Assembly: GCA_963725665.1 (NCBI GenBank)
Contig: CAVRZA010000003.1
Location: forward strand, 224,001-288,000
Direction: 5' to 3'
Source: an uncultured Actinomycetes bacterium
Lineage (GTDB): Bacteria; Actinomycetota; Thermoleophilia; UBA2241
Length of the DNA stretch: 64,000 nucleotides
This document shows, piece after piece, positions 1-64,000 of the stretch. How positions within the stretch are numbered: position 1 is the first letter of the stretch; every line of letters begins with the position of its first letter. The notes beneath the pieces are model-generated. The model was not told the origin of the DNA. It did not search any database and saw only the letters and a program-made list of their open reading frames with translations. Both the position numbers and the translations under genes were made by a program.

Positions 1-348
1 GTCGGGCGCATGGTCGACGCCGTCACGCTGGGCGCGAACGAGGTCGGGGTCGACGTGACGACGACCGTGATCGACGAGTACCGGAGCTTCTCGCTCCCTC
101 CCGAAGCCCTGCCGGTGCGTATCGCGCAGGAGGCTCTGCGGCAGGTAGGCATCGAGCCGCGCCTCGCAGCGACGGGCGGCGGCTCCGACGTCAACGTCTA
201 CAACGAGAAGGGCCTGCCCAGCGTGAACCTGAGCGTGGGTATGGAGAAGGTGCACACGCACGACGAGTACCTGCCGGTCGAGCGGCTCGAGCAGGCGTAC
301 GAGGTCGCGCGGGCCCTCGTGCGCGTCGCCGGCGCCACGGCTCTCTGA
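1..348 (+). CDS. M20 family peptidase (PepT-like), C-terminal part
   Basis: GGGSDVN and GMEKVHTHDEY motifs; truncated at window edge. Confidence 0.8.
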   Translation, partial: VGRMVDAVTLGANEVGVDVTTTVIDEYRSFSLPPEALPVRIAQEALRQVGIEPRLAATGGGSDVNVYNEKGLPSVNLSVGMEKVHTHDEYLPVERLEQAYEVARALVRVAGATAL

Positions 349-358
349 GGCGCCCCCC

Positions 359-1318
359 GTGTCCGGCCGAGACCTCATCCCCTGCTCCGACCCCGCCCTC
401 GCCGACTTCCTCGAGCACCTCGAGTTCGAGCGTACCTTGAGTCCCCACACCGTGAGCGCGTACCGGCACGACCTGGAGTCGTTCGTCGGTTTTCTCGCTG
501 CTCTCGGCCGCGAGCCTGCGACCTACCGCGAGGGCGACGTGCGCTCGTACTTCGACGGTCCCGGCGGCGACGGATCGGCGAGCAGCGTGGCCCGGCGCAT
601 GGCCGCGGTGCGCGGCTTCTGCCGCTTCCTCGTGCGCGAGGACAGACTCGAGCGCGACCCATCGGCTGGACTCAGGACGCCGAAACGCCCGCAGGCGCTG
701 CCTGAGGTGCTCTCGGTCGACGAGGTCGAGGCACTCATCGCGCGTGCGGCCCTTCCCGGTGATCTGGGACAGCGTGACCTGGCTCTGATCGAGCTGCTCT
801 ACGGCTGCGGCTTGCGCGCCTCCGAGATCGTCACCCTCCGCCTCGCCGACGTCGATCTCGAAGCTGGCCTGCTGCGCTGCGTTGGCAAGGGCGACAAGGA
901 GCGGGTGGTCCCCATCGGCAGCCACGCGGCGGCCGCCGTGCGCCGCTACGTCGGCGGCGGCCGCCGCGTCCTCCTTCGCGGGCGCCGCCGCGACGAGCTC
1001 TTCGTGAACGCGCGCGGCGCTCCCCTCACGCGGCAGGGACTGCACTACCTCGTGCGACGTTTCGTGGAGCGCGCGGCCCTCGACCGCCACGTGAGCCCGC
1101 ACAGCTTCCGTCACTCGTTCGCCACCCACCTGCTGGCCGCCGGCGCCGACTTGCGCAGCGTGCAGGAGATGCTCGGGCACGCCGATGTGGCCACGACGCA
1201 GATCTACACGCACGTGACGGTGGAGCATCTGCGCGAGACCTACTTCGCCACCCATCCGCGGGCGCGCAGGCGGGGGCCGGGGCCCGAGGTGACGTCGGAC
1301 CGGGAGGCGACGCCGTGA
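359..1318 (+). CDS. xerD: Tyrosine recombinase XerD
   Basis: LYGCGLRASE, GKGDKER, PHSFRHSFATHLL, QEMLGH, TTQIYTH; xerD-deoB-pnp context. Confidence 0.9.
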   Translation: MSGRDLIPCSDPALADFLEHLEFERTLSPHTVSAYRHDLESFVGFLAALGREPATYREGDVRSYFDGPGGDGSASSVARRMAAVRGFCRFLVREDRLERDPSAGLRTPKRPQALPEVLSVDEVEALIARAALPGDLGQRDLALIELLYGCGLRASEIVTLRLADVDLEAGLLRCVGKGDKERVVPIGSHAAAAVRRYVGGGRRVLLRGRRRDELFVNARGAPLTRQGLHYLVRRFVERAALDRHVSPHSFRHSFATHLLAAGADLRSVQEMLGHADVATTQIYTHVTVEHLRETYFATHPRARRRGPGPEVTSDREATP

Positions 1319-2451
1319 GCAAGGCTTTCGTCTGTGTGCTCGATGGTGTCGGTGCCGGGGAGCTGCCGGACGCGGCGGCCTTCGGCGATGCCGGCGCCAA
1401 CACCCTGCTGCACACGCTGCAGCGCACGCGCGTCGCGCTGCCCAACCTCGGCACCCTGGGCCTCGGCGAGGCCGTGGGCTACCCCCTCGGTCCTGCCCGC
1501 TCCGACGCGACCTTCGGGCGCCTGCTTGAAAGGGCGCCCGGCAAGGACACGACCACCGGGCACTGGGAGATGATGGGGCTCGTCCTGGAGCATGCCTTCC
1601 CGACCTACCCGCACGGCTTCCCGCCGGAGGTCGTCGAGCCGTTCGAGGCCGCCGTCGGTCGCCGCGTGCTGGGCAACAAGCCGGCCTCGGGCACCGGCAT
1701 CATCGACGAGCTCGGCGCCGAGCACATCGCCACCGGCAGGCCGATCCTCTACACGTCGGCCGACTCCGTGTTCCAGCTCGCCTGCCACGAGGAGGTCGTC
1801 TCCGTCGTGCAGCTCTACGACTGGTGCCTCGCGGCGCGCGGCCTGCTGGCCGGGCGGCACGGCGTCGGGCGGGTCATCGCCAGGCCCTTCGTGGGCCGCC
1901 CCGGCGCCTTCGAGCGCACGCGCAACCGGCGCGACTTCTCGCTGCCGCCGTCGGGGCCGACCTACCTCGACCTGCTGGCCGAGCGCGGCGTGCCGGTCGT
2001 CGGCGTGGGCAAGATCGGCGAGATCTTCACCATGCGCGGCATCGGGGAGAGCCATCACATGGAGTCCAACGGCGACGGATTACGCCAGAGTTTGAGCCTC
2101 CTACGCCGGCTCGAGCATGGGTTCCTCTACACCAACCTGGTCGACTTCGACATGATCTGGGGTCACCGCAACGACGTCGAGGGCTTCGCCGCCGGCCTCG
2201 CCGAGGTCGATAGCTTCGTGCCCGAGCTTGTCGCCGCGCTGGGGGCGGATGATCTGCTCATCTTCTGCGCCGACCACGGCGTCGACCCGACGACCGAGGG
2301 TTACGACCACACACGGGAGTACTCGCCTCTGGCGGCGCTCGGCCTCGGGGGCGGACGCTACGACGGGCTGCTCGAGGACGTCGGCGCGACGGTCTTCCAG
2401 CGCCTCGTGGGGGAGCAGCCGCCGCTCATCGGCTCGGTCATCGGCTCATGA
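1315..2451 (+). CDS. deoB: Phosphopentomutase
   Basis: VLDGVGAGELPDA, GKDTTTGHWE, YTSADSVFQ, NLVDFD, GHRND, DHTREY. Confidence 0.95.
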   Translation: MSKAFVCVLDGVGAGELPDAAAFGDAGANTLLHTLQRTRVALPNLGTLGLGEAVGYPLGPARSDATFGRLLERAPGKDTTTGHWEMMGLVLEHAFPTYPHGFPPEVVEPFEAAVGRRVLGNKPASGTGIIDELGAEHIATGRPILYTSADSVFQLACHEEVVSVVQLYDWCLAARGLLAGRHGVGRVIARPFVGRPGAFERTRNRRDFSLPPSGPTYLDLLAERGVPVVGVGKIGEIFTMRGIGESHHMESNGDGLRQSLSLLRRLEHGFLYTNLVDFDMIWGHRNDVEGFAAGLAEVDSFVPELVAALGADDLLIFCADHGVDPTTEGYDHTREYSPLAALGLGGGRYDGLLEDVGATVFQRLVGEQPPLIGSVIGS

Positions 2452-3203
2452 CGAGTGACGTCGCCGACGGAGCGACGGTCCGCGCGCTCGTGTCGGGTGA
2501 AGGGATCGCGGCCCACAGCGCGGTCGTCTTCGGCTCGGGGCTCGCCGTGGTGCCCGCCGGCGCAGACGTCGACGGCGAGCTCGACTACGCTGCTCTGGGA
2601 TGGCCGGAGCTCGGGGTCGAGGGGCACGCGGGCCGGCTTGTCGTGGTGACGCTCCAGGGCAAGCGCGTGTTGCTCGCTTGCGGGCGACCGCACCTCTATG
2701 AGGGCTGGTCGAGCGAGGAACTGGCGCGACCCGTATCCGATCTCGCCTCGTGGGGGGTCCGCCGCCTGCTGGTGACGAACGCCTGCGGGGGCTTGAGCGC
2801 GCGCACGCCGCCGGGCTCGGTGGTGGTCGTCGATGAGGTGGTCGACCTGCAAGAAGCGCCGGCGGTTGAGCCAGAGGTGCTGCCGGCGTCGAGCCCGGCG
2901 TGGGCCGCGCGCTGTGTGGAGCGGCTGGCGCCGTGGTTCCCCGTGGTGCGCGGGCGCTACGTCGCCGTACCGGGCCCGCAGTTCGAGACCGCGGCCGAGG
3001 CGCGCTGGCTGGCGGGCTACGGCGACGCCGTCGGCATGTCGACGGCGCCCGAGGTGCGCGCGGCGCGCGAGCACGGCCTTGAGATGGCCGTGCTCGCGCT
3101 GGTAGTCAATCGCTCGGGCGCTTCCGTGGGGCACGACGAGGTCCTCGTGGCGGCGCGTGGGATGGCCGCGCGGCTGCGCGAGGCCCTCCCGGCGATCCTG
3201 TAG
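2448..3203 (+). CDS. Purine nucleoside phosphorylase (trimeric type)
   Basis: FGSGL, VEGHAG, GRPHLYEG, TNACGG, GPQFET, VGMST. Confidence 0.85.
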   Translation: MTSDVADGATVRALVSGEGIAAHSAVVFGSGLAVVPAGADVDGELDYAALGWPELGVEGHAGRLVVVTLQGKRVLLACGRPHLYEGWSSEELARPVSDLASWGVRRLLVTNACGGLSARTPPGSVVVVDEVVDLQEAPAVEPEVLPASSPAWAARCVERLAPWFPVVRGRYVAVPGPQFETAAEARWLAGYGDAVGMSTAPEVRAAREHGLEMAVLALVVNRSGASVGHDEVLVAARGMAARLREALPAIL

Positions 3204-3264
3204 GCGGGTCCGGGTTCCAGGGCCGGAGAGGCGCGAGGAGTCGAGGGAAGAAGCGGAGGCCGGG

Positions 3265-4587
3265 TTGGACGTGGTGCGCGACATCATCGCCTTCAAGCGT
3301 GACGGCGGCGAGCTCGACGAAGAGAAGCTCGCCGCCTTCGTGCGCGGCGTCGTCGACGGCTCGATCGCCACCTATCAGGCAAGCGCCCTCCTCATGGCGA
3401 TCGTCCTGCGCGGCTTCAGCCGCGGCGAGACGATCGCTCTTGCGCACGCCATGGTGGCCAGCGGCAAGACTCTCGACCTCTCGGCCGTGCGCCGCCCTGT
3501 GCTCGACAAGCACTCGAGCGGGGGCGTGGGCGACAAGGTGACGCTCGCCCTGGCGCCGCTGGTCGCCGCCTGCGGCGGCGTCTTCGGCAAGATGTCGGGC
3601 CGCGGCCTCGGGCACACCGGCGGCACGCTCGACAAGCTGGAGTCGATCCCGGGCTTCCGCGTGCAGCTCTCGCAGGGCGAGTTCCTCCATCAGCTCGAGC
3701 GCATCGGCGTCGCCGTCACGGCGCAGAGCGAGCGCATCGTGCCCGCCGACCGCATCCTGTACGCGCTGCGCGACGTCACGGCCACGGTCGAGAACGACGG
3801 TCTCATCGCGGCCAGCATCATGGCGAAGAAGATCGCCACCGGCACGGCGGCCATCGTGCTCGACCTCAAGGTGGGCCGCGGGGCCTTCATGCGCGACCTC
3901 GAGCAGGCGCAGGACCTCGCCGGGCTGTGCGCCGCCGTCGGCGCCTTCTATGGGCGGCCGGTCACCTCGTTCTTCACCGCCATGGACGCGCCGCTCGGCC
4001 TCGCCGTCGGCAACCGGCTCGAGGTCGAGGAGGCCTGGCAGGTGCTCAACGACGGTGGACCGCCCGATGTGCGCGAGCTCGTGCTCACCCTCGCCGGCGC
4101 GCTGCTCGCTCTCTCGGACCTGGGTCTCACCGAGGAGGAAGGGCGAGCGCGCGCGGAGCGCGCGCTCGCCCAGGGCGCCGCGGCGGAGGTCTTCCAGCGC
4201 TGGTGCGCCTCGCAGGGCGGGACCTGGCGCAGGGGCGACGGTCACCACCTCGGCGCCGCGGAGGCGCGTGCAGAGCGCGACGGGTACGTGACCAAGGTCG
4301 ACGCGTTGCTGGTCGGGCGGGCGGCCCAGGCGGCGGGTGCCGGCCGCCAACGCGTCGACGACGTCATCGACCACGCGGCCGGCGTCGTGCTTGCGCACAA
4401 GCCCGGCGACGCGGTCGATGCCGGTGAGCTGCTGGCGACCGCCTACGCCCGCGAGACGGCGCGCAGGCGGGCGGCCGGTGCGCTGCTTGCGCAGGCGTTC
4501 AACGTCGGCGGCGACGCGCCGGAGCCGGCCCCGCTCGTGCTCGGGAGGATGCGGCACGAAGCGGCGTCCGGCGTCGACGGGGAGTGA
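3265..4587 (+). CDS. pdp: Pyrimidine-nucleoside/thymidine phosphorylase
   Basis: KRDG, DKHSSGGVGDK, KMSGRGLGHTGGTLDKLE; TTG start after GGAGG. Confidence 0.92.
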   Translation: MDVVRDIIAFKRDGGELDEEKLAAFVRGVVDGSIATYQASALLMAIVLRGFSRGETIALAHAMVASGKTLDLSAVRRPVLDKHSSGGVGDKVTLALAPLVAACGGVFGKMSGRGLGHTGGTLDKLESIPGFRVQLSQGEFLHQLERIGVAVTAQSERIVPADRILYALRDVTATVENDGLIAASIMAKKIATGTAAIVLDLKVGRGAFMRDLEQAQDLAGLCAAVGAFYGRPVTSFFTAMDAPLGLAVGNRLEVEEAWQVLNDGGPPDVRELVLTLAGALLALSDLGLTEEEGRARAERALAQGAAAEVFQRWCASQGGTWRRGDGHHLGAAEARAERDGYVTKVDALLVGRAAQAAGAGRQRVDDVIDHAAGVVLAHKPGDAVDAGELLATAYARETARRRAAGALLAQAFNVGGDAPEPAPLVLGRMRHEAASGVDGE

Positions 4588-4629
4588 GCGTGCGGCCCGA
4601 CGGTGGTAGCGGCAGGGGGCGGGCCGGCG

Positions 4630-4998
4630 TCAGCCCGACGTGTCGACGCGTCCGCTGTGATCGCGCCGGCGGCTGCGGGCATCGGCCAGGGTGATGACGG
4701 CCGCAGGCGTGCCGGAGGCTTCGGCTTGCGTCTCGTCGCGCTGCGCCGAGCCTCCGCGTCGGTGTCTCAGGAGACGCGCGCCCAGCCTGCCGCCCACGAG
4801 CTGGCCGGCGACGCAGGCGCTGACCGTGAACGGGATGAAGGTGTACGAGTAACCGGCCGCCATGCGCAGCAGGAAGATGAACGGGATGGGCACGTGGATG
4901 GAGAGGAACCACCATAGCGAGTATCTGCGTGTCGTGATGCGCCACACGCCGAAGGGCAGCGTGATCGCAAAGACGGCGGCTATGAGGGCAAAGGCCAT
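4630..4998 (-). CDS. Small hypothetical membrane protein
   Basis: About 3 hydrophobic segments (LPFGVWR, WFLSIHVPIPF). Confidence 0.65.
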   Translation of the reverse strand: MAFALIAAVFAITLPFGVWRITTRRYSLWWFLSIHVPIPFIFLLRMAAGYSYTFIPFTVSACVAGQLVGGRLGARLLRHRRGGSAQRDETQAEASGTPAAVITLADARSRRRDHSGRVDTSG

Positions 4999-5216
4999 GG
5001 GTCAGAGGGATCGGTCGTGGGGACGCATCGACGACAGTATAGCGGACTTAGGCAGTCCGGTACTCGGCCGCCCGTTTCTCCGGGTGCGCTGGTGACCGGC
5101 CAAGGCCTCTGCGCTGGCGGCGGGCGGCGCGTCTCGCGCCGCCGGCCGCCCGGATGTCTCCGTCGACCCCCTGGCCCAGCCACACGGGCGGTCACGGTCA
5201 GCGCTAAGGAGGCGAC

Positions 5217-5786
5217 GTGCGCGTCGTAGGGGGCGCGTGGCGCGGCCGAGCGCTCAAAGCGCCACCCGGCCGCGCCACGCGCCCCACTTCCGACAAGGTG
5301 CGCGAGGCCGTCTTCGACGTACTCGAGTCGCTCCTGCGCGAGGAGGCCGCAGGGTGGGACGGCCAAGCGGTGCTCGACCTCTTCGCCGGCAGCGGCGCCC
5401 TGGGCATCGAGGCGCTCAGCCGTGGCGCGCCGCGCTGCACCTTCGTCGAGCGCGCGCGGCCGGTGCTGAGCGCCCTGCGCGAGAACCTGGCGCGCGTCGG
5501 CGGCGACGAGGCACGAGCGCGCCTCGTCGCCGCCGACGCGCGCCAGGCCCTGCAGGCTGACGCTGCCGACGCAACTGTGTATACTCTCGTCCTCGTGGAC
5601 CCGCCCTATGCCCGGTACGCCGCGGTCGAGCGGGACCTCGCCCGGCTCCTTCCGCGCGTGCTTGCGCCGGGTGCGCTCATCGTTGTCGAGACGGCGGCAG
5701 GACAGGCCGTGGATCTTCCCTGGAGGGAGAGGAGAGTGAAGGTGTACGGGGACACGAAAGTAGTCTTCCTCGAGGCCGACGCCTGA
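5217..5786 (+). CDS. rsmD: 16S rRNA m2G966 methyltransferase
   Basis: RPTSDKVREAVF, LDLFAGSGALGIEALSRGA, DPPY. Confidence 0.95.
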   Translation: MRVVGGAWRGRALKAPPGRATRPTSDKVREAVFDVLESLLREEAAGWDGQAVLDLFAGSGALGIEALSRGAPRCTFVERARPVLSALRENLARVGGDEARARLVAADARQALQADAADATVYTLVLVDPPYARYAAVERDLARLLPRVLAPGALIVVETAAGQAVDLPWRERRVKVYGDTKVVFLEADA

Positions 5787-6283
5787 TGCCGCAGGACGCC
5801 ACCGCTATCTGTCCGGGCACCTTCGATCCCGTCACCGTCGGTCACATCGACATCATCACTCGCGGCGCGCAGACTTTCCGCACTGTGGTCGTCGGGCTCA
5901 TCGAGACGCCGCTGCGTAAGCAGCCCCTCTTCAGCGCCGACGAGCGCGAGCAGTTCCTGCGTCAAGCGCTCGCGCATCTGCCCAACGTCGAGGTCGAGCG
6001 CTTCAACACGCTCGTCGTCGAGTTCGCCCACAAGTGGAAGGCGGGCGCCATCCTCAAGGGTCTGCGGGCCATCTCGGACTTCGAGTATGAGTTCGCCATG
6101 GCGCAGATGAATAGGAAGCTGGCCCCCGACATCGAAACTATCTACATGATGGCATCCCCCGAATACAGCTACCTGAGCTCGAGCGGGGTGAAGGAGATCG
6201 CCACCTTCGGCGGCTCCGTCGCGGACCTCGTGCCGCCGATCGTCGCGAGCCGCTTCGCCGAGCTGTTCCCGAGGGAGGGCTAA
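5786..6283 (+). CDS. coaD: Phosphopantetheine adenylyltransferase
   Basis: PGTFDPVTVGH, GLRAISDFEYE, LSSS. Confidence 0.96.
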   Translation: MPQDATAICPGTFDPVTVGHIDIITRGAQTFRTVVVGLIETPLRKQPLFSADEREQFLRQALAHLPNVEVERFNTLVVEFAHKWKAGAILKGLRAISDFEYEFAMAQMNRKLAPDIETIYMMASPEYSYLSSSGVKEIATFGGSVADLVPPIVASRFAELFPREG

Positions 6284-6310
6284 AAGGGCCCGCCAGGAGG
6301 TGCTCGACGA

Positions 6311-6772
6311 ATGGACGTCCTCGTACTGATCGACAAGCTCGACGACTTGATCCACAACGCGCGCTCTGTGCCCCTCACCGACAGCGTGATGCTCGACCGT
6401 GAGGAGATCTACGATCTGCTCGACCAGATGCGTTCGACCATCCCCGAGGAGATCAAGCAGGCGCGCTGGATCGTCAAGGAGCGCCAGGAGATGCTGGCTG
6501 AAGCCAAGACGGAGGCCGAACGCATCCAGGCCGAGGCGCAGGAGAAGGCCGAGCAGGCCGCCAGCGAGACCGAGGTCGTGCGCCTGGCGGAGAAGAACGC
6601 GCAGAAGATCATCGAGGACGCGCGCGACCGTGAGCGCGAGATCAGGCTCGGCGCCGAAGACTACGCCGACGAAGTCCTCAACAACCTCGAGGTGAATCTC
6701 GAGAAGTTCCTCGCCGCCGTGCGGCGCGGCCGCGAGCGGCTGCAGGGCCGCGAGGAAGAGGCGCAGATCTAG
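6311..6772 (+). CDS. Conserved coiled-coil protein (ATP synthase b/DivIVA-like) of the coaD-yceD locus
   Basis: IPEEIKQARWIVKER, GAEDYADEVL; conserved position. Confidence 0.75.
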   Translation: MDVLVLIDKLDDLIHNARSVPLTDSVMLDREEIYDLLDQMRSTIPEEIKQARWIVKERQEMLAEAKTEAERIQAEAQEKAEQAASETEVVRLAEKNAQKIIEDARDREREIRLGAEDYADEVLNNLEVNLEKFLAAVRRGRERLQGREEEAQI

Positions 6773-6814
6773 CGTCGGCGTTTCTCCCCGTACGCTACCG
6801 GGAAGCCGTTCGTC

Positions 6815-7279
6815 ATGCGACGGTTCGATCTGCGTTCCCTGTCGTTCGGCCGTTCCGACCAGGCCGCGTGCCGTCTGCCGGTCGAGCTCGATCCCCTCGT
6901 CCTCGGCGGCGAGCGCTACGCAGTGCCCGGCGATCGGGTCGACCTCTCGCTCGCGGCCTCACGCGTGGGCGCGAAGCTCGTGTTGCAGGGAGCCTTCTCG
7001 GCCCGGCTCCACGGCGCCTGCGCCCGCTGTCTCGGCGACGTCGACCTGGCTCTCGACGTGGGCGGGACCGAGTACGTGGCCGACGGCGAGTCCCAGGGAG
7101 TGGAGGAGGGGGAGGAGGCCTACGTGCGTGGCTTCCAGCTCCAGGCGGACCGCTGGGCCCGCGACCTGCTCGCCGACGCTCTGCCGGCGCGGCTCCTCTG
7201 CCGCGAGGACTGCCGCGGCCTGTGCCCCGTGTGCGGAGCGGACCTGAACGAGGCCGGTGAGGCGCACGGTCACGAGTGA
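6815..7279 (+). CDS. yceD: YceD/DUF177 family protein
   Basis: CARCL, LCREDCRGLCPVCG; upstream of rpmF. Confidence 0.85.
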   Translation: MRRFDLRSLSFGRSDQAACRLPVELDPLVLGGERYAVPGDRVDLSLAASRVGAKLVLQGAFSARLHGACARCLGDVDLALDVGGTEYVADGESQGVEEGEEAYVRGFQLQADRWARDLLADALPARLLCREDCRGLCPVCGADLNEAGEAHGHE

Positions 7280-7355
7280 CGACGCTGGCCGGTCGGTGGA
7301 CGCGGAGCGACCGCTTCGGCTATACTCCCGCGTTTGCAGCCCACGAGGAGACGAG

Positions 7356-7538
7356 ATGCCCGTTCCCAAAAGGAAGACGTCGCAGAGGAAACGCGACCAG
7401 CGGCGCGCGCAGCAGAAGCTGGACGCCGCGCAGCTCAGCTACTGTCCGCAGTGTCACAGCCCCAAGCTGCCTCACCGCGTCTGCCCCAAGTGCGGCACCT
7501 ACAAGGGGCGCGAGATCATCCCCATGGAGCAGAAGTAG
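7356..7538 (+). CDS. rpmF: 50S ribosomal protein L32
   Basis: MPVPKRKTS, CPQC, PHRVCPKCGTY. Confidence 0.97.
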   Translation: MPVPKRKTSQRKRDQRRAQQKLDAAQLSYCPQCHSPKLPHRVCPKCGTYKGREIIPMEQK

Positions 7539-7640
7539 GGTCCTCCGCACTTCGCTGCTGATATCCTGTACGCGGGGCCGCTCGACCCCGGGGTGACGCC
7601 GGCGGGCGACGGCGCCCGCAACCGAACCGGGTGTGGTGTG

Positions 7641-8702
7641 ATGAGATCTGTCTACGTGGCCTCGACGGAGGGTAGCGGAGGCAAGACCACCCTCTCGCTC
7701 GGTCTCGCCCTGGCTCTTCGTCACCGCGGCATCGCCGCAGGCTACTTCAAGCCCGTCGGTCTCCTGCCCCAGCGGACCGATACCCACCTCGTCGACGAGG
7801 ACGCGGCCTTCGCGGCCGGGCTCCTCGGTCTCGACGACGCGCTGGAGGACATCTGCCCCGTCGTCCTCGACGAGCGAGCGCTGCACGACGTGCTCACCGG
7901 TTCCGACGTCGACGCCATGGCGCGCGTCGAGGCCGCCTTCAGGCGCGTGAGCGAAGGCAAGGACATGGTCGTCTGCGAGGGTCTGGGTGAGATCTGGCAG
8001 GGACGCTTTCTGCGTACCAGCGGCGCCGACGTGGTGCAGCAGCTCGATCTCAAGGCGCTCCTCGTGGCCAAGTTCGCCGGCGCGCGCCTGCTCGACGACA
8101 TCGCCTACGTGAAGGACGGCCTGCGGGCGCGCCTGTTGGGAGTGATCTTCAACATGGTGCCGGAGGCGCGGCTGGCCGTTGTCGAGAACGAGTACAAGCC
8201 GTATCTCTACGGGCAAGGCATCGCGACCTACGGTGTGATCCTCACCGACAAGCGCCTGCTCGCCGTGACGGTGGGCGAGGTCGCCCACGCGCTCGAGGGG
8301 ACCTACGTGTGTGGCGAGGAGTACGAACACGCCCTCGTCGAGAGCTACATGATCGGCGCCATGAGCCCCGAGCACGCGCTGCGCTTCTTCGAGAAGGAGG
8401 ACCACAAGGCCGTCATCGTCGGCGGCGACCGTGCCGAGCTGATCCTGGCCGCACTCGAGACGGCGACGGCGGTCGTCGTGCTCACCGGCGACTACGTGCC
8501 CAGCCCGGCGGTGCTGAGCCGCGCCGAGGAGCTCGGCGTGCCGATGATATCGGTCGCCTTCGACACGGTGACGGCGGCTGAGGGCGTGCGCCGTCTCTTT
8601 GGCCGCCTGCGCGTGAACGACCCGGCCAAGATCGACCTGGTGGCGCGTATCGTCGCGGAACGCGTCGACCTCACACGGCTGATCAGCGATCTCGGCAAAT
8701 GA
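7641..8702 (+). CDS. Phosphotransacetylase N-terminal-like (BioD-like P-loop + DRTGG) protein
   Basis: GSGGKT, GYFKPVG, IGAMS, VGGDR, VLTG. Confidence 0.8.
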   Translation: MRSVYVASTEGSGGKTTLSLGLALALRHRGIAAGYFKPVGLLPQRTDTHLVDEDAAFAAGLLGLDDALEDICPVVLDERALHDVLTGSDVDAMARVEAAFRRVSEGKDMVVCEGLGEIWQGRFLRTSGADVVQQLDLKALLVAKFAGARLLDDIAYVKDGLRARLLGVIFNMVPEARLAVVENEYKPYLYGQGIATYGVILTDKRLLAVTVGEVAHALEGTYVCGEEYEHALVESYMIGAMSPEHALRFFEKEDHKAVIVGGDRAELILAALETATAVVVLTGDYVPSPAVLSRAEELGVPMISVAFDTVTAAEGVRRLFGRLRVNDPAKIDLVARIVAERVDLTRLISDLGK

Positions 8703-9805
8703 GCCGCGACGAGCTCCTGACGCCTCATGAGGTACACGAGCGCCTGACACGCGTTGCCAGTGACGTGACGGTCACCGTGGCGCTCGACGCGGCCGGTGGC
8801 GACAACGCGCCCGCCGAGGTCGTGAAGGGCGCCCTCGCCGTCGTCGGCGAGCGTCTGCGCGTGCTCCTCGTCGGTCCCGAAGAGAAGCTGCGCTCCCTGT
8901 CCGGCGTGTCGGGCAACCCGTTCATCGACATCGTGCACGCGCCCGATCTCATCGGCGCCAGCGACGAGCCGACCAAGGCGGTGCGCGGCAAGCCCGACTC
9001 CTCGCTCGTTGTGGCCGCAAGGCTGGTGGCCGAAGGCAGGGCAGACGCCTGCGTCTCGGCCGGCAACACGGGGGCGGTCGTCGTCGCCGGGCTCCTCCAC
9101 GTGCGGCGCATGAAGGGCGTCCTGCGACCGGCGATCTGCCAGCTGATGCCGGCGGTGCCTCTGCCCGTGGTACTGCTCGACGTCGGTGCCAACGCCGAGG
9201 TGCGGCCCGAGCACCTGCGTCAGTTCGCCGTCATGGGTCAGGTCTTCGCTAGCGAGGTGGTAGGCCTGCCAGACCCCCAGGTCGGACTCCTTTCGATCGG
9301 CGAGGAGCCGACCAAGGGGACGCCGGTCGTGATCGAGGCGCACAGGCTCTTGAGCGACGATCCCGCGGTCAACTTCTACGGCAACGTCGAGGGCTACGAC
9401 ATCATGGCGCGCGTCGTCGATGTGATCGTGACTGACGGCTTCAGTGGCAACGTGGCCTTGAAGGTGACGGAGGGCACGGCGAGGGTGATCCTCACGGAGA
9501 TCCGCAGCGCCGTGACTGGGTCCTGGCGAGCCAAGGTGGGAGCCTTGATCATGGCTCCCGACCTGCGCCGCATCCGCTCGGCGCTCGACCCCGAGGACTA
9601 CGGCGGCTCGTACCTCCTGGGTCTCAACGCCCCCGTCGTGATCGCCCACGGCAACTCACGTGCGCGCGGCATCGGCAACGCCGTAAGGACGGCGTCGCGG
9701 GCGGTGACGAGCAGCCTTCTACAGACGATCGCCGAACGGCTCGCCACTGCCGGTGCCGTTGCCAACGCCGAGCCGGCAGCGAGCGAGGTCGAGAGCCCCT
9801 CATGA
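8699..9805 (+). CDS. plsX: Phosphate acyltransferase PlsX
   Basis: ALDAAGGDNAP, SAGNTGA, LDVGANA, GNVEG, TDGFSGN. Confidence 0.95.
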   Translation: MSRDELLTPHEVHERLTRVASDVTVTVALDAAGGDNAPAEVVKGALAVVGERLRVLLVGPEEKLRSLSGVSGNPFIDIVHAPDLIGASDEPTKAVRGKPDSSLVVAARLVAEGRADACVSAGNTGAVVVAGLLHVRRMKGVLRPAICQLMPAVPLPVVLLDVGANAEVRPEHLRQFAVMGQVFASEVVGLPDPQVGLLSIGEEPTKGTPVVIEAHRLLSDDPAVNFYGNVEGYDIMARVVDVIVTDGFSGNVALKVTEGTARVILTEIRSAVTGSWRAKVGALIMAPDLRRIRSALDPEDYGGSYLLGLNAPVVIAHGNSRARGIGNAVRTASRAVTSSLLQTIAERLATAGAVANAEPAASEVESPS

Positions 9806-9947
9806 CGCCGCAGGGAGAGCCGCGACGGCCCTGGCGGCCGCGCGGGACAAGTCGCGTGATGGACATCGTAGCCTCACGACCGTGCGCCTGTTGCCCCTCC
9901 AGGGTTTCTGGTACAGTTACGCGCACACTCAAGGCCGGAGGTAGTCG

Positions 9948-10190
9948 ATGACGAGAGAAGAGATCTTCGAGCAGGTCAAGGTCATCCTGGTCGATACGCT
10001 GAGCGTTGACGAGGACAAGGTGACGATGGACGCTCGCTTCCAGGAAGACCTGGAGACCGATTCGCTCGATCTCGTGGAGCTCGTCATGACGATGGAGGAG
10101 AAGTTCGGCATCAAGATCACGGATGAGGAAGCGGCTGAGATCAAGACAGTCGGCGACGCCGTCGACTTCGTCCAGAAGCGCATCTCCTAG
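9948..10190 (+). CDS. acpP: Acyl carrier protein
   Basis: [10 protein letters not shown] attachment motif. Confidence 0.96.
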
Positions 10191-10223
10191 TCCTCGGGCC
10201 CATGGGGAAGGGGGTCGCCTCCC

Positions 10224-11306
10224 GTGAGCGGGAGACGACCCCTTTTCTCTGGCGGCCGACGCGGCAAGCACTGGCGCCTCTTGGCGCTGGCGCAGCAGCT
10301 CGACGCCGAGACGGTGCGCCAGGTGTTCACGCACTCCTCCTGGGTGAGCGAGCGTGGTCGCTCCTACGAGCGCCTCGAGTTCCTCGGCGACAGCGTCTTG
10401 AGCCTCGCGGTGACGACCGACCTCTACCGGCGCTTTCCGGGACACAGCGAGGGGCACCTGGCGCGGCTGCGCGCCTACGTCGTCAGCCGTGCGACGTGCG
10501 CCAAGGTCGCCAAGGAGCTCGGCCTCGACCGCCTTCTGGGCGAGGTCGGCGCCGACCACGAGGCCAGCGAGCTCGACCAGCTCATGGCCAACCAGAACGT
10601 GCTCGCCGACGTGACTGAGTCGCTGATCGGCGCGCTCTACCTCACCTTCGGTTTCGACGCCGTGCGTCCCGGGGTGGTCGAGGCGTTCGCCGAACACATC
10701 GACTACGCCGAGAAGAGCTACGTCGACTTCAAGACCGAGCTGCAGGAGCAGCTTGCCAAGCAGGGCACGTCGGTCAACTACGCCCTAGTAGGCTTCAGCG
10801 GACCGGCGCACGAGCGTCACTTCACCGTCGAGGCGGTCGTCGACGGCGAGACGCTCGGCCGAGGCGTCGGGCCCAGCAAGAAGCGCGCCGAACAGGAGGC
10901 CGCCGCTCAGGCCATGGCCGAGCTGGCCCGGCGCGCGAAGCGTCGAGGCCGGCGCGTGCGCTTGCTGGGGCCGGCGCGCAAGACGGCCGGTGCGCGAGCG
11001 GAGGCCGCCGCAGACGCGGCGGAGTGGCCGGAGGGGGCGGAGGGTTCGGAGGAGACCGAGGGAGCGGCGATCGAGCACGAGCCAGAGCCGGAGCCGGGCC
11101 GACGGGCGGAGGAGCCCGCGACGGAGTCGCAGGGCGCTGCGGCTGCCTCAGCCGACTCGGACGTCGCCGGCGGACCGCCGGGCGAGGCTGCTCCTCCAGG
11201 ACCGGCCAAGCCGGCGGTCGAACCGGGCACCGCTACGGCGCGGCGACGAGGCGGACGCGGCCGCTCTCGGCGGCGTCGGTCGAGCGGGGAGGCGACTGAG
11301 TCCTGA
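10224..11306 (+). CDS. rnc: Ribonuclease III with long low-complexity C-terminal tail
   Basis: YERLEFLGDSVL, dsRBD (DFKTELQE, SKKRAEQ); start uncertain. Confidence 0.93.
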   Translation: MSGRRPLFSGGRRGKHWRLLALAQQLDAETVRQVFTHSSWVSERGRSYERLEFLGDSVLSLAVTTDLYRRFPGHSEGHLARLRAYVVSRATCAKVAKELGLDRLLGEVGADHEASELDQLMANQNVLADVTESLIGALYLTFGFDAVRPGVVEAFAEHIDYAEKSYVDFKTELQEQLAKQGTSVNYALVGFSGPAHERHFTVEAVVDGETLGRGVGPSKKRAEQEAAAQAMAELARRAKRRGRRVRLLGPARKTAGARAEAAADAAEWPEGAEGSEETEGAAIEHEPEPEPGRRAEEPATESQGAAAASADSDVAGGPPGEAAPPGPAKPAVEPGTATARRRGGRGRSRRRRSSGEATES

Positions 11307-14300
11307 TGTACCTGCGCGCCGTGCGCCTCAAAGGCTTCAAGTCCTTTCCCCTGCAGACCGAGCTCGTCTTCGAGCCCGGGATCGCCGTGGTCATAGGTCC
11401 CAACGGCAGCGGCAAGAGCAACATCGCCGACGCGGTCATGTGGGTGCTCGGTGAGCAGAGCCCGACGACCGTCCGGGGCTCGTCGATGCAGGACATGATC
11501 TTCGCCGGGAGCGACGGCCGGCGAGCGAGCGGCAGCGCGGAGGTCGAGCTCACGTTCGACAACGGCGACGGCGCGCTGTCGCTGCCGACCCCCGAGGTCA
11601 GCATCGGGCGGCGCGTGCGTCGCGACGGCGAGGCGACCTACTTCATCAACCGTTCGCCGTGTCGCCTGACCGACGTCGTCGAGCTGGTGGCCGAGGTCGG
11701 CCTGGGCAAGGAGATGCACTCCATCGTCGGGCAGGGCAAGGTGGAGTCGCTGCTCGCTGCCAAGCCGGTCGACCGCCGCGCGCTGGTCGAGGAGGCCGCC
11801 GGTCTGGGACGGTACAAGCGTCGGCGCGAGCGGGCCGAGCTCAAGCTGCGCGAGGTGGCGCGCAACTTGGAACGCGCGCGCGAGACCGAACGCGAGGCGG
11901 CCACCCGCCTCGCTCCCCTGCGCCGGCAGGCGAACGCCGCCGAGCTCTCGCGCGCCCTCGAGACCGAGCTCTCGGAGATCGAGGCCCGGCTGCTTGCCGG
12001 CGAGCTCGAAGAGGTCGCCGGGCGCGCCGACGCCGAGCGCGCCGCCCTCGACGAGGCTGCGGCCGGCAGGGCCCTGGTCGACGAGCGGCTGCGCGAGACG
12101 GCGTCACAACGGCGGGCTGACGACGAGCGTTTCGCGCGCGAGCTTGAGGAACGCGAGCGCCGCCGGCAGCGCGCCGTTCGCGCTCGCTACCTTGGAGACC
12201 GCATCGAGAGCTGCGTGCGTCTGACTGCTCAGCGCGGCGCGCTCCTCGAAGAGGTCGAGCGCGCCGCGCGCGGCGAGGTCGAGCGTCTGCGGGCCGAGCT
12301 GGCGCTGACCGCCGCTCGGCCGGCAAGCGACGACGACGATGCCGACGTCGAGGCCGGTCTGGCGGCGGCGCTCGCCGCCGCCGAGAGCGCCCACGACGAC
12401 GCCGCAAGGGAGCTGGCGACCGCACGGCGGGTGCAGGCGGAGGCGCGCGGCGAGCGTGACCACCTGACCGCCGAACGCGAGAACACCGCGGCTCGAGCGC
12501 AGCGGCTGCGCGAACGCGTGCGCGAGCTCGACGAGGCGGCCGCGCTCGCGTCGGCGCAGACTGAGAGCGCGCGCGACCAGGCGGCCGGGCGCCGGGCGGC
12601 GTTCATCGCCGGCGCGGCACGGAGGAGGCGGCGCGCGCCGCCGAGACGCGGGCCGAGGCGGCGGCGCGCGCCGCCGAGACGCGCGTGTCGGCCGCCAGGT
12701 CGGCACTGAGGGACGCTGAGGAGGATCTGCACGCTCTGACCGCCGAGAGGCGCGCGCTGGAGCTAGAGCTCGAGCACCTCACCGCCGGCCTGCGCGACCT
12801 CGACGAGGTCGGTACCGCCGTGCTCGAGGTGACCGGCGCCTTCCCGGGGGCCGCGGTCCTGGCGCAGGTGGTCGGCTGCGAGCGCGGCTACGAGAAGGCG
12901 CTGGCCGCCGCTCTGGCTCAGAGTCCGGGGGCCATCGCCGTGCCGCGCTCGCTCGACGGCTGGTCGCTACTGGCGGCGCTGCGCCAGGCGGGCGTCTCGC
13001 TTGCCCGTCTCCTGGTGCCCGTGAGGCGCGAGGAGGCGGCGGCCTTCCCCGGGGCGGCGCCGCTGCTCGACAAGGTCACCGTCGACGGCGAGGAGCTGGA
13101 GGAGTTCCTCGCCGGTGTCGTCGTGGTCGACGATCTGCGCGCGGTGCCCGATGGTTTCGACGGTCTCGCGGTGACGCTCGAGGGAGCCTACTACCGACCA
13201 CGTGCCGGTGAGCTCGGGTTGGCTGCGGGCGTGCCGGCGGCGGTGGTGCTCGAGCGGCGTTCGCGTGCGAGCGAGCTCGAGGCGAGGCTGGCTGCCACGC
13301 GCGCCAGCGAGCTGCGCGAGCAGCCGGTCGTGGCGCGCCTGCGTGATGATGGCGACGCTGCCGACGAGGCGCGGCGTGAGCTCGAGGGCGCGCTCGAGAA
13401 GGCGCGCGTCGAGGGACGCCGCGTGGCCGCCCAGCGGCGCGCGCTCGAGGACGAAGTGAACGCCCTCGAGGCCGGCGTGGGGCAGGCCGAACGGGCGCGA
13501 GACGCTTCGCTGGCCGAGGCCGACGCCGCTCGCGCCGACGTCGTGGCGCTCGAGGCGCGCGATGCGGAGCTCCTTATGAGGCTCGACACGCTTGCACCCG
13601 CCGTCGCCGCGGCCGAGTCGGCCGCGGCGGCCGCCGAGGAGCGTCATGAGGTCGCGCTGTCGGCCGTCACCACGGCCCGGGTCGAGCATGATTCTTACAA
13701 GGCACGCCAAAGCCAGGCCCAAGAGGAGCGGGCGCGGGCGCTCGCTCGTCAGGCGAGCGCTCGCGCCCGCCTCGAGGAGCTCGAACGCCGTCTGCGCGGC
13801 ATCCCCGCTACGCGCGAGGCCTCGGGCGAGCTGGCCGCCGCGCTGGCCGCCGCCCGCGCCCGCGCCGCGGCGCTGGCCGAACGGCTCGAGTCGCAGGCCG
13901 GCGACCTCGACGCTCTGCCGCGGCGCGAGGAGTCGCGCCGCCTCGCCGAGCGCGAGGTCGAACTGCGACAGGAGGCGGAGGCGCTGGGCGAGCGGCGCGC
14001 GGCCGCTCAGGTGGAGCTGACGCACGTCGAGGAGCGGCGGGCCGAGCTCGCCCAGCGCCTCGACGCCATCGCCGAACGGCTCGAGCGGGCCTCGTTCGCG
14101 CCGCCGGCCGACGAGGACGAGGCGCGGGCGCTGCGCGCCCGCGCCGAACGCCTCGCGCGACGGCGCGACGGCCTCGGCCCCGTCAACCCGCTGGCCGAGG
14201 CGGAGTGCGCGGAGCTCGACGAGAGGGTGGGCTTCCTCCGCGAGCAGGTGCGCGACCTGGAGCGGTCGAGCGGCGAGCTGCAGGAGCTGATCGCCGAACT

Positions 14301-14913
14301 GACGGGCCGCATCGACGACGACTTCAGTGAGACGCTGACGGTGGTGGCGGACCAGTTCGAGAAGATGTGCGCCATCCTGTTCCCCGGCGGCCGCGGCAGG
14401 CTGCTGCTCGTCGAGGCCGAAGGCGACGAGCCCGGCGGGGTGGGCATCGAGGTCAAGCCGGCGCGCAAGCTGGGCAAGAAGCTGGGCCTGCTCTCGGGCG
14501 GCGAGCGCGCGCTGGTGGCGATCGCCTTCCTCATGGCCCTCATGCTGGCTCGCCCCAGCCCGTTCTACATCCTCGACGAGATCGAGGCGGCGCTCGACGA
14601 CATCAATATCGGGCGTTTCGTCTCGCTGCTGCGGGAATACCGCGACCGCACGCAGTTCGTCATCGTCACCCATCAGAAGCGCACCATGGAGGCGGCTGAT
14701 GTGCTCTACGGCGTGACGATGGGGCCCGACGGCGCCTCACACGTCGTGAGCGCGCGCATGGCGGAACAGGAGATCGAGGCCGAGGAGGCCGCCGGGCCCA
14801 GGGCGGCGCGAACGGCTGAGACGCAGGCTGAGCCGCCCGGCGTGGGGTCGGCGGCGGTAGCCATGGTGAGACTCGACGACGACGCCGGAGCGCCGGTGGA
14901 CGAGGTGGACTAG
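11306..14913 (+). CDS. smc: Chromosome segregation protein SMC (one apparent frameshift near 12600-12620)
   Basis: GFKSF and GPNGSGKSN in 11306..12709; LSGGE and ILDEIEAALD in 12685..14913. Confidence 0.92.
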
Positions 14914-15918
14914 GTGGAGTGGCACGAAACGTTCAAGGGCGTCTCGGCTCAGGCCGAGGCGGCGGCGGCCGTCGAGGAGGAGCGCGAGCGCGCCGGTCTC
15001 TTCAGGCGCTTCCGCGACAACCTCGGCAAGGCCCGCGCCACGCTGCGCGACCACTTCCGCACCATCCTCTTCGACAGGCTCGACGAGGAAGTCTGGGAGC
15101 AGGTCGAGGAGGCGCTCATCTTCGCCGACGTGGGCGTCGACGCGACCGTGAAGATCGTCGCGCAGCTCGAGCAGCGCGCCGCGGAGGGCGCCATCGAGTC
15201 GCGCGAGCAGCTCTTCGAGGCGCTGGCCGACGTGGTGGCGACGATGCTGCGTCCACCCGACCCCGATGACCAGCTCATCGACGTCAGCGGCGACCCCTCG
15301 GTCATCCTGATCGTGGGCGTCAACGGTACGGGCAAGACGACGACCATCGGCAAGCTCGCCTACCGGCTCCATCAACTCGGAAAGTCGCCGCTCATGGTGG
15401 CCGCCGACACCTTCCGCGCCGCGGCTGTCGAACAGTTGAGCGAGTGGGCCGACCGGGTCGGCTGCGAGATCGTCAAGCAGGCCCAGGGCAGCGACCCGGC
15501 GGCGGTCGTCTACGACGGTATCGCCGCCGCCCGTTCGCGCGACCACGACGTGGTCATCGTCGATACCGCGGGGCGTCTGCACACGCAGGTCAACCTCATG
15601 CGCGAGCTCGAGAAGGTGAGGCGGGTGGTCGAGAAGCAGGTCCCGTTGGGGCCGGTCGAGACGCTGCTCGTCATCGACGCGACGACGGGCCAGAACGGGC
15701 TGCGCCAGGCCGAGGTCTTCCGCGAGGCCGTCGATGTGACGGGGGTCGTGCTGACGAAGCTCGACGGCACGGCCAAGGGCGGCATCGTCGTGGCCATCCA
15801 CGAGACGCTGGGCATCCCCATCAAGCTGATCGGCGTGGGGGAGAAGCTCGACGAATTGCGCCCCTTCGACGCCGAGCAGTACGCGCGCGCGGTCTTCGGC
15901 GGCGACGCCGCCGATTAG
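14914..15918 (+). CDS. ftsY: SRP receptor FtsY
   Basis: GVNGTGKTTT, DTFRAAA, DTAGR, TKLDGTAKGG. Confidence 0.96.
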   Translation: MEWHETFKGVSAQAEAAAAVEEERERAGLFRRFRDNLGKARATLRDHFRTILFDRLDEEVWEQVEEALIFADVGVDATVKIVAQLEQRAAEGAIESREQLFEALADVVATMLRPPDPDDQLIDVSGDPSVILIVGVNGTGKTTTIGKLAYRLHQLGKSPLMVAADTFRAAAVEQLSEWADRVGCEIVKQAQGSDPAAVVYDGIAAARSRDHDVVIVDTAGRLHTQVNLMRELEKVRRVVEKQVPLGPVETLLVIDATTGQNGLRQAEVFREAVDVTGVVLTKLDGTAKGGIVVAIHETLGIPIKLIGVGEKLDELRPFDAEQYARAVFGGDAAD

Positions 15919-15997
15919 AGCGCTAGAGGCGCCCGGCGGGCATACTACGATGAGTGGGTCCACCCGATGTGAACCTCCCAAGCGAGGATAGTGCGAG

Positions 15998-17323
15998 ATG
16001 TTCGAATCCTTGACCGAACGCCTACAGGGCGCCCTCGGCGAGCTGCGTGGGCACGGCAAGCTGAGCGCCCCAGACATCGACAGGGCGATGCGCGAGATCC
16101 GCCTGGCGCTGCTCGAGGCCGACGTGAACTTCAAGGTGGTGCGCGAGTTCGTCGCCCACGTGAAGGAGCGCGCCCTGGGGCAGGAGGTGATGGAGAGCCT
16201 CACGCCGGCCCAGCAGGTGGTCAAGATCGTCAACGAGGAGCTGACCGCTCTGATGGGCGCCGGCGACTCCAAGCTCGCCTTCAGCGGCCGGCCACCGACG
16301 GTGATCCTCATGGCCGGCCTGCAGGGCTCGGGCAAGACGACGGCCTGCGCCAAGCTTGCGACCTTCCTCAAGAAGGACGGCAAGCGGCCGGTGCTCGTGG
16401 CCGCCGACGTCTATCGTCCGGCGGCCATCGACCAGCTCGTCGCCCTCGCCGCGCGTGCCGACGTGCCCGTCTACGCGCCCGGTGGCGATGTGGACCCCGT
16501 CGACATCGCCAAACAGGGGGTCGAGTTCGCGCGCGAGAAGGGCGACGTGGCCATCATCGACACCGCTGGGCGACTGCACATCGACGAGGTGCTCATGGAC
16601 GAGCTGGTGCGCATCCGCAAGGAGGTCAAGCCGCACAACATCCTCCTCGTCGTCGACGCCATGACCGGCCAGGACGCCGTCAACGCCGCCGAGCAGTTCA
16701 AGCAGCGCGTCGACATCGACGGCGTGGTCCTGACCAAGCTCGACGGCGACGCGCGCGGCGGCGCCGCCCTCAGCGTGCGCGCCGTCACCGGCAAGCCGAT
16801 CAAGTTCGCCAGCACCGGGGAGAAGCTCGGCGACCTCGACTACTTCCATCCCGACCGCATGGCCTCGCGCATCTTGGGCATGGGCGACGTCCTCTCGCTC
16901 ATCGAGCGCGCGCAGGAGAACATCGACGAGACGCAGGCGGCGCAGATGGAGGAGCGCCTGCGCAAGGCCGAGTTCACCTTCGATGACTTCCTCGTGCAGA
17001 TGAAGCAGGTGCGCAAGATGGGATCCCTGTCGAGCATCATCGGCATGCTGCCCGGCATCCCTGGCATGAAGCAGCTCAAGAATGTGCAGGTCGACGACAA
17101 ACAGCTCGACCGCATCGAGGCTATGGTGCTCTCGATGACGCCTGACGAGCGCCGCCATCCGGAGATCATCGATGGCAGCCGACGCCAGCGCATCGCGCGC
17201 GGCAGCGGCCACACGGTGCAGGACGTCAACGCTCTGCTCAAGCAGTTCCGCGAGATGCAGAAGATGGTCAAGCAGCTCGCCGGCGGCAAGATGCCGAAGC
17301 TCGGCCCGGGGATGCCGTTCTAG
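15998..17323 (+). CDS. ffh: Signal recognition particle protein Ffh
   Basis: ALLEADV, GLQGSGKTT, DTAGR, Met-rich M domain. Confidence 0.97.
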   Translation: MFESLTERLQGALGELRGHGKLSAPDIDRAMREIRLALLEADVNFKVVREFVAHVKERALGQEVMESLTPAQQVVKIVNEELTALMGAGDSKLAFSGRPPTVILMAGLQGSGKTTACAKLATFLKKDGKRPVLVAADVYRPAAIDQLVALAARADVPVYAPGGDVDPVDIAKQGVEFAREKGDVAIIDTAGRLHIDEVLMDELVRIRKEVKPHNILLVVDAMTGQDAVNAAEQFKQRVDIDGVVLTKLDGDARGGAALSVRAVTGKPIKFASTGEKLGDLDYFHPDRMASRILGMGDVLSLIERAQENIDETQAAQMEERLRKAEFTFDDFLVQMKQVRKMGSLSSIIGMLPGIPGMKQLKNVQVDDKQLDRIEAMVLSMTPDERRHPEIIDGSRRQRIARGSGHTVQDVNALLKQFREMQKMVKQLAGGKMPKLGPGMPF

Positions 17324-17450
17324 GGGCACGGCGCCGGGTGGCTCGGCGTTGCGGGCGCGAGGCCGAGCGCATACTATGGTACGGTTCTCCATCGGCCCGG
17401 CCGAGAACTGGTTACGACTGTTGTAGCGGATCCCTAAAGAGGTGTGGTCA

Positions 17451-17696
17451 GTGGCAGTACGCATGAGGCTGAGCAGGGTCGGCAGCACCAAGAACCCCAT
17501 CTACCGCATCGTCATCGCCGACGCGCGCGCTCCGCGCGACGGCCGTTTCATCGCGACGATCGGTCACTACAACCCGCAGGTCGACCCGTCCTCCATCGAC
17601 ATCGACAAGGCCAAAGCGAGCGAGTGGTTGAAGAAGGGCGCCCAGCCGAGCAGGACCGTGAAACGGCTGCTGGCGCGCCAGGGCATCGACACCTAG
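17451..17696 (+). CDS. rpsP: 30S ribosomal protein S16
   Basis: VRMRLSRVG, PRDGRFI, GAQPS. Confidence 0.97.
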   Translation: MAVRMRLSRVGSTKNPIYRIVIADARAPRDGRFIATIGHYNPQVDPSSIDIDKAKASEWLKKGAQPSRTVKRLLARQGIDT

Positions 17697-17729
17697 CCGG
17701 CGCAGACACGTCGAGGCGGGAGGCGGTTG

Positions 17730-17963
17730 ATGTTGAAAGACCTGCTCGAATACCTGGCCAAGGCGCTCGTGGATAAGCCTGACGAGGTCCACGTCGAGGT
17801 GACGGAGACCGACACGACGATCGTGCTCGAGCTGACGGTCGCCAAGGACGACGTCGGCAAGGTCATCGGCAAGCAGGGGCGCATCGCGCGGGCGCTGCGC
17901 ACGATCATCAAGGCGAGCGCGGTGCGCGACGGCAAGCGCGCCATCGTCGAGATCGTCGACTGA
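17730..17963 (+). CDS. khpA: KH domain RNA-binding protein
   Basis: DVGKVIGKQGRIARALRT; between rpsP and rimM. Confidence 0.92.
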   Translation: MLKDLLEYLAKALVDKPDEVHVEVTETDTTIVLELTVAKDDVGKVIGKQGRIARALRTIIKASAVRDGKRAIVEIVD

Positions 17964-17973
17964 CGCCCGAGCC

Positions 17974-18468
17974 ATGGCCGGTCTGTGGGCCTTCGCCACC
18001 GTGGGGCGAGCCCACGGCCTGCACGGTGAGATCTACCTCGACCTCCTGCCCGGCGGCCTCGACTACCTGACCAGGGGGTCGTCGTTCTCTATCGACGGGG
18101 GCGGCGGTCGGGTCACGCCCGTGCGCCTCGCGCGCACGGGCGGCACCGACCGCCGCCCTCTCGCGCGTCTCGACATCGCCGAGACGATCGACGAGGCGCG
18201 CGCCCTGCACGGCACGGTGCTCTACGCGCAGGCCGACGAGCTCGACGAAGGCGTCGATCACTTCCTGGTGAGCGAGCTCGTCGGCCTGCGCGTAGTCTCG
18301 GGCGAGACCGACCTGGGCGAGGTACGCGGGGTGCTCATGAACCCGGCTCACGACATCCTCGAGATCGGCGGCGAGGGCCGCGAGACGGTGCTCGTGCCGC
18401 TGGTGAAGGAGCTCGTCGAGGTCGACCGCGAGCGCGGCGTCGTGATCGTGAAAGAGGGTCTCCTGTGA
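17974..18468 (+). CDS. rimM: Ribosome maturation factor RimM
   Basis: GRAHGLHGE, PAHDIL, LVPLV. Confidence 0.9.
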   Translation: MAGLWAFATVGRAHGLHGEIYLDLLPGGLDYLTRGSSFSIDGGGGRVTPVRLARTGGTDRRPLARLDIAETIDEARALHGTVLYAQADELDEGVDHFLVSELVGLRVVSGETDLGEVRGVLMNPAHDILEIGGEGRETVLVPLVKELVEVDRERGVVIVKEGLL

Positions 18469-19148
18469 AGTTCGACGTCTTCACGCTCTTCCCCGAGGCC
18501 TTCTCCTGGTTCCTGCAGCAGGTGCACGTACAGCGGGCACGCGAGCTGGGCGCCGAGTTCCGCCTCTGTAACTACCGCGACTACACGCCGCTGCGCCACG
18601 GGCAGGTCGACGACACCCCTTACGGGGGCGGCGCCGGCATGGTGTTGCGCATCGACGTCGTGGGCGCCGCTCTGGAGGCCGTCTACGGCATCGACTGCGT
18701 GCAGGTGAAGGCGGACAGGCGCGTCGTCGAGCTGACGCCCCGCGGGCGCCAGCTCGACGACGCGCTCGCCGGCGAGTTGGCCCAGGGCGACCTGTGCCTC
18801 CTCTGCGGGCGCTACGAGGGTATCGACGAGCGCGTGCGCGAGCTGGTGAACGACCGCGTGTCGATCGGGCCGTACGTTCTCTCCGGCGGAGAGATCGCCG
18901 CCGCGGCCCTCCTCGACGCGGTCGTGCGCAAGATCGAGGGCGCCGTATCCAACCCGGAGAGCGTGAGCTCCGACTCGTTCGCGCCCGGCCTGGCGGGAGC
19001 GCTGGAACACCCGCACTACACGCGGCCGGCGGAGTTCCACGGCTGGCGCGTGCCGGACGTTCTGCTCAGCGGTGACCATGCCGAGATCGAGCGCTGGCGG
19101 CGCGGCAACCTCGGCGGGCAGCCCCCAGACAAGAAGTCCGACCGCTGA
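18465..19148 (+). CDS. trmD: tRNA (guanine-N1)-methyltransferase
   Basis: VDDTPYGGGAGM, CGRYEGIDER, YVLSGGE, HYTRP. Confidence 0.97.
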   Translation: MKFDVFTLFPEAFSWFLQQVHVQRARELGAEFRLCNYRDYTPLRHGQVDDTPYGGGAGMVLRIDVVGAALEAVYGIDCVQVKADRRVVELTPRGRQLDDALAGELAQGDLCLLCGRYEGIDERVRELVNDRVSIGPYVLSGGEIAAAALLDAVVRKIEGAVSNPESVSSDSFAPGLAGALEHPHYTRPAEFHGWRVPDVLLSGDHAEIERWRRGNLGGQPPDKKSDR

Positions 19149-19329
19149 TTACGCAAGCGCGTCGCGCAGAGCACACGGTGCGGGTGGACGTTCGACGGAT
19201 CGCACCTCGACCTCGCTCGTCCGCGTTTCGTCGCCGTGGCGGTCCGCGGTCTGTGTCGAGGCGGTGCCGGTCGGGTACCTTGTGGCCCAGACGAAGCGGC
19301 GTGAGAAGCGATGAGGAGGTGAGGTCTGC

Positions 19330-19542
19330 TTGGCGTTGACCGTGTATACGAAGGTAGGCTGCACAGCGTGCGAGGCGCTAGTGAGAGACTTGAAGGCGCG
19401 AGACGTGCCGTATCGGCTGGTCGATATCGACCGCTCGCCCGGCGGCGCGCAGGAACTCTCTCACCTGACCGGAGGCAGGCCGACAGTGCCCACCGTAGTT
19501 GACGAGGACGGCGAAGTGCTGCTCGGTTTCGGCAACACCTGA
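19330..19542 (+). CDS. Glutaredoxin-like protein resembling the UXX-star (seleno)protein family
   Basis: YTKVGCTAC (CxxC), TVPTVV, ends GFGNT-TGA. Confidence 0.75.
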   Translation: MALTVYTKVGCTACEALVRDLKARDVPYRLVDIDRSPGGAQELSHLTGGRPTVPTVVDEDGEVLLGFGNT

Positions 19543-19680
19543 GGAGGAGACCGTGGCCTGCGTCGGCGGCTCTGGCTGGCCGAACGCAGGCGTCGGCGCG
19601 CGTGACGCGCTGGATCAACTCACCAAGCGGTGCGCCGCGCAGCGCCAGTGCATCGCTTCGCTGCTCAGGCGCGACCCTAG

Positions 19681-19711
19681 GGGTGGGCGGCAAGGGACGA
19701 GCCGCCCACCC
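19681..19711. terminator. Stem-loop between convergent genes
   Basis: GGGTGGGCGGC-N9-GCCGCCCACCC, 11-bp perfect stem. Confidence 0.55.
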
Positions 19712-19723
19712 TCTATGCGTCGG

Positions 19724-20507
19724 TCACGAAGGCTTGCTCGAATAGGTCGCCACGCGCCTCGCGTGTTCTTCTAGGCCGATCGGACAGGCGTCGTGACAGA
19801 TGAGGCACTCGTGGCTCCCACGCGGCGAGTAGTGTCCCGCCCACTTCTGCCAGGCCTTGTTGGGCTCGGCCAGCATCTCCTGCGGGACGATGCACTTCCA
19901 GAAGTCGACCTTCTTGCCGGGCTCCACGCCTTGCGATGGACCGGGGATGATGGCCCCCGTGGGGCAGGCCCTGACGCACAGCTCGCAGTCGCCACAGAGG
20001 TCCCTCGCGAACGGCTCGTCGTAGGGCAGAGCCGCGTCGGTGACCACGCAGCACCAGCGCACGCGCGGGCCAAGCAGTCGGGGTGACGCACAGGGTCTGC
20101 TTGCCGATCCACCCCAGACCGCCCATCGTGGCGGCGGCCTTCGCGTGCACGAAATGGGTGACGGCAGTCTTGTGCCCGGCGTCTCTCACGGCCTCTGCGA
20201 AGCGGTGAGCGCGGGCCTCGGTCAGCTCGTAGTAGAGATTGTAGTACTGCGATCCCGGCACGTCGTCGAAGGGGATGGCACCGTCGGGCAGCACGGACGT
20301 CACGACGGTGTTGAGCATCGTGTCCCAGATGTGCATGCCGAGCACGATGACGCTCTTCGCACCGTCGAGGAACCCGTTTGGCACCTCCAGGCAGCGATGC
20401 GGCGGAAACGGGACCGCAGCAAGCTTCTCGGCGTCGACGACGCCGAAGAACTCGAACCCATGGTCCGCTGCCTCGGCCCGCAATCGTTCCTTCAGGTCAG
20501 GCGACAC
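19724..20507 (-). CDS. QueG/reductive-dehalogenase-like 2x[4Fe-4S] protein (apparent frameshift near 20078)
   Basis: AKSVIVLG, KAAATMGGLGWIGK, TPxLGPRVR, CGDCELCVRACP, CLICHDACP. Confidence 0.8.
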
Positions 20508-20805
20508 GACACGACCTCACTTCCTCTACGCGCAGTGCGCTGGTCTAGAACCTGTCCACATGATGGCGGGCGCGGCGGCTTCGGTGCGGCCGCCTTCACT
20601 CCCTCGACGCGATCGTTGAGCGTCGAAACGTGCCTGCATGGCGGCATTATAGTCCGCGGTGCGCGGCCGTCTACCTCGCTCCAAGATGCGGGCCGTGGAG
20701 CGCTCCGAGTCCAGGGGCCACGCACACCGTCCTCTGGCAGGGCGCAGCCCGACTCGCTAGACTCCCGCTGCCGCGGTAGGGCCCTCTGCCACCGTGAAGG
20801 TCGCA

Positions 20806-21306
20806 ATGAGGCTCTTCGGCAAACCCGATATCGAGCAGATGAGGCGCGATGGCGACATCGCAGGCCTTGTCCACTGGGCTGACTTCCGTAGGGACCAGAG
20901 CCTGAGTCGCGCCGCGGTAGCGGCTTTGCGCGAGAACGTCTACGCGGTCGTGGAGCGTCTGTTCGACACCGCTGTCTGGGCTCACGCGCACAGGGGGCCA
21001 GGCCGCAGGGGTCTGTCACCTTCGGGGGTGCATCGGCTCAACGAGATCACGGTCGCCTTGCGCAAGATCGGTCCGCCCGCCGTCGCTCCTCTCGCCGATT
21101 CGGTCCGCCTGTACGGCGACTACGGGGACCCCGACGAGCACATGCGATTCCTCTACTTCGCCCTGGTCTTTGACGTGTTGCAGAAGATAGGACGTCCGGC
21201 GGCGAACGAGTTGCGTGACCTCGCCGAAGGCGCAGATCCCGATGTCCGCGAGCATGCGCAGGAGGCGTTGAGCAAGCTCGAAGCACGAGGTCAGCTTGAC
21301 GACTGA
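20806..21306 (+). CDS. Hypothetical HEAT-repeat-like protein
   Basis: LRKIGPPAVAPL, DPDVREHAQEALSKL. Confidence 0.6.
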   Translation: MRLFGKPDIEQMRRDGDIAGLVHWADFRRDQSLSRAAVAALRENVYAVVERLFDTAVWAHAHRGPGRRGLSPSGVHRLNEITVALRKIGPPAVAPLADSVRLYGDYGDPDEHMRFLYFALVFDVLQKIGRPAANELRDLAEGADPDVREHAQEALSKLEARGQLDD

Positions 21307-21519
21307 TGAAGAGGTCGTGGTCGCCGTTCGCGCATCCTGGCCCTCATCGCGGGAGTGGGCGACACTTGCTGCACGGCGGCGGCTGAAGGCCGGCTTGTCC
21401 CCTGCTGTGGCTGCCACGCCGAGCCCCGGCGATCCCTGATCCGGCGTGCCGTAGCCGACGGCACCCGGGCTTGGCAGTGAGGCTCCAGATTGCGCCACAG
21501 CGTCTTCCCTCGCATACCG

Positions 21520-21550
21520 TTGACCGGGGGGTATAGCATTGCAATAGAAT
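21520..21550 (+). promoter_or_regulatory. Possible promoter for mtmBC
   Basis: TTGACC-N19-TAGAAT in an AT-rich patch containing palindrome ATTGCAAT; spacer non-canonical. Confidence 0.3.
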
Positions 21551-21956
21551 TCACGTACACATTGGAGCCGTCACCGGCCGTTCGTTGGACGATGTGTCAC
21601 GGAGCGATTCGACGGGCGGCGAGGCGACTCCAACTGTTAGTTCTGCGTACGGAACCAAGGTTCGAACGCGACGGTTCCGGTCGGCATGCATTGGCGCTTG
21701 ATGGGGCGAGAACGCGATGGCTGCAAGGTCGCAGACGGATCATTCCACGTTGTCTCGAGGTCGCGTTCCCCCGCCCGGGCGGTCTCGAATCGACCGCCTT
21801 CCAGTACGACCACGGTCGTAGAACCTTTTGGCGCAAAGTGCGACAGGAGAGCGAGAGGCGTCGTTGGTCACCGCTCTCACGCCGAGGAGGTGATGTCATC
21901 CCGAGAAGGCTGACCGGCCGAAGGAAGAGCAGTGAATCCCGAAAGGAGGGAGTCAC

Positions 21957-23366
21957 GTGGCGAGAACTACCAAGGCCCTGCCCGAGCGCATGACGGTGTT
22001 TCATGCCTGGGAGCGCGCGCGGAGAGGTCCCAAGGTCGACGAGAAGACGTGGGATTTCGAGGTCATCCCCAAGACGGCGACTCGTCTGAAGGAGAAGTAC
22101 GGGATCAAGATGGACAAGAAGGTCATGATCCCGACCGATCCCGACATCATGAAGCGGCTCTACGAGGCCGGCCTCGAGATGCTCGTCGAGACCGGCGTGT
22201 ACATCATCGAGACCGGCCGTGTCGTGAAGTACACCAAGGATGAGGTGCTCTTCACCGTTGCTCAAGCGCCGAAGCACGCCATCATCGGCGAGGGGGCACT
22301 GCACTACCGGCCGCTCGTACCGAGGGCGTGGAACAGCACGACGCCGCCGATCATCCAGGGCGGCCCGACCGGCGCGCCCTGCAGCGAGCAGCACTTCCTC
22401 GGCATCCACGAGTCGTACGCCAAGGAAGGCATCGTCGACTGCATCGTCGACGGCGTGCTCGAGAAGATCAACGGCTACAACCCGGCCCCGGAGAGCCCCG
22501 CCGAGGTGTGGGCCTCCAAGCAGGAGATGTTCCTGGTCCGCCAGGCCCAGGCCAAGGCCTGTCGCTTAGGGATGGGGTTGTAGGGCGCCGAGACGCCTCT
22601 CGGGGCGGCGGCCATCGTTGCAGCCGATTTTCCCGGCGGCATGCGGGCCACTGACAACCACGAGGTGTCCCAGCTTAATGAGCTGAAGATGGAAGCCGGA
22701 GGCTGGCAATTCGTCGCTCATTACGCACTAGCTGGCGACATCATCATGGATGAGCAGATGCCCATTTTCGGCGGCTTTGCCGGTGGTCTCGAGGAGACGA
22801 CCATCGTCAACGTTGCCACCCACCTCAACGCCTTCGTCATGAACCAGGCGACCTGGCACCTCGACGGACCCGTCCACATGCGCTGGGGCAACACCACCGC
22901 CAGGGAGGTTCTGGCAGTGGCCGGCCACGGCCAGCGGGCGATCGAGGAGCATTGGCCGGATCTCATGACGGGCAACCAGTACTACCCCACCGCCGGCCCG
23001 GGCACCGTGATGTGCCTGCTAGAGACGGCGGCGCAGGCCATCACCGACACCTGCAGCGGGCGCGAAGTGGTGTCGGGCGTCGCGTCGGCCAAGGGCGTGA
23101 AGCTCGACAAGACCACCGGCCTGGAGGCGCGCTTCATGGGCGAGGTCTGCCACGCTGTGGCCGGCATGCCCCTGGACCAGATCAACGAGATCCTCGATGC
23201 TCTGGTGGCCAAGTACGAGGGTGACTACCTGACGGCGGATGAAGGCAAGACCTACGCCGAGTGCTACGACACCGACAAGGTCGTCCCCAACGATGAGTAC
23301 CTGGCAGTGTACGACGAGGCCGTTGCGATCATGAAGGATCTCGGCGTCAGCTACAAACTGTGGTAA
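21957..23366 (+). CDS. mtmB: Monomethylamine:corrinoid methyltransferase MtmB with pyrrolysine (TAG 22581-22583, codon 209)
   Basis: ORFs 21957..22583 and 22641..23366 are in frame; joined reading GMGL-O-GAET..MRATDNHEVSQLNELK matches the MtmB Pyl site; QGGPTG, LDGPVH. Confidence 0.93.
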
Positions 23367-23479
23367 AGGAGCATGTGACTTCAGGCACGGCGAGGATGCA
23401 GGTGTTCTGGTCTGGAACAAGCTCCGCCTCGCCGCGCGGACATCGCCCCGGAGGCCGAGATCGAGGAGGCAAGTGAGCA

Positions 23480-24124
23480 ATGGCAAACGAGGAGTTGATC
23501 AAAGAAGCGCGTGCGGCGCTTCTTACGACCGACAAAGCCAAGGCTGAGGACGTCGCCAAACGAGCCATAGCCGCAGGCATGGATCCGGGCGATATCATGC
23601 AGAATGGCTTCGTCGCCGGCATCCGTGAGCTCGGCGAGAAGTTCGACAAGGGCGAGGTCTTCCTGCCCGAGTTGATGCTTGCGGCCGAGGCCATGGAAGC
23701 CGCCATGGAGATCTGCAACGCGGCCCTGCCCGAGGGCAAGAGCGAGACACGCGGTGTCGTCGTCATCGGCACCGTGGAGGGCGACGTGCACGACATCGGC
23801 AAGGCTGTCGTGATCGCCTATCTGCGCGCCAACGGGTACGACGTCCATGACGTCGGGAAGGACGTGCCGCCGCAGGACTTCATCGACAAGGCGGTTGAGG
23901 TCAACGCCGACGTCATCGGCGCGAGCGCTCTGCTGACGGCCACGCTGGCCGTGCAGGGCGAGATCGAGGAGTACCTCAAGGAGGCCGGCCTACGCGGCAA
24001 GTTCAAGACGATCGTGGGCGGTGCCACCTGCACGCAGGGCTGGGCCGACAAGATCGGAGCCGACGCGTACGCGAAGGATGCCAGCGACGCGCTGCAGAAG
24101 ATCGGCGAACTCGTCGGACGCTGA
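23480..24124 (+). CDS. mtmC: Cognate corrinoid protein (MtmC-like)
   Basis: EVFLPEL, GTVEGDVHDIGK (DxHxxG), SALLT, VGG. Confidence 0.88.
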   Translation: MANEELIKEARAALLTTDKAKAEDVAKRAIAAGMDPGDIMQNGFVAGIRELGEKFDKGEVFLPELMLAAEAMEAAMEICNAALPEGKSETRGVVVIGTVEGDVHDIGKAVVIAYLRANGYDVHDVGKDVPPQDFIDKAVEVNADVIGASALLTATLAVQGEIEEYLKEAGLRGKFKTIVGGATCTQGWADKIGADAYAKDASDALQKIGELVGR

Positions 24125-24160
24125 AGCGGCGTCGAGCTGCAGTAGGATATCAGTGAACAA

Positions 24161-24200
24161 GGGGGCGCCCCGGCCGACGAGAGTCGGCTGGGGCGCCCCC
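24161..24200 (+). terminator. GC-rich stem-loop after mtmC
   Basis: GGGGGCGCCCCGGCCGAC-GAGA-GTCGGCTGGGGCGCCCCC, 18 bp with one G.U; no U-tract. Confidence 0.55.
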
Positions 24201-24256
24201 CCGTATGACAGTCTTCGGACGGATTGCCGGCAAGGTTCGCGCTGAGGAGGGCAGCG

Positions 24257-25483
24257 GTGGCACAGGTCAATGCAGGAGACACAGCCTTCGTCCTCATCAG
24301 CGCCGCCCTCGTGGCGCTGATGACACCGGCTATCGCCTTCTTCTACGGCGGGCTGGTGAGGCGCAAGAACTTCTTGTCGATCATGATGCAGAGCTTCATC
24401 TCGATGGGCATCGTGACGGCCATCTGGGTCGCCGTCGGCTACTCGCTGGTCTTCTCCGGCGATGTCTGGGGCATCATCGGCAACCTCGATTGGGCCGGCC
24501 TACACGGCGTCGGCCAAGCTCCGGGTCCGTGGGCGCCGACCATCCCTGCGCTGGCGCACTTCGACTTCCAGGAGATGATCGCCATCTTCACGCCGGCTCT
24601 GATCACCGGCGCCTTCGCCGATCGGGTGAACTTCAAGAGCTACCTCTGGTTTCTCGTGCTCTGGAGCCTGCTGGCCTACATCCCGCTGGCGCACTGGGTG
24701 CGTGGCGGTGGTTTCCTCGACCAGTGGGGCGCAGAGGACTTCGCTGGCGGCCTGGTGGTCCACGTGAGCGCCGGGTTCGCTGCACTGGCGTCGGTGTACG
24801 TCGTGGGCAAGCGCAGGTTCTTGCCCGGCGAGCGTACGTTGCCGCACAACATCTCTTTCGTGGCGATCGGCACGGCCCTGCTCTGGCTCGGCTGGTTCGG
24901 CTTCAACGGAGGGAGTGCACTGGCGGCCAACGGAATCGCCGCGCAGGCATTCGTGAACACCGACATCGCGGGCTCGATCGCCATGTGCACCTGGCTTGCG
25001 CTCACGTGGCTCCGCAACGGCAAGCCGAGCCTCGTCGGCGCCCTCACGGGAGCGATCAGCGGACTGGTGTGCATCACCCCTGCGGCCGGGTTCGTCCCGA
25101 CCTGGTCGGCATTCGTCTTCGGCGCAGCCGCGGGCGTCGTCTGCTACTACGCGATAGTCGTCAAGCAGAGGATGGAGTGGGACGACGCGCTCGACGTCTG
25201 GGCGGTCCACGGTGTCGGCGGGATACTGGGCACCCTGCTGCTCGGTGTCTTCGGCTTCGCTGCGGTCAATGCCGCCGGCTCCGATGGGCTGTTGGCAGGG
25301 GACGCGGCCTTCTTCGGGGTGCAGCTCGTCTCCGCTGTGATCGCCGCCGGCTACTCCTTCGCGGTGACGTACCTGATCCTCAGGCTGCTCAACCACTTCC
25401 AGCCCGTGCGCGTGCCCGACGCCGTGGAGCAGAGGGGCCTCGACGCCGAGATGCACGGCGAGGAGGCCTACCACCTGACTTGA
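24257..25483 (+). CDS. amt: Ammonium transporter (Amt family)
   Basis: FFYGGLVR, DFAGGLVVH, WFGFNGGS, DDALDVWAVHG. Confidence 0.93.
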   Translation: MAQVNAGDTAFVLISAALVALMTPAIAFFYGGLVRRKNFLSIMMQSFISMGIVTAIWVAVGYSLVFSGDVWGIIGNLDWAGLHGVGQAPGPWAPTIPALAHFDFQEMIAIFTPALITGAFADRVNFKSYLWFLVLWSLLAYIPLAHWVRGGGFLDQWGAEDFAGGLVVHVSAGFAALASVYVVGKRRFLPGERTLPHNISFVAIGTALLWLGWFGFNGGSALAANGIAAQAFVNTDIAGSIAMCTWLALTWLRNGKPSLVGALTGAISGLVCITPAAGFVPTWSAFVFGAAAGVVCYYAIVVKQRMEWDDALDVWAVHGVGGILGTLLLGVFGFAAVNAAGSDGLLAGDAAFFGVQLVSAVIAAGYSFAVTYLILRLLNHFQPVRVPDAVEQRGLDAEMHGEEAYHLT

Positions 25484-25543
25484 GCTGCCCGAAGCCGTGT
25501 TCCCGCGGTGGAAAGCCGCCCGCGACTCCGCTAGCCTGAGCTC

Positions 25544-26338
25544 GTGGAGAGCGAGCTTCCTACCCTGGGAGTCGAGCTTGTCGGCGATGGACTCGGCCCG
25601 TTCGACGACATCGAGTTCATTGGCAGCGGCAGGTTTGCGGAGACGTACCGCGTTGTGCGTGACGACGACGAGTACGTGCTCAAGGTCTGCCACTTCATCC
25701 CGCGCATACCGCAGGAGCTCTGGGAACATGAGCTCGAGGCGCTGCGGCGCGTGAGACACCCGAACGTCATGGCATTCCGCGCCGCAGGGCACCTGCGAGC
25801 CCAGGGCAAGACGTACCCCTTCATGGAGTGCGAGTACATCGACGGCCGCGACGTGAGAGGGATGATCGCCGCCGGGCTGCGACCGGAGGATCCGTCGGCA
25901 CTGCGGGAGTTCTTCGCAGGCCTCCTGCGCGGCGTGGCGGAGCTCCACGACCTGGGCATCCTGCATCGCGACATCAGGCCGGCCAACGTGGCCCTGCGGG
26001 GCGGCCACTGGCAGAAACCCGTGCTGCTCGACTTCGGCCTGGCTCAGACCTACGTCGTCTCGGCGGCGCAGCAGCGCCTCTCGCTGGGCGAGCGGCGGCG
26101 GGATCTTGTTGCCCTCGCCGAGGTCGTGTACGAGGTCGGGGCGGGACGACCTCCCGTCCACGAACCACGGGCCGCCCGGACCCTCGCCACGCGGGTGCGG
26201 CGGCGTGCTCTGGTCGACCCACGCAGGCTCTCGCCGCTGTTCGCGGACGACGTCGCCGAGGTCGTCGTCCGTCTGTTGTCTCGCGGGCAGTCGCGCTCGG
26301 GGGCCGATGAGGCGTTGCGAGAGCTGGAGGAGTCCTAG
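25544..26338 (+). CDS. Hanks-type Ser/Thr kinase-like protein
   Basis: GSGRFAETY, VLK, HPNV, HRDIRPANV, DFG; no APE motif. Confidence 0.8.
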   Translation: MESELPTLGVELVGDGLGPFDDIEFIGSGRFAETYRVVRDDDEYVLKVCHFIPRIPQELWEHELEALRRVRHPNVMAFRAAGHLRAQGKTYPFMECEYIDGRDVRGMIAAGLRPEDPSALREFFAGLLRGVAELHDLGILHRDIRPANVALRGGHWQKPVLLDFGLAQTYVVSAAQQRLSLGERRRDLVALAEVVYEVGAGRPPVHEPRAARTLATRVRRRALVDPRRLSPLFADDVAEVVVRLLSRGQSRSGADEALRELEES

Positions 26339-26431
26339 GGACGATCACGCAGCTCCCGGACCTGGCAACGAATCGCCGTCGCGCGCTCAGAACGCGGCAC
26401 TCGGACGGTGCGTGACAGACAGCACAAGCCG

Positions 26432-26460
26432 TTGCAATGCCCCGGGCCATTGTGTACAGT
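26432..26460 (+). promoter_or_regulatory. Sigma70-like promoter for the permease module
   Basis: TTGCAA-N17-TACAGT. Confidence 0.55.
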
Positions 26461-26711
26461 GCGCGCATCCTCGCACGATACGCCCATCGGGGCCCCAAAG
26501 CCCGCCGTCGAAGGGGGATGGTGTCGTACGGGTCTCTCAGGCTCGATGAGGGGAGGTCGCCAGACGAGAGCTTCCGCACCCAGTGAACGCTGAGGGCTCG
26601 GCAAAAGCTGCCGGCCCCTCACCCGCCTCGCTCTCCCGAAACCGCGCGTCTGTCGCGCCGCCGGAGGAGGTCGGGCGGGCCGACCATTTCGGGCAAGTGA
26701 AAGGGGGACAC

Positions 26712-27125
26712 TTGAGTCGTACCGAAGCCGACCTCGCCGTCGAGCAAGCTGTCGCTGCCGAGGCGAAGAGAGGCACCCACGATCCACGCATCGAGAAGAC
26801 GTACCGACGGGACGTGATCACGATCTACACGTTCGTGATCGCCCTGTTGTTCACACTCTGGGCAGTGTTCTTCTTCGTCGTGAATCCCAACGTCCAGGAC
26901 AACACCCTGCGCTGGCTCATGATCGGCCTGGGCATATTCGCCTCCGTCTTCAACGCCACGGGGATGATCCAGAACACCCGGCGCCTCAAGCAGGAGGCGG
27001 TACGCTTCTACTCCCAGGACCTGTTCTGGCAGGACCAGAAGAAGCTGCAGAAGGAGTACGCGAAACAAGAGCACGAGATGTACCTGAGGCAGAAGAACGT
27101 GGACAAGGGGGCGACCGATGCCTGA
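26712..27125 (+). CDS. Small 2-TM membrane protein
   Basis: TTG start after AAGGGGG; two hydrophobic helices; overlaps next gene. Confidence 0.75.
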   Translation: MSRTEADLAVEQAVAAEAKRGTHDPRIEKTYRRDVITIYTFVIALLFTLWAVFFFVVNPNVQDNTLRWLMIGLGIFASVFNATGMIQNTRRLKQEAVRFYSQDLFWQDQKKLQKEYAKQEHEMYLRQKNVDKGATDA

Positions 27126-27282
27126 ACACGACGACGAGTGGATCCCGTATCAGGGATACCAGGAGCCGAAGCAGCACGTGTTCTGGCAGGTGTTCGATGT
27201 GGTCTTCATCCTGGCCCTCTGCTACGTCTGCCTGCTCGTGCCGATCCTGCTGGCCGGCAAAGTCCTGGTCGGGGGGGACTGA
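27118..27282 (+). CDS. 54-aa single-TM protein (absent from ORF track)
   Basis: MPEHDDEWIPYQGYQEPKQHVFWQVFDVVFILALCYVCLLVPILLAGKVLVGGD; RBS AAGGGGG; mostly G/C-ending codons. Confidence 0.7.
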   Translation: MPEHDDEWIPYQGYQEPKQHVFWQVFDVVFILALCYVCLLVPILLAGKVLVGGD

Positions 27283-27309
27283 TCATGGCTCCTGCGATCA
27301 TGAGAAGGA

Positions 27310-27594
27310 GTGGGTCAGTCCGCCGTGGATGTCGGCAGATTGTGGTTCTCTGTGCTTGCGACCCTGGGCAGCCTGATGATGCTGGCCATCGTCGTAGCCC
27401 CGGCTCTGGCCGCGGGGAAGGTCCCGACGTGGGAGCTCTCGAAGGAGAAGGCCCCCGAGCTGGACTACACGCTCAGTCTCGGCACGGCCGTCCTTACCTT
27501 CGGGCTCCTGATCGCCTTTTTCGTCATGCTCTTCGTGCTGTCGGAGAGGGAGTTCAAGGGCGTGATCAACGAGCGCTTCGGACCGAAGAAGTGA
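27310..27594 (+). CDS. Small membrane protein (start uncertain)
   Basis: Signal-like segment ending APALAA, one TM, SEREFKGVINERFG. Confidence 0.65.
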   Translation: MGQSAVDVGRLWFSVLATLGSLMMLAIVVAPALAAGKVPTWELSKEKAPELDYTLSLGTAVLTFGLLIAFFVMLFVLSEREFKGVINERFGPKK

Positions 27595-27613
27595 GAAGGG
27601 TGGTGTCATCGCT

Positions 27614-27883
27614 GTGAGTATCGAAGAGGTCATGAACTACGTGGCATGGGCGGTGAGCATCGCCATTATCGCGTGGATGGTGATTGACGCCCTGCGCGTC
27701 GAGGTGACCTACGACCGAGACCTGCTCGTCAGCTCGGTAGAAGGCGAGATCGAGAAGGAGATCCTCTCGTCTGACGAGGAAGCCACGCTCAAGAGGCATG
27801 CGTCCGACTGGGCGGCGGAATACACCGAAGTCGAGGCGGAAGCGCGAAAGGCCGAGCAAGCGCCGCCCGGAGGAGGGTCCTGA
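27614..27883 (+). CDS. Small single-TM protein
   Basis: YVAWAVSIAIIAWMVIDA; stop overlaps permease ATG (TGATG). Confidence 0.7.
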   Translation: MSIEEVMNYVAWAVSIAIIAWMVIDALRVEVTYDRDLLVSSVEGEIEKEILSSDEEATLKRHASDWAAEYTEVEAEARKAEQAPPGGGS

Positions 27884-29276
27884 TGGCAGCTGAAGCGCCT
27901 GCGGTCACCGCCGCAAGACCGAAGCGCCTGAGCCTGCTGCGCGTCCTCGGCCCCTGCACATCTGGGGTCTCGGCGTGGGCATCGTGCTCGTGGGCGAGTT
28001 CATGGGTTGGAACTTCACGGTGGCCAAGGGCGGAGTGTTCGGCGCGCTCGTCGCCTGCTGGTTCAGCGGCATCCTCTACTCCTGCGTCGCCATGATCGAC
28101 TCCGAGGTGAGCTCGACGGTGGCCTCGGCCGGTGGCCAGTACGCGCAGGCGAAGCACATCCTCGGCCCCTCGGCCGCCTTCAACCTGGCTCTGTTCATCA
28201 TCTTCGAGTACGTGATGCTCGAGGCCGGCGACGCCATCGTGATCGGCGCCATCATGGAGAAGCTCAGCGCGAACTTCAGCGCGACGGCCTGGGTCATCCT
28301 GACCATCGCCATCCTGTCGTTCCTCAACTACCGCGGCGTGACGTTGGCGCTGACCGTCAACTACATCATCACGGCCATCGCCTTCATCACGATCCTCCTC
28401 CTCCTCTTCGGGAACTGGGGGAACTTCTTCACCCAATACCTATTCACGGCCGATATCGGCGGCAGGAATCCCGAGATGCCGTACGGCTGGCTCGGCATCC
28501 TCGCCGCGCTGCAGTTCGGCATCTGGTATTACCTGGGCATCGAAGGCACCTGCCAGACGGCTGAGGAGTGCCGCTCCGCTCCGCGCGCGCTGCCGATCGG
28601 CACGATGTCTGGGCTCGTCACGCTGCTGATCGCCGCCACCATCACCTGGTACGTCGCTACCGGCCTGGTCGACTGGGTGACGCTCGGATCATCGGCGTAC
28701 CCGCTCTACGACGCGGCGCTGAACACGAGTAAGGACTGGCTCATCGTGGCGCTGTTCATCGGCACTGTGTTGAGCTGTCTGGCGTCGGCTAACGGCTGCA
28801 TCAACGACGCCTCGCGGGCCTGGTTCGCCATGGGACGCGACCAGTTCGTGCCGCGCTTCTTCGGCGGCGTGCACCCGCGCTACAAGACGCCGTACCGCTC
28901 GATCCTGTTTCTGATCCCCATCGCCATGGCCTTCGGGTACACGGGGTTGCTCGACCAGGTGATCACCTTCTCGATCATCTCGGGCTGTTTGATATACGCC
29001 GTCATGCCCCTCAACATCATCCGTTTCCGCAGGCTCTATCCGATGGGCTCCATCAGGCGGGGCTACGTCTACCCCTTCCATCCCTGGCCGGCGTTCGTGC
29101 TCGCTCTCTTCGTAGCGCTCACGTTCATCGCCGTCTACTTCGGCTACTGGCGCAACCTGGTCGGGGCCATGGCCTTCTATATCCTCGCCTCGATCTGGTT
29201 CACCTTCCACCGCTACAGGATGGTGGATCGCTCCAAGCTCTACACCATGCCCTGGCCGCGGCCTAAGGGATACTGA
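27883..29276 (+). CDS. APC-family amine permease, MtmP/Eat-like (apparent frameshift near 27955)
   Basis: Adding one C to the run at 27951-27954 gives LRVLGPLHIWGLGVGIVLVGEFMGWNF; about 12 TMs; WYYLGIEG, HPRYKTP. Confidence 0.85.
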
Positions 29277-29302
29277 GGATCCGGCCGGCAAGGGAGGGCA
29301 GG

Positions 29303-29758
29303 ATGTTCGAGACGATACTAGTAGCAACAGATGGCTCGCACTCGGCGGGGAAGGCCGTCGACTTCGCGGTGGAGCTCGCCAAGAGCCATGGTTCCAAGCT
29401 CGTGATCTGCACCGTCACACGAGAGCGGCTGGCGACGATCGACAGGGACCCCGGCGAGCCCAATCCGCCCGACGTCGACCCGAGAGCATCGCTGAGTCGC
29501 GGTCAGGCCGACCAATCGGCGGAGGTTCTGCGCCGAGGCGAGCAGGCGGCCAAGGCAGCGGGCCTGGGGAACTACGATCTGCGCGAGATCTACGGCACGA
29601 ACACAGGCGCCACCATCGTGAAGGAAGCCGAAGCGATGGGAGCCGACCACATCGTCGTCGGCTCTGTCGGGGAGACCGGCCTCGCCAGGCTGCTCATGGG
29701 TTCCGTGGCGGCGAGCGTGGTGCATCACGCCCACTGTCCGGTGACGGTGGTGCGGTAA
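29303..29758 (+). CDS. Universal stress protein
   Basis: ILVATDGS, IVVGS, LMGSVA, HCPVTVVR. Confidence 0.92.
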   Translation: MFETILVATDGSHSAGKAVDFAVELAKSHGSKLVICTVTRERLATIDRDPGEPNPPDVDPRASLSRGQADQSAEVLRRGEQAAKAAGLGNYDLREIYGTNTGATIVKEAEAMGADHIVVGSVGETGLARLLMGSVAASVVHHAHCPVTVVR

Positions 29759-29800
29759 GTGACTGGAGGGCCACAGCCGCAACACGGCGCGCGGTAGGTC

Positions 29801-30466
29801 ATGGAGTTTGACCTGCTCTGGAAGGGCGCCGTGGTCGCGGCTGTGGCCCTCTTCTTCGTCTGGCGCCTCCTGAGGGTCCAACAAAGCGATCAGGCGACGA
29901 AGGCGCACATGCTCGACGAGCTCCTGCCGGAGGTCGAGCGGGCCGCGTGGACGTGGAGCCCCTGGCATTATCCCCGCCTCGACGGGATGCTTGACGGGTA
30001 TCCCGCTCGCTTCGACCTTCTGTCCGACACCCTTGTGACGCGCTCACTGCCCACGCTCTGGCTACAGCTGCGCTGGGCACTGCCTCACGAGGGCTGCTTC
30101 TGCGTGACCATCGACCCGACCGGCGCCGAGTTCTTCTCCAACGATGCCGACTGCGGTCGCCTTCTGCCGACGCCGAGCTCCTGGGGGGTGAGGGCGGAGA
30201 TCCATGCCGACGGCAGCGGGGGCGCGCTCCTGCGCCGCCTGTCCGCCCTCGATCTGAGCTCCTACCCCTCGGTCAAGCAGCTTTCCGTGGTAGAGGGTGA
30301 GCTCAGGCTGACCGTGCGTTGCGCCCGCGGGGAGCTGCAGATCTACCGGGTGATGCGCGCCGCGAAGTTCCCTCCCGACTGCGTTTCCCCAAGCATCGTG
30401 GCGGAGACGTTGTCTTTGGCGCGTGCGGCCCGAGACGTCCTGACGGCAGAACGAGAGGCGGGATGA
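29801..30466 (+). CDS. Hypothetical protein with N-terminal membrane anchor
   Basis: N-terminal TM, YPRLDG, DTLVTRSLPTLWL; coupled to next gene. Confidence 0.7.
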   Translation: MEFDLLWKGAVVAAVALFFVWRLLRVQQSDQATKAHMLDELLPEVERAAWTWSPWHYPRLDGMLDGYPARFDLLSDTLVTRSLPTLWLQLRWALPHEGCFCVTIDPTGAEFFSNDADCGRLLPTPSSWGVRAEIHADGSGGALLRRLSALDLSSYPSVKQLSVVEGELRLTVRCARGELQIYRVMRAAKFPPDCVSPSIVAETLSLARAARDVLTAEREAG

Positions 30467-31092
30467 GCGCCGGCGCATCACGACCGAAGAAGAAGTCGCA
30501 ACGACCGGCCAGGCCGGCAGGCGAGATCCGCAAGCCTTACCCCGTGTGGCTCGTCACCACCGCGGCCTTCCTGCTGCCGGGCAGCGGCCAGATGCTGAAC
30601 GGTTTTCCCGTGCGAGGGATCATCATGCAGTTCTTCATGATCGTCCTCGGGTTTGTCACGTACAAGATCAGCAGCCCCGACATCTCGTTCATCGGCCGGT
30701 TCGCCGGCGGCATCTTCGTGTACGTCTTCTCGGTCATCGACGCCAACACCGTGGCGAAGCGCGCCATGGCTGCGTGGGAACGGATGGGTGAGGGCGGCGG
30801 CGGAGCCGGGAGCGGGCCCACGTCGTCCGGTCGGCGCCCCAATAAGGATCGAGAGCCGCAGAAAGGCGCCAAACCGTCGCGGCGCCGCGTCCAGGGGGAG
30901 GGCGAGACGCGGCAACGACCGCCGGTGCGGACCAAGCCAACGAAGCCGACGAACCCGACCAAGCCAACGAAGCCGAAGAACTCGACGAACCAGACGAAGC
31001 CAACGAGGCCTCCCGGCGAGCCCCCCCTCAAGGGGGGCGGAGGCGTCCGCGTGGCACTCGCTGCGCGCGGGGAGTCAACAGGAGTGAGCTGA
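30463..31092 (+). CDS. 3-TM membrane protein with low-complexity basic tail
   Basis: LLPGSGQMLNG, SFIGRFAGG; ATGA overlap with previous gene. Confidence 0.7.
   Translation: MSAGASRPKKKSQRPARPAGEIRKPYPVWLVTTAAFLLPGSGQMLNGFPVRGIIMQFFMIVLGFVTYKISSPDISFIGRFAGGIFVYVFSVIDANTVAKRAMAAWERMGEGGGGAGSGPTSSGRRPNKDREPQKGAKPSRRRVQGEGETRQRPPVRTKPTKPTNPTKPTKPKNSTNQTKPTRPPGEPPLKGGGGVRVALAARGESTGVS
30931..31008 (+). repeat. 9-nt periodic coding repeat (TKP/TNP)
   Basis: accaagcca acgaagccg acgaacccg accaagcca acgaagccg. Confidence 0.7.
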
Positions 31093-31170
31093 GCGCCGGC
31101 CGACGCGTCTGCGGATCCGGCCGGCCTGGGTATACTCTTTTAGTACGGCAACGAGCTTGGGACTTCGGAA

Positions 31171-33023
31171 GTGAATGCAGAGGTGTCACCTCCGCACGAC
31201 GCAGGGGACACCTCCGGTAACCCAGATCCCAGGCGGATCGCCCCATTCCTGTCTCACCACCCGCTTCTCGAGGGCCTTAGCCGTGACGATCGCGAGAGAA
31301 TGGCCGAGATGGTCGTCGTGCGTTGCGTGCCGGCGGGCGAGTCGGTCCTCGTCGAGGGCGGGCCGCCAGGTACGTATCTCTTCGTCGTCGTGGAAGGGTC
31401 GATGGAAGTCCTGGCCGGGGGCCTTGTCGTCGACGTGCTGACGAGTGGGGAGGTGTTCGGCGCCCCGACCCTGGTCACGGGTCTTGCCCCAGGGTTCTCG
31501 GTTCGCGCGCGCGAAGGCTCGACGTTGTATCTCGTCCCTCGAGAGGCGGCGATCGAGCTGCTCCTTCGCCCTGAGGGGGTCGCATTCGTGGTGGCGTCCT
31601 TGCGAGACCGGCTCGTTCACACCTCGCGGACGTTCAGATCGGTCGCCGACCCGCGGAGCGTTCCCGTTTCTTCTCTCATCCGTCGCGCGCCTGTCATCTG
31701 CCAGGCCGACACGCCCATTCGCGACGTGGCCATGATCATGAGCCAGGAGGTCGTAGCCGCTGTCCTCGTGGAGACCCGCCAGGGTCTCGGCATCGTCACC
31801 GACGCCGATCTGCGCGACAGAGTACTGGCCGCTGGATTGTCGGCGCATGCTCCGGTCGGCTCGATCACGACCACTCCGGTCCGCACCATCAGCGCCGAGC
31901 GCCTGGCGCCCGAGGCGAGCATCGAGATGATGCAAGCCGGCATCAACCATCTGGTCGTCATCGATGCCGCTGGTGGCGTGCTCGGCATCGTTTCGGCCGG
32001 CAGCCTGATGGCCCCCGATGCGCTGAGCCCCTTCGCTCTGCGCTGGTCGATCCTGGCTGCACGCAGCGTAGACGAGGTCGTCGAGGCGGCCATCCGTCTG
32101 CCAGAGGTGTTCGTCTCACTCACCGACCAGCACCTAGACGCCCCGACGATCTTGCGCGTGGTCACGCTGGTGGTCGACACGCTTACGCGCCGCTTGCTCG
32201 AACTCGCCGTCCGGCAGCTGGGACGGCCGTCTGTTCCCTACGCTTGGCTTGCTCTCGGCAGCGCCGCGCGCAGCGAGCTCACCCTCGTCTCCGACCAGGA
32301 CAACGCGCTGGCCTATGCCGACTCGGACGACCCCTCGGTCGACGCGTACTTCGAGCGACTGGGAGAGGCGGTTAACGATGGCGTGGCACGCTGCGGCTTT
32401 GCGGCCGATCAGTCGGGAGTGCTGGCTCGAGATCCGCACTGGCGCATGTCCCGGTCCGACTGGGTGCATGTCTTCCAGGAGTGCTACGACGTGTGGGACT
32501 GGGAGCACGCAGCGCGGGCCTGCGTGGCCTTCGACTTCCGCTGTATCGACGGCGATCTGGACATCGTGACCCCTCTGACCGAGGTCGTGCTGAGGGCTCC
32601 CGACCATCCCGCGCTGTTGAACCGGCTCGCCCGTTCGGTGGTCGATACACGTTCGCCCCTCGGCTTCCGCCAGCACTTGCCCGATCGGGTTGACATCAAG
32701 AGGAGCGCTCTGCTGCCAATCGAGAACATCGCGCGCTACTTCGCGCTTGCGAATCGGATCACCGTGCCGGCGACGTTGGATCGTCTCACCGCCGTGGAGG
32801 AGCTGGCCATTCTCGAGACCGAGATAGTGATCGCCCTGCAGGAGGCCTACCGCGCCATGGCTCACCTCCGGCTGCGCCACCATGCAGACGCCATCGAGAG
32901 GGGCGACGCGTTGACGACACCATTGACACGACTACGCTACAGCCGTTGGCACGCGTGGAAGTGCACGAGGCACTGCGGCTGATTGCGGCCGCCCAGAAAC
33001 GGGTGCCACTCTACGTGACGTGA
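31171..33023 (+). CDS. cNMP-binding + CBS pair + DUF294 nucleotidyltransferase-like protein, copy 1 (apparent frameshift near 32900)
   Basis: GEVFG, GIVTDADLR, ALGSAARSELTLVSDQDNAL, FDFR, DIK. Confidence 0.85.
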
Positions 33024-33167
33024 GGTCGAACGGCCCTCGCTGGCGGTCGGTGATGCATCCCTTGTCGCAAGTCCGGGCTCGAGGATGCCCGCGATGTGGC
33101 GAGGGGTCGACGCCAGGGTAGACTCAAGATCGCGGCGGCTCCGCGCGAGCGCCCTCCAGTAGCGGGA

Positions 33168-35058
33168 GTGAGTCATGGCCACAGAACGGCCAGCCGAACA
33201 GCGCGACGAGCGCATCGCCTTCTGCTCGACGACGTGCGGCGGATAGCGATCTTCCTGTCGCGAGTGCCTCCGTTCAACGGACTCAACCGGCGCGAGCGCG
33301 AGCGGATAGCCGCCTCGGTCGAGAAGTGGGAGCTGGCGCCGGGAAGCGTCCTCCTCGTCGAAGGCGGCCCGCCGGGCACCCGTCTGTTCGTCGTCTTCGA
33401 CGGTGTCCTCGAGCTGACGACCAGGGGACAGGTGATCGACGTCGTCACGAGTGGCGGTCAGTGGTGGGTCACCCGAGCTCTCGTCACCGGTCTCGCGCCC
33501 GAGTTGACGGTGCGGGCTCGCGACCAGGTCGTTCTTTACGCGATCCCTCGGACGATCGCCATCGACGTGCTCAGCCGCCCGCAGGGGGTCGCCTTCGTGA
33601 CCGGCACTCTGCGCGAGCGGCTCGTGCGCACGGCGCAAATGATCGAATCGGCTTCTGACCAGACGAGCGGCCCGTGTCGTCGCTCATCCGCCGCCCCCCG
33701 TGATCTGCAGCCCCGATACCCCGGTGCGCGAGGCGGCGCGAGATGATGAGCGCCCAAGTCGCAAGCGCCATTCTCGTCGAGACACGCGAGGGTCTCGGCA
33801 TCGTCTCCAACGCCGACTTGCGCGACAAGGTCGTCGCCCTCGGCGTCTCTCCCGACACTCCCGTCAGCTCGATCATGACGACGCCTGTGGTGACCGTACG
33901 CGGCGACCAGCTCGCGACGGAGGCCGGCATCGAGATGATGCGCGCGGGGATCAACCACCTGGTGGTCGTCGACGCGCGCGAACGTGTGCTCGGAGTCATA
34001 TCGGCTGCGAGCCTGATGAGTACGGATGCGCCAGCCCGCTGGTCTTGCGCTCGGCTATTACCGCGGCTCACGATGTGGAGGAGGTCGTTGAGGCGGCGAA
34101 GCTCATGCCACAGGTCTTCGTCTCACTCGTCGATGCGCGTCTCGATGCACCGAGCCGTCTCGCGCATCATCACTCTGCAGAGCGACTCGCTAACGCAACG
34201 TCTTGCTGGAACTCGCCATCGAACGTCACGGTCCGCCGCCTACGCCTTTCGCCTGGCTTGCCCTCGGCAGCGGAGGACGCGGTGAGCTGACGCTGGCCTC
34301 GGACCAGGACAACGCTTTGGCGTACGCGGACTCCGACGACCCGGAGGTCGACTCCTACTTCGAGGGTCTGGCCGCCGACGTCAACGGAGGCTTGGCTCGC
34401 TGCGGGTTCGAGCTCGACGTCTCCGGAGTGCTGGCGAGCGACCACCACTGGCGCATGTCGCGATCGGACTGGGTCAGGGTCTTCAGGGAGTGCTTTGAGG
34501 TCTGGGATCTCGAGCACACGCTGCGAGCCAGCGTTGCCTTTCGATTTTCGCCAGGTCGCCGGTGATCTCGACGTCGTCACTCCGCTCGTGGAGGTGCTTC
34601 TCGATGCGCCAGACCATCCTTCGCTCCTCAACAGGGTCGCGCGGACAGTGACCGACATCCGCTCGCCGCTCGGCTTTCGGCAGCGTCTGACGGGACCAGT
34701 CGATATCAAGAAGAGCGCGCTTCTGCCCATCGAGAACATGGCTCGCTACTTTGCGCTCGCCAACAGGGTGACCGTCTCTGCCACTCTCGACCGTCTCTCC
34801 GCCGTGCAGGAGCTGGGCGGTTTCGGGGCGACGACGGCTGCCGAGCTGCCCGAGGCATACCGGGCGGTGTGGAACCTGCGGCTGCGCCATCACGCCAATG
34901 CCGTTCGCGCCGGTCGTCGCATCGACGACGCCATCGACTCGACCCAGCTTCGCCCACTGACGTACGCGGAGCTGCAGGAGGCCCTGCGGGTCATCGCGTC
35001 GGCTCAGAAGCACGTGCCCGAGATCGTAATGCCGAGAGACATGGAGCGGATGGCGTAG
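33168..35058 (+). pseudogene. cNMP + CBS + DUF294 protein, copy 2, broken by several frameshifts (pseudogene or sequencing errors)
   Basis: Fragments at 33096, 33700, 33743, 34203 and 34495 align in order with copy 1. Confidence 0.6.
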
Positions 35059-35126
35059 CGCGCCCTTGCGAGCGTACGTGGGCCGCAGCTCGCATGTGGC
35101 GGCGTTTGTGATTCAGGTGACATAAT

Positions 35127-35378
35127 GGCTGCACTGAGTCGCGGACTCCGGTTTCCCGATCCGGGCTGGCGCCGGTCGGTGTCCACCTTGCAGGGTGGGA
35201 CGACGCTTAGCACGGCGGCGGGAGGCTCGTTAGGTGAAGGTGCCATCGACACGCCGGCAGAACGGCTCGACGCACTCGAGCTGACCGCGGGCACGGCCTC
35301 GGTCGGCCGCCGCCCCACCCACCTCCTTAGCGAACCAGTCACCCCGGGCTCTACTTACGCAACGGAGGTGTGACCTAA
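35127..35378 (+). promoter_or_regulatory. Structured mtbB leader with anti-SD and anti-anti-SD
   Basis: CACCTCC 35320-35326 is complementary to SD GGAGGTG 35364-35370; 35224-35242 can pair alternatively with 35320-35336; CATAAT at 35121. Confidence 0.5.
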
Positions 35379-36779
35379 GTGAGCAAGATACTGACCCGCA
35401 TGGGGGACGGCAGCTTCGTCGAGCTGACGCCCGACGAACTTCGTGCAGACATCGTCGCGGCTACCGAAGATGCGGCCGACAAGGGCAAGATCCCTCCCTT
35501 GCAGGACGACGAGATCGACAAGCTCGTCGAGATATTCTCCGCGCCGTGGCGCGTGATCGGGGTCGAGCCTGGTCACGAGGTTCCCCTCACCAAGGATGAG
35601 ACGGCGTGCACCCTTGTTTCATCGCAGCTGTCGAGTGGCGCTCACCTGCCGATCAGCCGTGAGGCGGCGGTCGAGATCTTCGAGCGCGTGTTCGCCTTCG
35701 ACACCATGGAGCTGGGCTGGATCGACTACTCCTTCAAACCGGCGAAGGCGATGGTCTCGCTCGACCAAGTGTCGATCGAGCGCCTGCTCGCTACGACGGT
35801 CTTCCCGGTTCTCTACGGCGCGATGCCCAACATGGGCCTCTACTACACGCCGGACGGGCCTTTTACGAACCCCGCCGATCTGCTCGGCATGATGAAGATC
35901 GCCGAGGCGCGCGAAGAAGAGATGAAGGCCGCCGAGATGTGCATGGAAGACATGATCTACATGTGCAAGCGCTTCGATGAGATCGGCGCCGACGGCATCG
36001 ACTTCGATACGACCGCATCGGCCGGCGACGCCGACTTCTGGGCGACGCTGAAGACCGTCGAAGAGCTCAAGAAGACGACCAAGCTGGGCATCGAGGTCGG
36101 CATGTCCGGCGAGTTCATCCTCGGCATGCACGGCGAGGTCGAGTACAACGGCAAGAAGCTCGCCGGCATGTTCCCGCACCAGCAGCTCAAGGTCGTGGAG
36201 GAGGCCGGCGCCGACATCTTCGGCCCGGTCGTCAACACCAAGACCAACAAGTCGGCGCCGTGGAACGTCGCTCGCGCCGTGACCTTCGTGAAGGAAGTCT
36301 GCAAGCAGGCCAAGATCCCGATCCACGCCAACGTGGGTATGGGCGTGGGCGGCACACCCATGTTCGAGACACCGCCGGTCGACGCCCTTAGTCGAGCCAG
36401 CGTGGCGATGGTCGAGATCGCCAAGGTCGACGGGTTGTAGGTTGGCGTGGGCGATCCCTTCGGGATGTCCGTAACTCACGCGATTGCCTCCGGCATGGGT
36501 GGCATTCGTACCGCTGGAGATCTGGTGGCGCGGATGCAGCTCAACTACCGGATGAGGCTCCCCGAGGCGAAGAAGTACGTCGCCGACAAGCTTCACGTGA
36601 GCACCTTCGACCTGTCGGATTCGACCGTCATGCGCAACCTGCGCGAGGAGCTCGATATCGGCTGCGTCGAAGCCATCCCCGGCCTCGCCAAGGGGCTGGC
36701 GGCGAAGGCTCGCATCGCCGATCTTCTCGATATCAAGATCGAGTGCGTCGAGAAGCTCAAAGCGAAGATGCCGGCCTGA
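35379..36779 (+). CDS. mtbB: Dimethylamine:corrinoid methyltransferase MtbB with pyrrolysine (TAG 36438-36440, codon 354)
   Basis: ORFs 35379..36440 and 36447..36779 are in frame; [27 protein letters not shown] matches the MtbB Pyl site; [17 protein letters not shown]. Confidence 0.93.
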
Positions 36780-36834
36780 CGCGCAAGGCGAGAGCCCCAG
36801 GGTTGACGCAATCCGATTGTTGGAGGTCACAGGC

Positions 36835-37479
36835 ATGGCAAACGAAGAGTTCTTCGCCGAGGCAAACGCGGCGATCAAGGCGTGCGACAAGGAGAAAGCC
36901 ATCGCTGCCGCCAAGCGCGGGCTGGCGGCGGGCATCCCGCCCGACGAGATGCTGAAGAAGGGCTTCGTCGTCGGCATCTCTGAGATGGGCGACCTTTTCG
37001 AGCGCGGCGAGGTTTTCCTTCCGGAGCTCGTCCTTGCGGCCGACGCCATGATGGGCGCCGCCGAGGTGTGCAACGCGGCGCTGCCCGAGGGCAAAGGCGA
37101 GAAGAAGGGCACCGTAGTCATCGGGACCGTTCAGGGAGACGTGCACGACATCGGCAAGACGATCGTCGTCGCGTTCCTGCGCGCGAACGGTTACGACGTT
37201 CACGACCTCGGCCGCGACGTCGCGGGCGCCAAGTTCATCGACAAGGCCGCCGAGGTCAACGCGGACGTCGTCGGCATGAGCGCTCTCCTGACGACCACCA
37301 TGCGCGAGCAGATCAGGGTGCTCGATGCAATGAAGACGGCCGGCGTGCGCGACAAGTACAAGGTCATCGTCGGCGGCGGCGCATCGACCCAGAAATGGGC
37401 CGACAAGATCGGCGCCGATGCTTACGCGGAGGACGCCAACGACGGCGTGAAGAAGATCAACGAGCTCACCGGCAACTGA
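36835..37479 (+). CDS. mtbC: Cognate corrinoid protein (MtbC-like)
   Basis: GTVQGDVHDIGK, SALLTTTM; follows mtbB. Confidence 0.88.
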   Translation: MANEEFFAEANAAIKACDKEKAIAAAKRGLAAGIPPDEMLKKGFVVGISEMGDLFERGEVFLPELVLAADAMMGAAEVCNAALPEGKGEKKGTVVIGTVQGDVHDIGKTIVVAFLRANGYDVHDLGRDVAGAKFIDKAAEVNADVVGMSALLTTTMREQIRVLDAMKTAGVRDKYKVIVGGGASTQKWADKIGADAYAEDANDGVKKINELTGN

Positions 37480-37633
37480 CCGGTCGGTCCGGTCGGATGA
37501 CGAGCGGCGCGGCCCGAGGCGAGAGTCTCGCCTCGGGCCGCGCCCGTGGACGGTGGGCAAGGCGCCATTTCGGGGACTGGAGGCGCAGGTCGGGTGCTGG
37601 AGGCTCGAGCGGTCGGTGGCCTGGAGATACGCG

Positions 37634-37662
37634 TTGTCCCTAGGCACTCCCTTCTGTACAGT
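37634..37662 (+). promoter_or_regulatory. Sigma70-like promoter for the second permease
   Basis: TTGTCC-N17-TACAGT. Confidence 0.5.
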
Positions 37663-37851
37663 TCCGCAAAGGAGAGCGCTCCAGGGGGTCGAAGGACATC
37701 GGCTGAGTGGCGATCGAGCGATCGACCGAGCGAGGGCTCGAGTGTCGAGGAAGGGAGATCATCCAGGACGAGTAGCGTGAGCTAGGCCGCTGACACACGG
37801 CCGTTACCAGCTGTTGGTGTAGTTGTGACATTCGACCAGGGGGAACAGCCA

Positions 37852-39501
37852 ATGGCAGAAGACCAAAGCTCCGAACGGTGGCAAACGTCGGATGTGACCG
37901 ACAAGTACCTCTCCGAATACTCGGACGAGTACAAGCAATCGCGTTTCAAGACCAACATGCGCCGCGACATCAGCTGGGTCGGCGCCTTCTTCGTCGCCGC
38001 CGGCGTGCCGGCGCTCATCTTGTTCTCGATGGGCGGCATCTCGGCCGGCACCGGGCCGGTGGCCGTGCTCGTGTGGACGCTCTCTGTGCTGGTCGGCTTC
38101 GTCGACGCCTTCATCTTCGCCGAGATCGCGGGGCTGCACCCGAAGAAGTCGGGCGGTACCGCCGTGCACGGCGCCACCGCCTGGATCCGCTACATCAGGC
38201 CGGCGGCTCCGATCTCGCTGTGGTGCAACTGGCTCGCCTGGACGCCGGTGCTGGCACTCGGCTCCGGTCTCTGTGCGGGGTACCTGCTGTCGGTCTTCTT
38301 CGCTCCAGACGCCACGATCAACACGTGGACGATCGACCTCGTCAATCTCAATTTTCTCAAGAGTGGGCTGGAGCTGCGCATCAACGCCGTGTTCATCCTC
38401 GGCGCGCTCATCATGCTCGCGGTCTGGAACATCCAGCACTACGGCATCCTGCGCACTGCGCGCGTGCAATTGGTGCTCACGATCGGGGCGATGACGCCGC
38501 TGCTGGTGCTGACCCTGGTCCCGCTGTTCACCGGCGATGTGGTGATGAGCAACTTCTCGCCCTTCGTGCCCGTCAACGGCTCGTGGAACATCGACGGCTG
38601 GACGGCGTTCCTGGGCTCCTTCTTCATCGCCGCCTGGTCGGCCTACGCCTTCGAGACGGCCATCTGCTACATGAGCGAGTTCAAGAACCCCGGGCGCGAC
38701 CAGGCCAAGGCCATCCTCTGGTCGGGTGTGTTCTGCATCTTCTGCTACACCTTGATCCCGTTCGTCTGGCAGGGCGTCCTGGGCACCGACTACATGCTCA
38801 AGCCCGAGATCTACTCGGGAGCCGGCGTTCCCGCGGGCTTCGCGGCCATGTTCAACTTCGGCGCTTGGTTCACGAAGTTCTGCGCCATTGCCATGTTCTT
38901 CACCGTGATGCTCTCGGTGATGACGGCCATGTCCGGCTCGTCCCGCACGCTGTTCCAGGGCGGCCAAGACGGCTGGCTGCCAAAGTACCTCTCGCACCTC
39001 AATGAGCACAAGGTGCCGACCTGGGCCATGTGGACCGACCTCGTCTTCAACCTCTTCCTGCTGCTGATGTCGGACTACGTCTTCGTGCTCGCCGTCTCCA
39101 ACTGCAACTACATGATCTTCAACTTCCTCAACCTCAACGCCGGCTGGATCCACCGCAAGGACAACTCCAGGGTTCCGCGGCCCTTCAAAGCTCCGATGCC
39201 GCTGTTCGTGCTGGGAACGAGCTTCGCCTACCTGAACATCTTTCTGTTCGGGGCCGGCGCGAACTTCTGGGGCGCGGGCACGTTCTGGATGGGATGGATC
39301 TCGGCCCTGATCGCACTGCCGGTCTTCTACTACCGGCACTACGTCACAGACAAGGGCAAGTTCCCGGTGCACATGTTCGACGACCTCATCCCTGAGGGAG
39401 AAACGGCGCTCGGACCGACCACGTGCGGTGTGCTGCCCTACGTCGCCATAGCCGGCGGCCTGGCGTGCATGACCATCGGCTACGTGATCTTCTGGGTCTG
39501 A
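37852..39501 (+). CDS. APC-family permease, MtbP-like (putative dimethylamine uptake)
   Basis: AGVPALIL, FAEIAGLHPKKSGG, WSAYAFE, RPFKAP; 12+ TMs; follows mtbBC. Confidence 0.85.
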   Translation: MAEDQSSERWQTSDVTDKYLSEYSDEYKQSRFKTNMRRDISWVGAFFVAAGVPALILFSMGGISAGTGPVAVLVWTLSVLVGFVDAFIFAEIAGLHPKKSGGTAVHGATAWIRYIRPAAPISLWCNWLAWTPVLALGSGLCAGYLLSVFFAPDATINTWTIDLVNLNFLKSGLELRINAVFILGALIMLAVWNIQHYGILRTARVQLVLTIGAMTPLLVLTLVPLFTGDVVMSNFSPFVPVNGSWNIDGWTAFLGSFFIAAWSAYAFETAICYMSEFKNPGRDQAKAILWSGVFCIFCYTLIPFVWQGVLGTDYMLKPEIYSGAGVPAGFAAMFNFGAWFTKFCAIAMFFTVMLSVMTAMSGSSRTLFQGGQDGWLPKYLSHLNEHKVPTWAMWTDLVFNLFLLLMSDYVFVLAVSNCNYMIFNFLNLNAGWIHRKDNSRVPRPFKAPMPLFVLGTSFAYLNIFLFGAGANFWGAGTFWMGWISALIALPVFYYRHYVTDKGKFPVHMFDDLIPEGETALGPTTCGVLPYVAIAGGLACMTIGYVIFWV

Positions 39502-39651
39502 GAGCCGCAATGTAGCGCGCCGGCCGTGCGGCCGTCGCCGGCCTGCGGAGCGGCCGGCGACGGTTGGGCTAGACGGCGCAACAAGAGGGGCCGCGGCGGA
39601 GGCGAAGAGCCTCCGCCGCGGCCCCCACGTCTTGGGGCGCCGTTTCGCGGC

Positions 39652-40092
39652 CTAGACGACGAGGACCGGGATCCCTCCCGCCTCGTGGAGCACCCTGGAC
39701 GTCGTCGAACCCAATTGGGTCCGTTCGCCCTCACGAGCGCCCGCGCCCTTGGCACCGACGACGATCATGTGGGCGCCGATATCTTGAGCTATGTTGACCA
39801 CCGCCACGTCGGGCCGGTCGGGGGTGCAGGCAGTCGCCACTGCGACCCCGGCCTCTCGGACTCGTCCCGCAGCCAGATCGAGCTCGGCTTCGATCTGTTT
39901 CGAGACCTCGTCCCACAGCTCCTCGACCCCCATCTCTGGGCCGCGGAACCCGATGGCCGGTGCGGGACGATCCTGCGCGCAGGCGATCGTGATCTGGCCG
40001 TCGGGCATCAACTTGGCGATCTCGACGGCGGTGTCGAGAGCTTTGATCGAGTTCGCAGAGCCGTCGTATCCAACAACGATGTTGTAGGCCAT
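39652..40092 (-). CDS. Universal stress protein
   Basis: IVVGYDGS, IVVGAKG, LGSTTSRVL, PVLVV. Confidence 0.9.
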   Translation of the reverse strand: MAYNIVVGYDGSANSIKALDTAVEIAKLMPDGQITIACAQDRPAPAIGFRGPEMGVEELWDEVSKQIEAELDLAAGRVREAGVAVATACTPDRPDVAVVNIAQDIGAHMIVVGAKGAGAREGERTQLGSTTSRVLHEAGGIPVLVV

Positions 40093-40224
40093 CCCGCTTC
40101 CCCCTTGGTCCCAGATGTATGCGCCAACCTATACCCGGCCCAGCCGTACGGCAATCGAAGGAAGGTCTCAACCTCCTCGGGCAGCATGAGTCGTCGTGGC
40201 CGTCAGCCCTGGCCGGGATGCAGG

Positions 40225-41028
40225 CTACTCCAAGAGCCCGGCGCGATGAGCCTTGAGGTAGTTGCCGCAGTAGGGGTCCTCGCCGCGCAGCGCCTCGGCG
40301 GCCTTGATGGTGGCCAGCATCTCCTTGTTGCGCACGTCGAGCACGGCGCCGTCGATGCCCAGGCCCATGCACATGGCGACGAAGGTGCGGTTGAGCAGGG
40401 GGCGGTTGGGCAGGCCGAAGCTGACGTTGGAGAGGCCGCCGATGGTGCGCACGGGGAGGCGCTCCTTGACCATCCTTAGGGTCTCCATGGTGATCACGCC
40501 GGCGCTGGAGTCGGCCGAGACGGTGAGCACCAAGGGATCGACCCAGAGCTCGGCGGCGGGCAGGCCGGCGGCGGTCACCAGCTCGTGCATCTTGGCCGCC
40601 ACGGCGAAGCGCTCGGCGGCCGTCGCGGGCACGCCCTCGTCGGAGAGGCAGAGGCCCACCACGGAGCAGCCGTGGGCCTTTATCATGGGCAGGGCGGCGT
40701 CGATGCGCTTCTGCTCGCCGCTGATGGAGTTGATGAAGGGCACCTGGCCACCGCCGGCGAGGGCCGCCTCGACGCCGGCCCGTAAGGCCTCGGGGCTGGC
40801 CGAGTCGACCATGAGGCGCCGCTGCGAGACGCTGCGCACCGTCTCGATGAGCCAGCGCATGTCGGCCACCTCGTCGCCGCCGGCCACGCCGGCGTTGACG
40901 TCGAGGACCGCGGCGCCCGCCTCGTCCTGCTCTCGCGCGAGGCCCTTGATGAACTCGGCGTCGCGCGCCGAGATGGCCTCGCCCACCTGCTTACGTGTAC
41001 CGTTGATCGATTCACCCACGAGCAGCAT
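40225..41028 (-). CDS. Methyl-corrinoid:tetrahydrofolate methyltransferase (AcsE/pterin-binding family)
   Basis: [35 protein letters not shown]; RBS GGAGG. Confidence 0.88.
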
Positions 41029-41122
41029 CTTCCAGGACCTCCACGTACGAAGCCGGTGTGTGAGAGCTGATTCTAACCCTCGCGGCGACCGAGACAACCG
41101 GTTGGCCGCCTCAGTGGGCCTT

Positions 41123-41151
41123 TTGCGCCCGTTGGGCAAGTCTGCTACAGT
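41123..41151 (+). promoter_or_regulatory. Sigma70-like promoter of rplS
   Basis: TTGCGC-N17-TACAGT with extended TG. Confidence 0.55.
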
Positions 41152-41185
41152 ATCCGCCGCGTTTCGTCCCGAGAGAGGCCCTCAC

Positions 41186-41530
41186 GTGACCGTCATCGAC
41201 AACATCGAGCGTCAGCAGCTGCGCGACGACATTCCGCAGTTCAAGGCCGGGGACACGGTCAAGATCCACTTCCGCGTTGTCGAGGGCAGCCGGCAGCGCA
41301 CGCAGATCTTCCAGGGCATCGTGATCAAGCGCCAGGGCGCCGGCGTGCGCGAGACGTTTACCGTGCGCAAGCAGTCGTTCGGCGTCGGCGTCGAGCGCAC
41401 CTTCCCGCTGCATTCACCCAAGATCGAGAAGATCGAGGTCGTCATGATCGGCGACGTGCGACGGGCGAAGCTCTACTACCTGCGCCAGAAGGTCGGCAAG
41501 CAGGCGAGGGTCCGCGAGAAGCAGCGCTAG
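41186..41530 (+). CDS. rplS: 50S ribosomal protein L19
   Basis: [34 protein letters not shown]. Confidence 0.97.
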
Positions 41531-41568
41531 TGGCCCCGTCCTCGGCGAGCCACGCACTCTAGAGCAAC

Positions 41569-42135
41569 GTGAGACGCAACGCGTTCGTCGACTACGGCAT
41601 CATCGCCGTCGTCGCCATCGCGCTCGCTCTGGGCATCCAGGGCTTCGTCGTCAAGCCGTACCGCATCCCGTCGCCCTCGATGAACGACACCCTGCTGCCG
41701 GGCGACCGGGTGCTCGTGAACCGCCTCCTCTACCACTTCCGTGACCCGCGGCGTGGTGACATCGTCGTCTTCACGTGGCCGGTCAACCGGAAATACGTGT
41801 TCATCAAGCGCGTCATCGGCGTGCCCGGCGACACGATCTCGCTGGAAGGCGTGAGTGTCTACGTCAATGGCAGGCCGATCAGTGAACCCTACGTGCGCAA
41901 GGTCGACGGGGTGGCGGTACCCACCGAAGCGGCACCGGCGACCGCGGGCACAACGATGAGTCAGCCGTGGTCGTTGCAGCAGCCGTACAAGGTCCCGGCG
42001 GGTCAGTACTTCGTCATGGGGGACAACCGCACCGAGAGCGACGACAGCCGCGACTGGGGGCCGGTGCCGTCCGGCGACCTCATCGGTGAGTCCTTCATGA
42101 TCTACTGGCCGCTCACTCGCATCCGCCTGATCTAG
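41569..42135 (+). CDS. lepB: Signal peptidase I
   Basis: IPSPSM, FIKRVIG, MGDNR, DSR. Confidence 0.93.
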   Translation: MRRNAFVDYGIIAVVAIALALGIQGFVVKPYRIPSPSMNDTLLPGDRVLVNRLLYHFRDPRRGDIVVFTWPVNRKYVFIKRVIGVPGDTISLEGVSVYVNGRPISEPYVRKVDGVAVPTEAAPATAGTTMSQPWSLQQPYKVPAGQYFVMGDNRTESDDSRDWGPVPSGDLIGESFMIYWPLTRIRLI

Positions 42136-42206
42136 CTCGTCCCAGACGCCTCTCGCCCAGCGCCTTGCGGGTGCGCTCGCTTTGCGGAAGTGGCTGCACA
42201 GACGCG

Positions 42207-42828
42207 ATGACTCCTGTACAATCGCCCGCGGCAGCCATGGGAAGCTCGAGCACCAACCAGGCCCCCAGAGGTGCGCGCTTGCGCCGCGCTGTTCTTTCGG
42301 CGCTGCTCGTCGTCCTCATGCTGGCCGCGCTTGGCCTGCTCATGGCGGGACTAGCGTTCGAGCACTTCTGGGTCCCCACGCCGTCGATGGCGGCCACGCT
42401 CACTCCCGGCGACCACGTCCTCGTCGACCGGCTGGCCTACCGTGTCAAGGCACCACAACGCGGCGACGTCGTCGTCTTTCACCCACCCGGCCAGGAGGCC
42501 GTCTACATCAAGCGCATCATCGGCGTGCCCGGCGACACGATCTCGCTGCGCGATGGAGCGGTGTACGTGAACGGAGCGTCGGCTGGACGAACCGTACGTC
42601 AAAGAGAGCGCAGGTGCGCTGGAGCGCACCGACCCGTGGTCGTCCGACGACCCCGCGTCGTGGTCCCTTGTCACGCCTTACGTTGTCCCGGCCGGCAACT
42701 ATTTCGTCATGGGCGATAACCGCACCGACTCGGACGACAGCCGCGACTGGGGGCCGGTGCCGAGCGCGGCGATCCTGGGTGAGGCTGTGGTCACCTTCTG
42801 GCCTCTCGGACACCTGCGCCTCCTATAG
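42207..42828 (+). CDS. lepB: Second signal peptidase I (apparent frameshift near 42577)
   Basis: VPTPSM, YIKRIIG; shifted frame gives LDEPYV, FVMGDNRTDSDDSRDWG. Confidence 0.8.
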
Positions 42829-42838
42829 GCGGCGTGCG

Positions 42839-43579
42839 GTGAACGAGCGCTTCGCCTACGACCTCGAGGTGGCGGGGCGTGGCCTCGTCGCCGGCGCGGA
42901 CGAGGCCGGACGCGGTTCTCTCGCAGGCCCCCTGCTGGCCGCCGCCGTGCTCTTCGACTATGCACGCTGGAGCGACGACGACTTCACCGCGCTCGAGGCT
43001 CTCGACGACTCCAAACGCCACACGCGCGAGCGACGCGAAGTGCTGTACGGGCTGGTCGTCGCCCGTGCCCGCCAGATCGCGGTCGTCTCCTGCTCGTCGC
43101 GGTCGATCGACGACCGCGGCCTGCACCGCTGCAACCTGTTCGCGCTCGAACGTGCCCTGTCGTCGCTCGCGCCGCGGCCCGACGTGGCGCTCGTCGACGG
43201 CTTCACCATCAAGGACAGCCCCGTGCCGCACCAGGGCCTCGTCGGAGGCGACGGCCGCAGCGCCGCCGTGGCCGCGGCGTCGATCGTCGCCAAGGTGGTG
43301 CGCGACCGGCTGATGGTGACCATGCACGAGCGCTGGCCGTCGTGGGGCTTCGACGAGAACGTGGGCTACGCTACGCCGGGACACCACGCGGCGATCCTCG
43401 AGCACGGGCTGGTCGACCTGCACCGGCGCTCGTTCCAGAGCGTCGCCTACCAGCAGCTCGAGCTGGGCTTCGTCCCCCCCGACGAGCTCGCCGACAGGCT
43501 CGACCGCGAGCTCGACGAGGAGATCCCGGAGGGGTTCGCCGCCGAGGAGGCTTCAGTGTCGGAGGCGCCCGTCTCCTGA
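42839..43579 (+). CDS. rnhB: Ribonuclease HII
   Basis: GADEAGRG, DDSK, AAASIVAKVVRD, HRRSF. Confidence 0.95.
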   Translation: MNERFAYDLEVAGRGLVAGADEAGRGSLAGPLLAAAVLFDYARWSDDDFTALEALDDSKRHTRERREVLYGLVVARARQIAVVSCSSRSIDDRGLHRCNLFALERALSSLAPRPDVALVDGFTIKDSPVPHQGLVGGDGRSAAVAAASIVAKVVRDRLMVTMHERWPSWGFDENVGYATPGHHAAILEHGLVDLHRRSFQSVAYQQLELGFVPPDELADRLDRELDEEIPEGFAAEEASVSEAPVS

Positions 43580-43706
43580 CCGGCCGGGACCGCCTCGAGT
43601 CCCGGGTAGACGTTCCGCGCTACGTCATCCACCTCTGATGCCGGCTGCGTTCCTCCGTCGTGGACCCGGCGCTACAGTCGTCTTGGTCCCCTGTTCGGAG
43701 GTGCCC

Positions 43707-44072
43707 GTGACCAAAGCCACACGTGAGTTCGGCCGGGCGGCCGAGGAGCTCGCCGTCGCCTACTTGCGTCGCCAGGCCTACCGCGTGCTGGCCGTCAACC
43801 AGCGCGTCGGCCGTGGCGAGCTCGACGTGATCGCGCGCCGCGACGGGGTGCTGGTGTTCGTCGAAGTCAAGGCGCGCCGCAGCGTGAGCTGCGGCGCGCC
43901 CGAAGACGCCGTCACGCAACGCAAGCGCGTCCAGATCGCACGCCTGGCCGAGCTCTGGCTGGCGACGCATCCGCGGGCGCTGGCCGGTGTGCACGATGTG
44001 CGCTTCGACGTCATCGCCGTCGACGCTCAGCGCCTGCCGCCGCGGATCAGACACCTCGAAGCGGCCTTCTAG
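43707..44072 (+). CDS. yraN: YraN family endonuclease-like protein
   Basis: GELDVIA, FVEVK, RFDVI. Confidence 0.9.
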   Translation: MTKATREFGRAAEELAVAYLRRQAYRVLAVNQRVGRGELDVIARRDGVLVFVEVKARRSVSCGAPEDAVTQRKRVQIARLAELWLATHPRALAGVHDVRFDVIAVDAQRLPPRIRHLEAAF

Positions 44073-44082
44073 AGCGGCAGCC

Positions 44083-45618
44083 GTGCTCGCGCGCATCGCC
44101 AGCGAAGCCCTGTTCGGGCTCGAGAGCCACGCCGTCGACGTCGAGGCCGACGTCGTGGCGGCCGCTCCCGCGTTCACCATCGTCGGGCTGCCCGACGCCG
44201 CCGTGCAGGAGAGCCGCGAGCGCGTGCGCGCCGCGATCGTCAACTCGAGCTACGAGTTCCCTTCGCGGCGCATCACCGTCAACCTCGCGCCCGCCGATCT
44301 GCGCAAGGAAGGTCCGTCGTTCGACCTGCCCATCGCGCTCGCCTTCCTGCTCGCCACGAGCCAGGCGAGCGCGCGTGCACGGCGCGTGGCCGCCGTCGGC
44401 GAGCTCGGTCTCGACGGTTCGGTGCGACCAGTGAGCGGCGTCCTCGCACTCGCCGAGAGCGCGCGACGGCGAGGCGTCGGCGCGCTGCTGCTGCCGCTGG
44501 CCAACGCCCGTGAGGCGGCGCTCGTCGAGGGACTCGAAGTGCTGCCCGTGGCGACTCTGCGCGAGGCGGCCACGGCGCTTGAGCGCGGCGACGGCGAGCG
44601 GCGGGTGTCGGTCTGCGCCGAGGAGCTGCTGGCCGTCGCCGCGCTCGACGACGTCGATATGGCCGACGTCGTGGGCCAGGAACACGCCAAACGGGCGCTC
44701 GAAGTCGCGGTCGCTGGGGCGCACAACGCGCTCATGGTGGGTCCACCGGGATCAGGCAAGACGATGCTCGCCCGCCGCCTGCCGTCGATCATGCCGCGCC
44801 TGACCGTCGACGAGGCGATCGAAGTGACGCGCATCTACAGCGTCGCCGGCCTGCTTCCGGCCGACACGCCGCTCATCGCCCGGCGACCCTTTCGCGCGCC
44901 GCACCACACGATCTCGAGCGCCGGCCTCGTCGGCGGCGGCGCCACGCCACGCCCGGGTGAGGTGAGCCTCGCCCACCTCGGCGTGCTCTTCCTCGACGAG
45001 TTCCCCGAGTTCCGCCTCTCCTCGCTCGAGGCCCTGCGTCAGCCTCTCGAAGACGGGCATGTCACCATCTCGCGCGCCCTCACGTCTCTCACGTTCCCGG
45101 CGCGCATGATGCTGGTGGCCGCGATGAACCCTTGTCCCTGCGGCTTTCGGGGGGATGCGGAGCGAGAGTGCAGCTGTCCGGCGCACCGGTTGATCCAGTA
45201 CGGCAGCAAGCTGAGCGGACCGCTGCTCGACCGCGTCGACCTCCAGGTCGAGGTGGCTCGGCTGCCGCCGCGCGAGCAGCGCGGACGCAGCGGGGGAGAG
45301 GTGTCCGCGTCGACCAGGGAGCGCGTGGCGGCGGCCCGCAGGCGGCAGCTCCACCGGCTCGCCGGCACGGGGGCCTACGCCAACGGGCACATGACGGCGC
45401 GGCAGGTGCGGCGCCTCTGCCGCGCCGAGCCGGCGGCCACCGACCTCCTCGATCGGGCGTACGAGCGCCTGCGGCTCACGGCGCGCGCCTGCGACCGCGT
45501 GCTGAAGGTCGCGCGCACCATCGCCGATCTCGAGGGCTCAGACGGCATTCGTCAGGCGCACGTCTCGGAGGCCCTCTCGTACCGCCGCCGCTGGTCGCGG
45601 CCGTCGCTGTCGCCGTGA
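44083..45618 (+). CDS. comM: YifB/ComM Mg-chelatase-like AAA+ ATPase
   Basis: VGLPD, NLAPADLRKEG, GPPGSGKT, FLDEFPEF, NPCPCG. Confidence 0.93.
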   Translation: MLARIASEALFGLESHAVDVEADVVAAAPAFTIVGLPDAAVQESRERVRAAIVNSSYEFPSRRITVNLAPADLRKEGPSFDLPIALAFLLATSQASARARRVAAVGELGLDGSVRPVSGVLALAESARRRGVGALLLPLANAREAALVEGLEVLPVATLREAATALERGDGERRVSVCAEELLAVAALDDVDMADVVGQEHAKRALEVAVAGAHNALMVGPPGSGKTMLARRLPSIMPRLTVDEAIEVTRIYSVAGLLPADTPLIARRPFRAPHHTISSAGLVGGGATPRPGEVSLAHLGVLFLDEFPEFRLSSLEALRQPLEDGHVTISRALTSLTFPARMMLVAAMNPCPCGFRGDAERECSCPAHRLIQYGSKLSGPLLDRVDLQVEVARLPPREQRGRSGGEVSASTRERVAAARRRQLHRLAGTGAYANGHMTARQVRRLCRAEPAATDLLDRAYERLRLTARACDRVLKVARTIADLEGSDGIRQAHVSEALSYRRRWSRPSLSP

Positions 45619-46835
45619 CGCAAGGCGGCGAGGGAGGAGCCGGCCACGAGGTCGAGGGTCCGCCGGCGACGAAACGACGGCCGGGGTCACGAGAGCTGCT
45701 CCGGCGGCGCCGGCGCTGCCTCGATCTGGTCGGGCTGGTGACCGAGCGTCCGAGCGCCTACGGTCCGCTGCTGCGGCGCATGGGCGGGCTCGATGCGCTG
45801 TTGTCGCAGCGCGAGCTCGACATCGGCGCCGAGTCATCTGGCGAGCCGCTCGAGCGCCACGAGGCTCCAGTTTGCGAGCGGCTCGAGGTTCCGGCTCGCG
45901 ACTCGCTCGAGACGCCGGCCGCGGAGCGGCTGTCGATCACCTACGTCGACGAGGGCTACCCGCCCCTTCTGGCCGACCTGTTCGATCCGCCTCCGGCGCT
46001 GTTCGTCGTGGGCGCGCGAGCTGCCGGCGACCTGGCGCCGCTGGCGCGCCTGCCGCTGGTGGCCGTGGTCGGCACGCGCGCCCCGTCGCGCTACGGACGC
46101 GAGATGGCCGACGCCGTCGCGAGGGGTCTCGCGCAGGCCGGCGTCTGCGTCGTGAGCGGGCTCGCCCTGGGCATCGACGCGCTCGTCCACCGCGCGGCGC
46201 TCGCGACGAAGTCGGCGTCACTGCCCACTGTGGCGGTGCTCGGCTGCGGAGCCGACGTCGTCTACCCGCGCACCAACGCGCGCCTCTACGACGAGGTGGC
46301 CCGCCGCGGCCTGATCGTCTCTGAGTATCCGTGGGGCACCCCCACCCGTCCCTGGCGCTTTCCCGCCCGCAACCGCATCATCGCCGGGCTGAGCCGCGCC
46401 GTGGTGGTCGTCGAAGGTGCGGCCGACAGCGGCGCGCTCTTCACGGCCGAGTACGCGCTCGACGCCGGGCGACCGGTCTTCGCCGTCCCCGGCGAGGCGG
46501 GGCGCCGCCTCTCGGCGGCGCCCCACGGACTGCTGCGCGCCGGCGCGCATGTGTGTGAGTCGGCGGCCGATGTGCTCTCGCTGCTCGGGCTCGAGGCGGG
46601 CGGGCCGGCATGGTCCGGACCGCCCGCGGCGATGATCCCCGAAGGCGACGCGCTGTGCGTGGCGCTCCTACGCGCGCTCGACGACGACGAGGCGAGCGTC
46701 GATGCCCTCGTGGCCCGCCTAGGCGCCGCCGCGCCGTCCGTGACGGCGGCTCTCAGCCTGCTCGAGGTCGAGGGGCTGGTGACCGCGACGGGCGGTCGTT
46801 ACCGGTTGGTGCGCGGCGGCCGGCGGAAGGACTAG
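45615..46835 (+). CDS. dprA: DNA processing protein DprA
   Basis: VVGTR, VSGLALGID, FPARNRIIAGLS, AVPG. Confidence 0.93.
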   Translation: MTQGGEGGAGHEVEGPPATKRRPGSRELLRRRRRCLDLVGLVTERPSAYGPLLRRMGGLDALLSQRELDIGAESSGEPLERHEAPVCERLEVPARDSLETPAAERLSITYVDEGYPPLLADLFDPPPALFVVGARAAGDLAPLARLPLVAVVGTRAPSRYGREMADAVARGLAQAGVCVVSGLALGIDALVHRAALATKSASLPTVAVLGCGADVVYPRTNARLYDEVARRGLIVSEYPWGTPTRPWRFPARNRIIAGLSRAVVVVEGAADSGALFTAEYALDAGRPVFAVPGEAGRRLSAAPHGLLRAGAHVCESAADVLSLLGLEAGGPAWSGPPAAMIPEGDALCVALLRALDDDEASVDALVARLGAAAPSVTAALSLLEVEGLVTATGGRYRLVRGGRRKD

Positions 46836-46914
46836 GCGGCGCCCTCGGCGAACAGGTCAGCGCAGGCAGGCGAGCGACCAGCGCGGGGGTCCCACGACGA
46901 ACAAGGCATTCACG

Positions 46915-47955
46915 GTGGCGGGCGCCGGGGGCGCCGCGCAGCCGCCCCCCCGGCGCCCGCCACCGGGCGACTCCGACGATGCCGACGCGCGTCTCGCCGA
47001 CGATGCCGACGCGCGTCTCGCCGACGATGCCGACGCGCGTCTCGCCGCGGACCCCGACGGCGAGCTCGCCGCCTTCGCGCGCTCGCTCGCCGTCCGCGGC
47101 CTGTCGGCGGCGACGCTGCGCTCCTACCGCTCCGACCTGACCGACCTGCTCGCGTGGCTGGCCGGCCGCGGCCTGACCGTGGCAGCTCTCGACCGGCGAC
47201 TCGTGAGGGGCTTCGCCGGTCACCTCGGCCGTCGCGGCTACGCGCCCAGCAGTCTCGCGCGCAAGCTCTCGTCGCTGCGCGTGTTCTGCGCCTTCCTCGC
47301 CGACCGTGGTGTGATCGCCGCCGACCCGTCGCTATCGCTCCCCGGACCACGGCGCCGGCGCCGCCTGCCGCGGACGGTGCGTGCCGACGAGGTCGTTGCG
47401 CTGCTCAACGCGACGACTGGCGGCGATCCCCTGGCGCTGCGCGACCGGGTCGTCTTCGAGCTCCTCTACGGATGCGGCCTGCGCAGTCAGGAGCTCGTGG
47501 CGCTCGACCTCGGCGACGTGCACCTCGCCGGCGGGGAGCTGGTAGTGCGCGGCAAGGGCGGCAAGATGCGCATCGTGCCGCTCGGCGACGAGGCTGCCGC
47601 GGCCCTGCGCCGCTACCTCGCGCGGGGACGGCCGCACCTGGTCACCGACAGCGGCACGGTTCGCGCGCGCGGTCGCGTGGGGCGCCCGCTCCTCCTTACG
47701 AAGAGCGGCCGCACCCTGCTCACATCGGACATACGTAGGATTGCTGTAAAATACTCCCGCATAGCAGGCATAGACCGGGCGTCGCCCCACATGCTGAGGC
47801 ACGCGTACGCGACGCACATGCTCGAGCACGGGGCAGACTTGCGTGCCATCCAGGAACTGCTCGGGCACAGCTCCGTCTCGACGACGCAGGTCTACACGCA
47901 CGTGAGCGGGGCCCATCTGAGGAGGGTGTACCAGCGGCATCACCCGAGGGCGTGA
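46915..47955 (+). CDS. xerC: Tyrosine recombinase XerC
   Basis: LYGCGLR, GKGGK, PHMLRHAYATH, QELLGH, TTQVYTH. Confidence 0.88.
   Translation: MAGAGGAAQPPPRRPPPGDSDDADARLADDADARLADDADARLAADPDGELAAFARSLAVRGLSAATLRSYRSDLTDLLAWLAGRGLTVAALDRRLVRGFAGHLGRRGYAPSSLARKLSSLRVFCAFLADRGVIAADPSLSLPGPRRRRRLPRTVRADEVVALLNATTGGDPLALRDRVVFELLYGCGLRSQELVALDLGDVHLAGGELVVRGKGGKMRIVPLGDEAAAALRRYLARGRPHLVTDSGTVRARGRVGRPLLLTKSGRTLLTSDIRRIAVKYSRIAGIDRASPHMLRHAYATHMLEHGADLRAIQELLGHSSVSTTQVYTHVSGAHLRRVYQRHHPRA
46975..47046 (+). repeat. 3 x 24-nt perfect tandem repeat (DDADARLA)
   Basis: gacgatgccgacgcgcgtctcgcc x3. Confidence 0.9.
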
Positions 47956-47997
47956 AGGTAGTGGGCACTATCGTGCGTCGCGGGGAACCCTAGGATC

Positions 47998-48789
47998 ATG
48001 AACCGGCTCGACGACACCAAGGCACGCGAACTGTGGCACAAGTTCAAGGACGAGCAGGACCAGGACGCGCGCAACCGCCTGATCCTCGCCTACGCTCCGC
48101 TGGTGAAGTACGTGGCGGGGCGCATGAGCAGCGGCCTTCCGGCGCACATCGAGGAGGCCGACCTCATCAGCTACGGCCTGCTCGGCCTGATCGGCGCCCT
48201 GGAGCGCTTCGACCCCTCGCGTGAGATCAAGTTCGAGACCTACGCCATCGCGCGCATCAAAGGGTCGATCATCGACGAGCTGCGCTCGCTCGACTGGGTG
48301 CCGCGCTCGGTGCGCAGCAAGGCGCGTGAGATCGAGAAGGTGATCGCCCTGCTCGAGACGCGCCTGCACAGGGCGCCGACCGACGACGAGATCGCCAGGG
48401 AGCTCGGCATGCAGGACGACGAGTTCCAGGCCACCCTCACACAGATCTCCAACACCTCGATCGTCGCCCTCGACGAGCTCTGGGCGATCTCGGGCTCCGA
48501 TGGCGACACCGCCTCGCTCATCGACACGCTCGAGGATCCCAAGGCGCGCGACCCCTCGCGCATGCTCGACGTGACGGAGATGAAGTCGCGCCTCGCCTCG
48601 GCCATCGACGCCCTACCCAAGCGCGAGAAGATCGTCATCGCGCTCTACTACTACGAGAACCTGACGCTGCGCGAGATCGGCGAGGTCCTGGGCGTCACCG
48701 AGTCGCGCATCTCGCAGCTACACACGAAGGCCATCCTGCGCCTCAAGGGCCGGCTGCGCGACGAGATCGAGCCGGCGGCCATCGGCTAG
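47998..48789 (+). CDS. whiG: FliA/WhiG family sigma factor
   Basis: [39 protein letters not shown]. Confidence 0.88.
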
Positions 48790-48880
48790 CGGTCTTCCGC
48801 CGGCGCGCCACCCGCCCACCGACCCGCCCGCCTAGCACGCATGGTCGCACGACCCCTGTGGTAGAATACCTGGCCGTTGC

Positions 48881-48966
48881 CCACCCACGACCCGGCGGTC
48901 CACAGGCCCGTGGCGGTGCCCCCTCGGGGATCCACCGGCCTCCGCCGGCAGACAGCGTCGAAACCG
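48881..48966 (+). ncRNA. Possible t44-like rpsB leader
   Basis: CACCCACG..GGTGCC..AAACC between TGnTAGAAT and the rpsB RBS; judged by eye only. Confidence 0.4.
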
Positions 48967-48983
48967 TTTCAAGGAGGCATCCC

Positions 48984-50596
48984 GTGCCGGTAGTCAGCAT
49001 GAAGGAGCTGCTGCAAAGCGGCGTCCACTTCGGCCACCAGACCCGCCGTTGGAACCCCAAGATGAAGCCCTACATCTTCACCGAGCGGGGCGGCATCTAC
49101 ATCATCGATCTGCAGAAGACGAGCGCGCTTCTCGACGAGGCACACGACTTCCTGCGCAACATCGCCGAGCGGAACGGCACGGTGCTCTTCGTAGGCACCA
49201 AGAAGCAGTGCCAGGACTCCATCAAGGAGGAGGCCGCGCGCGTCGGCATGCCTTACGTCGCGACGCGCTGGCTGGGTGGCCTGCTGACCAACTTCGCCAC
49301 GCTCTCGAAGCGCATCCGGCGCCTCCACGAGCTGCGCAAGCTGGTCGAGGACGGCTCCCTCGACGTCTTGCCGACGCGCGAGGCGATGCGCATGCGCGGC
49401 GAGCTCGAGAAGCTCGAGACCAACCTCAGTGGCGTGGCCGACATGGACCGCCTGCCCGACGCTGTGTTCGTCATCGACCCGCGCAAAGAGGCCATCGTCG
49501 TGCGCGAGGCGAACAAGCTGAAGATCCCCATCGTGGGCCTCGTCGATACGAACTGCGACCCCGACGAGATCACCTACGTCATCGCCGGCAACGACGACGC
49601 CATCCGTTCCTGCTCACTCATCGTGCGCGTGGTCGCCGAGGCTGTGGCCGAGGGCAAGCAGAAGGTCGCCGAGGCCGAGTTCCGCGCCGCCGCGGCCGCG
49701 GCCGCCGAGAAGCCCGAACCCGCGCTTGCCGACGCGCTGGGTGAGGGTGAGGCGAAGCCGGTCGAGTCACGTGCCGCGCGCCCCGACCGTCCGCCAGTGA
49801 GGACCGACCGTCCGCCCGCGAGGACCGACCGTCCGCCCGCGAGGACCGACCGTCCGCCAGTGAGGACCGACCGTCCGCCTGTGCGGAGCGACCGTCCGCC
49901 GTGAGGACCGACCGTCCGCCCGCGAGGACCGACCGTCCGCCCGCGAGGACCGACCGTCCGCCCGCGAGGACCGACCGTCCGGGTGCGCGATCCGACCGTC
50001 CGCCCGCGAGGACTGACCGTCCGGCTGGTCCTCGGCCCGAACGACCGGCACCGCCCAGGGAGGCGCCGCCGGCGGCCGCCAAGCCGGCCGAGAAGGCCGC
50101 TGCGCCACCCGAGAAGGCCGCCGACGCCCCTGCTTCGGCACCTGTGAAAGAGCCGGCTGCGGAGGTCAAGGCGACCGAAGCTGTCGAGGCGACCGAAGTT
50201 GTCGAGAAGGCGACCGAAGCGGCGACTGGCGCTCAGAAGCCGGCCAAGGCGACGGACGAGAAGCCCGAGATTGCTCCGGCGCCCGCCTCCGAGAAGCCGG
50301 CTGAGTCGACCTCCGAGAAGCCGGCTGAGTCGACCCACAAGAAGGCCGAGGCCGCTGCCGCCGAGAAGCCTGCTGCCGAAGCCACTGAGAAGCCTGCCGC
50401 CAGGGCGGCCGCGAAGAAGGATGAGTCTACCGTCGCCGAGAAGCCGGCCGCAAAGGCGAGGGCGAAGAAGGCTGCGCCGGCCGCCGAGGCTGTCGCGGCG
50501 GAGTCAGAGGCAGAGGCGGTCGGCGATCCGCCGGCAGACGCGCCCGAGGCCGTCGAGGCCGCGGACGCGTCGGCGGCGGAAGCGAGCGACAAGTAG
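48984..50596 (+). CDS. rpsB: 30S ribosomal protein S2 with ~290-aa low-complexity tail (apparent frameshift near 49900)
   Basis: [37 protein letters not shown]; tail continues in ORF 49901..50596. Confidence 0.93.
49779..50029 (+). repeat. 12 x 21-nt tandem repeat encoding RTDRPP(A/V)
   Basis: aggaccgaccgtccgcccgcg-type units; one unit is 20 nt. Confidence 0.92.
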
Positions 50597-50713
50597 CAGC
50601 CGGCACACCGAAGAGCTGCAGCCGCCACACCCGGGCGACGGGGCTACGCGGCTGACGAGAAGGCAAGGCAACCGGGCTTCGGGCCCGTACGACCACAGAA
50701 GCGAGTTGATGAC

Positions 50714-51316
50714 ATGGCAGATATCAGCGCGAAGACGGTTAAGGAGCTCCGCGAGAAGACCGGGGCCGGCATGATGGACTGCAAGCAGGCCCTCGCCGAG
50801 ACAGGCGGCGACTTGGAGAAGGCGGTCGACTCTCTGCGCCAGAAGGGCCTTGCCGCGGCGCAGAAGAAGAGCTCCCGCGTGACCAAGGAAGGGGCGATCG
50901 ACTCCTACATCCACGCCGGCGGCAAGATCGGCGTGCTGGTCGAGGTCGGCGTCGAGACCGACTTCGTCGCGCGCAGCGACCCGTTCAAGGAGTTCACGCA
51001 CGACCTGGCCATGCAGGTGGCGGCGTCGAACCCGCTTTGGGTGGAGCGCGAAGAGGTGCCCGACGAGGTCATCGAGCGCGAGAAGGCGATCTACCGCGAG
51101 CAGGCCAAAGGCAAGCCCGACAACGTCGTCGAGAAGATGATCGAGGGCAAGCTGAGCAAGTTCTACGCCGATGTCTGTCTCATGGAGCAGCCGTTCGTCA
51201 AGGATCCCGACCGCACCGTCGAGCAGTTGCGCACCAACCTCGTCGGCATCATCGGCGAGAATGTCGAGGTGCGCCGTTTCGTGCGCTTTCAGCTCGGCGA
51301 TAGCTCCGAGGACTAA
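50714..51316 (+). CDS. tsf: Elongation factor Ts (short form)
   Basis: LREKTGAGMMDCK, ETDFVA. Confidence 0.97.
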   Translation: MADISAKTVKELREKTGAGMMDCKQALAETGGDLEKAVDSLRQKGLAAAQKKSSRVTKEGAIDSYIHAGGKIGVLVEVGVETDFVARSDPFKEFTHDLAMQVAASNPLWVEREEVPDEVIEREKAIYREQAKGKPDNVVEKMIEGKLSKFYADVCLMEQPFVKDPDRTVEQLRTNLVGIIGENVEVRRFVRFQLGDSSED

Positions 51317-51322
51317 GGCGTC

Positions 51323-52081
51323 GTGGAGGGGGGTCGAGACGGGGGCGAGGGAAGCGTCTTTCGGCGCGTCGTCCTCAAGCTGAGCGGACAGGCTCTCGCC
51401 GGCGAGGGCCACAAGGCCATCGATCCCGCTCGCACGCAGGAGATCGCGGCGCACGTCTCGCGGGCGCGCGAGATCGGCGTCGAGATCGCCATCATCGTGG
51501 GCGGCGGCAACATCTTTCGCGGCGTCGCGGCGGCCACGCGAGGCATGGACCGCGCGACGGCCGACTACATCGGCATGATCGCCACGGTGCAGAACGCCCT
51601 CGCGCTGCAGGACGCCCTCGAGCACGACGGCCTGGTCGTGCGTGTCATGAGCGCCATCGAGATCCGGTCGGTCTGCGAGCCCTACATACGACGCCGCGCG
51701 CTGCGCCATCTCGAACTGGGGAGAGTGGTGATCTTCGCCGCCGGCACGGGCAACCCGTACTTCTCGACCGACACGGCCGCGGCGCTGCGGGCGCTCGAGA
51801 TCGACGCCCAGGCGATCCTCATGGCGAAGCGTGAGTACGACGGGGTCTACGACGACGACCCCGCGATCAACCCGCAGGCGAAGTTCATCCCTGAGATCAC
51901 GCACCTCGAGGCCATCGAGCGCGGTCTGCGCGTCATGGATACCACCGCCCTCTCACTGTGCATGGACAACCACCTGCCCATCTACGTCTTCAAGATGACC
52001 GGCGACAACATCGCCAAGGTCCTCGCGGGGGAGCGCGTCGGCACGGTCGTGAGCGATCGTCCGGTGCGCGCCGGGACCTGA
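51323..52081 (+). CDS. pyrH: UMP kinase
   Basis: LKLSG, GGGNIFRG, GTGNPYFSTD. Confidence 0.97.
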   Translation: MEGGRDGGEGSVFRRVVLKLSGQALAGEGHKAIDPARTQEIAAHVSRAREIGVEIAIIVGGGNIFRGVAAATRGMDRATADYIGMIATVQNALALQDALEHDGLVVRVMSAIEIRSVCEPYIRRRALRHLELGRVVIFAAGTGNPYFSTDTAAALRALEIDAQAILMAKREYDGVYDDDPAINPQAKFIPEITHLEAIERGLRVMDTTALSLCMDNHLPIYVFKMTGDNIAKVLAGERVGTVVSDRPVRAGT

Positions 52082-52109
52082 AGTCCGCCTTTCGACGGAA
52101 GGAGCCGAC

Positions 52110-52667
52110 GTGGAGAAAGAGCTGCTCGACGAGGCCAAGGCGCGCATGGCGAAGGCCGTGGAGGCGACGCGGACGGAGTTCAACACCGTGCGCAGCGGGC
52201 GCGCCTCGACCGGCCTGCTCGACCGCGTGCACGTCGACTACTACGGCGCCTCGACGCCGCTCAGACAACTGGCGAACATCGCCGTGCCCGAGGCTCGGCT
52301 GCTCACCATCACGCCCTACGACAAGGGCTCCATCCGCGCCATCGAGAAGGCCATCCTCGAGTCCGACCTGGGGCTCAACCCGAGCAACGACGGCACGATC
52401 ATCCGCCTGCCGGTACCCACTCTGACCGAGGAGCGCCGCCGCGACCTCGTGAAGCTGGTCCATCGCCTGGCTGAGGACGGACGCGTCGCCGTACGCAACA
52501 TCCGCCGCGACTGCATGAAGGACCTGAAGGAGCTGCGCGAGGAAGGCATGGTGGGCGAGGACGCCGAACGCCGTGCCGAGGAGCAGTTGCAGAAGCTGAC
52601 CGACCAGCACGTGCACGAGATCGACGAGCTCCTGAAGCACAAGGAGCAGGAGATCATGGAGGTCTAG
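52110..52667 (+). CDS. frr: Ribosome recycling factor
   Basis: RSGRA, DYYG, LTEERR, RNIRR. Confidence 0.97.
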   Translation: MEKELLDEAKARMAKAVEATRTEFNTVRSGRASTGLLDRVHVDYYGASTPLRQLANIAVPEARLLTITPYDKGSIRAIEKAILESDLGLNPSNDGTIIRLPVPTLTEERRRDLVKLVHRLAEDGRVAVRNIRRDCMKDLKELREEGMVGEDAERRAEEQLQKLTDQHVHEIDELLKHKEQEIMEV

Positions 52668-52750
52668 GCTCCGCGCGTCTCACGGCGCGGACCGCCGCTC
52701 GCCATGGTCACCCTCAATCACGGTCGCCGCGCCTGCGGCGCCCCCCTGCG

Positions 52751-53511
52751 ATGAGCCGCCTCTCGCTGTGGCGGCGTCTCCGCGGCGGTGCGCTCAAGCC
52801 GGCCGCCGAGCCCGCCGCGGGCGGCGCGGCATGCCGCTACCTCGCCATCATCATGGACGGCAACGGGCGCTGGGCGCAGCGCCGCCACGTGCCCGTGGCC
52901 GCAGGCCATCGGGCAGGCGCCAAGGCGCTGCGCCGCGTCGTCGAGCGTGCCATCGACCGCGACATCCTGGAGCTCACGGCGTTCACGTTCTCGACCGAGA
53001 ACTGGAACCGTTCGCCGGAGGAGGTCGCGGCCATCGTCGACCTCTTCCTGGAGCAGGTGGCCACCGAGGTGCCCGAGGTGCAAGCGCGCGGCGCGCGGGT
53101 GCGTTTCCTCGGCCGACGTGAGGGCCTCGAGGAGCGCCTGACGGCGGCCATGGACGCCGCCGAGGCGGCCAACCCGCGCGACGCGCGCATGACGCTCTAC
53201 ATCGCCTTCAACTACGGCGCGCGGGCCGAGATCCTCGACGCGCTGCAGGCGCTGGTGTCAGAGGCCGCCGCGGGGGGTTCGCAGGTGAGCGAGGAGGCGC
53301 TGCGCGCGCACTTCTACGCCCCTGAGATGCACGATCCCGAGCTCCTCATAAGGACGAGCGGGGAGGAGAGGGTCTCCAACTTCCTCCTCTGGCAGATCGC
53401 CTACAGCGAGCTGTTGTTCGTCGAGAAGCTGTGGCCCGACTTCACGCCCGACGACCTCGACGAGGCCCTCGACGTCTACGCGCGCCGGGCGCGGCGCTTC
53501 GGAGGGCGCTG

Positions 53512-53512
<1 letters not shown>
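52751..53512 (+). CDS. uppS: Undecaprenyl diphosphate synthase
   Basis: IMDGNGRWA, FSTENW, RTSGE, SNFLLWQ. Confidence 0.96.
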
Positions 53513-54297
<785 letters not shown>

Positions 54298-54323
54298 GCG
54301 CGGCGCCGGAGGTTGCGCGACGC

Positions 54324-54450
54324 GACATCCGAGAGAGCGCGGGATGTCTAAAAGAGTGTGTGATCACCGAAGAGTGTGCGATGGCTGTGAGTGCGGCGAT
54401 GGCTAAGAGAGTGTGCGATGTCTGAGAGAGCAGATGATGGCTGAGGCAGG
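54324..54450 (+). repeat. Seven degenerate 18-19-nt direct repeats upstream of dxr
   Basis: Units begin at 54324, 54343, 54362, 54380, 54398, 54417, 54436; approximate consensus GATGKCTRAGAGAGTGTGC. Confidence 0.7.
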
Positions 54451-55684
54451 AGGCCCGGTGGCGTCGGCTCCGCGATTCGTGCTCGTGCTCGGGTCGACCG
54501 GCTCCATCGGGCGCCAGGCCCTGGAGGTCATCTCGGCGACCCCAGGCTTGAGCGTCGCCGGCCTCGCGGCGCACGCCGACGTCGACGGCCTGCTGCAGCA
54601 GGCCGTCGACGCCGGCGTGCGCCTGCTCGCCCTGGGCGACGAGAGGCGCGCCGCAGAGGCACGCGAGCGGCTCGGGAGCCTGCCCGGCGGGCGGTCGCCA
54701 CACAAGACCCTCAACGACGCGCGTGTCTTCGTCGGCGACGAGGGCGTCGAGGAGCTCATCGCAGTGGCTGCCGCCGAGGCGCAGGCCGGCGGCGCCGAGC
54801 TGATCGTGCTCAACGCCGTCGTCGGCGCCGCCGGCCTGCGCGCGACCATGGCGACCCTGCGCCGGGGCGTCACCCTGGCTCTGGCCAACAAGGAGAGCCT
54901 CGTCGCCGGCGGTCCGTTCGTGCTCGAAGCGGCCCGCCAGGACGGCGCGCGGATCCTCCCGGTCGACAGCGAGCACAGCGCCATCTTCCAGCTCCTCGAG
55001 GGCGAGCGGCCCCAGGCGATCGAGGAGATCCTCCTCACGGGCTCCGGCGGGCCGTTCCGCGGCCGCTCGCGCGCGGAGCTGCCCGACGTGACGGCCGACG
55101 ACGCGCTACGCCACCCGACGTGGGTCATGGGTCCCAAGATCACCATCGACTCGGCCACGTTGATGAACAAGGGCCTCGAGGTGATCGAGGCGCACTACCT
55201 CTTCGGCGTGCCCTATGAGCGCGTGACCGTCGTGATCCACCCGCAGTCGATCGTCCACTCGCTGGTGCGCTTCGCCGACGGAGCGCTGCTGGCGCACCTG
55301 GGTGTGCCCGACATGAGAGTGCCCATCGGCTACGCGCTGAGCTTCCCGGCGCGCGCCGACCTGCCCATGGTGGAGCGTCTCGACCTCTCGAACCGTGCCC
55401 TCACCTTCGAGCCGCCCGACACGGAGACGTTCCGCTGCCTCGCGCTCGCCTACGCGGCCGGCAGCGCCGGGGGAGCCGCGCCCGCCGTGCTGAACGCCGC
55501 CAACGAGGTGGCCGTGCACGCCTTCCTCGAAGGGAGGATCGGCTTCCTCGACATCGCTGCGCTGGTCGAGGAAGCCCTCGCCGCGCTCGGCGCCTCAGCG
55601 TGCGCCTCGATCGACGACATATACGCCGCCGACAGCGCCGCACGCGGGTTTGTGCTCAGGAAGCTAGGGCAAGCTTCCGAGTAG
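54437..55684 (+). CDS. dxr: 1-deoxy-D-xylulose 5-phosphate reductoisomerase
   Basis: LGSTGSIG, LANKESLV, PVDSEH, GSGGPF, MNKGLE. Confidence 0.96.
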   Translation: MAEAGGPVASAPRFVLVLGSTGSIGRQALEVISATPGLSVAGLAAHADVDGLLQQAVDAGVRLLALGDERRAAEARERLGSLPGGRSPHKTLNDARVFVGDEGVEELIAVAAAEAQAGGAELIVLNAVVGAAGLRATMATLRRGVTLALANKESLVAGGPFVLEAARQDGARILPVDSEHSAIFQLLEGERPQAIEEILLTGSGGPFRGRSRAELPDVTADDALRHPTWVMGPKITIDSATLMNKGLEVIEAHYLFGVPYERVTVVIHPQSIVHSLVRFADGALLAHLGVPDMRVPIGYALSFPARADLPMVERLDLSNRALTFEPPDTETFRCLALAYAAGSAGGAAPAVLNAANEVAVHAFLEGRIGFLDIAALVEEALAALGASACASIDDIYAADSAARGFVLRKLGQASE

Positions 55685-55685
55685 A

Positions 55686-56909
55686 ATGTCTGAAGTGGAT
55701 GATTCGAATCCCATCTCCCCAGAAGAGAAACCGCGCCGCCGGCGTCCCGTGAGCGACCCGCGTCGCCGCGGCGACGGCGAGTCCGAAGAGCAGAGATCGC
55801 TGCTCGGCCGCTACTCCTGGCTCCTGCTCGTCGGCCTCGGGCTGGCGCTCGTCTTCTCGAGTTGGATGCTCGCCGTTGCCATCATCGGCCTCGCCTTCTT
55901 GATCCTCGTGCACGAGTTCGGCCACTTCCTCTTCGCCAAGTTGTTCGGCATGCGCGTGGAGAAGTTCTACATCGGCTTCCCGCCGGCGGCGGCCAAGAAG
56001 ACCAGGGGTGAGACCGAGTACGGCATCGGCTGGATCCCTCTGGGCGGGTTCTGCAAGATCAGCGGCATGACGCCCGACGAGGAGGTGCCGCCCGACACCG
56101 GAGACCGCGTCTACTACAAGAAACCGGTGTGGCAGCGCAACCTGGCCATCTTCGGCGGACCGCTCATGAACTTCATCGCCGCGGCGGTGATCATCTTCGT
56201 CTTCTTGGTCGTCGCCGGCGTGCCCAAAGCCTCGCTGACCATCGACTCGGTGATGCCCGGCACGCCGGCCGCAGGGATAGGGATGCAGCGCGGCGACACC
56301 CTGGTCGGGGCGAACGGCCAGCGCTGGACCGACTGGGAGCAGGCGACGGCGTTCCTCAAGGCGAACCCCAACAAGACGATCGAGCTCATCTACAAGACGC
56401 CCAGCGGCGATCTCAAGACGGCGACCGTGCGGCTGGTCTCCAACCCCAACGACAAGCGCAGCGGCTACCTGGGTGTGCGCGTCGGCGAGACCACCAGCCA
56501 TCCCAACCCGGTCAGCGCCGCCAGGACCGCCGTTGTCACGACGGGTGACGTCATCTACCGCACCTTCGAGGGCTTCTACCTGCTCGTCACGGGCAAGATC
56601 AACCCGACCGGGCCCAACGGGGCAGTCGGCCCGGTCGGCATCGTCTCGGTCTCGCAGCAGGCCGTGCAGCAGCACTGGTACCCACTCTTCCTGGCCTTCA
56701 TCAGCGTGAACCTGGGCATCATCAACCTGCTGCCCATCCTGCCCTTCGACGGCGGCCACATCTTCTTCAACACGCTGGAGCGCGTCCGCGGCGGTCGCCG
56801 CGTCGACAGGCGCGTCATCGAACGCATCGTGGCCGTGAGCGTGGCCGTGCTCATCACGCTCGCCATCTTCTTGACTTTCAACGACATCAGCCGGCTGATC
56901 AGCGGGTAG
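55686..56909 (+). CDS. rseP: RseP-like M50 intramembrane protease with PDZ domain
   Basis: HEFGH, PLGG, NLLPILPFDGG. Confidence 0.92.
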   Translation: MSEVDDSNPISPEEKPRRRRPVSDPRRRGDGESEEQRSLLGRYSWLLLVGLGLALVFSSWMLAVAIIGLAFLILVHEFGHFLFAKLFGMRVEKFYIGFPPAAAKKTRGETEYGIGWIPLGGFCKISGMTPDEEVPPDTGDRVYYKKPVWQRNLAIFGGPLMNFIAAAVIIFVFLVVAGVPKASLTIDSVMPGTPAAGIGMQRGDTLVGANGQRWTDWEQATAFLKANPNKTIELIYKTPSGDLKTATVRLVSNPNDKRSGYLGVRVGETTSHPNPVSAARTAVVTTGDVIYRTFEGFYLLVTGKINPTGPNGAVGPVGIVSVSQQAVQQHWYPLFLAFISVNLGIINLLPILPFDGGHIFFNTLERVRGGRRVDRRVIERIVAVSVAVLITLAIFLTFNDISRLISG

Positions 56910-56978
56910 CGCGGTCGCGTGACCGGTCGCGTGCCCGTCCGGCTTGCCGCGGGCGCTACCACGCCGGCTCGCCAGGGA

Positions 56979-57464
56979 CTACTTGAGGTGCAGGGAGGGG
57001 ATGCGCTCGGCGAGCAGATCAAGAAGACCGGGGCGAAGCTCGCGGCGGTAGCGCTCAGGTGGGCGGGCCCGCAACTCCGCGACAATGAGCTCGGGGCGTG
57101 GCGGGACGACGATCGCGTCGAGCTGGCTGACCAACGGGGCGGGGCTTTGCGAGGTGGGGAGGAGGGGCGCGGCGAGCACTCGCCGTCGCAGCTCGTAGGC
57201 GAGGCCCAGAGCCCACACGACCCAGGGATCGCGGAGAGTGTCCTCGCCCAGCAGGCAGAGAGCGGCCGAGGCCCGGTTCATGCGCTGCGCGAGACTGGAA
57301 CGGATGTAGCATGCCCCGACGGTATCGAAGCGGTCGCTCACGAGCGCGACATCGACGCCCAAGCCGTAGCCCCTACGGAGATCGCTCACGAGCGACTGCG
57401 CAAGCGGCACGTCGCGCTCGACCATCGTCAGAAACAAGTGTCCTTTTGTCGGCGTGTCGGCCAC
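56979..57464 (-). CDS. Stand-alone TIR-like (ThsB/DUF1863-like) protein
   Basis: LFLT, YIRSSL, ALCLLGEDT, PWVVWAL pattern; RBS GGGAG before GTG. Confidence 0.5.
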   Translation of the reverse strand: MADTPTKGHLFLTMVERDVPLAQSLVSDLRRGYGLGVDVALVSDRFDTVGACYIRSSLAQRMNRASAALCLLGEDTLRDPWVVWALGLAYELRRRVLAAPLLPTSQSPAPLVSQLDAIVVPPRPELIVAELRARPPERYRRELRPGLLDLLAERIPSLHLK

Positions 57465-57637
57465 GGCTCCCTCGCCCTCCTCGGCTCGTGAGCATGCGGT
57501 TGCCTTCCGAGGAGCATTCGCCCCTGGCGACGGCGACACCTTCCGGCCTCTCCCTCAACCTCTCCCTGAAGGCGAAAGTCGCGCGGGGAGACGGCATCCG
57601 TAGCGGGACGAGGCGCCATCGCGTATCCTCGGGGCCG

Positions 57638-58702
57638 ATGGAGCGCAAAAAGACACGGCAGATCCACGTCGGGCCTGTCGCCGTGGGCGGCGGCACGCCG
57701 GTCGTTGTCCAGTCGATGACCTCGACGCCGACGGGCGACGAGAGGGCCACGCTCGACCAGATCGTGCGTCTGGCCGCTGCGGGTTGCGAGGTCGTGCGCG
57801 TCAGCCTGCCCTCGGTCGACGAGCAGGAGGCGTTCGCGCACATCGTCGAGCACTCGCCGCTGCCGGTCATCGCTGACATCCACTTCGACTACCGCCTCGC
57901 CCTGATGGCGCTCGAGCGTGGCGCGGCCGGGGTGCGCGTCAACCCTGGCACCATCGGGCCGCAGCGCGTCGTGCGGCAGATCGTGGAGAAGGCCGCGCGG
58001 CACGGGGCCGCCGTGCGCATCGGCGTCAACTCGGGGTCGCTGCCGCGCGCGCTGCGTGAGCTGGCGCGCGCGCAGCCTGTCGAGGCCCTTGTGCGGGCAG
58101 CCGTCGGCTTCGCCGAGCGCTTCGATGAGTGGGGCTTTCGCGAGTTCAAGATCTCGGTGAAGTCGTCGAGCGTGCCCGACACCGTGGCCGCCTACCGGTT
58201 GCTGAGCGAGCGCACCGACGCGCCGCTGCACATCGGCGTCACTGAGGCCGGCACCGTCTGGGGCGGCACGATCAAGAGTGCCGTCGGCATCGGCACGCTA
58301 CTGGCCGAGGGCATCGGCGACACGTTGCGCGTGTCGCTCACCGGCGACCCCGTGGAGGAGGTGCGCGTCGCCTGGGCGATCCTCGCGGCGCTCGAGCTGC
58401 GGCGGCGAGGGCCCAACCTGATCTCGTGCCCGACCTGCGGTCGCACCGAGCTCGATCTGGCGGCCCTCGCCGCCGCGGTCGAGCGCCGCCTGCAGGCCTA
58501 CGCGGCGCCCATCTCGGTCGCCGTCATGGGCTGTCGCGTGAACGGACCCGAGGAGGCGCGCCTGGCCGACTTCGGCATCGCCGGCGGCAGGGGCGAGGGG
58601 GTCGTCTTCGCCGGCGGGCGCAAGGTCGCCACAGTGTCCGAAGACAAGCTCGTCGAGGCGCTGTTCGCGGAGATCGACCGCGTGGTCGTCGATCTCAGCT
58701 AG
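57638..58702 (+). CDS. ispG: HMBPP synthase IspG
   Basis: VQSMT, ADIHF, RVNPG, RIGVNSGS, CPTCGR, VMGC. Confidence 0.96.
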   Translation: MERKKTRQIHVGPVAVGGGTPVVVQSMTSTPTGDERATLDQIVRLAAAGCEVVRVSLPSVDEQEAFAHIVEHSPLPVIADIHFDYRLALMALERGAAGVRVNPGTIGPQRVVRQIVEKAARHGAAVRIGVNSGSLPRALRELARAQPVEALVRAAVGFAERFDEWGFREFKISVKSSSVPDTVAAYRLLSERTDAPLHIGVTEAGTVWGGTIKSAVGIGTLLAEGIGDTLRVSLTGDPVEEVRVAWAILAALELRRRGPNLISCPTCGRTELDLAALAAAVERRLQAYAAPISVAVMGCRVNGPEEARLADFGIAGGRGEGVVFAGGRKVATVSEDKLVEALFAEIDRVVVDLS

Positions 58703-58749
58703 GGCGACGCCCGCCTGGGCCTCATCCCTGTGCGAAGCAAGTCGGCAAA

Positions 58750-58802
58750 CGAGTGAGCGGCGGGCGGGCTGCCCCGAGGGCAGCCCGCCCGCCGCTCACT
58801 CG
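58750..58802. terminator. 25-bp perfect inverted repeat between convergent genes
   Basis: CGAGTGAGCGGCGGGCGGGCTGCCC-CGA-GGGCAGCCCGCCCGCCGCTCACTCG. Confidence 0.7.
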
Positions 58803-58818
58803 CCGTTCGAACGGCCGC

Positions 58819-61800
58819 TCAGTACACCTTGAGGCGGTTCACGCCCACGATCAGCTGCTTGTTGCCAGCTCGGTCGGTGGCGTAGACCCAGAAGCGGTAC
58901 GTGCTCCGCGCGAGCCCGCAGCGGAAACGGTATCTCTGGCTCGTGTTGACCCCGCGCAGTCCGGGCTTGAGGGTCTTCACCGTTCGTCCGCCCAGGGTCT
59001 TGATCCTGATCGTGACCGTCGCCTTGCCGCACGTCGGCTTGAGGTCCTTGACGCTGTACCGGAGCGTCACGTAGCGGTTGCGGCGAACACTCGTACGATA
59101 GGGAGCGACCGTGGTCGGTTGCCGGGTGTCGATGTGGACATCCTTGGCTTTCGTCGTCTCGACGTTGCCGGCGAAGTCTGTGGAGCGGAACCCGACGGCG
59201 TTCAGGCCGTCGTTGCTGTGGTTCCGGAGGGCGGCGACGAGAAGCCAGCTGTTCTGCACCCAGGTCTTGCCGCCGTCAAGCGTGTACTGGGACTCGGCAA
59301 CACCGGAACGCAGGTCTGTCGCCGTGAGCGTCACCGTCACGTCGTGGTTGTGCCAGCCCGTCCCGCCGCCGGTCGCCGTCGTCGCCGGCGGCGCGGTGTC
59401 GATGGCGATCTTCGCGGTCTTGCTGACCTCGAGGTCTCCTCTCGTGTCCTCAGAGCGGTAGGCGAGGGTGTGGCGTCCGTCGTTGGAGTGGTCGCCCGGC
59501 GCGGGGATGGCAACCTCGGTGCCCCTCTTCCAGGCTCCGCCATCCACCGAGTGCTCCGTGAAGGCGACGCCAGAGGGGTCCTCGGCGGTGAGGGTCACGA
59601 CAACAGCCTCATTCTGCCACGCCGAGTTCCACTTGGAGGTCGTGCTCGAAGCCGTCGTGTTCGGCGCCAGGCTTTCCGGAGGTACTCCCTCGGTCTTCAC
59701 GGAGGACGTCTGGGTGCTCTCCACGTTGTCGGTGTTGTCGACCGAGCGGTAGTAGAGGGTATGGGTCACGCGCGTCTCGAGGGGCATGAACGAGACGGAG
59801 TCGCCCCTCGTCCACGTCGACTCGTCGTCGGCCCTGTACTCCGTGTAGGCCACTCCCGAGGCGCCGTCGGTGGCCTTGAGGGTTACCGTCACCCAGTCGG
59901 TGTGCCAGACGTCATCGGCGCCTGTCTGCGTCGTGACCGGGGGTGTGGCGTCGACCTTGACGTGCATCGTGTTCGGAGGCTCGGCGTTGCCCGCAGCGTC
60001 AGTCGAGCGGTAGTCGATCGTGTGATCGCCGTCGACGCTCACCATGACGCTGGTCGCCGTCTGCCAGCCGCCAACATCGATCCTGTACTGTGTGGTCGCG
60101 ACTCCAGACCCGCCGGCATCGGTGGCCCTGAAGGTGACCGTCACAGGACCCTTCTGCCAGTTTCCCGTTGCACCCGACTGAGTGGTCGTGGGCACCGTCA
60201 AGTCGATCTTGACGTGCACGGTAGTGGTGGCCTCCACGTTGCCTGCGTTGTCGGTCGAGCGGTAGCCCAGGGTGTGATCACCCTGCGTGTCGAGAGCCAC
60301 GATGGTCCCGGTCTGCCAGAGACCGCCGTCGATACTGTACTCGGTCGTGGCCACCCCAGAACCTGTGTCGGTGGCGGACAGCGTCACCGCGACGGCACCA
60401 TTGTGCCAGGCGCCGTCGGCGCCCGTCTGCGTCGTGACCGGCGGCGTCGCGTCGCCGAAGCTGGCGCTGACGCTCAGGTCGGCGGTCACGTTGGTGTCGG
60501 TGCGGCTGGCGGTGGTGACGTTGTCGCTCCACTTCACGAACTGGTAGCCGGTGGCGGGCACCGCGGTCACCGCGGTGCCGTTCGCCCCGTAGGCGACGGT
60601 CTGCGGACTCGTGCCCTGGATCGAGCCGTGGGCACCCGCCGTGTAGGTGAGGGTGAAGGTGTCGATGGCGAAGCTGGCGCTGACGCTCAGGTCGGCGGTC
60701 ACGTTGCTGTCGGTGCGCGGGTTGGCGGTCTTGCCGTCGCTCCAGCTGACGAAGTGGTAGCCGGTGGCCGGCACCGCGGTCACGGCGGTGCCGTCGCCCC
60801 GTAGGCGACGGTCTGCGGGCTCGTGCCCTGGATCGAGCCGTGGGCACCGGCCGTGTAGGTGAGCGTGAAGCTGTCGATGGCGAAGCTGGCGCTGACGCTC
60901 AGGTCGGCGGTCACATTGCTGTCGGTGCGGCTGGCGGTGGTGACGTTGTCGCTCCACTTGACGAAGTGGTAGCCGGTGGCGGGCACCGCCGTCACCTCGC
61001 TGCCGTCGGCGCCGTAGGCCACGGTCTGCGGACTCGTGCCCTGATCGAGCCGTGGGCACCGGCCGTGTAGGTGAGGGTGAAGGTGTCGATGGCGAAGCTG
61101 GCGCTGACGCTCAGGTCGGCGGTCACGTTGGTATCGGTCCTCGGGTTGGCCGTCTTGTTGTCGCTCCACTTGACGAAGTGGTAGCCGGTGGCCGGCACCG
61201 CCGTCACGGCGGTGCCGTCGCCGCCGTAGGTGACGCGTCTGGGGCATGCGCCGCTGATCGAGCCGTGGGCGCCGGCGGCGTAGGTGAGGGTGAAGCTGTC
61301 GATGGCGAAGCTGGCCGTGACGCTGATGTCGGCCGTCACGTTGCTGTCGGTGCGCGGGTTGGCGGTGCTTGTTGTCGCTCCACTTGACGAAGTGGTAGCC
61401 GGTGGCCGGCACCGCCGTCACGGCGGTGCCGTCACCGCCGTAGGCGCACGGTCTGCGAGGCATCGGCCGTGATCGAGCCGTGGGCGCCGGCGGTGTAGGT
61501 GAGGCTGAAGGTGTCGATGGCGAAGCTGGCCGTGACGCTGATGTCGGCGGTCACGTTGCTGTCGGTGCGCGGGTTGGCCGGTGCTTGTTGTCGCTCCACT
61601 TGACGAAGTGGTAGCCGGTGGCGGGCACCGCCGTCACGGCGGTGCCGTCACCGCCGTAGGCGCACGCTCTGCGAGGCATCGCCCGTGATCGAGCCGTGGG
61701 CGCCGGCGGCGTAGGTGAGGGTGAAGGTGTCGATGGCGAAGCTGGCCGTGACGCTGATGTCGGCGGTCACGTTGCTGTCGGTGCGCGGGTTCTCGGTGCT

Positions 61801-63243
61801 GTTGTCGCTCCACTTGACGAAGTGGTAGCCGGTGTCCGGCACCGCCGTCACGGCGGTGCCGTCACCGCCGTAGGCGCACGCTCTGCGAGGCATCGCCGCG
61901 TGATCGAGCCGTGGGCGCCGGCGGCGTAGGTGAGGCTGAAGGTGTCGATGGCGAAGGTGGCCGTGACGCTGATGTCGGCGGTCACGTTGCTGTCGGTGCG
62001 CGGGTTGTCGGTGCTGTTGTCGCTCCACTTGACGAAGTGGTAGCCGGTGTCGGGCACCGCCGTCACGGCGGTGCCGTCACCGCCGTAGGCGCACGCTCTG
62101 CGAGGCATCGCCGGTGATCGAGCCGTGGGCGCCGGCCGCGTAGGTGAGGCTGAAGGTGTCGATGGCGAAGGTGGCCGTGACGCTGATGTCGGCCGTCACG
62201 TTGCTGTCGGTGCGCGGGTTCTCGGTGCTGTTGTCGCTCCACTTGACGAAGTGGTAGCCGGTGGCGGGCACCGCCGTCACGGCGGTGCCGTCACCGCCGT
62301 AGGCGCACGCTCTGTGAGGCATCGCCCGTGATCGAGCCGTGGGCGCCGGCGGCGTAGGTGAGGCTGAAGGTGTCGATGGCGAAGGTGGCCGTGACGCTGA
62401 TGTCGGCGGTCACGTTGCTGTCGGTGCGCGGGTTCTCGGTGCTGTTGTCGCTCCACTTGACGAAGTGGTAGCCGGTGTCGGGCACCGCCGTCACGGCGGT
62501 GCCGTCACCGCCGTAGGCGCACGCTCTGCGAGGCATCGCCCGTGATCGAGCCGTGGGCGCCGGCGGCGTAGGTGAGGCTGAAGGTGTCGATGGCGAAGGT
62601 GGCCGTGACGCTGATGTCGGCGGTCACGTTGCTGTCGGTGCGCGGGTTCTCGGTGCTGTTGTCGCTCCACTTGACGAAGTGGTAGCCGGTGTCGGGCACC
62701 GCCGTCACGGCGGTGCCGTCACCGCCGTAGGCGCACGCTCTGCGAGGCATCGCCGGTGATCGAGCCGTGGGCGCCCGCCGCGTAGGTGAGGCTGAAGGTG
62801 TCGATGGCGAAGGTGGCCGTGACGTCGACGTCGGCCGGTCACGTTGCTGTCGGTCCTCGGGTTGTCCGTGCTGCCGTCGCTCCACTGACGAAGTGGTAGC
62901 CGGTGTCCGGCACCGCCGTCACCGGGGTGCCGTCTGCCAGGTAGTCGACGGTCTGCGGGCTCGTGCCGTCGATCGCGCCGTCGGCGCCCGCCGTGTAGGT
63001 GAGGGTGTAGGTGTCGCCTACGTCGAGCGGACCGAGGGACCGGAGCGGATTCGCGCTCGCGCTCAGTACGCCCACCACCAGGAGAACCACGACCAGTGCG
63101 ACGGCCGCAAGGAGCACCTGGCTACGCATGCGCCGGCGACGACGGCGGGGGCGAGTGCCCGGGGCGCCCGTTCGCCCCCGCATCAGGCCTGTCAGCAGGC
63201 GGAACAAACCGGAGTGTGACCTAGTGCCCGGTCCAGAGTCCAT
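58819..63243 (-). CDS. Large surface protein: signal/anchor, 12 InlB-B-like repeats, 5 Ig-like repeats, basic C-terminal domain (many frameshifts)
   Basis: Basic then hydrophobic N-terminus; TAVPATGYHFVKWSD repeats; PPVTT..VTLxATD..YRSTDxAGNVE repeats. Confidence 0.8.
60455..63012 (-). repeat. 12 x ~213-nt coding tandem repeat (71 aa)
   Basis: Core tggtagccggt occurs 12 times at 212-215 nt spacing. Confidence 0.9.
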
Positions 63244-63532
63244 GACCCCCCCTTGAACGAGGCGGACCGCCGCCCGCCGAGAGCTCACCACTCTGCTTAT
63301 AACGCCCGCGGGAACGAGCGTCAAACGTGGTCACCCGTCTACGGCATCGCGGCGCCCGTCTCCCGCACCGCTGTTGTCAGGGTGGGAGACGCCTCCTTAC
63401 AGGGGGCCTCTGTGCGGGCGTGGCCTTCCGCACTCGAAAGGGAAGCGCCACGGGTCGTTGTTCTGCACCGCTTGATCGAGCGTGGGCGGGGGACAGCGGG
63501 TTGGGCTCCCCGCCCTAAGAGCGCCGCCGCGG

Positions 63533-64000
63533 TTACGGGCTCAGCGCGGGCACGACTTGGAGACCAGCTGATCCGGCCGCGACGTAGATGTAGTCGCGCA
63601 TGGCGAACACTGCCTCAGCCTCACCGGGAACCTGTCTGTTGGCGACCTCGACTGGCGCAGCCGGGTTCGCGATGCTGATGATCCTCACGCCGGCTGCACC
63701 GTCCGCGACGTAGGCGTAGGCGCCCGACACGGTGACGTCGCGGGCGTCCCCGGGTGTGTCCGACCCTCCAAGACGTGCAGGACTCGAAGGCGTCCTGAGC
63801 GAGAAGACTTCCAACCCGGCGGTTCCCTCCGCGACATAGCCTTGGCTCCCAGCGACTGCGATGCCACGGGCAGGACCGCTCGTAGCGGCGGTGCCCGCTC
63901 GAGATGGACTGGCAGGATTCAGGGCGTTGACGACCTGCAGTCCGCCGGCGTCGTCGGCGACGAGGGCGTAGCTGTCAGCGGCCGCGACGTCGGCCGACGA
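63533..64000 (-). CDS. LVIVD-repeat beta-propeller protein, C-terminal part (apparent frameshift near 63780)
   Basis: DVTVSGAYAYVADGAAGVRIISIANPAAP, YIYVAAGSAGLQV. Confidence 0.8.
   Translation of the reverse strand, partial: SSADVAAADSYALVADDAGGLQVVNALNPASPSRAGTAATSGPARGIAVAGSQGYVAEGTAGLEVFSLRTPSSPARLGGSDTPGDARDVTVSGAYAYVADGAAGVRIISIANPAAPVEVANRQVPGEAEAVFAMRDYIYVAAGSAGLQVVPALSP

Follow-up and report, generated by a model that had tools for sequence, protein, structure and literature searches.

In a Thermoleophilia-like MAG from soil (phylum Actinomycetota, 3.7 Mb, G+C 0.68), UAG appears to have two meanings, stop and pyrrolysine (Pyl), since the genome carries the complete set of pyl genes and RF1, and has 14 conserved in-frame TAG codons alongside about 1,200 TAG stops at true C termini of conserved proteins. 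The dual meaning put forward in the original prediction is thereby supported, and neither of the outcomes that it named as refuting is seen: the pyl genes exist, and TAG use is high across the genome. The best explanation as a whole, to which we give a probability of roughly 85%, is that UAG is ambiguous, being read as stop via RF1 and as Pyl via its tRNA, with the two competing under limited charging and the influence of local context.

TAG stops in the window and the genome

The window is the whole 64,000-nucleotide stretch of DNA that was analyzed. Genes were called with our own codon-usage caller, which is crude (82% coding density); the stop codon is set by reading frame alone, and start choice is irrelevant to it. 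Named genes were identified by NCBIfam or Pfam matches. Positions are those of the window:

2448..58702, + strand: extent of the finding, a methylamine island flanked by housekeeping genes; TAG ends 24 of 62 called genes
7356..7538, + strand: rpmF, stop TAG
9948..10190, + strand: acpP, stop TAG
11306..14913, + strand: smc, split over two frames (11306-12709 and 12685-14913); C-terminal part and final stop TAG
14914..15918, + strand: ftsY, stop TAG
15998..17323, + strand: ffh, stop TAG
17463..17696, + strand: rpsP, stop TAG
18465-19148: trmD, left border gene of the island
19149..41185, no strand: methylamine island, a 22-kb insertion between trmD and rplS with 23 genes
21957..23366, + strand: mtmB, encoding monomethylamine methyltransferase; TAG in frame at 22581-22583, true stop TAA; Pfam MtmB 633 bits with TAG read as O
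23480..24124, + strand: corrinoid (B12-binding) protein adjoining mtmB, stop TGA
24257..25483, + strand: ammonium transporter (amt), stop TGA
27975..29276, + strand: amino-acid-type permease, stop TGA
35379..36779, + strand: mtbB, encoding dimethylamine methyltransferase; TAG in frame at 36438-36440, true stop TGA; Pfam Dimeth_Pyl 664 bits with TAG read as O
36820..37479, + strand: corrinoid protein adjoining mtbB, stop TGA
37894..39501, + strand: amino-acid-type permease, stop TGA
41186..41530, + strand: rplS, stop TAG; right border gene of the island
48984..49904, + strand: rpsB, stop TGA as assembled, within a 21-bp tandem array
52110..52667, + strand: frr, stop TAG
54479..55684, + strand: dxr, stop TAG
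57638..58702, + strand: ispG, stop TAG

The 39 called genes in the flanks of the island end in TAG 20 times, TGA 17 times (one being the false stop of the frameshifted smc) and TAA twice, and the 23 island genes end in TGA 17 times, TAG 4 times and TAA twice. These figures agree with the hand count of the original prediction, 21 of 43 non-island and 4 of 22 island genes. Ten of the eleven genes that it named as ending in TAG do so. The exception is rpsB, for which a TAG stop would need a frameshift because the TAG at 50594-50596 is reached by an open reading frame that continues in another frame. It was also correct that neither the methyltransferase and corrinoid protein genes of the island nor amt and the permeases end in TAG, the stop being TAA for mtmB and TGA for the other six.

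For the genome-wide count, 14 N-terminal fragments ending at a Pyl codon were taken out first. The remaining 3,304 genes end in TAG in 1,206 cases (36.5%), in TGA in 1,911 and in TAA in 187, so that this count, proposed earlier as a check on the dual meaning, gives a high TAG share and not a low one. With our caller, the genome-wide share is 36.8 to 40.3% whatever the gene-score threshold; it is even among large contigs (32.9 to 39.9%; chi-square p = 0.16) and climbs from 29.8% to 46.2% across codon-bias quintiles. For rpmF, ffh, frr, rplS and other proteins, the HMM match reaches the profile end right before TAG. On average, the 30 codons 3' of TAG stops have non-coding character (mean log-odds -5.5), the next in-frame stop lies a median of 43 codons away across sequence of non-coding composition, and the 12 best "coding-like" extensions past TAG are the next gene, with its own ribosome-binding site and start codon. 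There was no sign of read-through buffering genome-wide, a second in-frame stop following within five codons after 7.8% of TAG and 9.3% of TGA stops, and the base after the stop is similar for TAG and TGA.

Pyrrolysine genes and their targets

The original prediction asked where pylTSBCD lie, and the complete set was found on contig C6, which is not the contig of the window, at two sites, 296-299 kb and 343-347 kb, separated by about 47 kb. The tRNA-Pyl(CUA) gene, pylT, is at C6:343702-343774, just 3' of pylD (ARAGORN, cta anticodon), and its product has an anticodon stem of 6 bp and short D and variable regions. Lying side by side at C6:343844-347001, pylB, pylC and pylD encode proteins scoring 448.3, 338.7 and 211.6 bits, each above its NCBIfam cut-off. 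PylSc (TIGR02367, 314.6 bits, cut-off 178) and PylSn (TIGR03912, 119.9 bits, cut-off 51) are encoded separately, with a single corrinoid protein gene between them. RF1 (prfA) is present at 489.9 bits (cut-off 423), and the genome also has a tRNA-Sec gene. Neighbors of the pyl genes are cell-wall genes, the corrinoid protein gene and aldehyde-oxidoreductase genes; these neighborhoods on C6 hold no obvious methylamine regulator, no adjacent Pyl methyltransferase gene and no pointer to methylamine induction of the pyl genes.

Exactly one in-frame TAG occurs in each of 14 methyltransferase genes (1 mtmB, 8 mtbB and 5 mttB), at the Pyl position common to bacterial and archaeal homologs, and in all 14 coding potential carries on beyond it. 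One mtbB copy, C2:503975-505331, is also frameshifted. Among the mtbB matches listed across 38 of 41 family genomes (G000, the present genome, included), 150 of 150 have one TAG. The final stop of 4 of the 14 Pyl genes is itself TAG.

How two meanings may coexist

In the mechanism that we favor, RF1 would read UAG as stop in about 36% of genes, including ribosomal and other strongly codon-biased genes, and pyrrolysyl-tRNA(CUA), predicted to be made and charged by pylT, pylSc, pylSn and pylBCD from the other contig, would insert Pyl at the one conserved position in the 14 methyltransferases. RF1 and Pyl-tRNA would compete, harm would be avoided by limiting charged tRNA to times of growth on methylamines, and local mRNA context at the 14 sites may bias the competition to insertion. 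Induction alone would be no solution, because 4 of the 14 Pyl genes have TAG as their own stop and so the same mRNA must be read both ways. A weaker idea is that pylSc, which itself stops at TAG in 13 of 21 genomes of the family, may thereby provide feedback on the Pyl-tRNA supply.

The context in question would consist of UUG or GCG before UAG, a following G and, further 3', a PYLIS-type structure. It was evaluated with the Rfam models PYLIS_1 (RF01982), PYLIS_2 (RF02509) and PYLIS_3 (RF02510), which describe a 100-nt element beginning at the UAG. The elements in the window are:

22581..22680, + strand: PYLIS_1 match in mtmB, UAG plus 97 nt; 57.8 bits, below the gathering score of 70; E 1e-10 (L239:2092-2191)
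36435..36437, + strand: TTG Leu codon directly 5' of the mtbB UAG, rare and fixed
36438..36537, + strand: PYLIS_2 match in mtbB, beginning at the UAG; 89.3 bits (gathering score 36); second hairpin at 36511-36528

The models exceed their gathering scores at 13 of the 14 Pyl sites, with 60.7 to 89.3 bits at all eight genomic mtbB sites (PYLIS_2, gathering score 36) and 54.6 to 71.4 bits at all five mttB sites (PYLIS_3, gathering score 38), but these scores largely reflect homology because the models derive from a 100-nt stretch of conserved coding sequence. Folding is more stable in the 100 nt following the 14 sites than in 42 control windows within genes (mean z -1.33 versus -0.50, p = 0.007), although such p-values overstate the case because paralogs and kin are not independent. 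In the second mtbB hairpin, two third-position pairs covary among 30 family orthologs, with a score of 0.200 against 0.122 +/- 0.010 in shuffled alignments, and 0 of 500 shuffles reached as high. No general synonymous constraint was seen over the PYLIS region (codon entropy 0.77 versus 0.76 gene-wide).

TTG makes up 5.1% of Leu codons genome-wide and is used by only 4 of 80 ordinary genes ending in Leu-TAG, yet 30 of 30 mtbB genes of the family and 20 of 20 bacterial mtbB genes of several phyla have TTG or TTA as the Leu codon directly before the UAG. Wherever Leu precedes a Pyl UAG the codon is one of these two; where Ala precedes it the codon is GCG, and where Ile does in archaea, AUA. Such conservation of the codon, seen in several phyla and in three enzyme families unrelated to one another, suggests that the P-site tRNA, or the bases at -3 to -1, may influence how RF1 and Pyl-tRNA compete. 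The rare codons TTG at -1, GGA at +26 and AGG at +39 are fixed, and the base after the UAG is G at 14 of 14 sites in this genome. The mRNA signal that the original prediction offered beside induction is plausible from the PYLIS_2 match and the rare -1 codon of mtbB; the PYLIS_1 match in mtmB is below threshold, the models respond to conserved coding sequence as well, and what PYLIS does is disputed. As a tentative proposal, a short local recoding context (a purine-ending codon before, a purine after and a PYLIS-type hairpin downstream) may mark the Pyl UAG in bacteria and let a genome keep at least one-third of its genes ending in TAG.

A stricter possibility is that PYLIS and the -1 codon confine Pyl to the 14 sites, with ordinary TAGs left unread even when Pyl-tRNA is abundant. 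The 13 PYLIS matches, the hairpin covariation, the fixed rare codons and the -1 rule in three enzyme families all speak for it. We consider it doubtful nonetheless, as ordinary TAG stops genome-wide do not shun the same flanking bases, and published passages state that Pyl needs neither an insertion element nor a special elongation factor (PMC13663744), that PYLIS increases yield but is not essential and that mttB lacks a common structure (both PMC3639795).

It is less likely still that methylamine genes, being expressed while Pyl-tRNA is charged, were selected against TAG stops, which would explain the 4 of 23 in the island. Its TAG share does differ from that of the flanks (4/23 versus 20/39, Fisher p = 0.014), and none of the seven core methylamine genes in the window ends in TAG. 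Measured against the genome rate of 36.5%, however, neither the island (p = 0.08) nor the flanks (p = 0.07) deviate significantly. Avoidance of TAG by methylamine genes, which the original prediction implied, is not supported genome-wide: the genes within five genes of the 14 Pyl genes end in TAG about as often as the rest (42/123 versus 1160/3168, p = 0.63), and four Pyl genes have a TAG stop. The low TAG use of the island does not generalize to methylamine-gene neighborhoods genome-wide. The gap from trmD to rplS is 22,038 bp here versus 82 to 1190 bp at the loci of 23 relatives, and island G+C is 0.64 to 0.67 against 0.68 to 0.77 in the flanks; no flanking direct repeat was found. Because the island is a genome-specific insertion of lower G+C and just 3 of 41 genomes of the family have Pyl-mtmB, it may retain the stop usage of a donor, and foreign origin or chance explains the 4 of 23 equally well. 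Contigs from RNA libraries contain mtmB sequence of close relatives, which shows no more than that it is present there.

That the Pyl system is a relic, in which TAG means stop alone and the methyltransferase genes that it interrupts are pseudogenes, is highly improbable. TAG is a very common stop and one mtbB copy bears a frameshift, but six pyl components are intact above curated cut-offs, coding potential persists after each of the 14 TAGs, every family mtbB match listed has exactly one TAG, and the near-complete kin without PylS have no mtbB. A code in which every TAG is pyrrolysine would have no TAG stops and no release factor for UAG; such full reassignment, as reported for some archaea, has nothing beyond the presence of pyl genes in its favor and is refuted by RF1, by conserved proteins finishing exactly at TAG, and by downstream stretches that are non-coding in composition up to the next in-frame stop or, in the 12 best coding-like cases, belong to the next gene.

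Relatives and known systems

PylS was found in 32 of 36 kin of the same family, with 1 to 11 Pyl-mtbB copies per genome. PylS-positive kin show no TAG depletion against PylS-negative kin (332/1036 stops, 32.0%, versus 161/673, 23.9%). The share is 18 to 36% in PylS-positive family samples and 50% in one PylS-positive relative of another family, and housekeeping TAG stops are common in PylS-poor orders of the class too. The near-complete genomes G009 and G018 lack both PylS and any mtbB, as would be expected of a functional system whose parts are inherited together. Pyrrolysine is a family-wide, vertically inherited trait.

High TAG use in Pyl-decoding bacteria is already published, at 20 to 30% of stops in the reports consulted (PMC4153887, PMC11467909), and our genome fits that pattern; its 36.5%, and the 50% in the sample of one PylS-positive relative, are above that range. 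Acetohalobium arabaticum is described as expanding its genetic code depending on the carbon source (Prat et al. 2012, via PMC4153887 and PMC11467909), with pylTSBCD expressed only with trimethylamine (PMC11467909), and in Methanosarcina acetivorans carbon source is reported to govern tRNA-Pyl charging (PMC13663744). Like A. arabaticum as described there, our bacterium has pylTSBCD, frequent TAG stops and Pyl (predicted here) only in methylamine methyltransferases; unlike it, it belongs to the Actinomycetota, has a G+C of 0.68 and 14 Pyl genes, and carries its pyl genes in two separate places with no Pyl methyltransferase gene adjoining. Clustering of pyl and methyltransferase genes is common in earlier reports (PMC7593587). 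If it is taken as a defining trait of conditional code expansion of the A. arabaticum type, which is our own reading, this genome has the frequent TAG stop and lacks the clustering.

For Pyl decoding in Methanosarcina and Methanomassiliicoccales, the sources give a median of 5% TAG stops (range 1 to 27%), below Pyl-negative kin (PMC12626013, PMC4153887, PMC13663744). An ambiguous UAG, the absence of a dedicated elongation factor, the same three enzyme families and PYLIS-type regions after UAG are shared with these archaea as portrayed there. Unlike them, the present genome and its PylS-positive kin do not minimize TAG, and, like other bacteria, this genome has PylS in two parts, PylSn and PylSc. 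Separate pylSn and pylSc are likewise reported for Desulfitobacterium hafniense, Bilophila and marine Deltaproteobacteria (PMC11467909, PMC7593587, PMC8318568, PMC9630628); in the same reports, Bilophila pyl genes are not adjacent to a methyltransferase gene, and marine Deltaproteobacteria and worm symbionts have tRNA-Sec. In PMC9630628, with 81 bacterial genomes, PylRS was found in just two Actinobacteria, against 32 of 36 genomes of one family here. As to the Rfam elements, the mtbB and mttB sites resemble PYLIS_2 and PYLIS_3 over the 100 nt from UAG, whereas the mtmB site falls short of PYLIS_1; all these models overlap conserved coding sequence.

TAG-aware gene calling is needed for such genomes, because 14 genes here are otherwise split. 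Judged from gene content, anaerobic-type methylamine demethylation would extend to the Actinomycetota. How cells cope with a codon meaning both "stop" and "pyrrolysine" is described as an open question for archaea in PNAS papers of 2025 and 2026. This soil and peat family of Thermoleophilia is an extreme test case, with high G+C, many TAG stops and up to 11 Pyl-mtbB genes per genome, and its vertical inheritance of the trait, TAG-rich stops and two near-complete losers of PylS and mtbB allow matched within-lineage comparisons of stop usage, buffering and context signals.

Pyrrolysine genes and TAG stops in the source genome

UAG has two meanings in the source genome (G000; 3.73 Mb in 12 contigs, G+C content of 0.68, 97.5% complete, 5.0% contaminated), whose Ffh, MtbB, and MttB proteins have as their nearest named records MAGs labelled Thermoleophilia, Actinomycetes, or Solirubrobacterales. 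The genome encodes RF1. When the pyl gene set was looked for, pylT, pylSc, pylSn, and pylBCD were located on contig C6, the two pylS genes lying 47 kb from the pylBCD/tRNA-Pyl cluster, with no regulators evident next to the pyl genes.

C6:343.7-347.0 kb, pylB-pylC-pylD with tRNA-Pyl(CUA) directly after the three, scores above curated cut-offs
C6:296212-297084, pylSc, above curated cut-off, ends in TAG; a GC-rich hairpin lies past the stop
C6:298890-299234, pylSn, above curated cut-off, ends in TAG

G000 also carries a tRNA-Sec gene (contig C11:550041-550138), so that its code seems to be expanded at UGA (Sec) as well as at UAG (Pyl).

Matches to methylamine methyltransferases comprise 31 MttB-family genes, 8 mtbB, 1 Pyl-mtmB, and TAG-free mtmB homologs. 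TAG stands at the pyrrolysine position in 14 of them (1 mtmB, 8 mtbB, and 5 mttB). A fifteenth candidate TAG (C1:36747) was rejected as a plain stop ahead of a start codon. TAG is absent from about 25 of the MttB-family paralogs and from two or more full-length MtmB homologs; those examined have a sense codon at the Pyl position. This points to a large complement of non-Pyl methyltransferases that may serve other substrates.

Stop codons were counted with our own gene caller. Its codon log-odds are learned from long ORFs that show a high-GC3 pattern, and ORFs are then chosen greedily with little overlap; it returned 3318 genes for G000 at 82% coding density. The stop codon is set by the chosen frame alone, which makes the counts insensitive to wrongly placed starts. 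TAG ends 1220 of the 3318 raw calls and, once 14 fragments ending at a Pyl codon are dropped, 1206 of 3304 genes (36.5%), which upholds genome-wide the original observation that TAG is a major ordinary stop codon in a genome with Pyl-type genes. The share is even among large contigs, stays at 36.8-40.3% at every caller score threshold, and increases with codon bias (29.8, 33.5, 39.4, 36.1, and 46.2% over the quintiles).

Genes of the window (G000:C3:224001-288000) were named by NCBIfam and Pfam.

Flank 5' of the island: rpmF ... acpP, rnc, smc, ftsY, ffh, rpsP, KH, rimM, trmD
19149-41185, methylamine island: mtmB, corrinoid protein, amt, kinase-like gene, two permeases, two Usp genes, DUF294 nucleotidyltransferases, mtbB and its corrinoid protein, pterin-binding protein
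Flank 3' of the island, first part: rplS, lepB, rnhB, yraN, yifB, dprA, xerC/D-type recombinase, whiG
Flank 3' of the island, second part: rpsB, tsf, pyrH, frr, uppS, cdsA, dxr, rseP, ispG

The stops of the 23 called island genes are TGA 17, TAG 4, and TAA 2, and those of the 39 called flank genes are TAG 20, TGA 17, and TAA 2, matching the earlier counts of 4 of 22 and 21 of 43. The flank share of 51% is thus high only locally when set against the genome rate (p = 0.07), in keeping with strongly expressed genes. Ten of the 11 genes that had been named as TAG-ended do end so; the exception is rpsB, with TGA as assembled, whose stop is spanned by a 21-bp tandem repeat of 11.5 copies (window 49783-50023). 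An alternative-frame ORF (49901-50596) continues to a TAG at 50594-50596. The partial match of S2 to the 'sunset domain' variant model leaves its true C terminus uncertain. Further irregularities were seen in the window. The smc gene (11306-14913) is called as two frames that overlap, 11306-12709 (with a TGA stop) and 12685-14913, a frameshift or assembly error in a stretch of 0.77 G+C. At 58819-63117 (minus strand) InlB B-repeat (Flg_new_2) ORFs stand in series, three of them of 81 amino acids with 429-bp spacing and all with TGA stops, which may be a single large repeat protein interrupted by stops or frameshifts.

A coding-like in-frame continuation (log-odds of ≥10) follows 53 of 657 TAG-ending vs 17 of 1017 TGA-ending genes. 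The 12 best of 48 candidates were rejected as extra Pyl genes; they are operon junctions, with TAG, ribosome-binding site, and start codon all in one frame. TGA stops often overlap the next start as ATGA, putting the next gene out of frame. The screen consisted of the log-odds continuation and these 12 inspections.

The island and pyrrolysine in the family

The distance from trmD to rplS is 82-1190 bp in 23 relatives' loci vs 22,038 bp in G000, which makes the island an insertion. Its G+C content is lower (0.64-0.67), and a search for direct repeats at its flanks gave none that were convincing. Within it, a cNMP-CBS-DUF294 nucleotidyltransferase gene (31300-32982) is followed by a duplicate of about 70% identity that is split over three ORFs (33234-35058). 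Of the words sampled from window 21900-26400, 5-16% are present in 11 soil, peat, and paddy runs labelled RNA, and among four runs compared further, contigs at 95-98% identity cross the mtmB UAG region in X1 (22422-22813), X7 (22554-22810), and X9 (22481-22819); X1 is marked 'probably DNA', and contig matches show the presence of the sequence, neither transcription nor its level, and are taken as evidence of neither expression nor habitat.

Of 36 genomes from the same GTDB family, 32 have PylS, vs 1 of 24 from other families of the class; mtbB with one TAG is carried by 37 of 40 genomes of the family, with 1 to 11 copies apiece. Being so widespread, pyrrolysine is old in the family. Pyl-mtmB is confined to 3 of 41 genomes of the family, so the mtmB island of the window is a rare accessory. 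Two small PylS-negative family members (G009 and G018; 98% complete, 1.7-1.8 Mb) have no mtbB either; they have the look of a clean secondary loss and would be useful as a natural control.

TAG shares of relatives were taken from 100- to 200-kb samples per genome with the same caller, which gave 34.0% for a control sample of G000.

TAG-ending genes among sampled genes of relatives' genomes
PylS-positive: G014 55/164, G012 35/191, G003 40/129, G025 31/106, G019 43/118, G024 21/88, G022 34/95, G044 73/145
PylS-negative: G018 44/157, G009 29/137, G042 41/185, G048 47/194

The pooled share is 32.0% in PylS-positive vs 23.9% in PylS-negative genomes; because kin are not independent, we limit the claim to the lack of TAG depletion in PylS-positive kin. 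The pattern is opposite to that of archaea, where PMC12626013 gives a median TAG share of 5.0% for Pyl-positive and 22.0% for Pyl-negative genomes, and it agrees with the 20-30% of stops reported for Pyl-decoding bacteria in PMC4153887 (citing Prat 2012). Two samples stand out: G044 (loci L180-L187), which alone among the genomes from outside the family was PylS-positive, has 50% TAG, and G018 (loci L093-L101; 1.66 Mb, G+C of 0.66) uses TAA for 53 of 157 stops (34%) vs 1-7% in kin.

Read-through and the context of the UAG

There is no sign that the genome is buffered against read-through. The next in-frame stop in G000 is no nearer after TAG than after TGA (median of 43 vs 44 codons), and a second stop lies within 5 codons of 7.8% of TAG vs 9.3% of TGA stops. 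TAG avoidance around Pyl genes was not found (42 of 123 nearby genes vs 1160 of 3168 others); at the operon level, there were 2 TAG stops among only 8 neighbours, too few to be informative. Four of the 14 Pyl genes themselves end in TAG, and so does pylD, like pylSc and pylSn. In 20 relatives (loci L188-L207), pylSc ends in TAG 12 times, TAA 4 times, and TGA 4 times, while TGA is the commonest stop in the genomes of G000 and these relatives; the preference is suggestive and confounded by descent.

The base after UAG is G at all 14 Pyl sites but is non-discriminating, since G also follows 36% of ordinary TAG stops (A 18, C 34, T 12%), close to the figures for TGA stops. At the level of structure, the sole Rfam match at gathering threshold in the window is the pyrrolysine insertion sequence model PYLIS_2 (36438-36537, from the mtbB UAG, 89.3 bits). 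Genome-wide, PYLIS_2 scores above gathering at 8 of 8 mtbB sites and PYLIS_3 at 5 of 5 mttB sites, and the PYLIS_1 match at the mtmB site is below it; these scores are largely homology, because the models cover conserved coding sequence. The 100 nt past the 14 UAGs show more structure than do 42 control windows from the same genes. In 30 family mtbB orthologs, 98.6% of cells are paired in the second PYLIS_2 hairpin (window 36511-36528), where two pairs at third codon positions show compensatory changes. Regional synonymous constraint about the mtbB UAG was not found, just single codons fixed.

Among candidate mRNA signals, the more striking one is the codon just before the UAG (-1 codon), which was compared over loci L208-L237 and L271-L488.

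Window 36435-36440, -1 codon and UAG
Window 22578-22583, -1 codon and UAG

Codons at position -1 of the pyrrolysine UAG
G000, 14 sites: TTG 10, GCG 3, TAC 1
Family mtbB (n = 30): TTG 27, TTA 3
Family mttB (n = 19): GCG 10, TTG 9
Family mtmB: TTG, TTA, TTG
Bacterial mtbB (n = 20; Thermoleophilia, Gaiellales, Bacillota, Desulfobacterota, Thermodesulfovibrionales): TTG 19, TTA 1
Actinomycetota mttB (n = 51): TTG 46, TTA 2, GCG 3
Other bacterial mttB (n = 29, mostly Desulfobacterota): GGG 13, GGA 9, GGT 3, GGC 2, TTG 1, GCT 1
Archaeal mtmB (n = 75): ATA 59, GTT 10, GTC 6; Ile is ATA in 59/59

TTG and TTA make up 5.1% and 0.2% of all Leu codons in G000, and TTG precedes the stop at 4 of 80 ordinary Leu-TAG gene ends. 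The synonymous choice at this position is fixed, with bacterial Leu as TTG/TTA (mtbB, mttB, and mtmB), Ala as GCG, the Gly of Desulfobacterota mttB mostly as GGG/GGA, and the Ile of archaeal mtmB as ATA; it is thus conserved between phyla and in each of three unrelated enzyme families. A limited search of the literature on pyrrolysine UAG codon context, with the available text of PMC13663744 included, met no description of this rule, which may possibly be new.

Proposed separation of the two meanings

We infer that the two meanings of UAG are kept apart by competition, supply, and context: RF1 and charged tRNA-Pyl would compete at UAG, the amount of charged tRNA-Pyl on hand would set a limit to this competition, and local context at the 14 sites may help Pyl insertion. 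TAG as a major stop in a Pyl-decoding bacterium is already known, and Thermoleophilia and pyrrolysine were met together in the literature only as an incidental mention. What G000 and its relatives add to this picture is an actinobacterial setting at the level of a family, a share of TAG stops that is unusually high, and a candidate signal in the local context.

What the first reader, a model, noticed from the sequence alone, without database searches (positions are those of the whole stretch)
21957..23366. mtmB is one 469-aa gene with amber at the Pyl site
Seen: two ORFs in frame with a single TAG at codon 209, reading GMGL*GAET. Known: Methanosarcina barkeri MtmB has Pyl202 in the context GMGV-O-GPET. 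The other breaks in this window are indels, so this substitution-type stop at the homologous site is unlikely to be an error.
Basis: partly seen in the sequence, partly recalled or inferred. Interest (0 to 1): 0.85.

Follow-up and report, generated by a model that had tools for sequence, protein, structure and literature searches.

The report
Pyrrolysine-coding mtmB gene in an actinobacterium
The two adjacent reading frames are one methylamine-methyltransferase gene whose internal "stop" codon sits exactly where the rare 22nd amino acid pyrrolysine belongs, a well-known kind of recoding seen here in a seldom-reported soil bacterial host.

Summary
Observation confirmed and interpretation supported. 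Window 21957-23366 (+) is one 469-codon mtmB gene with a single in-frame TAG at codon 209 (22581-22583). It matches Pfam MtmB end to end. The TAG aligns with Pyl202 of Methanosarcina barkeri MtmB1.

The genome carries a tRNA-Pyl (CUA), split PylSc and PylSn, and PylB, PylC and PylD. Orthologues in two related genomes (73% and 66% identical) keep the TAG. The part after it is under purifying selection, with dN/dS 0.19-0.24.

The gene heads an mtmB-mtmC-amt unit. This lies in a ~22-kb methylamine island inserted between trmD and rplS, which also holds a Pyl-type mtbB and a methyl-THF:corrinoid methyltransferase.

Genome-wide, 14 methyltransferase genes carry TAG at the canonical site. Yet TAG ends about 38% of long ORFs and RF1 is present.

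Bacterial Pyl-mtmB is already in print, as is Pyl-type mttB/mtbB in Actinobacteriota (PMC3941956, PMC10805028). This scan has also noted TAG-mtmB in other actinobacterial genomes. Verdict: a new member of a known kind, of modest interest.

The parts
21957..23366 (+). mtmB, Pyl-type monomethylamine:corrinoid methyltransferase; 469 codons, GTG start, Shine-Dalgarno-like AAGGAGG upstream
   Evidence: PF05369 E 3e-190, model positions 1-449 of 450. PDB 1L2Q/1TV2 E about 1e-151. dN/dS 0.19-0.34 in both halves.
22581..22583 (+). TAG codon 209, the inferred pyrrolysine codon
   Evidence: Aligns to X (Pyl202) of M. barkeri MtmB1. The same column is TAG in 10 other Pyl-type loci aligned. TAG pairs with TAG in G019 and G032.
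22581..22680 (+). Sub-threshold similarity to Rfam PYLIS_1, starting exactly at the TAG; probably reflects coding-sequence homology
   Evidence: 57.8 bits against a gathering score of 70. Fold z-score -1.22, with 28 of 200 shuffles folding as well. Orthologues score 79.6 (G032) and 46.1 (G019).
23480..24124 (+). mtmC-like cognate corrinoid protein (214 aa) with a DVHDIG (DxHxxG) cobalamin-binding motif
   Evidence: B12-binding_2 plus B12-binding domains. TIGR02370 pyl_corrinoid 228.9 bits, cut-off 215.3. Sequence. A corrinoid gene also follows mtmB in G019 and G032.
24224..25483 (+). Amt-family ammonium/methylammonium transporter, third gene of the unit
   Evidence: PF00909 E 3e-111. TIGR00836 418 bits, cut-off 343.
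35379..36779 (+). Pyl-type mtbB (dimethylamine methyltransferase) with TAG at 36438-36440, in the same island
   Evidence: PF09505 660.7 bits with 1 TAG. The N-terminal part matches the model to position 353. TAG lies in the motif DGL-O-VG shared by all 8 genomic copies.
36438..36537 (+). Rfam PYLIS_2 match starting at the mtbB TAG
   Evidence: 89.3 bits, gathering score 36.
36817..37479 (+). mtbC-like corrinoid protein, paralogue of the mtmC-like gene
   Evidence: TIGR02370 223 bits. About 70% nucleotide identity to 23480-24124.
37825..39501 (+). APC-family permease matching the NCBIfam trimethylamine N-oxide permease model
   Evidence: NF053774 747.8 bits, cut-off 690.
40225..41139 (-). Pterin-binding methyltetrahydrofolate:corrinoid methyltransferase; inferred second step, methyl-corrinoid to THF
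   Evidence: PF00809. NF005719 294 bits, cut-off 259.
19149..41190 (.). About 22 kb of inserted methylamine-utilisation DNA between trmD (18465-19148) and rplS (about 41195-41530)
   Evidence: rplS lies 45-1393 nt after trmD in 23 of 24 relatives; the 24th contig ends too soon to tell. GC is 64-67% here against 70-77% in the upstream flank and 68% genome-wide.

Best explanation
Window 21957-23366 is a single functional mtmB gene. Its UAG at codon 209 is decoded as pyrrolysine by the genome's own tRNA-Pyl(CUA), charged by a split bacterial-type PylRS (PylSc plus PylSn) with Pyl made by PylB, PylC and PylD. Decoding competes with RF1 termination. The full-length enzyme transfers the methyl group of monomethylamine to the Co(I) corrinoid of the adjacent MtmC-like protein and releases ammonium. 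The methyl group then passes to tetrahydrofolate through a pterin-binding methyltransferase such as the one in the same island. RamA/RACo-type activases encoded elsewhere in the genome re-reduce the corrinoid when it becomes oxidised. The co-transcribed Amt transporter most likely imports methylammonium or handles the released ammonium. Shown here: gene integrity, the homologous position of the TAG, its conservation in orthologues, purifying selection downstream of it, and the presence of all Pyl parts. Inferred: actual Pyl insertion, the substrate, the THF route, the direction of Amt transport, and conditional rather than constitutive read-through.
For: The gene matches PF05369 over the full length and is about 53% identical to the solved M. 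barkeri MtmB1, with the TAG on Pyl202.

The Pyl machinery is complete and every protein part scores above its NCBIfam cut-off: PylSc 314.6 bits, PylSn 119.9, PylB 448.3, PylC 338.7 and PylD 211.6. The tRNA-Pyl has a CUA anticodon, a 6-bp anticodon stem and a 3-nt variable loop, and it is the only CUA tRNA among 52 found.

Orthologues in G019 (73% identical) and G032 (66%) keep the TAG, and both genomes have PylSc. dN/dS downstream of the TAG is 0.24 and 0.19, and upstream 0.34 and 0.29. GC3 is 0.85 downstream.

A cognate corrinoid gene follows mtmB here and in both orthologous loci. A methyl-THF:corrinoid methyltransferase lies in the island, and two RACo_C_ter activase genes are in the genome.

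Thirteen further methyltransferase genes (8 mtbB, 5 mttB) carry TAG at their canonical motifs.

Contigs of four public soil, peat and wetland runs cover the site, with no listed difference there.
Against: There is no proteomic or biochemical evidence: Pyl insertion and monomethylamine specificity are inferred from homology.

TAG is a common stop in this genome, ending about 38% of roughly 2000 GC3-filtered long ORFs. Back-up stops are not enriched after TAG (median 49.5 codons to the next stop, against 46.5 after TGA), and RF1 is present. Some translation must therefore end at codon 209, and how read-through is kept specific is unknown.

The PYLIS_1 match is below Rfam's threshold and the fold is no more stable than shuffled sequence.

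The difference table from the laid contigs was truncated to 40 of 287 rows, so identity at the TAG is not strictly proven there.

The assembly carries frame errors elsewhere.

The actinobacterial MtmB clade sits apart from the characterised archaeal enzymes, at 42-53% identity, so a related substrate is not excluded.
Confidence: 0.92

Rival explanations
1. The gene is a pseudogene: mtmB inactivated by a nonsense mutation that happens to lie at the Pyl codon.
For: The assembly and window contain other disrupted genes. TAG is an ordinary, frequent stop in this genome and RF1 is present.
Against: The stop falls on exactly the one codon of 469 that is TAG in all 10 other Pyl-type loci aligned. Orthologues at 66-73% identity keep it. 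The 260 codons after it are under purifying selection (dN/dS 0.19-0.24) and contain no further stop. The full Pyl machinery is present.
Confidence: 0.02
2. The TAG is an assembly or sequencing error, and the real gene has a sense codon there, making it a non-Pyl MtmB.
For: Earlier scan notes and my own checks suggest a long-read assembly with indel errors.
Against: The errors I saw are frame changes, not substitutions. Contigs of four other public runs cover the site with no listed difference. Independent genomes G019 and G032 have TAG at the same column. The genome's real non-Pyl MtmB paralogues are only 27-29% identical and lack the GMG-x-G motif.
Confidence: 0.02
3. The gene is Pyl-decoded, but its substrate is a methylated amine other than free monomethylamine.
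For: The actinobacterial sequences form their own clade, outside the Methanosarcinaceae and Methanomassiliicoccales clades, together with unnamed metagenome proteins. They are 42-53% identical to archaeal enzymes. In G019 the gene follows carbamoyltransferase and amidinotransferase/DDAH-like genes.
Against: The Pyl-flanking motif and the full-length fit to the MtmB model are conserved. An Amt transporter, a family long assayed with methylammonium (recalled knowledge), is in the same unit. The G019 neighbours fit a route that releases monomethylamine from methylarginine just as well.
Confidence: 0.08
4. These are two separate genes, a naturally split MtmB made of 208-aa and 241-aa polypeptides.
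For: Table 11 gives two ORFs, and the second has an ATG at 22641.
Against: The 19 codons between the TAG and that ATG encode residues conserved with the solved enzyme (GAETPLGAAAIVAADFPGG against GPETSLSAQGNISADCTGG). The Pyl position itself would be lost. I did not look for a ribosome-binding site before 22641.
Confidence: 0.01

Closest known systems
Methanosarcina barkeri MtmB1 (PDB 1L2Q, 1NTH, 1TV2-4), the founding pyrrolysine protein
   Same: Full-length homologue (E about 1e-151, about 53% identity). UAG at the aligned position of Pyl202 in a GMG-x-O-G-x-ET motif. A cognate corrinoid protein gene follows it.
   Different: The host is a 68% GC bacterium with split PylSc/PylSn rather than an archaeon. 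No coenzyme M branch is expected; a THF methyltransferase lies in the island instead. TAG ends about 38% of long ORFs here, whereas Pyl-using methanogens use amber rarely (at most 11% in Methanomassiliicoccales; PMC3941956, passages read). The PYLIS_1 score is below threshold.
Bacterial Pyl-type mtmB of Acetohalobium arabaticum and Desulfotomaculum acetoxidans (named in PMC3941956, introduction passage read)
   Same: A bacterial mtmB with an in-frame amber codon in a genome that carries the pyl genes.
   Different: Those hosts are Firmicutes; this one belongs to Actinomycetota. I did not fetch or align those two sequences. The one Bacillota-labelled locus I did align (L097, Tissierellaceae contig) nests inside the Methanosarcinaceae clade, away from the actinobacterial clade.
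Pyl-encoding mttB and mtbB expressed by Actinobacteriota MAGs in a thawing permafrost mire (PMC10805028, passages read)
   Same: Same phylum, same peat/wetland type of habitat as the runs that hold this sequence, and the same Pyl-dependent methylamine demethylation theme.
   Different: That paper's main text does not contain the word mtmB (0 occurrences). Its supplements were not examined. I make no claim that this genome comes from that study.
Olavius algarvensis delta-1 symbiont pyrroproteome (PMC1976440, passages read)
   Same: A bacterium with many Pyl methyltransferase genes and a split PylS.
   Different: That symbiont had 8 such genes (6 MtbB, 2 MttB, no MtmB). This genome has 14 with a canonical-site TAG: 1 MtmB, 8 MtbB and 5 MttB.

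Membership tests
Pyl-dependent MtmB (Pfam PF05369, monomethylamine:corrinoid methyltransferase) | Full-length match to the MtmB family model above its gathering score | tested here: met
   633 bits against a cut-off of 25; model positions 1-449 of 450.
Pyl-dependent MtmB (Pfam PF05369, monomethylamine:corrinoid methyltransferase) | In-frame UAG at the position homologous to Pyl202 of M. barkeri MtmB1 | tested here: met
   Codon 209 aligns to the X of GMGVXGPET, chain residue 202. It shares a column with the TAG of 10 other Pyl-type loci.
Pyl-dependent MtmB (Pfam PF05369, monomethylamine:corrinoid methyltransferase) | Host genome encodes pylT, PylRS and pylBCD | tested here: met
   All five protein families score above their NCBIfam cut-offs on contig C6. 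tRNA-Pyl(CUA) found by ARAGORN. The genes sit at two places about 47 kb apart rather than in one cassette.
Pyl-dependent MtmB (Pfam PF05369, monomethylamine:corrinoid methyltransferase) | Sequence downstream of the UAG is translated (under protein-level constraint) | tested here: met
   dN/dS 0.24 (G019) and 0.19 (G032) over 259-260 codons; amino-acid identity 72-73%.
Pyl-dependent MtmB (Pfam PF05369, monomethylamine:corrinoid methyltransferase) | Adjacent cognate corrinoid protein (MtmC type, DxHxxG) | tested here: met
   TIGR02370 228.9 bits against 215.3; DVHDIG motif. Also adjacent in G019 and G032.
Pyl-dependent MtmB (Pfam PF05369, monomethylamine:corrinoid methyltransferase) | Pyrrolysine physically present at the UAG position, and monomethylamine:corrinoid methyl transfer | not testable with these tools
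   Needs mass spectrometry and an enzyme assay.
Rfam PYLIS_1 (RF01982) | Covariance-model score at or above the gathering score (70 bits) | tested here: not met
   57.8 bits at 22581-22680. The G032 orthologue scores 79.6 and G019 46.1.
Rfam PYLIS_1 (RF01982) | A stem-loop downstream of the UAG more stable than chance | tested here: inconclusive
   MFE -51.3 kcal/mol, z -1.22, with 28 of 200 shuffles folding as well. Several non-canonical pairs appear in the model alignment.
Non-Pyl MtmB homologues (sense codon at the Pyl site) | A sense codon at the Pyl202-equivalent position | tested here: not met
   The gene has TAG there. The genome's true non-Pyl paralogues on C11 and C4 are 27-29% identical.

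The most novel reading that the evidence does not exclude
This Actinomycetota lineage may carry one of the largest bacterial pyrroproteomes yet seen: 14 methylamine methyltransferase genes with a canonical-site UAG. It shows no genomic accommodation to amber read-through. TAG still ends about 38% of long ORFs, back-up stops are not enriched, RF1 is retained, and the pyl genes are scattered. Pyl decoding would then have to be tightly conditional or dependent on mRNA context. The mtmB unit arrived as part of a ~22-kb methylamine island dropped into the otherwise invariant trmD-rplS junction. That would mark recent lateral spread of Pyl-dependent methylamine use among peat and soil actinobacteria, which compete with methylotrophic methanogens for methane precursors.
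Probability: 0.4. Interest if true: 0.55.

Novelty: new member of a known kind. Interest (0 to 1): 0.3.

Why it matters
Standard gene callers cut this gene in two, so methylamine-using capacity in soil and peat actinobacteria goes under-counted. In my protein search the full-length relatives were few, and many hits were half-length fragments of about 260 residues. Bacteria that demethylate mono-, di- and trimethylamine without making methane draw on the same substrates as methylotrophic methanogens. Correct annotation therefore bears on wetland methane budgets (theme of PMC10805028). The genome also offers a natural case of heavy Pyl use alongside heavy use of UAG as a stop, which suits the open question of how bacteria keep amber read-through specific. 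The gene itself adds no new principle.

Tried and rejected
1. The PYLIS element as an explanation for specific read-through. The Rfam hit is sub-threshold and the fold is no better than shuffles. Scores across loci fall with sequence divergence (103.7, 96.6, 79.6, 57.8, 46.1 bits), as expected if the model mostly tracks conserved coding sequence.

2. Searches for flanking direct repeats or att-like sites at the island borders found nothing convincing, only paralogue-derived repeats.

3. The promoter and terminator scan of 21200-25700 gave 0 promoter-like sites and 2 terminator-like sites, no more than in shuffled sequence. No riboswitch or other Rfam family reached its gathering score in the window apart from PYLIS_2.

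4. My first k-mer frame picker chose wrong frames for the non-Pyl paralogues (L002, L003, L019, L020). I dropped those rows and redid the comparison with tblastn.

5. My first dN/dS run used an alignment offset by one residue and gave meaningless values. It was replaced.

6. The sixth 'MttB with 1 TAG' row (C1:36714-38156) has its TAG at residue 12, not at the Pyl motif. It was excluded from the count of Pyl genes.

7. WhiB as an actinobacterial marker was not found in this genome. The phylum was inferred indirectly from WhiB in 33 of 61 sampled phylum-mates. I could not verify the class label Thermoleophilia, which comes from earlier notes.

8. The genome-contig scan returned almost only Methanosarcinales loci and did not name the host.

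9. Depth and coverage in the laid contigs do not measure expression. Contigs from an RNA library (X13) lie on the gene, but the tool warns that this does not show transcription.

10. The ~2.8 kb upstream of mtmB (19150-21950) gave only a glutaredoxin and a 4Fe-4S domain fragment, probably from a frame-shifted gene on the minus strand. No regulator was identified.

Full report
**The observation.** The stretch 21957-23366 (+) opens with GTG, 7 nt after an AAGGAGG-type ribosome-binding site, and ends with TAA at 23364-23366. Read with TAG as a residue it gives 469 codons with one internal stop, TAG at codon 209 (22581-22583), in the context GMGL-TAG-GAET. Under table 11 it appears as two same-frame ORFs, 21957-22583 and 22641-23366.

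**Identity of the gene.**
- The read-through protein matches Pfam MtmB (PF05369) over model positions 1-449 of 450, at 633 bits.
- It matches M. barkeri MtmB1 (PDB 1L2Q, 1NTH, 1TV2-4) at E about 1e-151. In that alignment codon 209 falls on the X of GMGVXGPET, chain residue 202 by my count.
- In a MAFFT alignment the TAG shares one column with the TAG of 10 other loci: two related genomes (G019, G032), seven Methanosarcinaceae loci and one Tissierellaceae-labelled contig. Four further rows in that call were mis-framed non-Pyl paralogues and were dropped.
- tblastn then showed the genome's non-Pyl MtmB paralogues to be 27-29% identical, with no stop and no GMG-x-G motif at that place.

**Is the TAG read through?**
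- The genome (3.73 Mb, 12 contigs, 68% GC, 97.5% complete, 5% contamination) has one tRNA with anticodon CUA among 52 tRNAs. ARAGORN calls it tRNA-Pyl, and it shows a 6-bp anticodon stem and a 3-nt variable loop.
- PylSc, PylSn, PylB, PylC and PylD are all present above their NCBIfam cut-offs on contig C6. They lie at two sites about 47 kb apart: pylB-pylC-pylD-pylT in one place, and pylSc and pylSn flanking a corrinoid-protein gene and a radical-SAM gene in the other.
- The split PylS is the bacterial arrangement described in PMC9630628 (passage read).
- The orthologues in G019 (same family, 73% identical) and G032 (same class, 66% identical) keep TAG at the aligned codon, and both genomes encode PylSc.
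- Nei-Gojobori dN/dS is 0.34 upstream and 0.24 downstream of the TAG against G019, and 0.29 and 0.19 against G032. The downstream 260 codons are therefore at least as constrained as the upstream ones, which a terminated gene would not show.

**Check against other sequencing data.**
- Twenty public runs from 11 studies hold part of the stretch, all soil, peat, wetland or sediment metagenomes or metatranscriptomes.
- I laid the Logan contigs of four of them (soil, peat, wetland, soil RNA) on 21800-24200. All four have depth over the bin that holds the TAG.
- Two records bridge the site with more than 31 letters on each side: X5 no. 18 (22259-22682) and X6 no. 26 (22287-22939).
- None of the 40 best-supported difference rows lies on 22581-22583. 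A nearby variant, 22567 T>C (Leu204 to Ser, the residue that G019 has), is listed with strong support.
- The table shows only 40 of 287 rows and these are contigs, not reads. This supports the TAG but does not prove it.

**Surroundings.**
- mtmB is followed by a 214-aa corrinoid protein (TIGR02370 above cut-off, DVHDIG motif) and an Amt transporter.
- A corrinoid gene also follows mtmB in G019 and G032. In G032 the cluster runs mtmB(TAG)-mtmC-mtbB(TAG)-URO-D-type methyltransferase-(unassigned ORF)-pylSc-radical SAM (likely pylB). A transporter, a corrinoid protein and an mttB with TAG lie further on.
- In the window the unit lies in a ~22-kb block between trmD (18465-19148) and rplS (about 41195-41530). 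The block also holds a Pyl-type mtbB (35379-36779, TAG at 36438-36440, with an Rfam PYLIS_2 hit of 89 bits), its corrinoid protein, a permease matching the TMAO-permease model, and a methyl-THF:corrinoid methyltransferase on the minus strand.
- In 23 of 24 related genomes rplS begins 45-1393 nt after trmD; the 24th contig ends too early to tell. The block is therefore an insertion in this lineage. Its GC (64-67%) is below that of the upstream flank. I found no border repeats.

**Genome-wide picture.**
- Eight mtbB copies carry TAG in the motif DGL-O-VG, and five mttB copies carry it in AG(A/L)-O-GD. With mtmB that makes 14 genes. A sixth mttB row has its TAG at residue 12 and was excluded. One mtbB copy also shows a frame break near its end.
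- TAG nevertheless ends about 38% of about 2000 long ORFs selected by GC3 of at least 0.80 and GC1 exceeding GC2 (874 of 2284, 760 of 1992 and 539 of 1430 at three length cut-offs). The distance to the next in-frame stop is no shorter after TAG than after TGA. This is a rough count without a gene caller.
- RF1 is present above its cut-off.
- Read-through must therefore compete with termination. By analogy with other Pyl-using bacteria it is probably limited by regulated expression of the pyl genes; this is inferred, not shown.
- The PYLIS_1 similarity at 22581-22680 scores 57.8 bits, below the gathering score of 70, and its fold is not more stable than shuffles. Scores across loci fall with divergence. 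I read it as coding-sequence homology.

**Host.** A tmRNA, split PylS and RF1 mark a bacterium. WhiB was not found in this genome or in four class-mates, but was found in 33 of 61 sampled genomes of its phylum, and in Corynebacterium alone among the 14 controls. Three of those genomes (G041, G057, G085) are unpublished; without them the count is 30 of 58. This points to Actinomycetota. The class name Thermoleophilia comes from earlier scan notes and I could not verify it.

**Phylogeny.** In a maximum-likelihood tree of 21 sequences the three actinobacterial MtmBs cluster together (support 88/99; this genome with G019 at 100/100). They sit with three unnamed metagenome proteins (58-60% identical) outside both the Methanosarcinaceae and the Methanomassiliicoccales clades. 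All Pyl-type sequences are separated from non-Pyl homologues at 99/99. The root is a midpoint only, so no donor is claimed.

**What is known.**
- Pyl-type mtmB in bacteria is in print for Acetohalobium arabaticum and Desulfotomaculum acetoxidans (PMC3941956, passage read).
- A 2022 survey found PylRS in two Actinobacteria among 81 bacterial genomes (PMC9630628, passage read; repeated in PMC11764691).
- A 2023 peatland study reports Actinobacteriota MAGs expressing Pyl-encoding mttB and mtbB. Its main text does not contain 'mtmB' (PMC10805028; supplements not seen).
- My searches for pyrrolysine with Thermoleophilia, Actinomycetota, Actinobacteriota, or Actinobacteria plus mtmB found nothing more specific.
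- This scan has already noted TAG-mtmB in other actinobacterial genomes, and a Pyl methylamine island in one.

**Verdict.** The finding is correct and well supported. It is a new member of a known kind. The points of some interest are the host, the size of the Pyl gene set alongside heavy use of TAG as a stop, and the island's insertion into the trmD-rplS junction.

Noticed in passing
window 19149-41190: About 22 kb of methylamine-related genes is inserted between trmD and rplS. These two genes are adjacent (45-1393 nt apart) in 23 of 24 related genomes. GC is lower than in the upstream flank, and no border repeats were found.
   Followed up: yes
window 35379-36779, with TAG at 36438-36440: A second recoded gene in the window: Pyl-type mtbB with an Rfam PYLIS_2 match of 89 bits starting at its TAG. 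It is followed by a corrinoid protein (36817-37479) and a permease matching the NCBIfam TMAO-permease model (37825-39501).
   Followed up: partly
genome G000 (contigs C1, C2, C3, C4): Fourteen methyltransferase genes carry TAG at the canonical Pyl motif (1 mtmB, 8 mtbB, 5 mttB), beside about 25 non-Pyl MttB-family hits. TAG ends about 38% of long ORFs and RF1 is present.
   Followed up: partly
window 11306-14913 and 33096-35058: smc is split between two overlapping frames, and a second cNMP/CBS/DUF294 gene (a tandem paralogue of 31171-32982) lies in at least three frames. These are frame-change breaks consistent with indel errors of the assembly.
   Followed up: partly
window 17427-17963: rpsP (S16) ends with TAG, and the next gene (KhpA-type KH domain) lies in the same frame directly after it. 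Amber read-through would fuse the two proteins.
   Followed up: no
L131 (G019:C3) 6274-10498: In the related genome G019 the TAG-mtmB and mtmC pair follows an ornithine/aspartate carbamoyltransferase gene and an amidinotransferase/DDAH-like gene. This hints that methylarginine breakdown may supply the monomethylamine there.
   Followed up: no
L130 (G032:C12) 451-14017: In G032 the three Pyl-type methyltransferase genes (mtmB, mtbB, mttB, each with one TAG), their corrinoid proteins, a URO-D-type methyltransferase and pylSc with a radical-SAM gene (likely pylB) form one compact cluster. In G000 these genes are scattered.
   Followed up: partly
genome G000 and class-mates G025, G027, G028, G029: WhiB (PF02467) was not found in this genome or in four genomes of its class, although 33 of 61 sampled genomes of the phylum have it, usually in several copies.
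   Followed up: no
window 19724-20516 (-): The GC-phase plot suggests one minus-strand gene with a frame change near 20030-20060. Its C-terminal piece has a 4Fe-4S domain weakly similar to the reductive dehalogenase/QueG type. A glutaredoxin ORF lies at 19315-19542. The roughly 600 nt before mtmB show no coding signal.
   Followed up: partly
L097 (Tissierellaceae-labelled contig, 2011 nt): Its TAG-mtmB nests inside the Methanosarcinaceae clade in the tree. The short contig may be a binning contaminant or a recent transfer.
   Followed up: no

What the first reader, a model, noticed from the sequence alone, without database searches (positions are those of the whole stretch)
35127..35378. Candidate novel translational switch in the mtbB leader
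Seen: OFF state, CACCTCC-TTAGCG (35320-35332) pairs with CGC-AAC-GGAGGTG (35358-35370) and hides the SD, compatible with GGCGGCGG (35214-35221) pairing CCGCCGCC (35307-35314). ON state, GGCTCGTTAGGTGAAGGTG (35224-35242) pairs with 35320-35336. An 82-codon ORF (35125-35373) also spans the region and stops at the SD. Inference: a riboswitch or attenuator with unknown ligand (DMA, Pyl, tRNA-Pyl or corrinoid).
Basis: partly seen in the sequence, partly recalled or inferred. Interest (0 to 1): 0.7.

Follow-up and report, generated by a model that had tools for sequence, protein, structure and literature searches.

The report
mtbB leader: masked ribosome site, short uORF
The stretch is the long untranslated leader of a dimethylamine methyltransferase gene, in which the ribosome-binding site is folded away and a small upstream reading frame, rather than a metabolite-sensing RNA, most likely decides when it opens.

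Summary
The gene is a true pyrrolysine-type mtbB. Taken alone the signals are modest. Fold z-scores are -0.42 and -0.76. The anti-SD hairpin ranks in the top 4-6% of 967 strong-SD genes. 9% of shuffles match the ON helix. Comparison changes the picture. Orthologous mtbB genes in related Thermoleophilia carry 230-280-nt leaders with the same layout. Each has a purine-rich SD-like box and a start codon at -139 to -148. This opens a short uORF that runs into a C-rich tract read as R-x-P-P. The uORF stops on or next to an anti-SD, or at the mtbB SD. An objective rule finds this in 20 of 27 unique leaders, against 13 of 788 background genes. No Rfam family matches, no aptamer-like core is conserved and there is no terminator. 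I therefore read it as translational control by SD masking, coupled to a proline-rich, arrest-type uORF (like CutF-cutO or SecM-secA). I do not read it as a riboswitch. In this window the uORF start and the anti-SD:SD hairpin are intact. However, the uORF stops after 16 codons, and RPPPHPPP-TAG lies in the +1 frame. This copy is either degenerate or mis-assembled. The 82-codon ORF has no coding signature.

The parts
35119..35130 (+). Inferred promoter -10 region (gACATAATGGCT). The implied transcription start is about 35131-35136.
   Evidence: The 11-mer ACATAATGGCT occurs once in the 3.73-Mb genome. It stands at the matching position in orthologous leaders L170/L172 and L178, behind TTGACG with a 17-nt spacer. 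The tool's own sigma-70 rule finds TTGACG-17-TACATT in L065 but nothing in the window or in L170. This is inferred; there are no RNA data for this organism.
35133..35378 (+). 5' leader of mtbB, about 245 nt and non-coding by composition.
   Evidence: It lies between the stop of the upstream pseudogene (35058) and the mtbB GTG at 35379. G+C is flat across the three codon positions. Leaders of 230-283 nt from the inferred promoter are seen in 20 of the 22 orthologous leaders for which a promoter pattern was matched.
35182..35199 (+). Small hairpin, CCACC / GGTGG with loop TTGCAG.
   Evidence: It aligns with a CTCCCC / GGGGAG hairpin of L194 at the same place. Both arms differ but still pair (two sequences only).
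35214..35225 (+). G-rich box GGCGGCGGGAGG. It is the SD-like site of the uORF and a partner of the C-rich tract.
   Evidence: The duplex with a 16S-tail motif is -11.0 kcal/mol, and the box lies 8 nt before GTG 35234. GGCGGCGG:CCGCCGCC gives -17.4 kcal/mol. A comparable purine-rich box precedes the uORF start in the other leader types.
35234..35284 (+). Short uORF: GTG, 16 codons (MKVPSTRRQNGSTHSS), TGA.
   Evidence: The start is at -145, the same position as in type A leaders and within the family range of -139 to -148. Only 4 of 966 background genes have a start at -149 to -138 behind an SD of <= -10 kcal/mol. Here the frame stops at -97, long before the C-rich tract.
35304..35330 (+). Frame reading R-P-P-P-H-P-P-P followed by TAG (35328-35330). 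It is +1 relative to the uORF and in frame with mtbB.
   Evidence: Seen in the three-frame translation. It is equivalent in position to the RxPP or PP-stop ends of uORFs in relatives. L194 has ..YQPP-TAG at -50 within CCTCCGTAGCGA, against CCTCCTTAGCGA in the window. There is no ATG, GTG or TTG in this frame after TGA 35235-35237 (read).
35320..35332 (+). Anti-SD CACCTCC (35320-35326) plus GCG (35330-35332).
   Evidence: It forms 7+3 pairs with 35358-35370 at -15.1 kcal/mol. It is the main partner of the SD in the ensemble. Contigs of relatives in runs X1-X3 keep CCTCC and the TAG. X2 has T>G at 35327, which adds one more pair.
35358..35370 (+). CGC plus the mtbB Shine-Dalgarno GGAGGTG (35364-35370), 8 nt before the GTG.
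   Evidence: P(paired) is 0.96-0.99. The SD block ACGGAGGTGTGAC is conserved in orthologues.
35379..36779 (+). mtbB, dimethylamine:corrinoid methyltransferase, with an in-frame TAG (Pyl) at 36438-36440 and the PYLIS element at 36438-36537.
   Evidence: TIGR02368 scores 560.7 bits against a cut-off of 369.1. Rfam PYLIS_2 scores 89.3 bits.
35125..35373 (+).
   Evidence: G+C by codon position is flat. There is no family match. Its ATG lies within the inferred -10 box. Caveat: the family's uORFs also have flat composition, so composition alone cannot exclude translation from the internal TTG at 35188.

Best explanation
The region 35133-35378 is the roughly 245-nt 5' leader of a pyrrolysine-type mtbB operon (mtbB, mtbC-like corrinoid protein, amino-acid permease) in a Thermoleophilia genome. 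It is built like the leaders of the orthologous mtbB genes of related genera. These have a promoter about 250-290 nt upstream. About 145 nt before mtbB there is a purine-rich SD-like box followed by a start codon. This opens a short uORF of 26-48 codons in most. The uORF runs into a C-rich tract read as R-x-P-P. The tract is itself an anti-SD, or lies next to one, and that anti-SD pairs with the mtbB SD. Proposed mechanism, with each step marked: (1) Predicted, and consistent across relatives: in the resting RNA the mtbB SD is base-paired, so translation is OFF. In this window the pair is 35320-35326 with 35364-35370. (2) Inferred from the family: a ribosome translating the uORF slows or stalls at the R-x-P-P or Pro-stop end. 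There it sits on the anti-SD, frees the mtbB SD and lets mtbB be translated. In the type A leaders the uORF instead runs through the SD and stops 7 nt before the start, which is direct coupling. (3) Inferred: the G-rich box can also pair with the C-rich tract. The uORF's own ribosome site and the mtbB site therefore compete for one anti-SD. (4) Unknown: the signal. It could be intrinsic or EF-P-dependent pausing, or a small molecule acting on the nascent chain. This window copy keeps the -10 motif, the G-box, the start at -145, the anti-SD:SD hairpin and the Pro-rich frame ending in TAG just after the anti-SD. However, its uORF stops after 16 codons, and the Pro-rich frame is one base out of register. 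In this genome the coupling is either broken, leaving a mostly masked SD, or the assembly carries a one-base error.
For: Gene identity. Long leaders with a clear promoter in orthologues. SD masking: the window has P(paired) 0.96-0.99. The 28 leaders have a median of 0.94 against 0.72 for 967 strong-SD genes of the same genome (Mann-Whitney p=3e-5, but the leaders are related and not independent). A perfect anti-SD of 7 nt or more occurs in 7 of 28 leaders against 35 of 967 genes. The RNAalifold consensus of each leader type contains an SD-masking helix. For the uORF I used an objective rule: take the start codon with the best SD in -175 to -120. This rule puts the start at -139 to -148 in 24 of 27 unique leaders. 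20 of 27 have a frame that reaches an RxPP or PPP motif. The same rule succeeds in 13 of 788 background upstream regions. The distance from the start to the motif differs between lineages (66-87 nt) but always by multiples of three. The start codon changes between ATG, GTG and TTG while staying a start. 12 of 27 uORFs end in Pro-stop on or beside an anti-SD, and 7 end at the TGA next to the SD. Window-specific points: a start at -145 behind an SD of -11.0 kcal/mol is seen in 4 of 966 background genes. The 11-mer in the -10 box is unique in the genome and shared with L170 and L178. CCTCCTTAGCGA in the window matches CCTCCGTAGCGA in L194. Precedent from papers, passages read: RxPP with x = S, A, G or P stalls elongation, and SecM stalling opens an SD-hiding stem-loop (PMC7897499). 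RAPP-like uORFs are widespread and not limited to sec/yidC genes (PMC10987492). [quoted passage not shown]
Against: In the window itself the uORF ends at 35282-35284, and the R-P-P-P-H-P-P-P-TAG frame has no start codon. The proposed coupling therefore cannot run as written here. The uORFs show no coding signature. Variable columns by codon position are 24/25/27 (type A), 24/24/26 (type B) and 9/11/11 (type C). Pooled G+C by codon position is 0.70/0.66/0.73. The leader body has no detectable sequence homology to other leaders by blastn in 88 family genomes, nor by nhmmer profiles of types A, B, C or all together (best E=5.4). Membership therefore rests on layout and position. The anti-SD:SD helix has no compensatory changes. 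In types A and B the C-rich tract has a mismatch to the SD, and a different pyrimidine tract does the masking. The test for co-adaptation of the G-box and the C-tract was inconclusive, and the window's own pair is weaker than cross pairs. 7 of 27 leaders fail the rule (window, L194, L063, L064, L198, L187, L062). Four orthologues have no long leader at all, because mtbC lies 50-60 nt upstream (L058, L167, L168, L169). There are no RNA-level, ribosome-level or reporter data for any member, and the transcription start is inferred.
Confidence: 0.5

Rival explanations
1. An RNA-only three-part switch (G-box, anti-SD, SD) is set by a small ligand, as in a translational riboswitch. The uORF-like frame would then be a by-product of G-rich and C-rich pairing partners.
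For: The OFF and ON pairings exist and have similar strength, -15.1 and -17.7 kcal/mol. The best upstream partner of the C-rich tract falls in the G-box zone in 11 of 14 leaders. The type A consensus pairs GGAGGC with GUCUCC. The uORFs have no coding signature. 5' hairpins with compensatory changes exist in type A leaders, with 6 of 11 pairs changed.
Against: No Rfam family matches in the window leader or in six orthologous leaders. No sequence block outside the SD region is conserved across leader types, whereas aptamers keep a conserved core. Fold energy is not beyond shuffles. The ON helix is matched by 9% of shuffles and is not kept in L194. This reading does not explain the start codon kept 5-9 nt behind the G-box, nor the in-frame RxPP motif (20 of 27 against 13 of 788).
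Confidence: 0.12
2. This is a constitutively structured leader. The SD hairpin tunes mtbB translation or mRNA stability, or is opened by a trans-acting protein, a small RNA or temperature. Neither a uORF nor a ligand plays a role.
For: SD masking is the only feature common to all leader types. In the window the uORF cannot reach the anti-SD. 35 of 967 genes in this genome have comparable anti-SD matches, so such hairpins are not rare.
Against: The conserved position of an SD plus a start at about -145, and the in-frame Pro-rich end, need a separate explanation. No candidate trans factor was identified. The palindrome seen at other mtbB paralogues is absent here.
Confidence: 0.2
3. This is a chance structure in decaying intergenic DNA. 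The leader lies next to a frameshifted pseudogene and has no regulatory role in this genome.
For: The upstream DUF294-type gene is broken by at least four frame changes. The uORF is out of register with the Pro-rich frame. z-scores are not significant. Relatives' contigs diverge upstream of 35285-35304.
Against: Rare positional features occur together here: the unique 11-mer, a start at -145 (4 of 966) and an anti-SD of 7 nt or more (3.6%). The anti-SD, the TAG and the SD are kept in three related strains and in L194. mtbB itself is intact and keeps its PYLIS.
Confidence: 0.15

Closest known systems
CutF-cutO of Rhodobacter capsulatus: stalling at a C-terminal poly-proline motif opens a stem-loop that shields the downstream ribosome site (bioRxiv 10.1101/2025.02.05.636593; abstract and passages read)
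   Same: An upstream reading frame ends in a PPP-type motif just before an mRNA structure that hides the SD of the next gene. The proposed unmasking is by a paused ribosome, and EF-P is a possible modulator.
   Different: CutF is a secreted DUF2946 protein with a signal peptide and a Cu-binding CxxxC sensor. The uORFs here are 26-48 codons long with no signal peptide or recognisable sensor. Here the Pro codons themselves form, or abut, the anti-SD. The downstream gene is a cytoplasmic methyltransferase.
RAPP/RAGP-type arrest peptides: SecM-secA, ApdA, ApdP, ApcA, YwcI (PMC7897499 and PMC10987492; passages read)
   Same: There is an R-x-P-P motif near the C-terminus (RPPP, RSPP and RAPP occur here) with no other sequence conservation. 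The location is upstream of the regulated gene. For SecM, an SD-hiding stem-loop is opened by the stalled ribosome.
   Different: Those peptides are 80-200 residues long with an N-terminal export or membrane signal, and they monitor Sec/YidC activity. For ApcA, ApdA and ApdP no SD-hiding hairpin was predicted. [quoted passage not shown]
Short ligand-sensing leader peptides such as TnaC (PMC8429421, seen only as a search listing and the start of its abstract; other details recalled)
   Same: The size is similar, a few tens of codons, so the whole nascent chain sits in the exit tunnel. 12 of 27 uORFs end in Pro-stop, as TnaC does (the TnaC detail is recalled).
   Different: TnaC acts through Rho-dependent transcription termination, not SD masking (recalled). 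No ligand is known here, and the peptide sequence is not conserved across leader types.
Translational riboswitches (SD-sequestering expression platforms; Rfam release 15)
   Same: Both have mutually exclusive anti-SD:SD and anti-anti-SD:anti-SD helices.
   Different: No aptamer was found: there is no Rfam match and no core conserved across leader types.

Membership tests
Metabolite riboswitch (any Rfam family) | Match to a curated covariance model | tested here: not met
   cmscan of 33000-38000 at E<=10 gives only PYLIS_2 inside mtbB and chance-level hits elsewhere. Six orthologous loci at E<=1 give only PYLIS_2 plus one sub-threshold snoRNA hit.
Metabolite riboswitch (novel class) | Conserved structured aptamer core with covariation across distant members | tested here: not met
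   The leader body has no homologue in 88 family genomes. nhmmer profiles of the other leader types do not find it. Fold z-scores are -0.42 and -0.76. Helices with compensatory changes exist only within single leader types, for example the 5' hairpin of type A.
Metabolite riboswitch (novel class) | Ligand-dependent change of structure | not testable with these tools
   Needs in-line probing or SHAPE with candidate ligands.
Arrest-peptide / poly-proline uORF with SD-masking stem-loop (SecM, CutF kind) | Translatable uORF with its own SD and start upstream of the regulated gene | tested here: met
   In the window, GGGAGG at 35220-35225 lies 8 nt before GTG 35234, with -11.0 kcal/mol. In the family the start is at -139 to -148 in 24 of 27 leaders. 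In the background 4 of 966 genes have such a start.
Arrest-peptide / poly-proline uORF with SD-masking stem-loop (SecM, CutF kind) | R-x-P-P or PPP stalling motif in frame near the uORF end | tested here: not met
   In the window the uORF stops after 16 codons, and RPPPHPPP-TAG is in the +1 frame with no start. In the family the feature is met in 20 of 27 leaders, against 13 of 788 background regions.
Arrest-peptide / poly-proline uORF with SD-masking stem-loop (SecM, CutF kind) | mRNA structure that hides the downstream SD and overlaps the stall or stop site | tested here: met
   35320-35326 pairs with 35364-35370, with P(paired) 0.96-0.99. In L194, type C and L184 the stop codon follows the anti-SD directly.
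Arrest-peptide / poly-proline uORF with SD-masking stem-loop (SecM, CutF kind) | Demonstrated ribosome stalling and dependence of the downstream gene on it | not testable with these tools
   Needs toeprinting, in vitro translation and reporters.
Monitoring substrates (SecM, MifM, ApdA class) | N-terminal signal or membrane segment and a size of 80-200 residues (search criteria quoted in PMC7897499) | tested here: not met
   The uORF products are 16-62 residues long, and none shows a hydrophobic N-terminal stretch in the printed sequences. No dedicated signal-peptide predictor was run.
Ribosome-mediated transcription attenuator (trp/his leader kind) | Intrinsic terminator hairpin with a U-tract before the gene | tested here: not met
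   0 terminator-like sites were found in window 34800-35600, in the L170 leader and in the L065 leader.
MtbB (dimethylamine:corrinoid methyltransferase, Pyl-containing) | Equivalog model above cut-off, in-frame TAG, PYLIS | tested here: met
   TIGR02368 scores 560.7 bits against a cut-off of 369.1. There is one in-frame TAG at codon 354. PYLIS_2 scores 89.3 bits.

The most novel reading that the evidence does not exclude
The short uORFs of this leader family could be ligand- or tRNA-sensing arrest peptides that tie mtbB translation to its substrate or to pyrrolysine supply. The nascent chain is 26-48 residues long and ends in R-x-P-P(-stop), so it sits wholly in the exit tunnel. It could sense dimethylamine the way short leader peptides sense tryptophan or ornithine. 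In the window, L194, L069 and the X1-X3 relatives the Pro-rich frame ends in UAG directly after the anti-SD. There, competition between release factor and Pyl-tRNA(Pyl) could decide the outcome. Either the ribosome stops on the anti-SD, or it reads on through the SD hairpin to the stop that abuts the mtbB start (TAA at 35376-35378 in the window). Translation of a Pyl enzyme would then depend on Pyl decoding capacity.
Probability: 0.06. Interest if true: 0.9.

Novelty: new variant of a known kind. Interest (0 to 1): 0.5.

Why it matters
Bacterial pyrrolysine-type methylamine methyltransferases are known mainly from genomes, and how they are switched on is largely unstudied. My searches listed no paper that links mtbB or pyrrolysine genes to a leader, uORF or arrest peptide. 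Each listing shows only the top-ranked papers, and supplements were closed. If the family-level reading holds, R-x-P-P arrest-type control would extend from secretion and copper genes to a catabolic, genetic-code-expanding enzyme in Actinomycetota. It would do so with very short uORFs whose proline codons double as the anti-SD. That gives a compact and testable system of toeprints and reporters. For this window the practical message is narrower. It is not a new riboswitch. The local copy looks damaged. The 82-codon ORF should not be annotated as a gene.

Tried and rejected
Rfam scans of the window leader and of six orthologous loci found no leader family.

Homology searches with the leader DNA gave nothing beyond the SD and the first codons. 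This covers blastn in 88 family genomes and nhmmer profiles built from types A, B, C and all leaders, with a best E of 5.4 at 35287-35345.

A codon-position test for purifying selection on the uORF peptides was negative, and uORF G+C by codon position is flat. An early impression of synonymous-only differences between two type C leaders did not hold for the whole set.

A test for co-adaptation of the G-box and the C-tract, comparing own duplex energy with cross-leader energy, was inconclusive. The window, L194, L069 and L182 scored worse than cross pairs.

I rejected the idea that a conserved TGA at the SD marks a single conserved uORF stop. L060, L064, L068 and L069 lack it, L063 and L066 have TAA there, and L062 has a TGA in another frame.

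I found no support for the idea that a TAG uORF stop is special in a Pyl-decoding genome. TAG ends 374 of 967 strong-SD ORFs, against 541 for TGA and 52 for TAA. Types B and C use TGA.

The palindrome ATCCACC-NN-GGTGGAT, seen behind the promoters of other mtbB paralogues, is absent from this leader. The genome has 5 hits with 2 or fewer substitutions and none is here. The window's TCCACC-N6-GGTGGGA has a different spacing.

Programmed +1 frameshifting to join the uORF to the Pro-rich frame was considered and dropped. No slippery codon or internal SD lies before TGA 35282 (read).

Reads: no public run holds more than a quarter of the sampled words of 34600-35900. Contigs of four runs cover only 35285, 35294 or 35304 onward plus the pseudogene end. 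They come from relatives with 11-18 differences each. The uncovered 35024-35271 says nothing either way, and the one-base register question could not be settled. An RNA-library contig of a relative (X3, 397 nt) spans from 69 nt before 35285 to 35612. This is only a weak hint that the leader is transcribed.

The other seven mtbB paralogues of the genome do not show this uORF layout. Supplementary files of the papers were not opened and may hold lists of RAPP-like uORFs that bear on novelty.
Full report
**What is there.** The window is G000:C3:224001-288000 of a 3.73-Mb genome with 68% G+C. The titles of orthologue-bearing records label this lineage Thermoleophilia. The gene that starts at GTG 35379 is a true dimethylamine:corrinoid methyltransferase. 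TIGR02368 scores 560.7 bits against a cut-off of 369.1. There is one in-frame TAG at codon 354, followed by the PYLIS_2 element at 89.3 bits. Downstream lie an MtbC-type corrinoid protein (36817-37479) and an amino-acid permease (37825-39501). Upstream lies a DUF294/CBS/cNMP gene (31171-32982). Between that gene and mtbB is a second copy of it, which aligns to the first only through at least four changes of frame, so it is a pseudogene ending at 35058. The finding therefore sits in a 320-nt intergenic stretch directly before mtbB.

**Checking the observation.**
- As duplexes, the OFF pairing gives -15.1 kcal/mol, GGCGGCGG:CCGCCGCC gives -17.4, and the ON pairing gives -17.7.
- The ON partner is the best partner of 35320-35336 anywhere in the leader.
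- The minimum-energy fold contains the OFF hairpin. A fold with the SD forced open is 4.6 kcal/mol less stable.

On this one sequence the statistics are weak.
- Fold z-scores are -0.42 and -0.76.
- 9% of shuffles give an equally strong ON duplex.
- I collected 967 ORFs of the same genome with GGAGG before the start and GC3 of at least 0.8. Of these, 35 (3.6%) have a perfect anti-SD of 7 nt or more within 150 nt. The predicted SD pairing of mtbB (0.99) is in the top 5-6%. This is unusual, but a genome of this size will hold many such cases.

The 82-codon ORF exists. Its G+C by codon position is 0.68/0.66/0.73, against about 0.6/0.4/0.9 in mtbB, mtbC and the permease. It has no family match.

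**Relatives.**
- The genome has eight mtbB paralogues.
- True orthologues of this one (84-95% identity) were found in 13 genomes of the same family and on about two dozen metagenome contigs.
- The leader DNA itself finds nothing in 88 family genomes except the last 40-55 nt, which are the SD and the first codons. Profile HMMs of the other leaders do not find it either.
- Four orthologues (L058, L167, L168, L169) have mtbC directly upstream and no long leader.
- After removing duplicates, 28 leaders remain. They fall into three sequence types (A with 7, B with 6, C with 8) plus singletons: L069, L182, L178, L194, L062, the short L181, and the window.
- Most show a TTGAC-N17-TACAT(T/A) promoter 230-283 nt before mtbB.
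- The window shares the 11-mer ACATAATGGCT with L170 and L178 at the -10 position. This 11-mer occurs once in the whole genome. That places the likely start near 35131-35136, downstream of the ATG of the 82-codon ORF.

**The shared layout.** I applied one rule to every leader: take the start codon with the strongest SD in -175 to -120.
- The start falls at -139 to -148 in 24 of 27 leaders (L181 was left out as too short). The window's GTG 35234 is at -145, behind GGGAGG (-11.0 kcal/mol).
- In 20 of 27 the frame so opened reaches an R-x-P-P or PPP motif in the C-rich tract at about -70 to -45. The motif reads RPPP in types A and B, RSPP in type C and L069, and RAPP in L178 and L182.
- The same rule succeeds in 13 of 788 upstream regions of background genes.
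- The seven failures are the window, L194 (ends YQPP-TAG), L063 (PRPPT), L064 (needs the second ATG), L198 (early stop), L187 (start lost) and L062 (a different leader).
- Distances from the start to the motif differ between lineages but stay in frame.
- 12 of 27 uORFs end with Pro-stop on or beside an anti-SD. Seven end at the TGA that follows the SD. Four run on past the mtbB start.
- A start at -149 to -138 behind an SD of -10 kcal/mol or better is seen in 4 of 966 background genes.

**SD masking in the family.**
- Predicted SD pairing has a median of 0.94 in the 28 leaders, against 0.72 in the background. The leaders are kin, so the p-value overstates the case.
- The masking partner differs by type. 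It is a perfect CCTCC(G/T) tract at -44 to -59 in the window, L194, four type C leaders and L184. In types A and B it is a CTCCG or pyrimidine tract at -36 to -20.
- On a 10-sequence alignment the distal helix is paired in 81% of cells, against 42-52% when slid. There are no compensatory changes, because the SD is invariant.
- L194 is the closest long-leader relative. Its CCTCCGTAGCGA matches the window's CCTCCTTAGCGA, and its uORF ends ..QPP-TAG exactly there.
- Contigs of three related strains keep CCTCC, the TAG and the SD. One has T>G at 35327, which is silent in the Pro frame and adds a pair. They diverge from the window upstream of 35285-35304.

**Interpretation.** The best reading is translational control by SD masking coupled to a proline-rich, arrest-type uORF. 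A ribosome slowed at R-x-P-P or at Pro-stop sits on the anti-SD and frees the mtbB SD. In type A the uORF reads through the SD and stops 7 nt before the start. Passages I read support each element as a known kind.
- RxPP (x = S, A, G, P) stalls elongation, and SecM stalling opens an SD-hiding stem-loop (PMC7897499).
- RAPP-like uORFs are widespread and share nothing but the motif (PMC10987492).

The G-box can also pair with the C-rich tract (11 of 14 leaders).

**What speaks against it.**
- The uORFs have no coding signature, neither in third-position variation nor in G+C by codon position.
- The same papers warn that most RAPP-like motifs do not stall.
- Most important for this window, the uORF stops at 35282-35284 after 16 codons. 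R-P-P-P-H-P-P-P-TAG (35304-35330) lies in the +1 frame, which is also the mtbB frame, and has no start codon. One base fewer in 35237-35281 would make a regular 31-codon member.
- I could not decide between a real frameshift and an assembly error. A real frameshift would fit with the pseudogene next door.

**Riboswitch and other rivals.**
- The riboswitch reading is weak. There is no Rfam match, no core conserved across leader types, and no excess fold stability. There is no terminator for a transcriptional attenuator.
- An RNA-only switch cannot be excluded.
- A merely structured leader cannot be excluded either.
- Chance in decaying DNA also cannot be excluded.

**Verdict.** The anti-SD hairpin is supported by relatives. 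The riboswitch label is not supported. At family level this is a new variant of a known kind: a proline-rich arrest-type uORF with an SD-masking stem. The local copy is atypical.

Noticed in passing
window 33096-35058: A second DUF294/cNMP-type gene lies next to the intact copy at 31171-32982. It aligns to that copy only through at least four changes of reading frame (tblastn frames 3, 2, 1, 3, 1), so it is a pseudogene directly upstream of the mtbB leader.
   Followed up: partly
L014, L015, L018, L022, L034, L005, L002 (upstream of other mtbB paralogues); G000:C2:303311 and C2:512495: A 16-bp palindrome of the form ATCCACC-NN-GGTGGAT sits just behind TTGACA-N17-TAAGAT-type promoters of several other mtbB paralogues. 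In the own genome there are 5 hits with 2 or fewer substitutions. Two of them lie 55-130 nt before mtbB paralogues. It looks like an operator for an unknown regulator. It is absent from the leader studied here.
   Followed up: partly
whole genome G000: TAG ends 374 of 967 strong-SD, high-GC3 ORFs, against 541 for TGA and 52 for TAA. Yet the genome carries eight mtbB genes with in-frame TAG. TAG is therefore not avoided as a stop in this Pyl-decoding lineage.
   Followed up: no
G000 and relatives: mtbB is highly multiplied. There are 8 matches in this 3.7-Mb genome and up to 15 in relatives of the same family. 22 of 24 family genomes searched have a match, against 1 of 16 genomes of other families in the class.
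   Followed up: no
type C leaders (L170, L179, L180, L185, L173, L068), about -139 to -49 before mtbB: The uORF product MPEVV(R/S)..(W/C)LL(P/A)D(L/R)(K/R)A..P....(S/G)(P/G)RSPP is nearly constant in six leaders from different samples. L198 has an early stop and L187 has lost the start, so broken copies occur elsewhere too.
   Followed up: partly
type A leaders (L059, L066, L067, L070, L177, L189), -281..-271 with -228..-218: An 11-bp hairpin right after the inferred transcription start shows compensatory changes at 6 of 11 pairs in the RNAalifold consensus. It is the best-supported helix in any of the leaders, and its function is unknown.
   Followed up: no
window 40304-41530 and 39526-40479: The ORF holding the ribosomal protein L19 domain is 408 codons long, with the domain only at residues 297-406, so its real start is probably much later. 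The 317-codon ORF before it has no Pfam or NCBIfam match.
   Followed up: no
L167, L168, L169, L058: The closest orthologues (92-95% identity) have the gene order mtbC-mtbB with a 50-60-nt spacer, instead of mtbB-mtbC with a long leader as in the window. L167 still keeps the ACTCCGCGCTTTTC block before the SD in its short spacer.
   Followed up: no

What the first reader, a model, noticed from the sequence alone, without database searches (positions are those of the whole stretch)
35379..36779. mtbB is one 466-aa gene with amber at the Pyl site
Seen: a single TAG at codon 354, reading VDGL*VGVGDP, with the frame continuing to 36779. Known: Methanosarcina MtbB has Pyl356 in the context VDGI-O-IGVGDP. 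A second independent amber at the homologous site strongly supports real recoding.
Basis: partly seen in the sequence, partly recalled or inferred. Interest (0 to 1): 0.82.

Follow-up and report, generated by a model that had tools for sequence, protein, structure and literature searches.

The report
Pyrrolysine-coding dimethylamine methyltransferase gene, Thermoleophilia
This is one intact gene for a dimethylamine-type methyltransferase whose internal "stop" codon almost certainly codes for the rare 22nd amino acid pyrrolysine, in an uncultured soil or peat actinobacterium; it is a sound new example of something already reported.

Summary
Window 35379-36779 (+) is one 466-codon frame with a single TAG at codon 354, reading VDGL*VGVGDP.

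- **Family:** it matches MtbB end to end, across the TAG (PF09505 664 bits; TIGR02368 561 bits against a cut-off of 369).
- **Position:** all 79 intact homologous loci have TAG in the same column. These include Methanosarcina and Methanolobus, where it is codon 356.
- **Selection:** the 112 codons after the TAG are as constrained as those before it (dN/dS 0.10-0.20 against 0.08-0.13).
- **Machinery:** the genome is a 3.7-Mb, 68% GC bin whose nearest relatives are labelled Thermoleophilia. It encodes tRNA-Pyl(CUA), pylSc, pylSn and pylBCD. It also has eight mtbB, one mtmB and six mttB-family genes, each with one TAG.
- **TAG is still a stop:** it ends about 39% of confident ORFs and RF1 is present.
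- **RNA element:** a 7-bp hairpin 73 nt after the TAG shows compensatory changes.

Actinobacteriota genome bins expressing Pyl-type mtbB are already in print (PMC10805028). This scan has also reported the same thing repeatedly on other DNA. Verdict: real, and a new member of a known kind.

The parts
35379..36779 (+). mtbB: dimethylamine-type corrinoid methyltransferase, 466 codons, GTG start, TGA stop, one in-frame TAG
   Evidence: PF09505 664.3 bits, profile 4-462 of 463; TIGR02368 560.7 bits, cut-off 369.1. AlphaFold2 model: pLDDT 92, TIM barrel over residues 64-399.
35364..35368 (+). Shine-Dalgarno-like GGAGG, 10 nt before the GTG start
   Evidence: Read directly from the sequence.
36438..36440 (+). 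TAG, codon 354: predicted pyrrolysine codon
   Evidence: Same alignment column is TAG in 79 of 79 intact homologous loci, and in the seven other mtbB copies of this genome. Codon 356 in Methanosarcina and Methanolobus. In the model, residue 354 lies in barrel strand 352-355.
36438..36537 (+). Match to Rfam RF02509 PYLIS_2 ('pyrrolysine insertion sequence mtbB'), starting at the TAG
   Evidence: 89.3 bits against a gathering score of 36. All 8 paralogues match too. For the whole model, covariation is weak (79.4% of cells paired against 77.5% in shuffles). The fold z-score is -1.46. Much of the score is therefore coding conservation.
36511..36528 (+). 7-bp hairpin with a 4-nt loop, 73 nt after the TAG (CCGCUGG AGAU CUGGUGG)
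   Evidence: 97.1% of 581 cells are paired against 90.1% in shuffles (0 of 500 reach it). Slid controls give 20-57%. Two pairs at synonymous third codon positions each have 16 cells changed on both sides.
36835..37479 (+). Cognate corrinoid protein (mtbC-like), ATG start preceded by GGAGG
   Evidence: TIGR02370 223.3 bits (cut-off 215.3). The MtbC equivalog NF041607 scores 222, below its cut-off of 350. B12-binding domains found.
37825..39501 (+). APC-family permease matching the 'trimethylamine N-oxide permease' model
   Evidence: NF053774 747.8 bits, cut-off 690.
40225..41139 (-). Pterin-binding methyltransferase: candidate methyl-corrinoid:tetrahydrofolate methyltransferase
   Evidence: NF005719 294.2 bits, cut-off 259. 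PF00809.
21957..23366 (+). mtmB with one in-frame TAG (22581-22583), the 'first' amber of the window
   Evidence: PF05369 633 bits across the TAG. The TAG aligns with residue 202 of PDB 1tv2/1l2q MtmB.
23480..24124 (+). Corrinoid protein next to mtmB
   Evidence: TIGR02370 228.9 bits, cut-off 215.3.
24224..25483 (+). Ammonium transporter (Amt) after mtmB and its corrinoid protein
   Evidence: PF00909 372 bits. TIGR00836 418 bits, cut-off 343.

Best explanation
Window 35379-36779 is a single, intact mtbB gene. Its UAG at codon 354 is decoded as pyrrolysine by the genome's own tRNA-Pyl(CUA). That tRNA is charged by a split PylRS (pylSc plus pylSn) with pyrrolysine made by PylB, PylC and PylD.

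The product is a TIM-barrel enzyme. It is inferred to move a methyl group from dimethylamine (or a closely similar methylated amine) onto the Co(I) corrinoid of the protein encoded next door. The nearby pterin-binding methyltransferase would then pass the methyl group to tetrahydrofolate. RamA-type activases encoded elsewhere in the genome would repair oxidised corrinoid.

The organism is a non-methanogenic bacterium whose nearest relatives are labelled Thermoleophilia, so this is methylamine demethylation for carbon and energy, not methanogenesis.

TAG remains an ordinary stop for about four genes in ten, and RF1 is present. Decoding at codon 354 is therefore a competition that Pyl-tRNA must win often enough. 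A conserved hairpin 73 nt downstream may help.

- **Shown:** gene integrity, the site of the TAG, selection on both sides of it, the presence of the machinery, and the hairpin covariation.
- **Inferred:** pyrrolysine insertion itself, the substrate, the methyl route, and any role of the hairpin.
For: - **Family match:** a full-length MtbB match spans the TAG.
- **Conserved TAG column:** TAG is in the same column in 79 of 79 intact loci. These are the best 80 kept of 521 confirmed relatives, and one frameshifted locus (L081) was dropped. The flanks are invariant: D-3, G-2, G+2, G+4 and D+5 in 80 of 80 rows, window included.
- **Paralogues:** all 8 mtbB copies of the genome carry TAG in the context DG[L/Y]-TAG-VG.
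- **Selection:** against four orthologues of 87-91% identity, dN/dS is 0.10-0.20 downstream and 0.08-0.13 upstream of the TAG.
- **tRNA:** tRNA-Pyl(CUA) lies at C6:343702-343774. ARAGORN draws it with a 6-bp anticodon stem, a short variable loop and a small D-loop.
- **pyl genes:** pylB 448 bits (cut-off 348), pylC 339 (248), pylD 212 (150), pylSc 315 (178) and pylSn 120 (51).
- **Co-occurrence:** among 201 genomes of the class, 39 have mtbB and 38 have pylSc. 38 of the 39 mtbB genomes have pylSc, and none of the 162 without mtbB has it. Related genomes are not independent.
- **Neighbourhood:** a corrinoid protein, a permease and a pterin-binding methyltransferase lie beside the gene. Two RamA-type genes are in the genome.
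- **Independent assemblies:** contigs of four public runs, including an RNA-Seq library, bridge the TAG. No listed change falls on it.
- **Literature:** Actinobacteriota genome bins are reported to express Pyl-encoding mttB and mtbB (PMC10805028, passages).
Against: - No peptide or mass evidence was available here, so insertion of pyrrolysine is not shown.
- TAG ends 648 of 1644 (39%) confident long ORFs, with no nearby back-up stops (median 50 codons to the next stop against 48 after TGA), and RF1 is present. Termination at codon 354 must therefore compete.
- Three of the eight mtbB copies also end in TAG.
- The pyl genes are not in the usual single cluster and are not near mtbB. pylB-C-D-T lies 47 kb from pylSc and pylSn, on another contig than the window.
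- The 5' helix of PYLIS_2 lacks covariation, and the 100-nt fold is not unusual (z -1.46, 18 of 200 shuffles fold as well).
- The neighbouring corrinoid protein fails the MtbC equivalog cut-off (222 against 350).
- The gene sits in a 5-row subclade on a long stem (0.31) in a FastTree tree, and its neighbouring permease matches a TMAO permease model. The substrate may therefore not be dimethylamine.
- The RNA-library contigs are 90-99% identical relatives, and they prove neither transcription nor translation.
Confidence: 0.9

Rival explanations
1. The TAG terminates translation. The locus would then give a truncated 353-aa protein, with or without a separately started 110-aa C-terminal piece (GTG at 36447). 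That would make it a split gene or a pseudogene.
For: Standard ORF calling gives exactly these two pieces. TAG is a frequent true stop in this genome and RF1 is present. In 72 of 73 other same-frame TAG junctions screened, the TAG was simply the end of one gene before the next.
Against: One domain match runs through the TAG. The TAG column is fixed in 79 of 79 intact loci across several bacterial phyla and in Methanosarcinaceae. The downstream part is under the same purifying selection, in the same frame. The modelled barrel strand 352-355 contains the site. The complete pyl set is present and co-occurs with mtbB.
Confidence: 0.04
2. The TAG is read through, but a standard amino acid is inserted (near-cognate or other suppressor decoding) rather than pyrrolysine.
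For: No direct chemical evidence for Pyl was available here.
Against: ARAGORN found one CUA-anticodon tRNA among the 52 tRNA genes and labelled it tRNA-Pyl. The dedicated synthetase and biosynthesis genes all exceed their curated cut-offs. No homologous locus examined has a sense codon in this column (0 of 79). That would be expected if an ordinary residue sufficed.
Confidence: 0.03
3. The gene is a Pyl enzyme, but it does not act on dimethylamine. It would be one of eight diverged paralogues specialised for another methylated amine.
For: The genome has eight copies falling in at least two clades. The window's copy is in a small subclade on a long stem. The adjacent permease matches a trimethylamine N-oxide permease model above its cut-off. 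Identity to Methanosarcinaceae MtbB is only 51-57%.
Against: It exceeds the TIGR02368 equivalog cut-off by a wide margin (561 against 369). The residues around the Pyl site are the family's invariant ones.
Confidence: 0.2
4. The TAG is a sequencing or assembly error in a long-read genome bin.
For: The eighth mtbB copy and a DUF294 gene in the window are frame-broken.
Against: Indel errors do not create a substitution-type TAG at the one conserved column. Four orthologues and seven paralogues carry it. Contigs from four independent public runs bridge it without a listed change.
Confidence: 0.01

Closest known systems
MtbB1-3 of Methanosarcina (dimethylamine:corrinoid methyltransferase; TIGR02368 / PF09505), with MtbC
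   Same: Same family over the full length. TAG is at the same column, codon 356 in Methanosarcina and Methanolobus loci. Same flanking motif, VDG[IL]-Pyl-[IV]GVGDP. A corrinoid protein gene follows directly.
   Different: 51-57% identity. The host is a high-GC bacterium, not a methanogen. The methyl acceptor downstream is probably tetrahydrofolate (pterin-binding methyltransferase) rather than coenzyme M. TAG is a common stop here (39%), whereas it is rare in Methanosarcina (recalled).
Pyl-encoding mtbB and mttB of Actinobacteriota genome bins from Stordalen Mire (Ellenbogen et al. 2023, mSystems, PMC10805028; passages read)
   Same: Same phylum, same gene families with a truncating amber, same peat and soil setting. 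One related locus found here is a fen-derived Actinomycetota genome bin (L052).
   Different: In the passages I saw, the paper identifies Pyl genes by truncation only. It does not describe pyl machinery, copy number, TAG usage or the downstream hairpin. I did not read its supplements.
Pyl-mtbB of other bacteria (Thermincola and other Bacillota, Desulfobacterales; Olavius delta-1 symbiont, PMC1976440, seen as a search listing and abstract only)
   Same: A bacterial, non-methanogenic setting and the same TAG column.
   Different: 52-60% identity. Four of this genome's copies, the window's included, sit in a separate Actinomycetota-dominated clade of 47 rows (SH-like support 100). Three others fall among sequences from Desulfobacterota, Chloroflexota and Bacillota.
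Rfam RF02509 PYLIS_2
   Same: Matches from the TAG over 100 nt at 89 bits. The 3' hairpin is supported by compensatory changes.
   Different: The model's 5' helix is not supported in this set of 83 distinct sequences. One extra base pair (columns 78-87) belongs to the 3' hairpin. No function has been shown.
MtmB (PDB 1nth, 1l2q, 1tv2) and MttB: the other Pyl methylamine methyltransferases
   Same: Same chemistry class, a TIM barrel and a single UAG-encoded Pyl. Both kinds are present in this genome with TAG.
   Different: No detectable sequence similarity to MtbB: a sequence search of the PDB with MtbB gave 0 hits. The best structural neighbours of the model are MtaA-like, MetH and UroD barrels (Z 16-18), only a little above generic TIM barrels (Z 13-14).

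Membership tests
MtbB, Pyl-type dimethylamine methyltransferase (TIGR02368 / PF09505) | Full-length match above the curated cut-off | tested here: met
   TIGR02368 560.7 bits against 369.1. PF09505 664.3 bits, profile 4-462 of 463.
MtbB, Pyl-type dimethylamine methyltransferase (TIGR02368 / PF09505) | Single in-frame UAG at the family's pyrrolysine column | tested here: met
   Same column in 79 of 79 intact loci. Codon 356 in Methanosarcina and Methanolobus.
MtbB, Pyl-type dimethylamine methyltransferase (TIGR02368 / PF09505) | Cognate corrinoid protein (MtbC) encoded alongside | tested here: inconclusive
   The adjacent gene passes TIGR02370 (223.3 against 215.3) but not the MtbC equivalog NF041607 (222 against 350).
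MtbB, Pyl-type dimethylamine methyltransferase (TIGR02368 / PF09505) | Genome encodes tRNA-Pyl, PylRS and PylBCD | tested here: met
   Every protein gene is above its NCBIfam cut-off.
MtbB, Pyl-type dimethylamine methyltransferase (TIGR02368 / PF09505) | Pyrrolysine actually present at the site in the protein | not testable with these tools
   Needs mass spectrometry.
MtbB, Pyl-type dimethylamine methyltransferase (TIGR02368 / PF09505) | Dimethylamine-specific methylation of the corrinoid protein | not testable with these tools
   Needs an enzyme assay. Paralogue divergence and the TMAO-permease-like neighbour leave the substrate open.
Rfam RF02509 PYLIS_2 | Score at or above the gathering threshold, starting at the UAG | tested here: met
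   89.3 bits against 36, window 36438-36537.
Rfam RF02509 PYLIS_2 | Consensus secondary structure kept by covariation | tested here: inconclusive
   Whole structure: 79.4% of cells paired against 77.5% in shuffles. The 5' helix is 72.8% paired, with many unpaired cells. The 3' hairpin is supported: 97.1% against 90.1%, with two pairs showing 16 double changes each.
Bacterial split PylRS system (pylSc plus pylSn) | Separate catalytic and N-terminal subunit genes, both above cut-off | tested here: met
   pylSc 314.6 bits against 178.15. pylSn 119.9 bits against 51.15.
Bacterial split PylRS system (pylSc plus pylSn) | Single pylT-Sc-B-C-D-Sn cluster (the usual bacterial layout, recalled) | tested here: not met
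   pylB-C-D-T lies at C6:343702-347001 (-). pylSc is at 296347-297081 (+) and pylSn at 298938-299198 (-), 47 kb away.

The most novel reading that the evidence does not exclude
A whole family of uncultured, non-methanogenic bacteria (class labelled Thermoleophilia) is built around pyrrolysine. Its members carry seven or more diverged MtbB paralogues per genome, which would act on different methylated amines. They decode UAG as Pyl at about 15 defined sites while still using UAG to end about 40% of their genes. This would be achieved either by switching the pyl system on only when methylamines are present, or by a local mRNA signal (the conserved hairpin 73 nt after the UAG) that favours Pyl-tRNA over RF1. 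The second route would be the first working Pyl insertion element in bacteria.
Probability: 0.2. Interest if true: 0.6.

Novelty: new member of a known kind. Interest (0 to 1): 0.3.

Why it matters
- **Annotation:** standard annotation splits this gene in two (353 and 110 aa). Reading it correctly restores a complete methylamine-demethylating pathway in an abundant but uncultured soil and peat lineage: mtmB and mtbB with corrinoid proteins, transporters and a tetrahydrofolate methyltransferase.
- **Ecology:** such bacteria compete with methylotrophic methanogens for methylamines. That bears on methane budgets in wetlands, the theme of PMC10805028.
- **Genetic code:** the genome is an extreme case of a shared codon, with about 15 Pyl sites while 39% of genes stop at TAG and RF1 is present. 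This makes the family a good place to ask how bacteria keep UAG ambiguous without harm.
- **This gene:** as a single gene it adds nothing new in kind.

Tried and rejected
1. **Genome-wide search for further Pyl proteins.**
   - A codon-usage screen for TAGs with coding signal on both sides gave 381 candidates and missed the window's own mtbB.
   - A stricter set of 81 held only 8 of the 15 known Pyl sites.
   - For the 73 remaining candidates, Pfam found a domain spanning the TAG in just one, an integrase. The other 72 are neighbouring genes in the same frame, or have no hit.
   - With a sensitivity of about one half, this does not show that Pyl is confined to methyltransferases.
2. **PYLIS_2 as a whole structure.** It is not supported. 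The 5' helix has many unpaired cells, and the fold energy is ordinary (z -1.46).
3. **A solved MtbB structure.** A sequence search of the PDB gave 0 hits at E up to 0.01. Foldseek gave only generic TIM barrels (TM 0.30-0.35). VIA-align's top rows (MtaA-like 4ay7 at Z 18.1, MetH barrels at 17.8) stand only modestly above unrelated barrels. MtmB and MttB were not among the 50 rows listed, which excludes nothing.
4. **The cluster as an insertion between trmD and rplS.** In one relative (G134) the same gene order exists, but trmD and rplS were not found within the 35 kb fetched. One comparison cannot date or direct any transfer.
5. **Literature.** 'pyrrolysine' + 'Thermoleophilia' gave 1 unrelated paper. 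'Thermoleophilia' + 'dimethylamine' + 'corrinoid' gave 0. 'RBG-16-64-13' + 'methyltransferase' gave 4 papers, 2 listed. I did not establish that this genome belongs to that genus.
6. **Stop codons of the pyl genes.** pylSc, pylSn, pylD and prfA end in TAG. With 39% TAG genome-wide this is not remarkable.
7. **Depth.** It cannot rank expression, because all four runs are held as contigs.
Full report
**The observation.** Window 35379-36779 (+) translates as one frame of 466 codons closed by TGA. Its single internal stop is at residue 354 (TAG, 36438-36440), in the context [14 protein letters not shown]. Standard ORF listing splits it into 35379-36440 (353 aa) and 36447-36779 (110 aa) in the same frame. 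The GTG start follows an in-frame TAA, and a GGAGG lies 10 nt upstream. Homologues align from residue 1.

**Family.** With TAG read through, the protein matches Pfam PF09505 (Dimeth_Pyl) at 664.3 bits, over residues 5-462 and profile positions 4-462 of 463. One domain therefore runs across the TAG. It also matches NCBIfam TIGR02368 at 560.7 bits against a cut-off of 369.1.

**Is the TAG at the pyrrolysine site?** I scanned one genome per prokaryotic species with an alignment of this genome's MtbB copies.
- The scan gave 618 pattern matches and 521 confirmed relatives. The best 80 loci were kept.
- Translating the matched frames, 79 of 80 loci have exactly one TAG at residue 343-355 of the match. 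L036 has a further TAG at its end. The 80th locus (L081) is frameshifted and was dropped.
- In a MAFFT alignment, the TAG of the window and of all 79 intact loci falls in one column. It is flanked by invariant D-3, G-2, G+2, G+4 and D+5 (80 of 80 rows).
- The set includes Methanosarcina sp. T3, which reads VDGI-TAG-IGVGDP. It also includes Methanolobus, Methanohalophilus, Methanosalsum and Methanomethylovorans.

**The second amber.** The window's mtmB (21957-23366) has its TAG at 22581-22583 and matches PF05369 at 633 bits. The TAG aligns with residue 202 of the solved M. barkeri MtmB chains 1tv2 and 1l2q. That residue 202 is the Pyl position is recalled.

**Is the part after the TAG translated?** I compared the gene with four orthologues of 87-91% protein identity (L077, L082, L083, L088, all labelled Thermoleophilia).
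- Nei-Gojobori dN/dS is 0.08-0.13 for the 353 codons before the TAG and 0.10-0.20 for the codons after it. dS is 0.34-0.79. All four orthologues keep the TAG.
- Contigs of four public runs from four studies, one of them an RNA-Seq library, bridge the site at 90-99% identity.
- The differences listed next to the site (36443 T>G, 36446 C>T) are synonymous third positions, and none is listed on 36438-36440.
- These runs are held as contigs, and 163 difference rows were not shown. This is therefore support against an assembly error, not proof of expression.

**The organism and its machinery.** The window lies on contig C3 of a 3.73-Mb, 12-contig genome with 68% GC, 97.5% complete and 5% contaminated.
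- The nearest relatives of its genes are labelled Thermoleophilia or Actinomycetota.
- The flanking genes are bacterial housekeeping genes: ffh, rimM, trmD, rplS, lepB, rnhB, dprA, xerC, whiG, rpsB and tsf.
- ARAGORN finds 52 tRNA genes. One is tRNA-Pyl(CUA) at C6:343702-343774, drawn with a 6-bp anticodon stem, a short variable loop and a small D-loop.
- Directly upstream of it lie pylD (211.6 bits, cut-off 150), pylC (338.7, cut-off 248) and pylB (448.3, cut-off 348).
- pylSc (314.6 bits, cut-off 178) and pylSn (119.9 bits, cut-off 51) lie 47 kb away on the same contig.
- The system is therefore complete, but split over two loci and not next to its client genes.

**Client genes.**
- The genome has eight mtbB copies, each with one TAG in the context DG[L/Y]-TAG-VG. 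One copy also carries a frameshift.
- It has one Pyl-type mtmB, plus pyrrolysine-free relatives.
- It has 31 MttB-family matches, of which 6 have one TAG.

**Distribution in the class.** I sampled 201 genomes of the class.
- 39 have mtbB. These are 33 of 35 other genomes in the window's own family and 5 of 35 in a second family. No match was found in the other families sampled. All listed matches have one TAG, and the per-genome count was often capped at seven.
- 38 genomes have pylSc.
- The two sets coincide except for one genome, G110 (93% complete), which has mtbB but no pylSc match.
- Related genomes are not independent, so this is a consistent pattern, not a statistical test.

**TAG is still a stop.** Among 1644 long ORFs with strong third-position GC signal, 648 (39%) end in TAG, 907 in TGA and 89 in TAA. 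Back-up stops are no closer after TAG (median 50 codons) than after TGA (48). RF1 (prfA) is present at 489.9 bits against a cut-off of 423. Many essential genes end in TAG directly before the next gene, for example rplR, rpoA, infC, rpmH and rnpA. Three of the eight mtbB copies also end in TAG. UAG therefore has two meanings in this cell, as already known for Pyl-using bacteria (recalled: Prat et al. 2012, not read here).

**An RNA element.**
- Rfam RF02509 (PYLIS_2) matches 36438-36537 at 89.3 bits against a gathering score of 36. It matches all eight paralogues, and PYLIS_3 matches the mttB copies tested.
- On 83 distinct sequences the model's full structure is barely better than shuffles (79.4% against 77.5% of cells paired). 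Its 5' helix has many unpaired cells. The window's 100 nt do not fold unusually well (z -1.46).
- The 3' hairpin is different. As a 7-bp stem (alignment columns 74-80 with 85-91, window 36511-36528) it is 97.1% paired against 90.1% in shuffles (0 of 500 reach it). Slid controls give 20-57%.
- Two of its pairs lie at synonymous third codon positions, and each shows 16 cells changed on both sides: CG/UG/UA/AU/GC and CG/UG/GC/UA/AU.
- Earlier notes of this scan on other genomes say the same. Whether the hairpin promotes Pyl insertion is unknown.

**How it most likely works.**
- An AlphaFold2 model built on 58 sequences is confident (pLDDT 92, pTM 0.92). It shows a TIM barrel over residues 64-399, with residue 354 in strand 352-355.
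- No MtbB structure is found in the PDB by sequence. The best structural neighbours are corrinoid-linked or related methyltransferase barrels: MtaA-like 4ay7 at Z 18.1, MetH at 17.8 and UroD at 16.4. These stand only a little above generic barrels.
- Downstream lie a corrinoid protein (36835-37479; TIGR02370 223 bits against 215) and a permease passing the 'TMAO permease' model (748 bits against 690). On the other strand is a pterin-binding methyltransferase passing the methyl-THF:corrinoid model (294 bits against 259).
- Upstream are mtmB, its corrinoid protein and an ammonium transporter. Two RamA-type activase genes are elsewhere in the genome.
- The inferred route is: amine, then methyl-Co(III) corrinoid protein, then methyl-tetrahydrofolate. 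The substrate is inferred from family membership only.
- In a FastTree tree of 86 rows, the window's copy is in a 5-row subclade on a long stem, at the base of an Actinomycetota-dominated clade of 47 rows. Three other copies of the genome fall among sequences from Desulfobacterota, Chloroflexota and Bacillota.

**Novelty.**
- Ellenbogen et al. [quoted passage not shown]
- My other searches found nothing specific to Thermoleophilia.
- This scan has reported Pyl-type mtbB in Thermoleophilia-like genomes many times on other DNA.
- The finding is therefore real and cleanly supported, but it is a new member of a known kind.

**Points of some wider interest.** These are the family-wide multi-copy state of the gene, the heavy use of TAG as a stop alongside about 15 Pyl sites, and the conserved downstream hairpin.

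Noticed in passing
G000:C1:513249-514238 (-), outside the window: A tyrosine integrase gene has one in-frame TAG (C1:513710) inside its catalytic domain (DLEKARL*VRRAL). The downstream HDLRHTHAT and LGH...Y motifs are intact. It is either a fresh pseudogene or a Pyl read-through candidate. It was the only one of 73 screened same-frame TAG junctions where a Pfam domain spans the TAG.
   Followed up: partly
window 33096-35058 (+): A second cNMP-binding/CBS/DUF294 nucleotidyltransferase gene, directly upstream of mtbB, is broken over four frames (33096-33746, 33743-34285, 34203-34565, 34495-35058). An intact 603-aa copy lies at 31171-32982.
   Followed up: no
window 19150-21950: About 2.8 kb between trmD and mtmB has no ORF with the genome's third-position GC signal and no Pfam hit. 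No Rfam family reaches its threshold there.
   Followed up: partly
window 18465-41530: The 22-kb methylamine cluster sits between trmD (18465-19148) and rplS (about 41188-41530), which are usually neighbours (recalled). Its GC is 64-67% against 68-77% in the flanks. In relative G134 the cluster's gene order is kept, but trmD and rplS were not found within the 35 kb fetched.
   Followed up: partly
G000:C6:296347-299198 and C6:343702-347001; C6:195353-196408: pylSc, pylSn, pylD and the RF1 gene prfA all end in TAG. The next in-frame stops are 39, 67, 33 and 52 codons further on. With 39% TAG genome-wide this may be chance.
   Followed up: partly
G000:C2:503975-505331 (+): The eighth mtbB copy, in tandem with the copy at C2:502569-503924, has its last 60 profile positions in another frame. 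This is a frameshift, or a single-base assembly error.
   Followed up: no
L003:15454-17481 and L004:14412-16688 (G000 contig C6): Two aldehyde:ferredoxin oxidoreductase paralogues, one near each pyl locus, share a C-terminal stretch ...LGVDVRL-K-ARLAREREN when TAG is read through. I did not check whether the K is the TAG, so this may be a duplicated 3' end or nothing at all.
   Followed up: no
window 25544-26338 (+): A short Ser/Thr protein-kinase-domain ORF (264 aa) lies between the ammonium transporter and the second permease of the cluster. It has no counterpart in the G134 cluster.
   Followed up: no
L039, L048 (JBLMXT01, labelled Deltaproteobacteria MAG248): Two mtbB loci labelled Deltaproteobacteria sit inside tight Thermoleophilia subclades of the tree. 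This suggests contigs placed in the wrong genome bin, or mislabelled.
   Followed up: no
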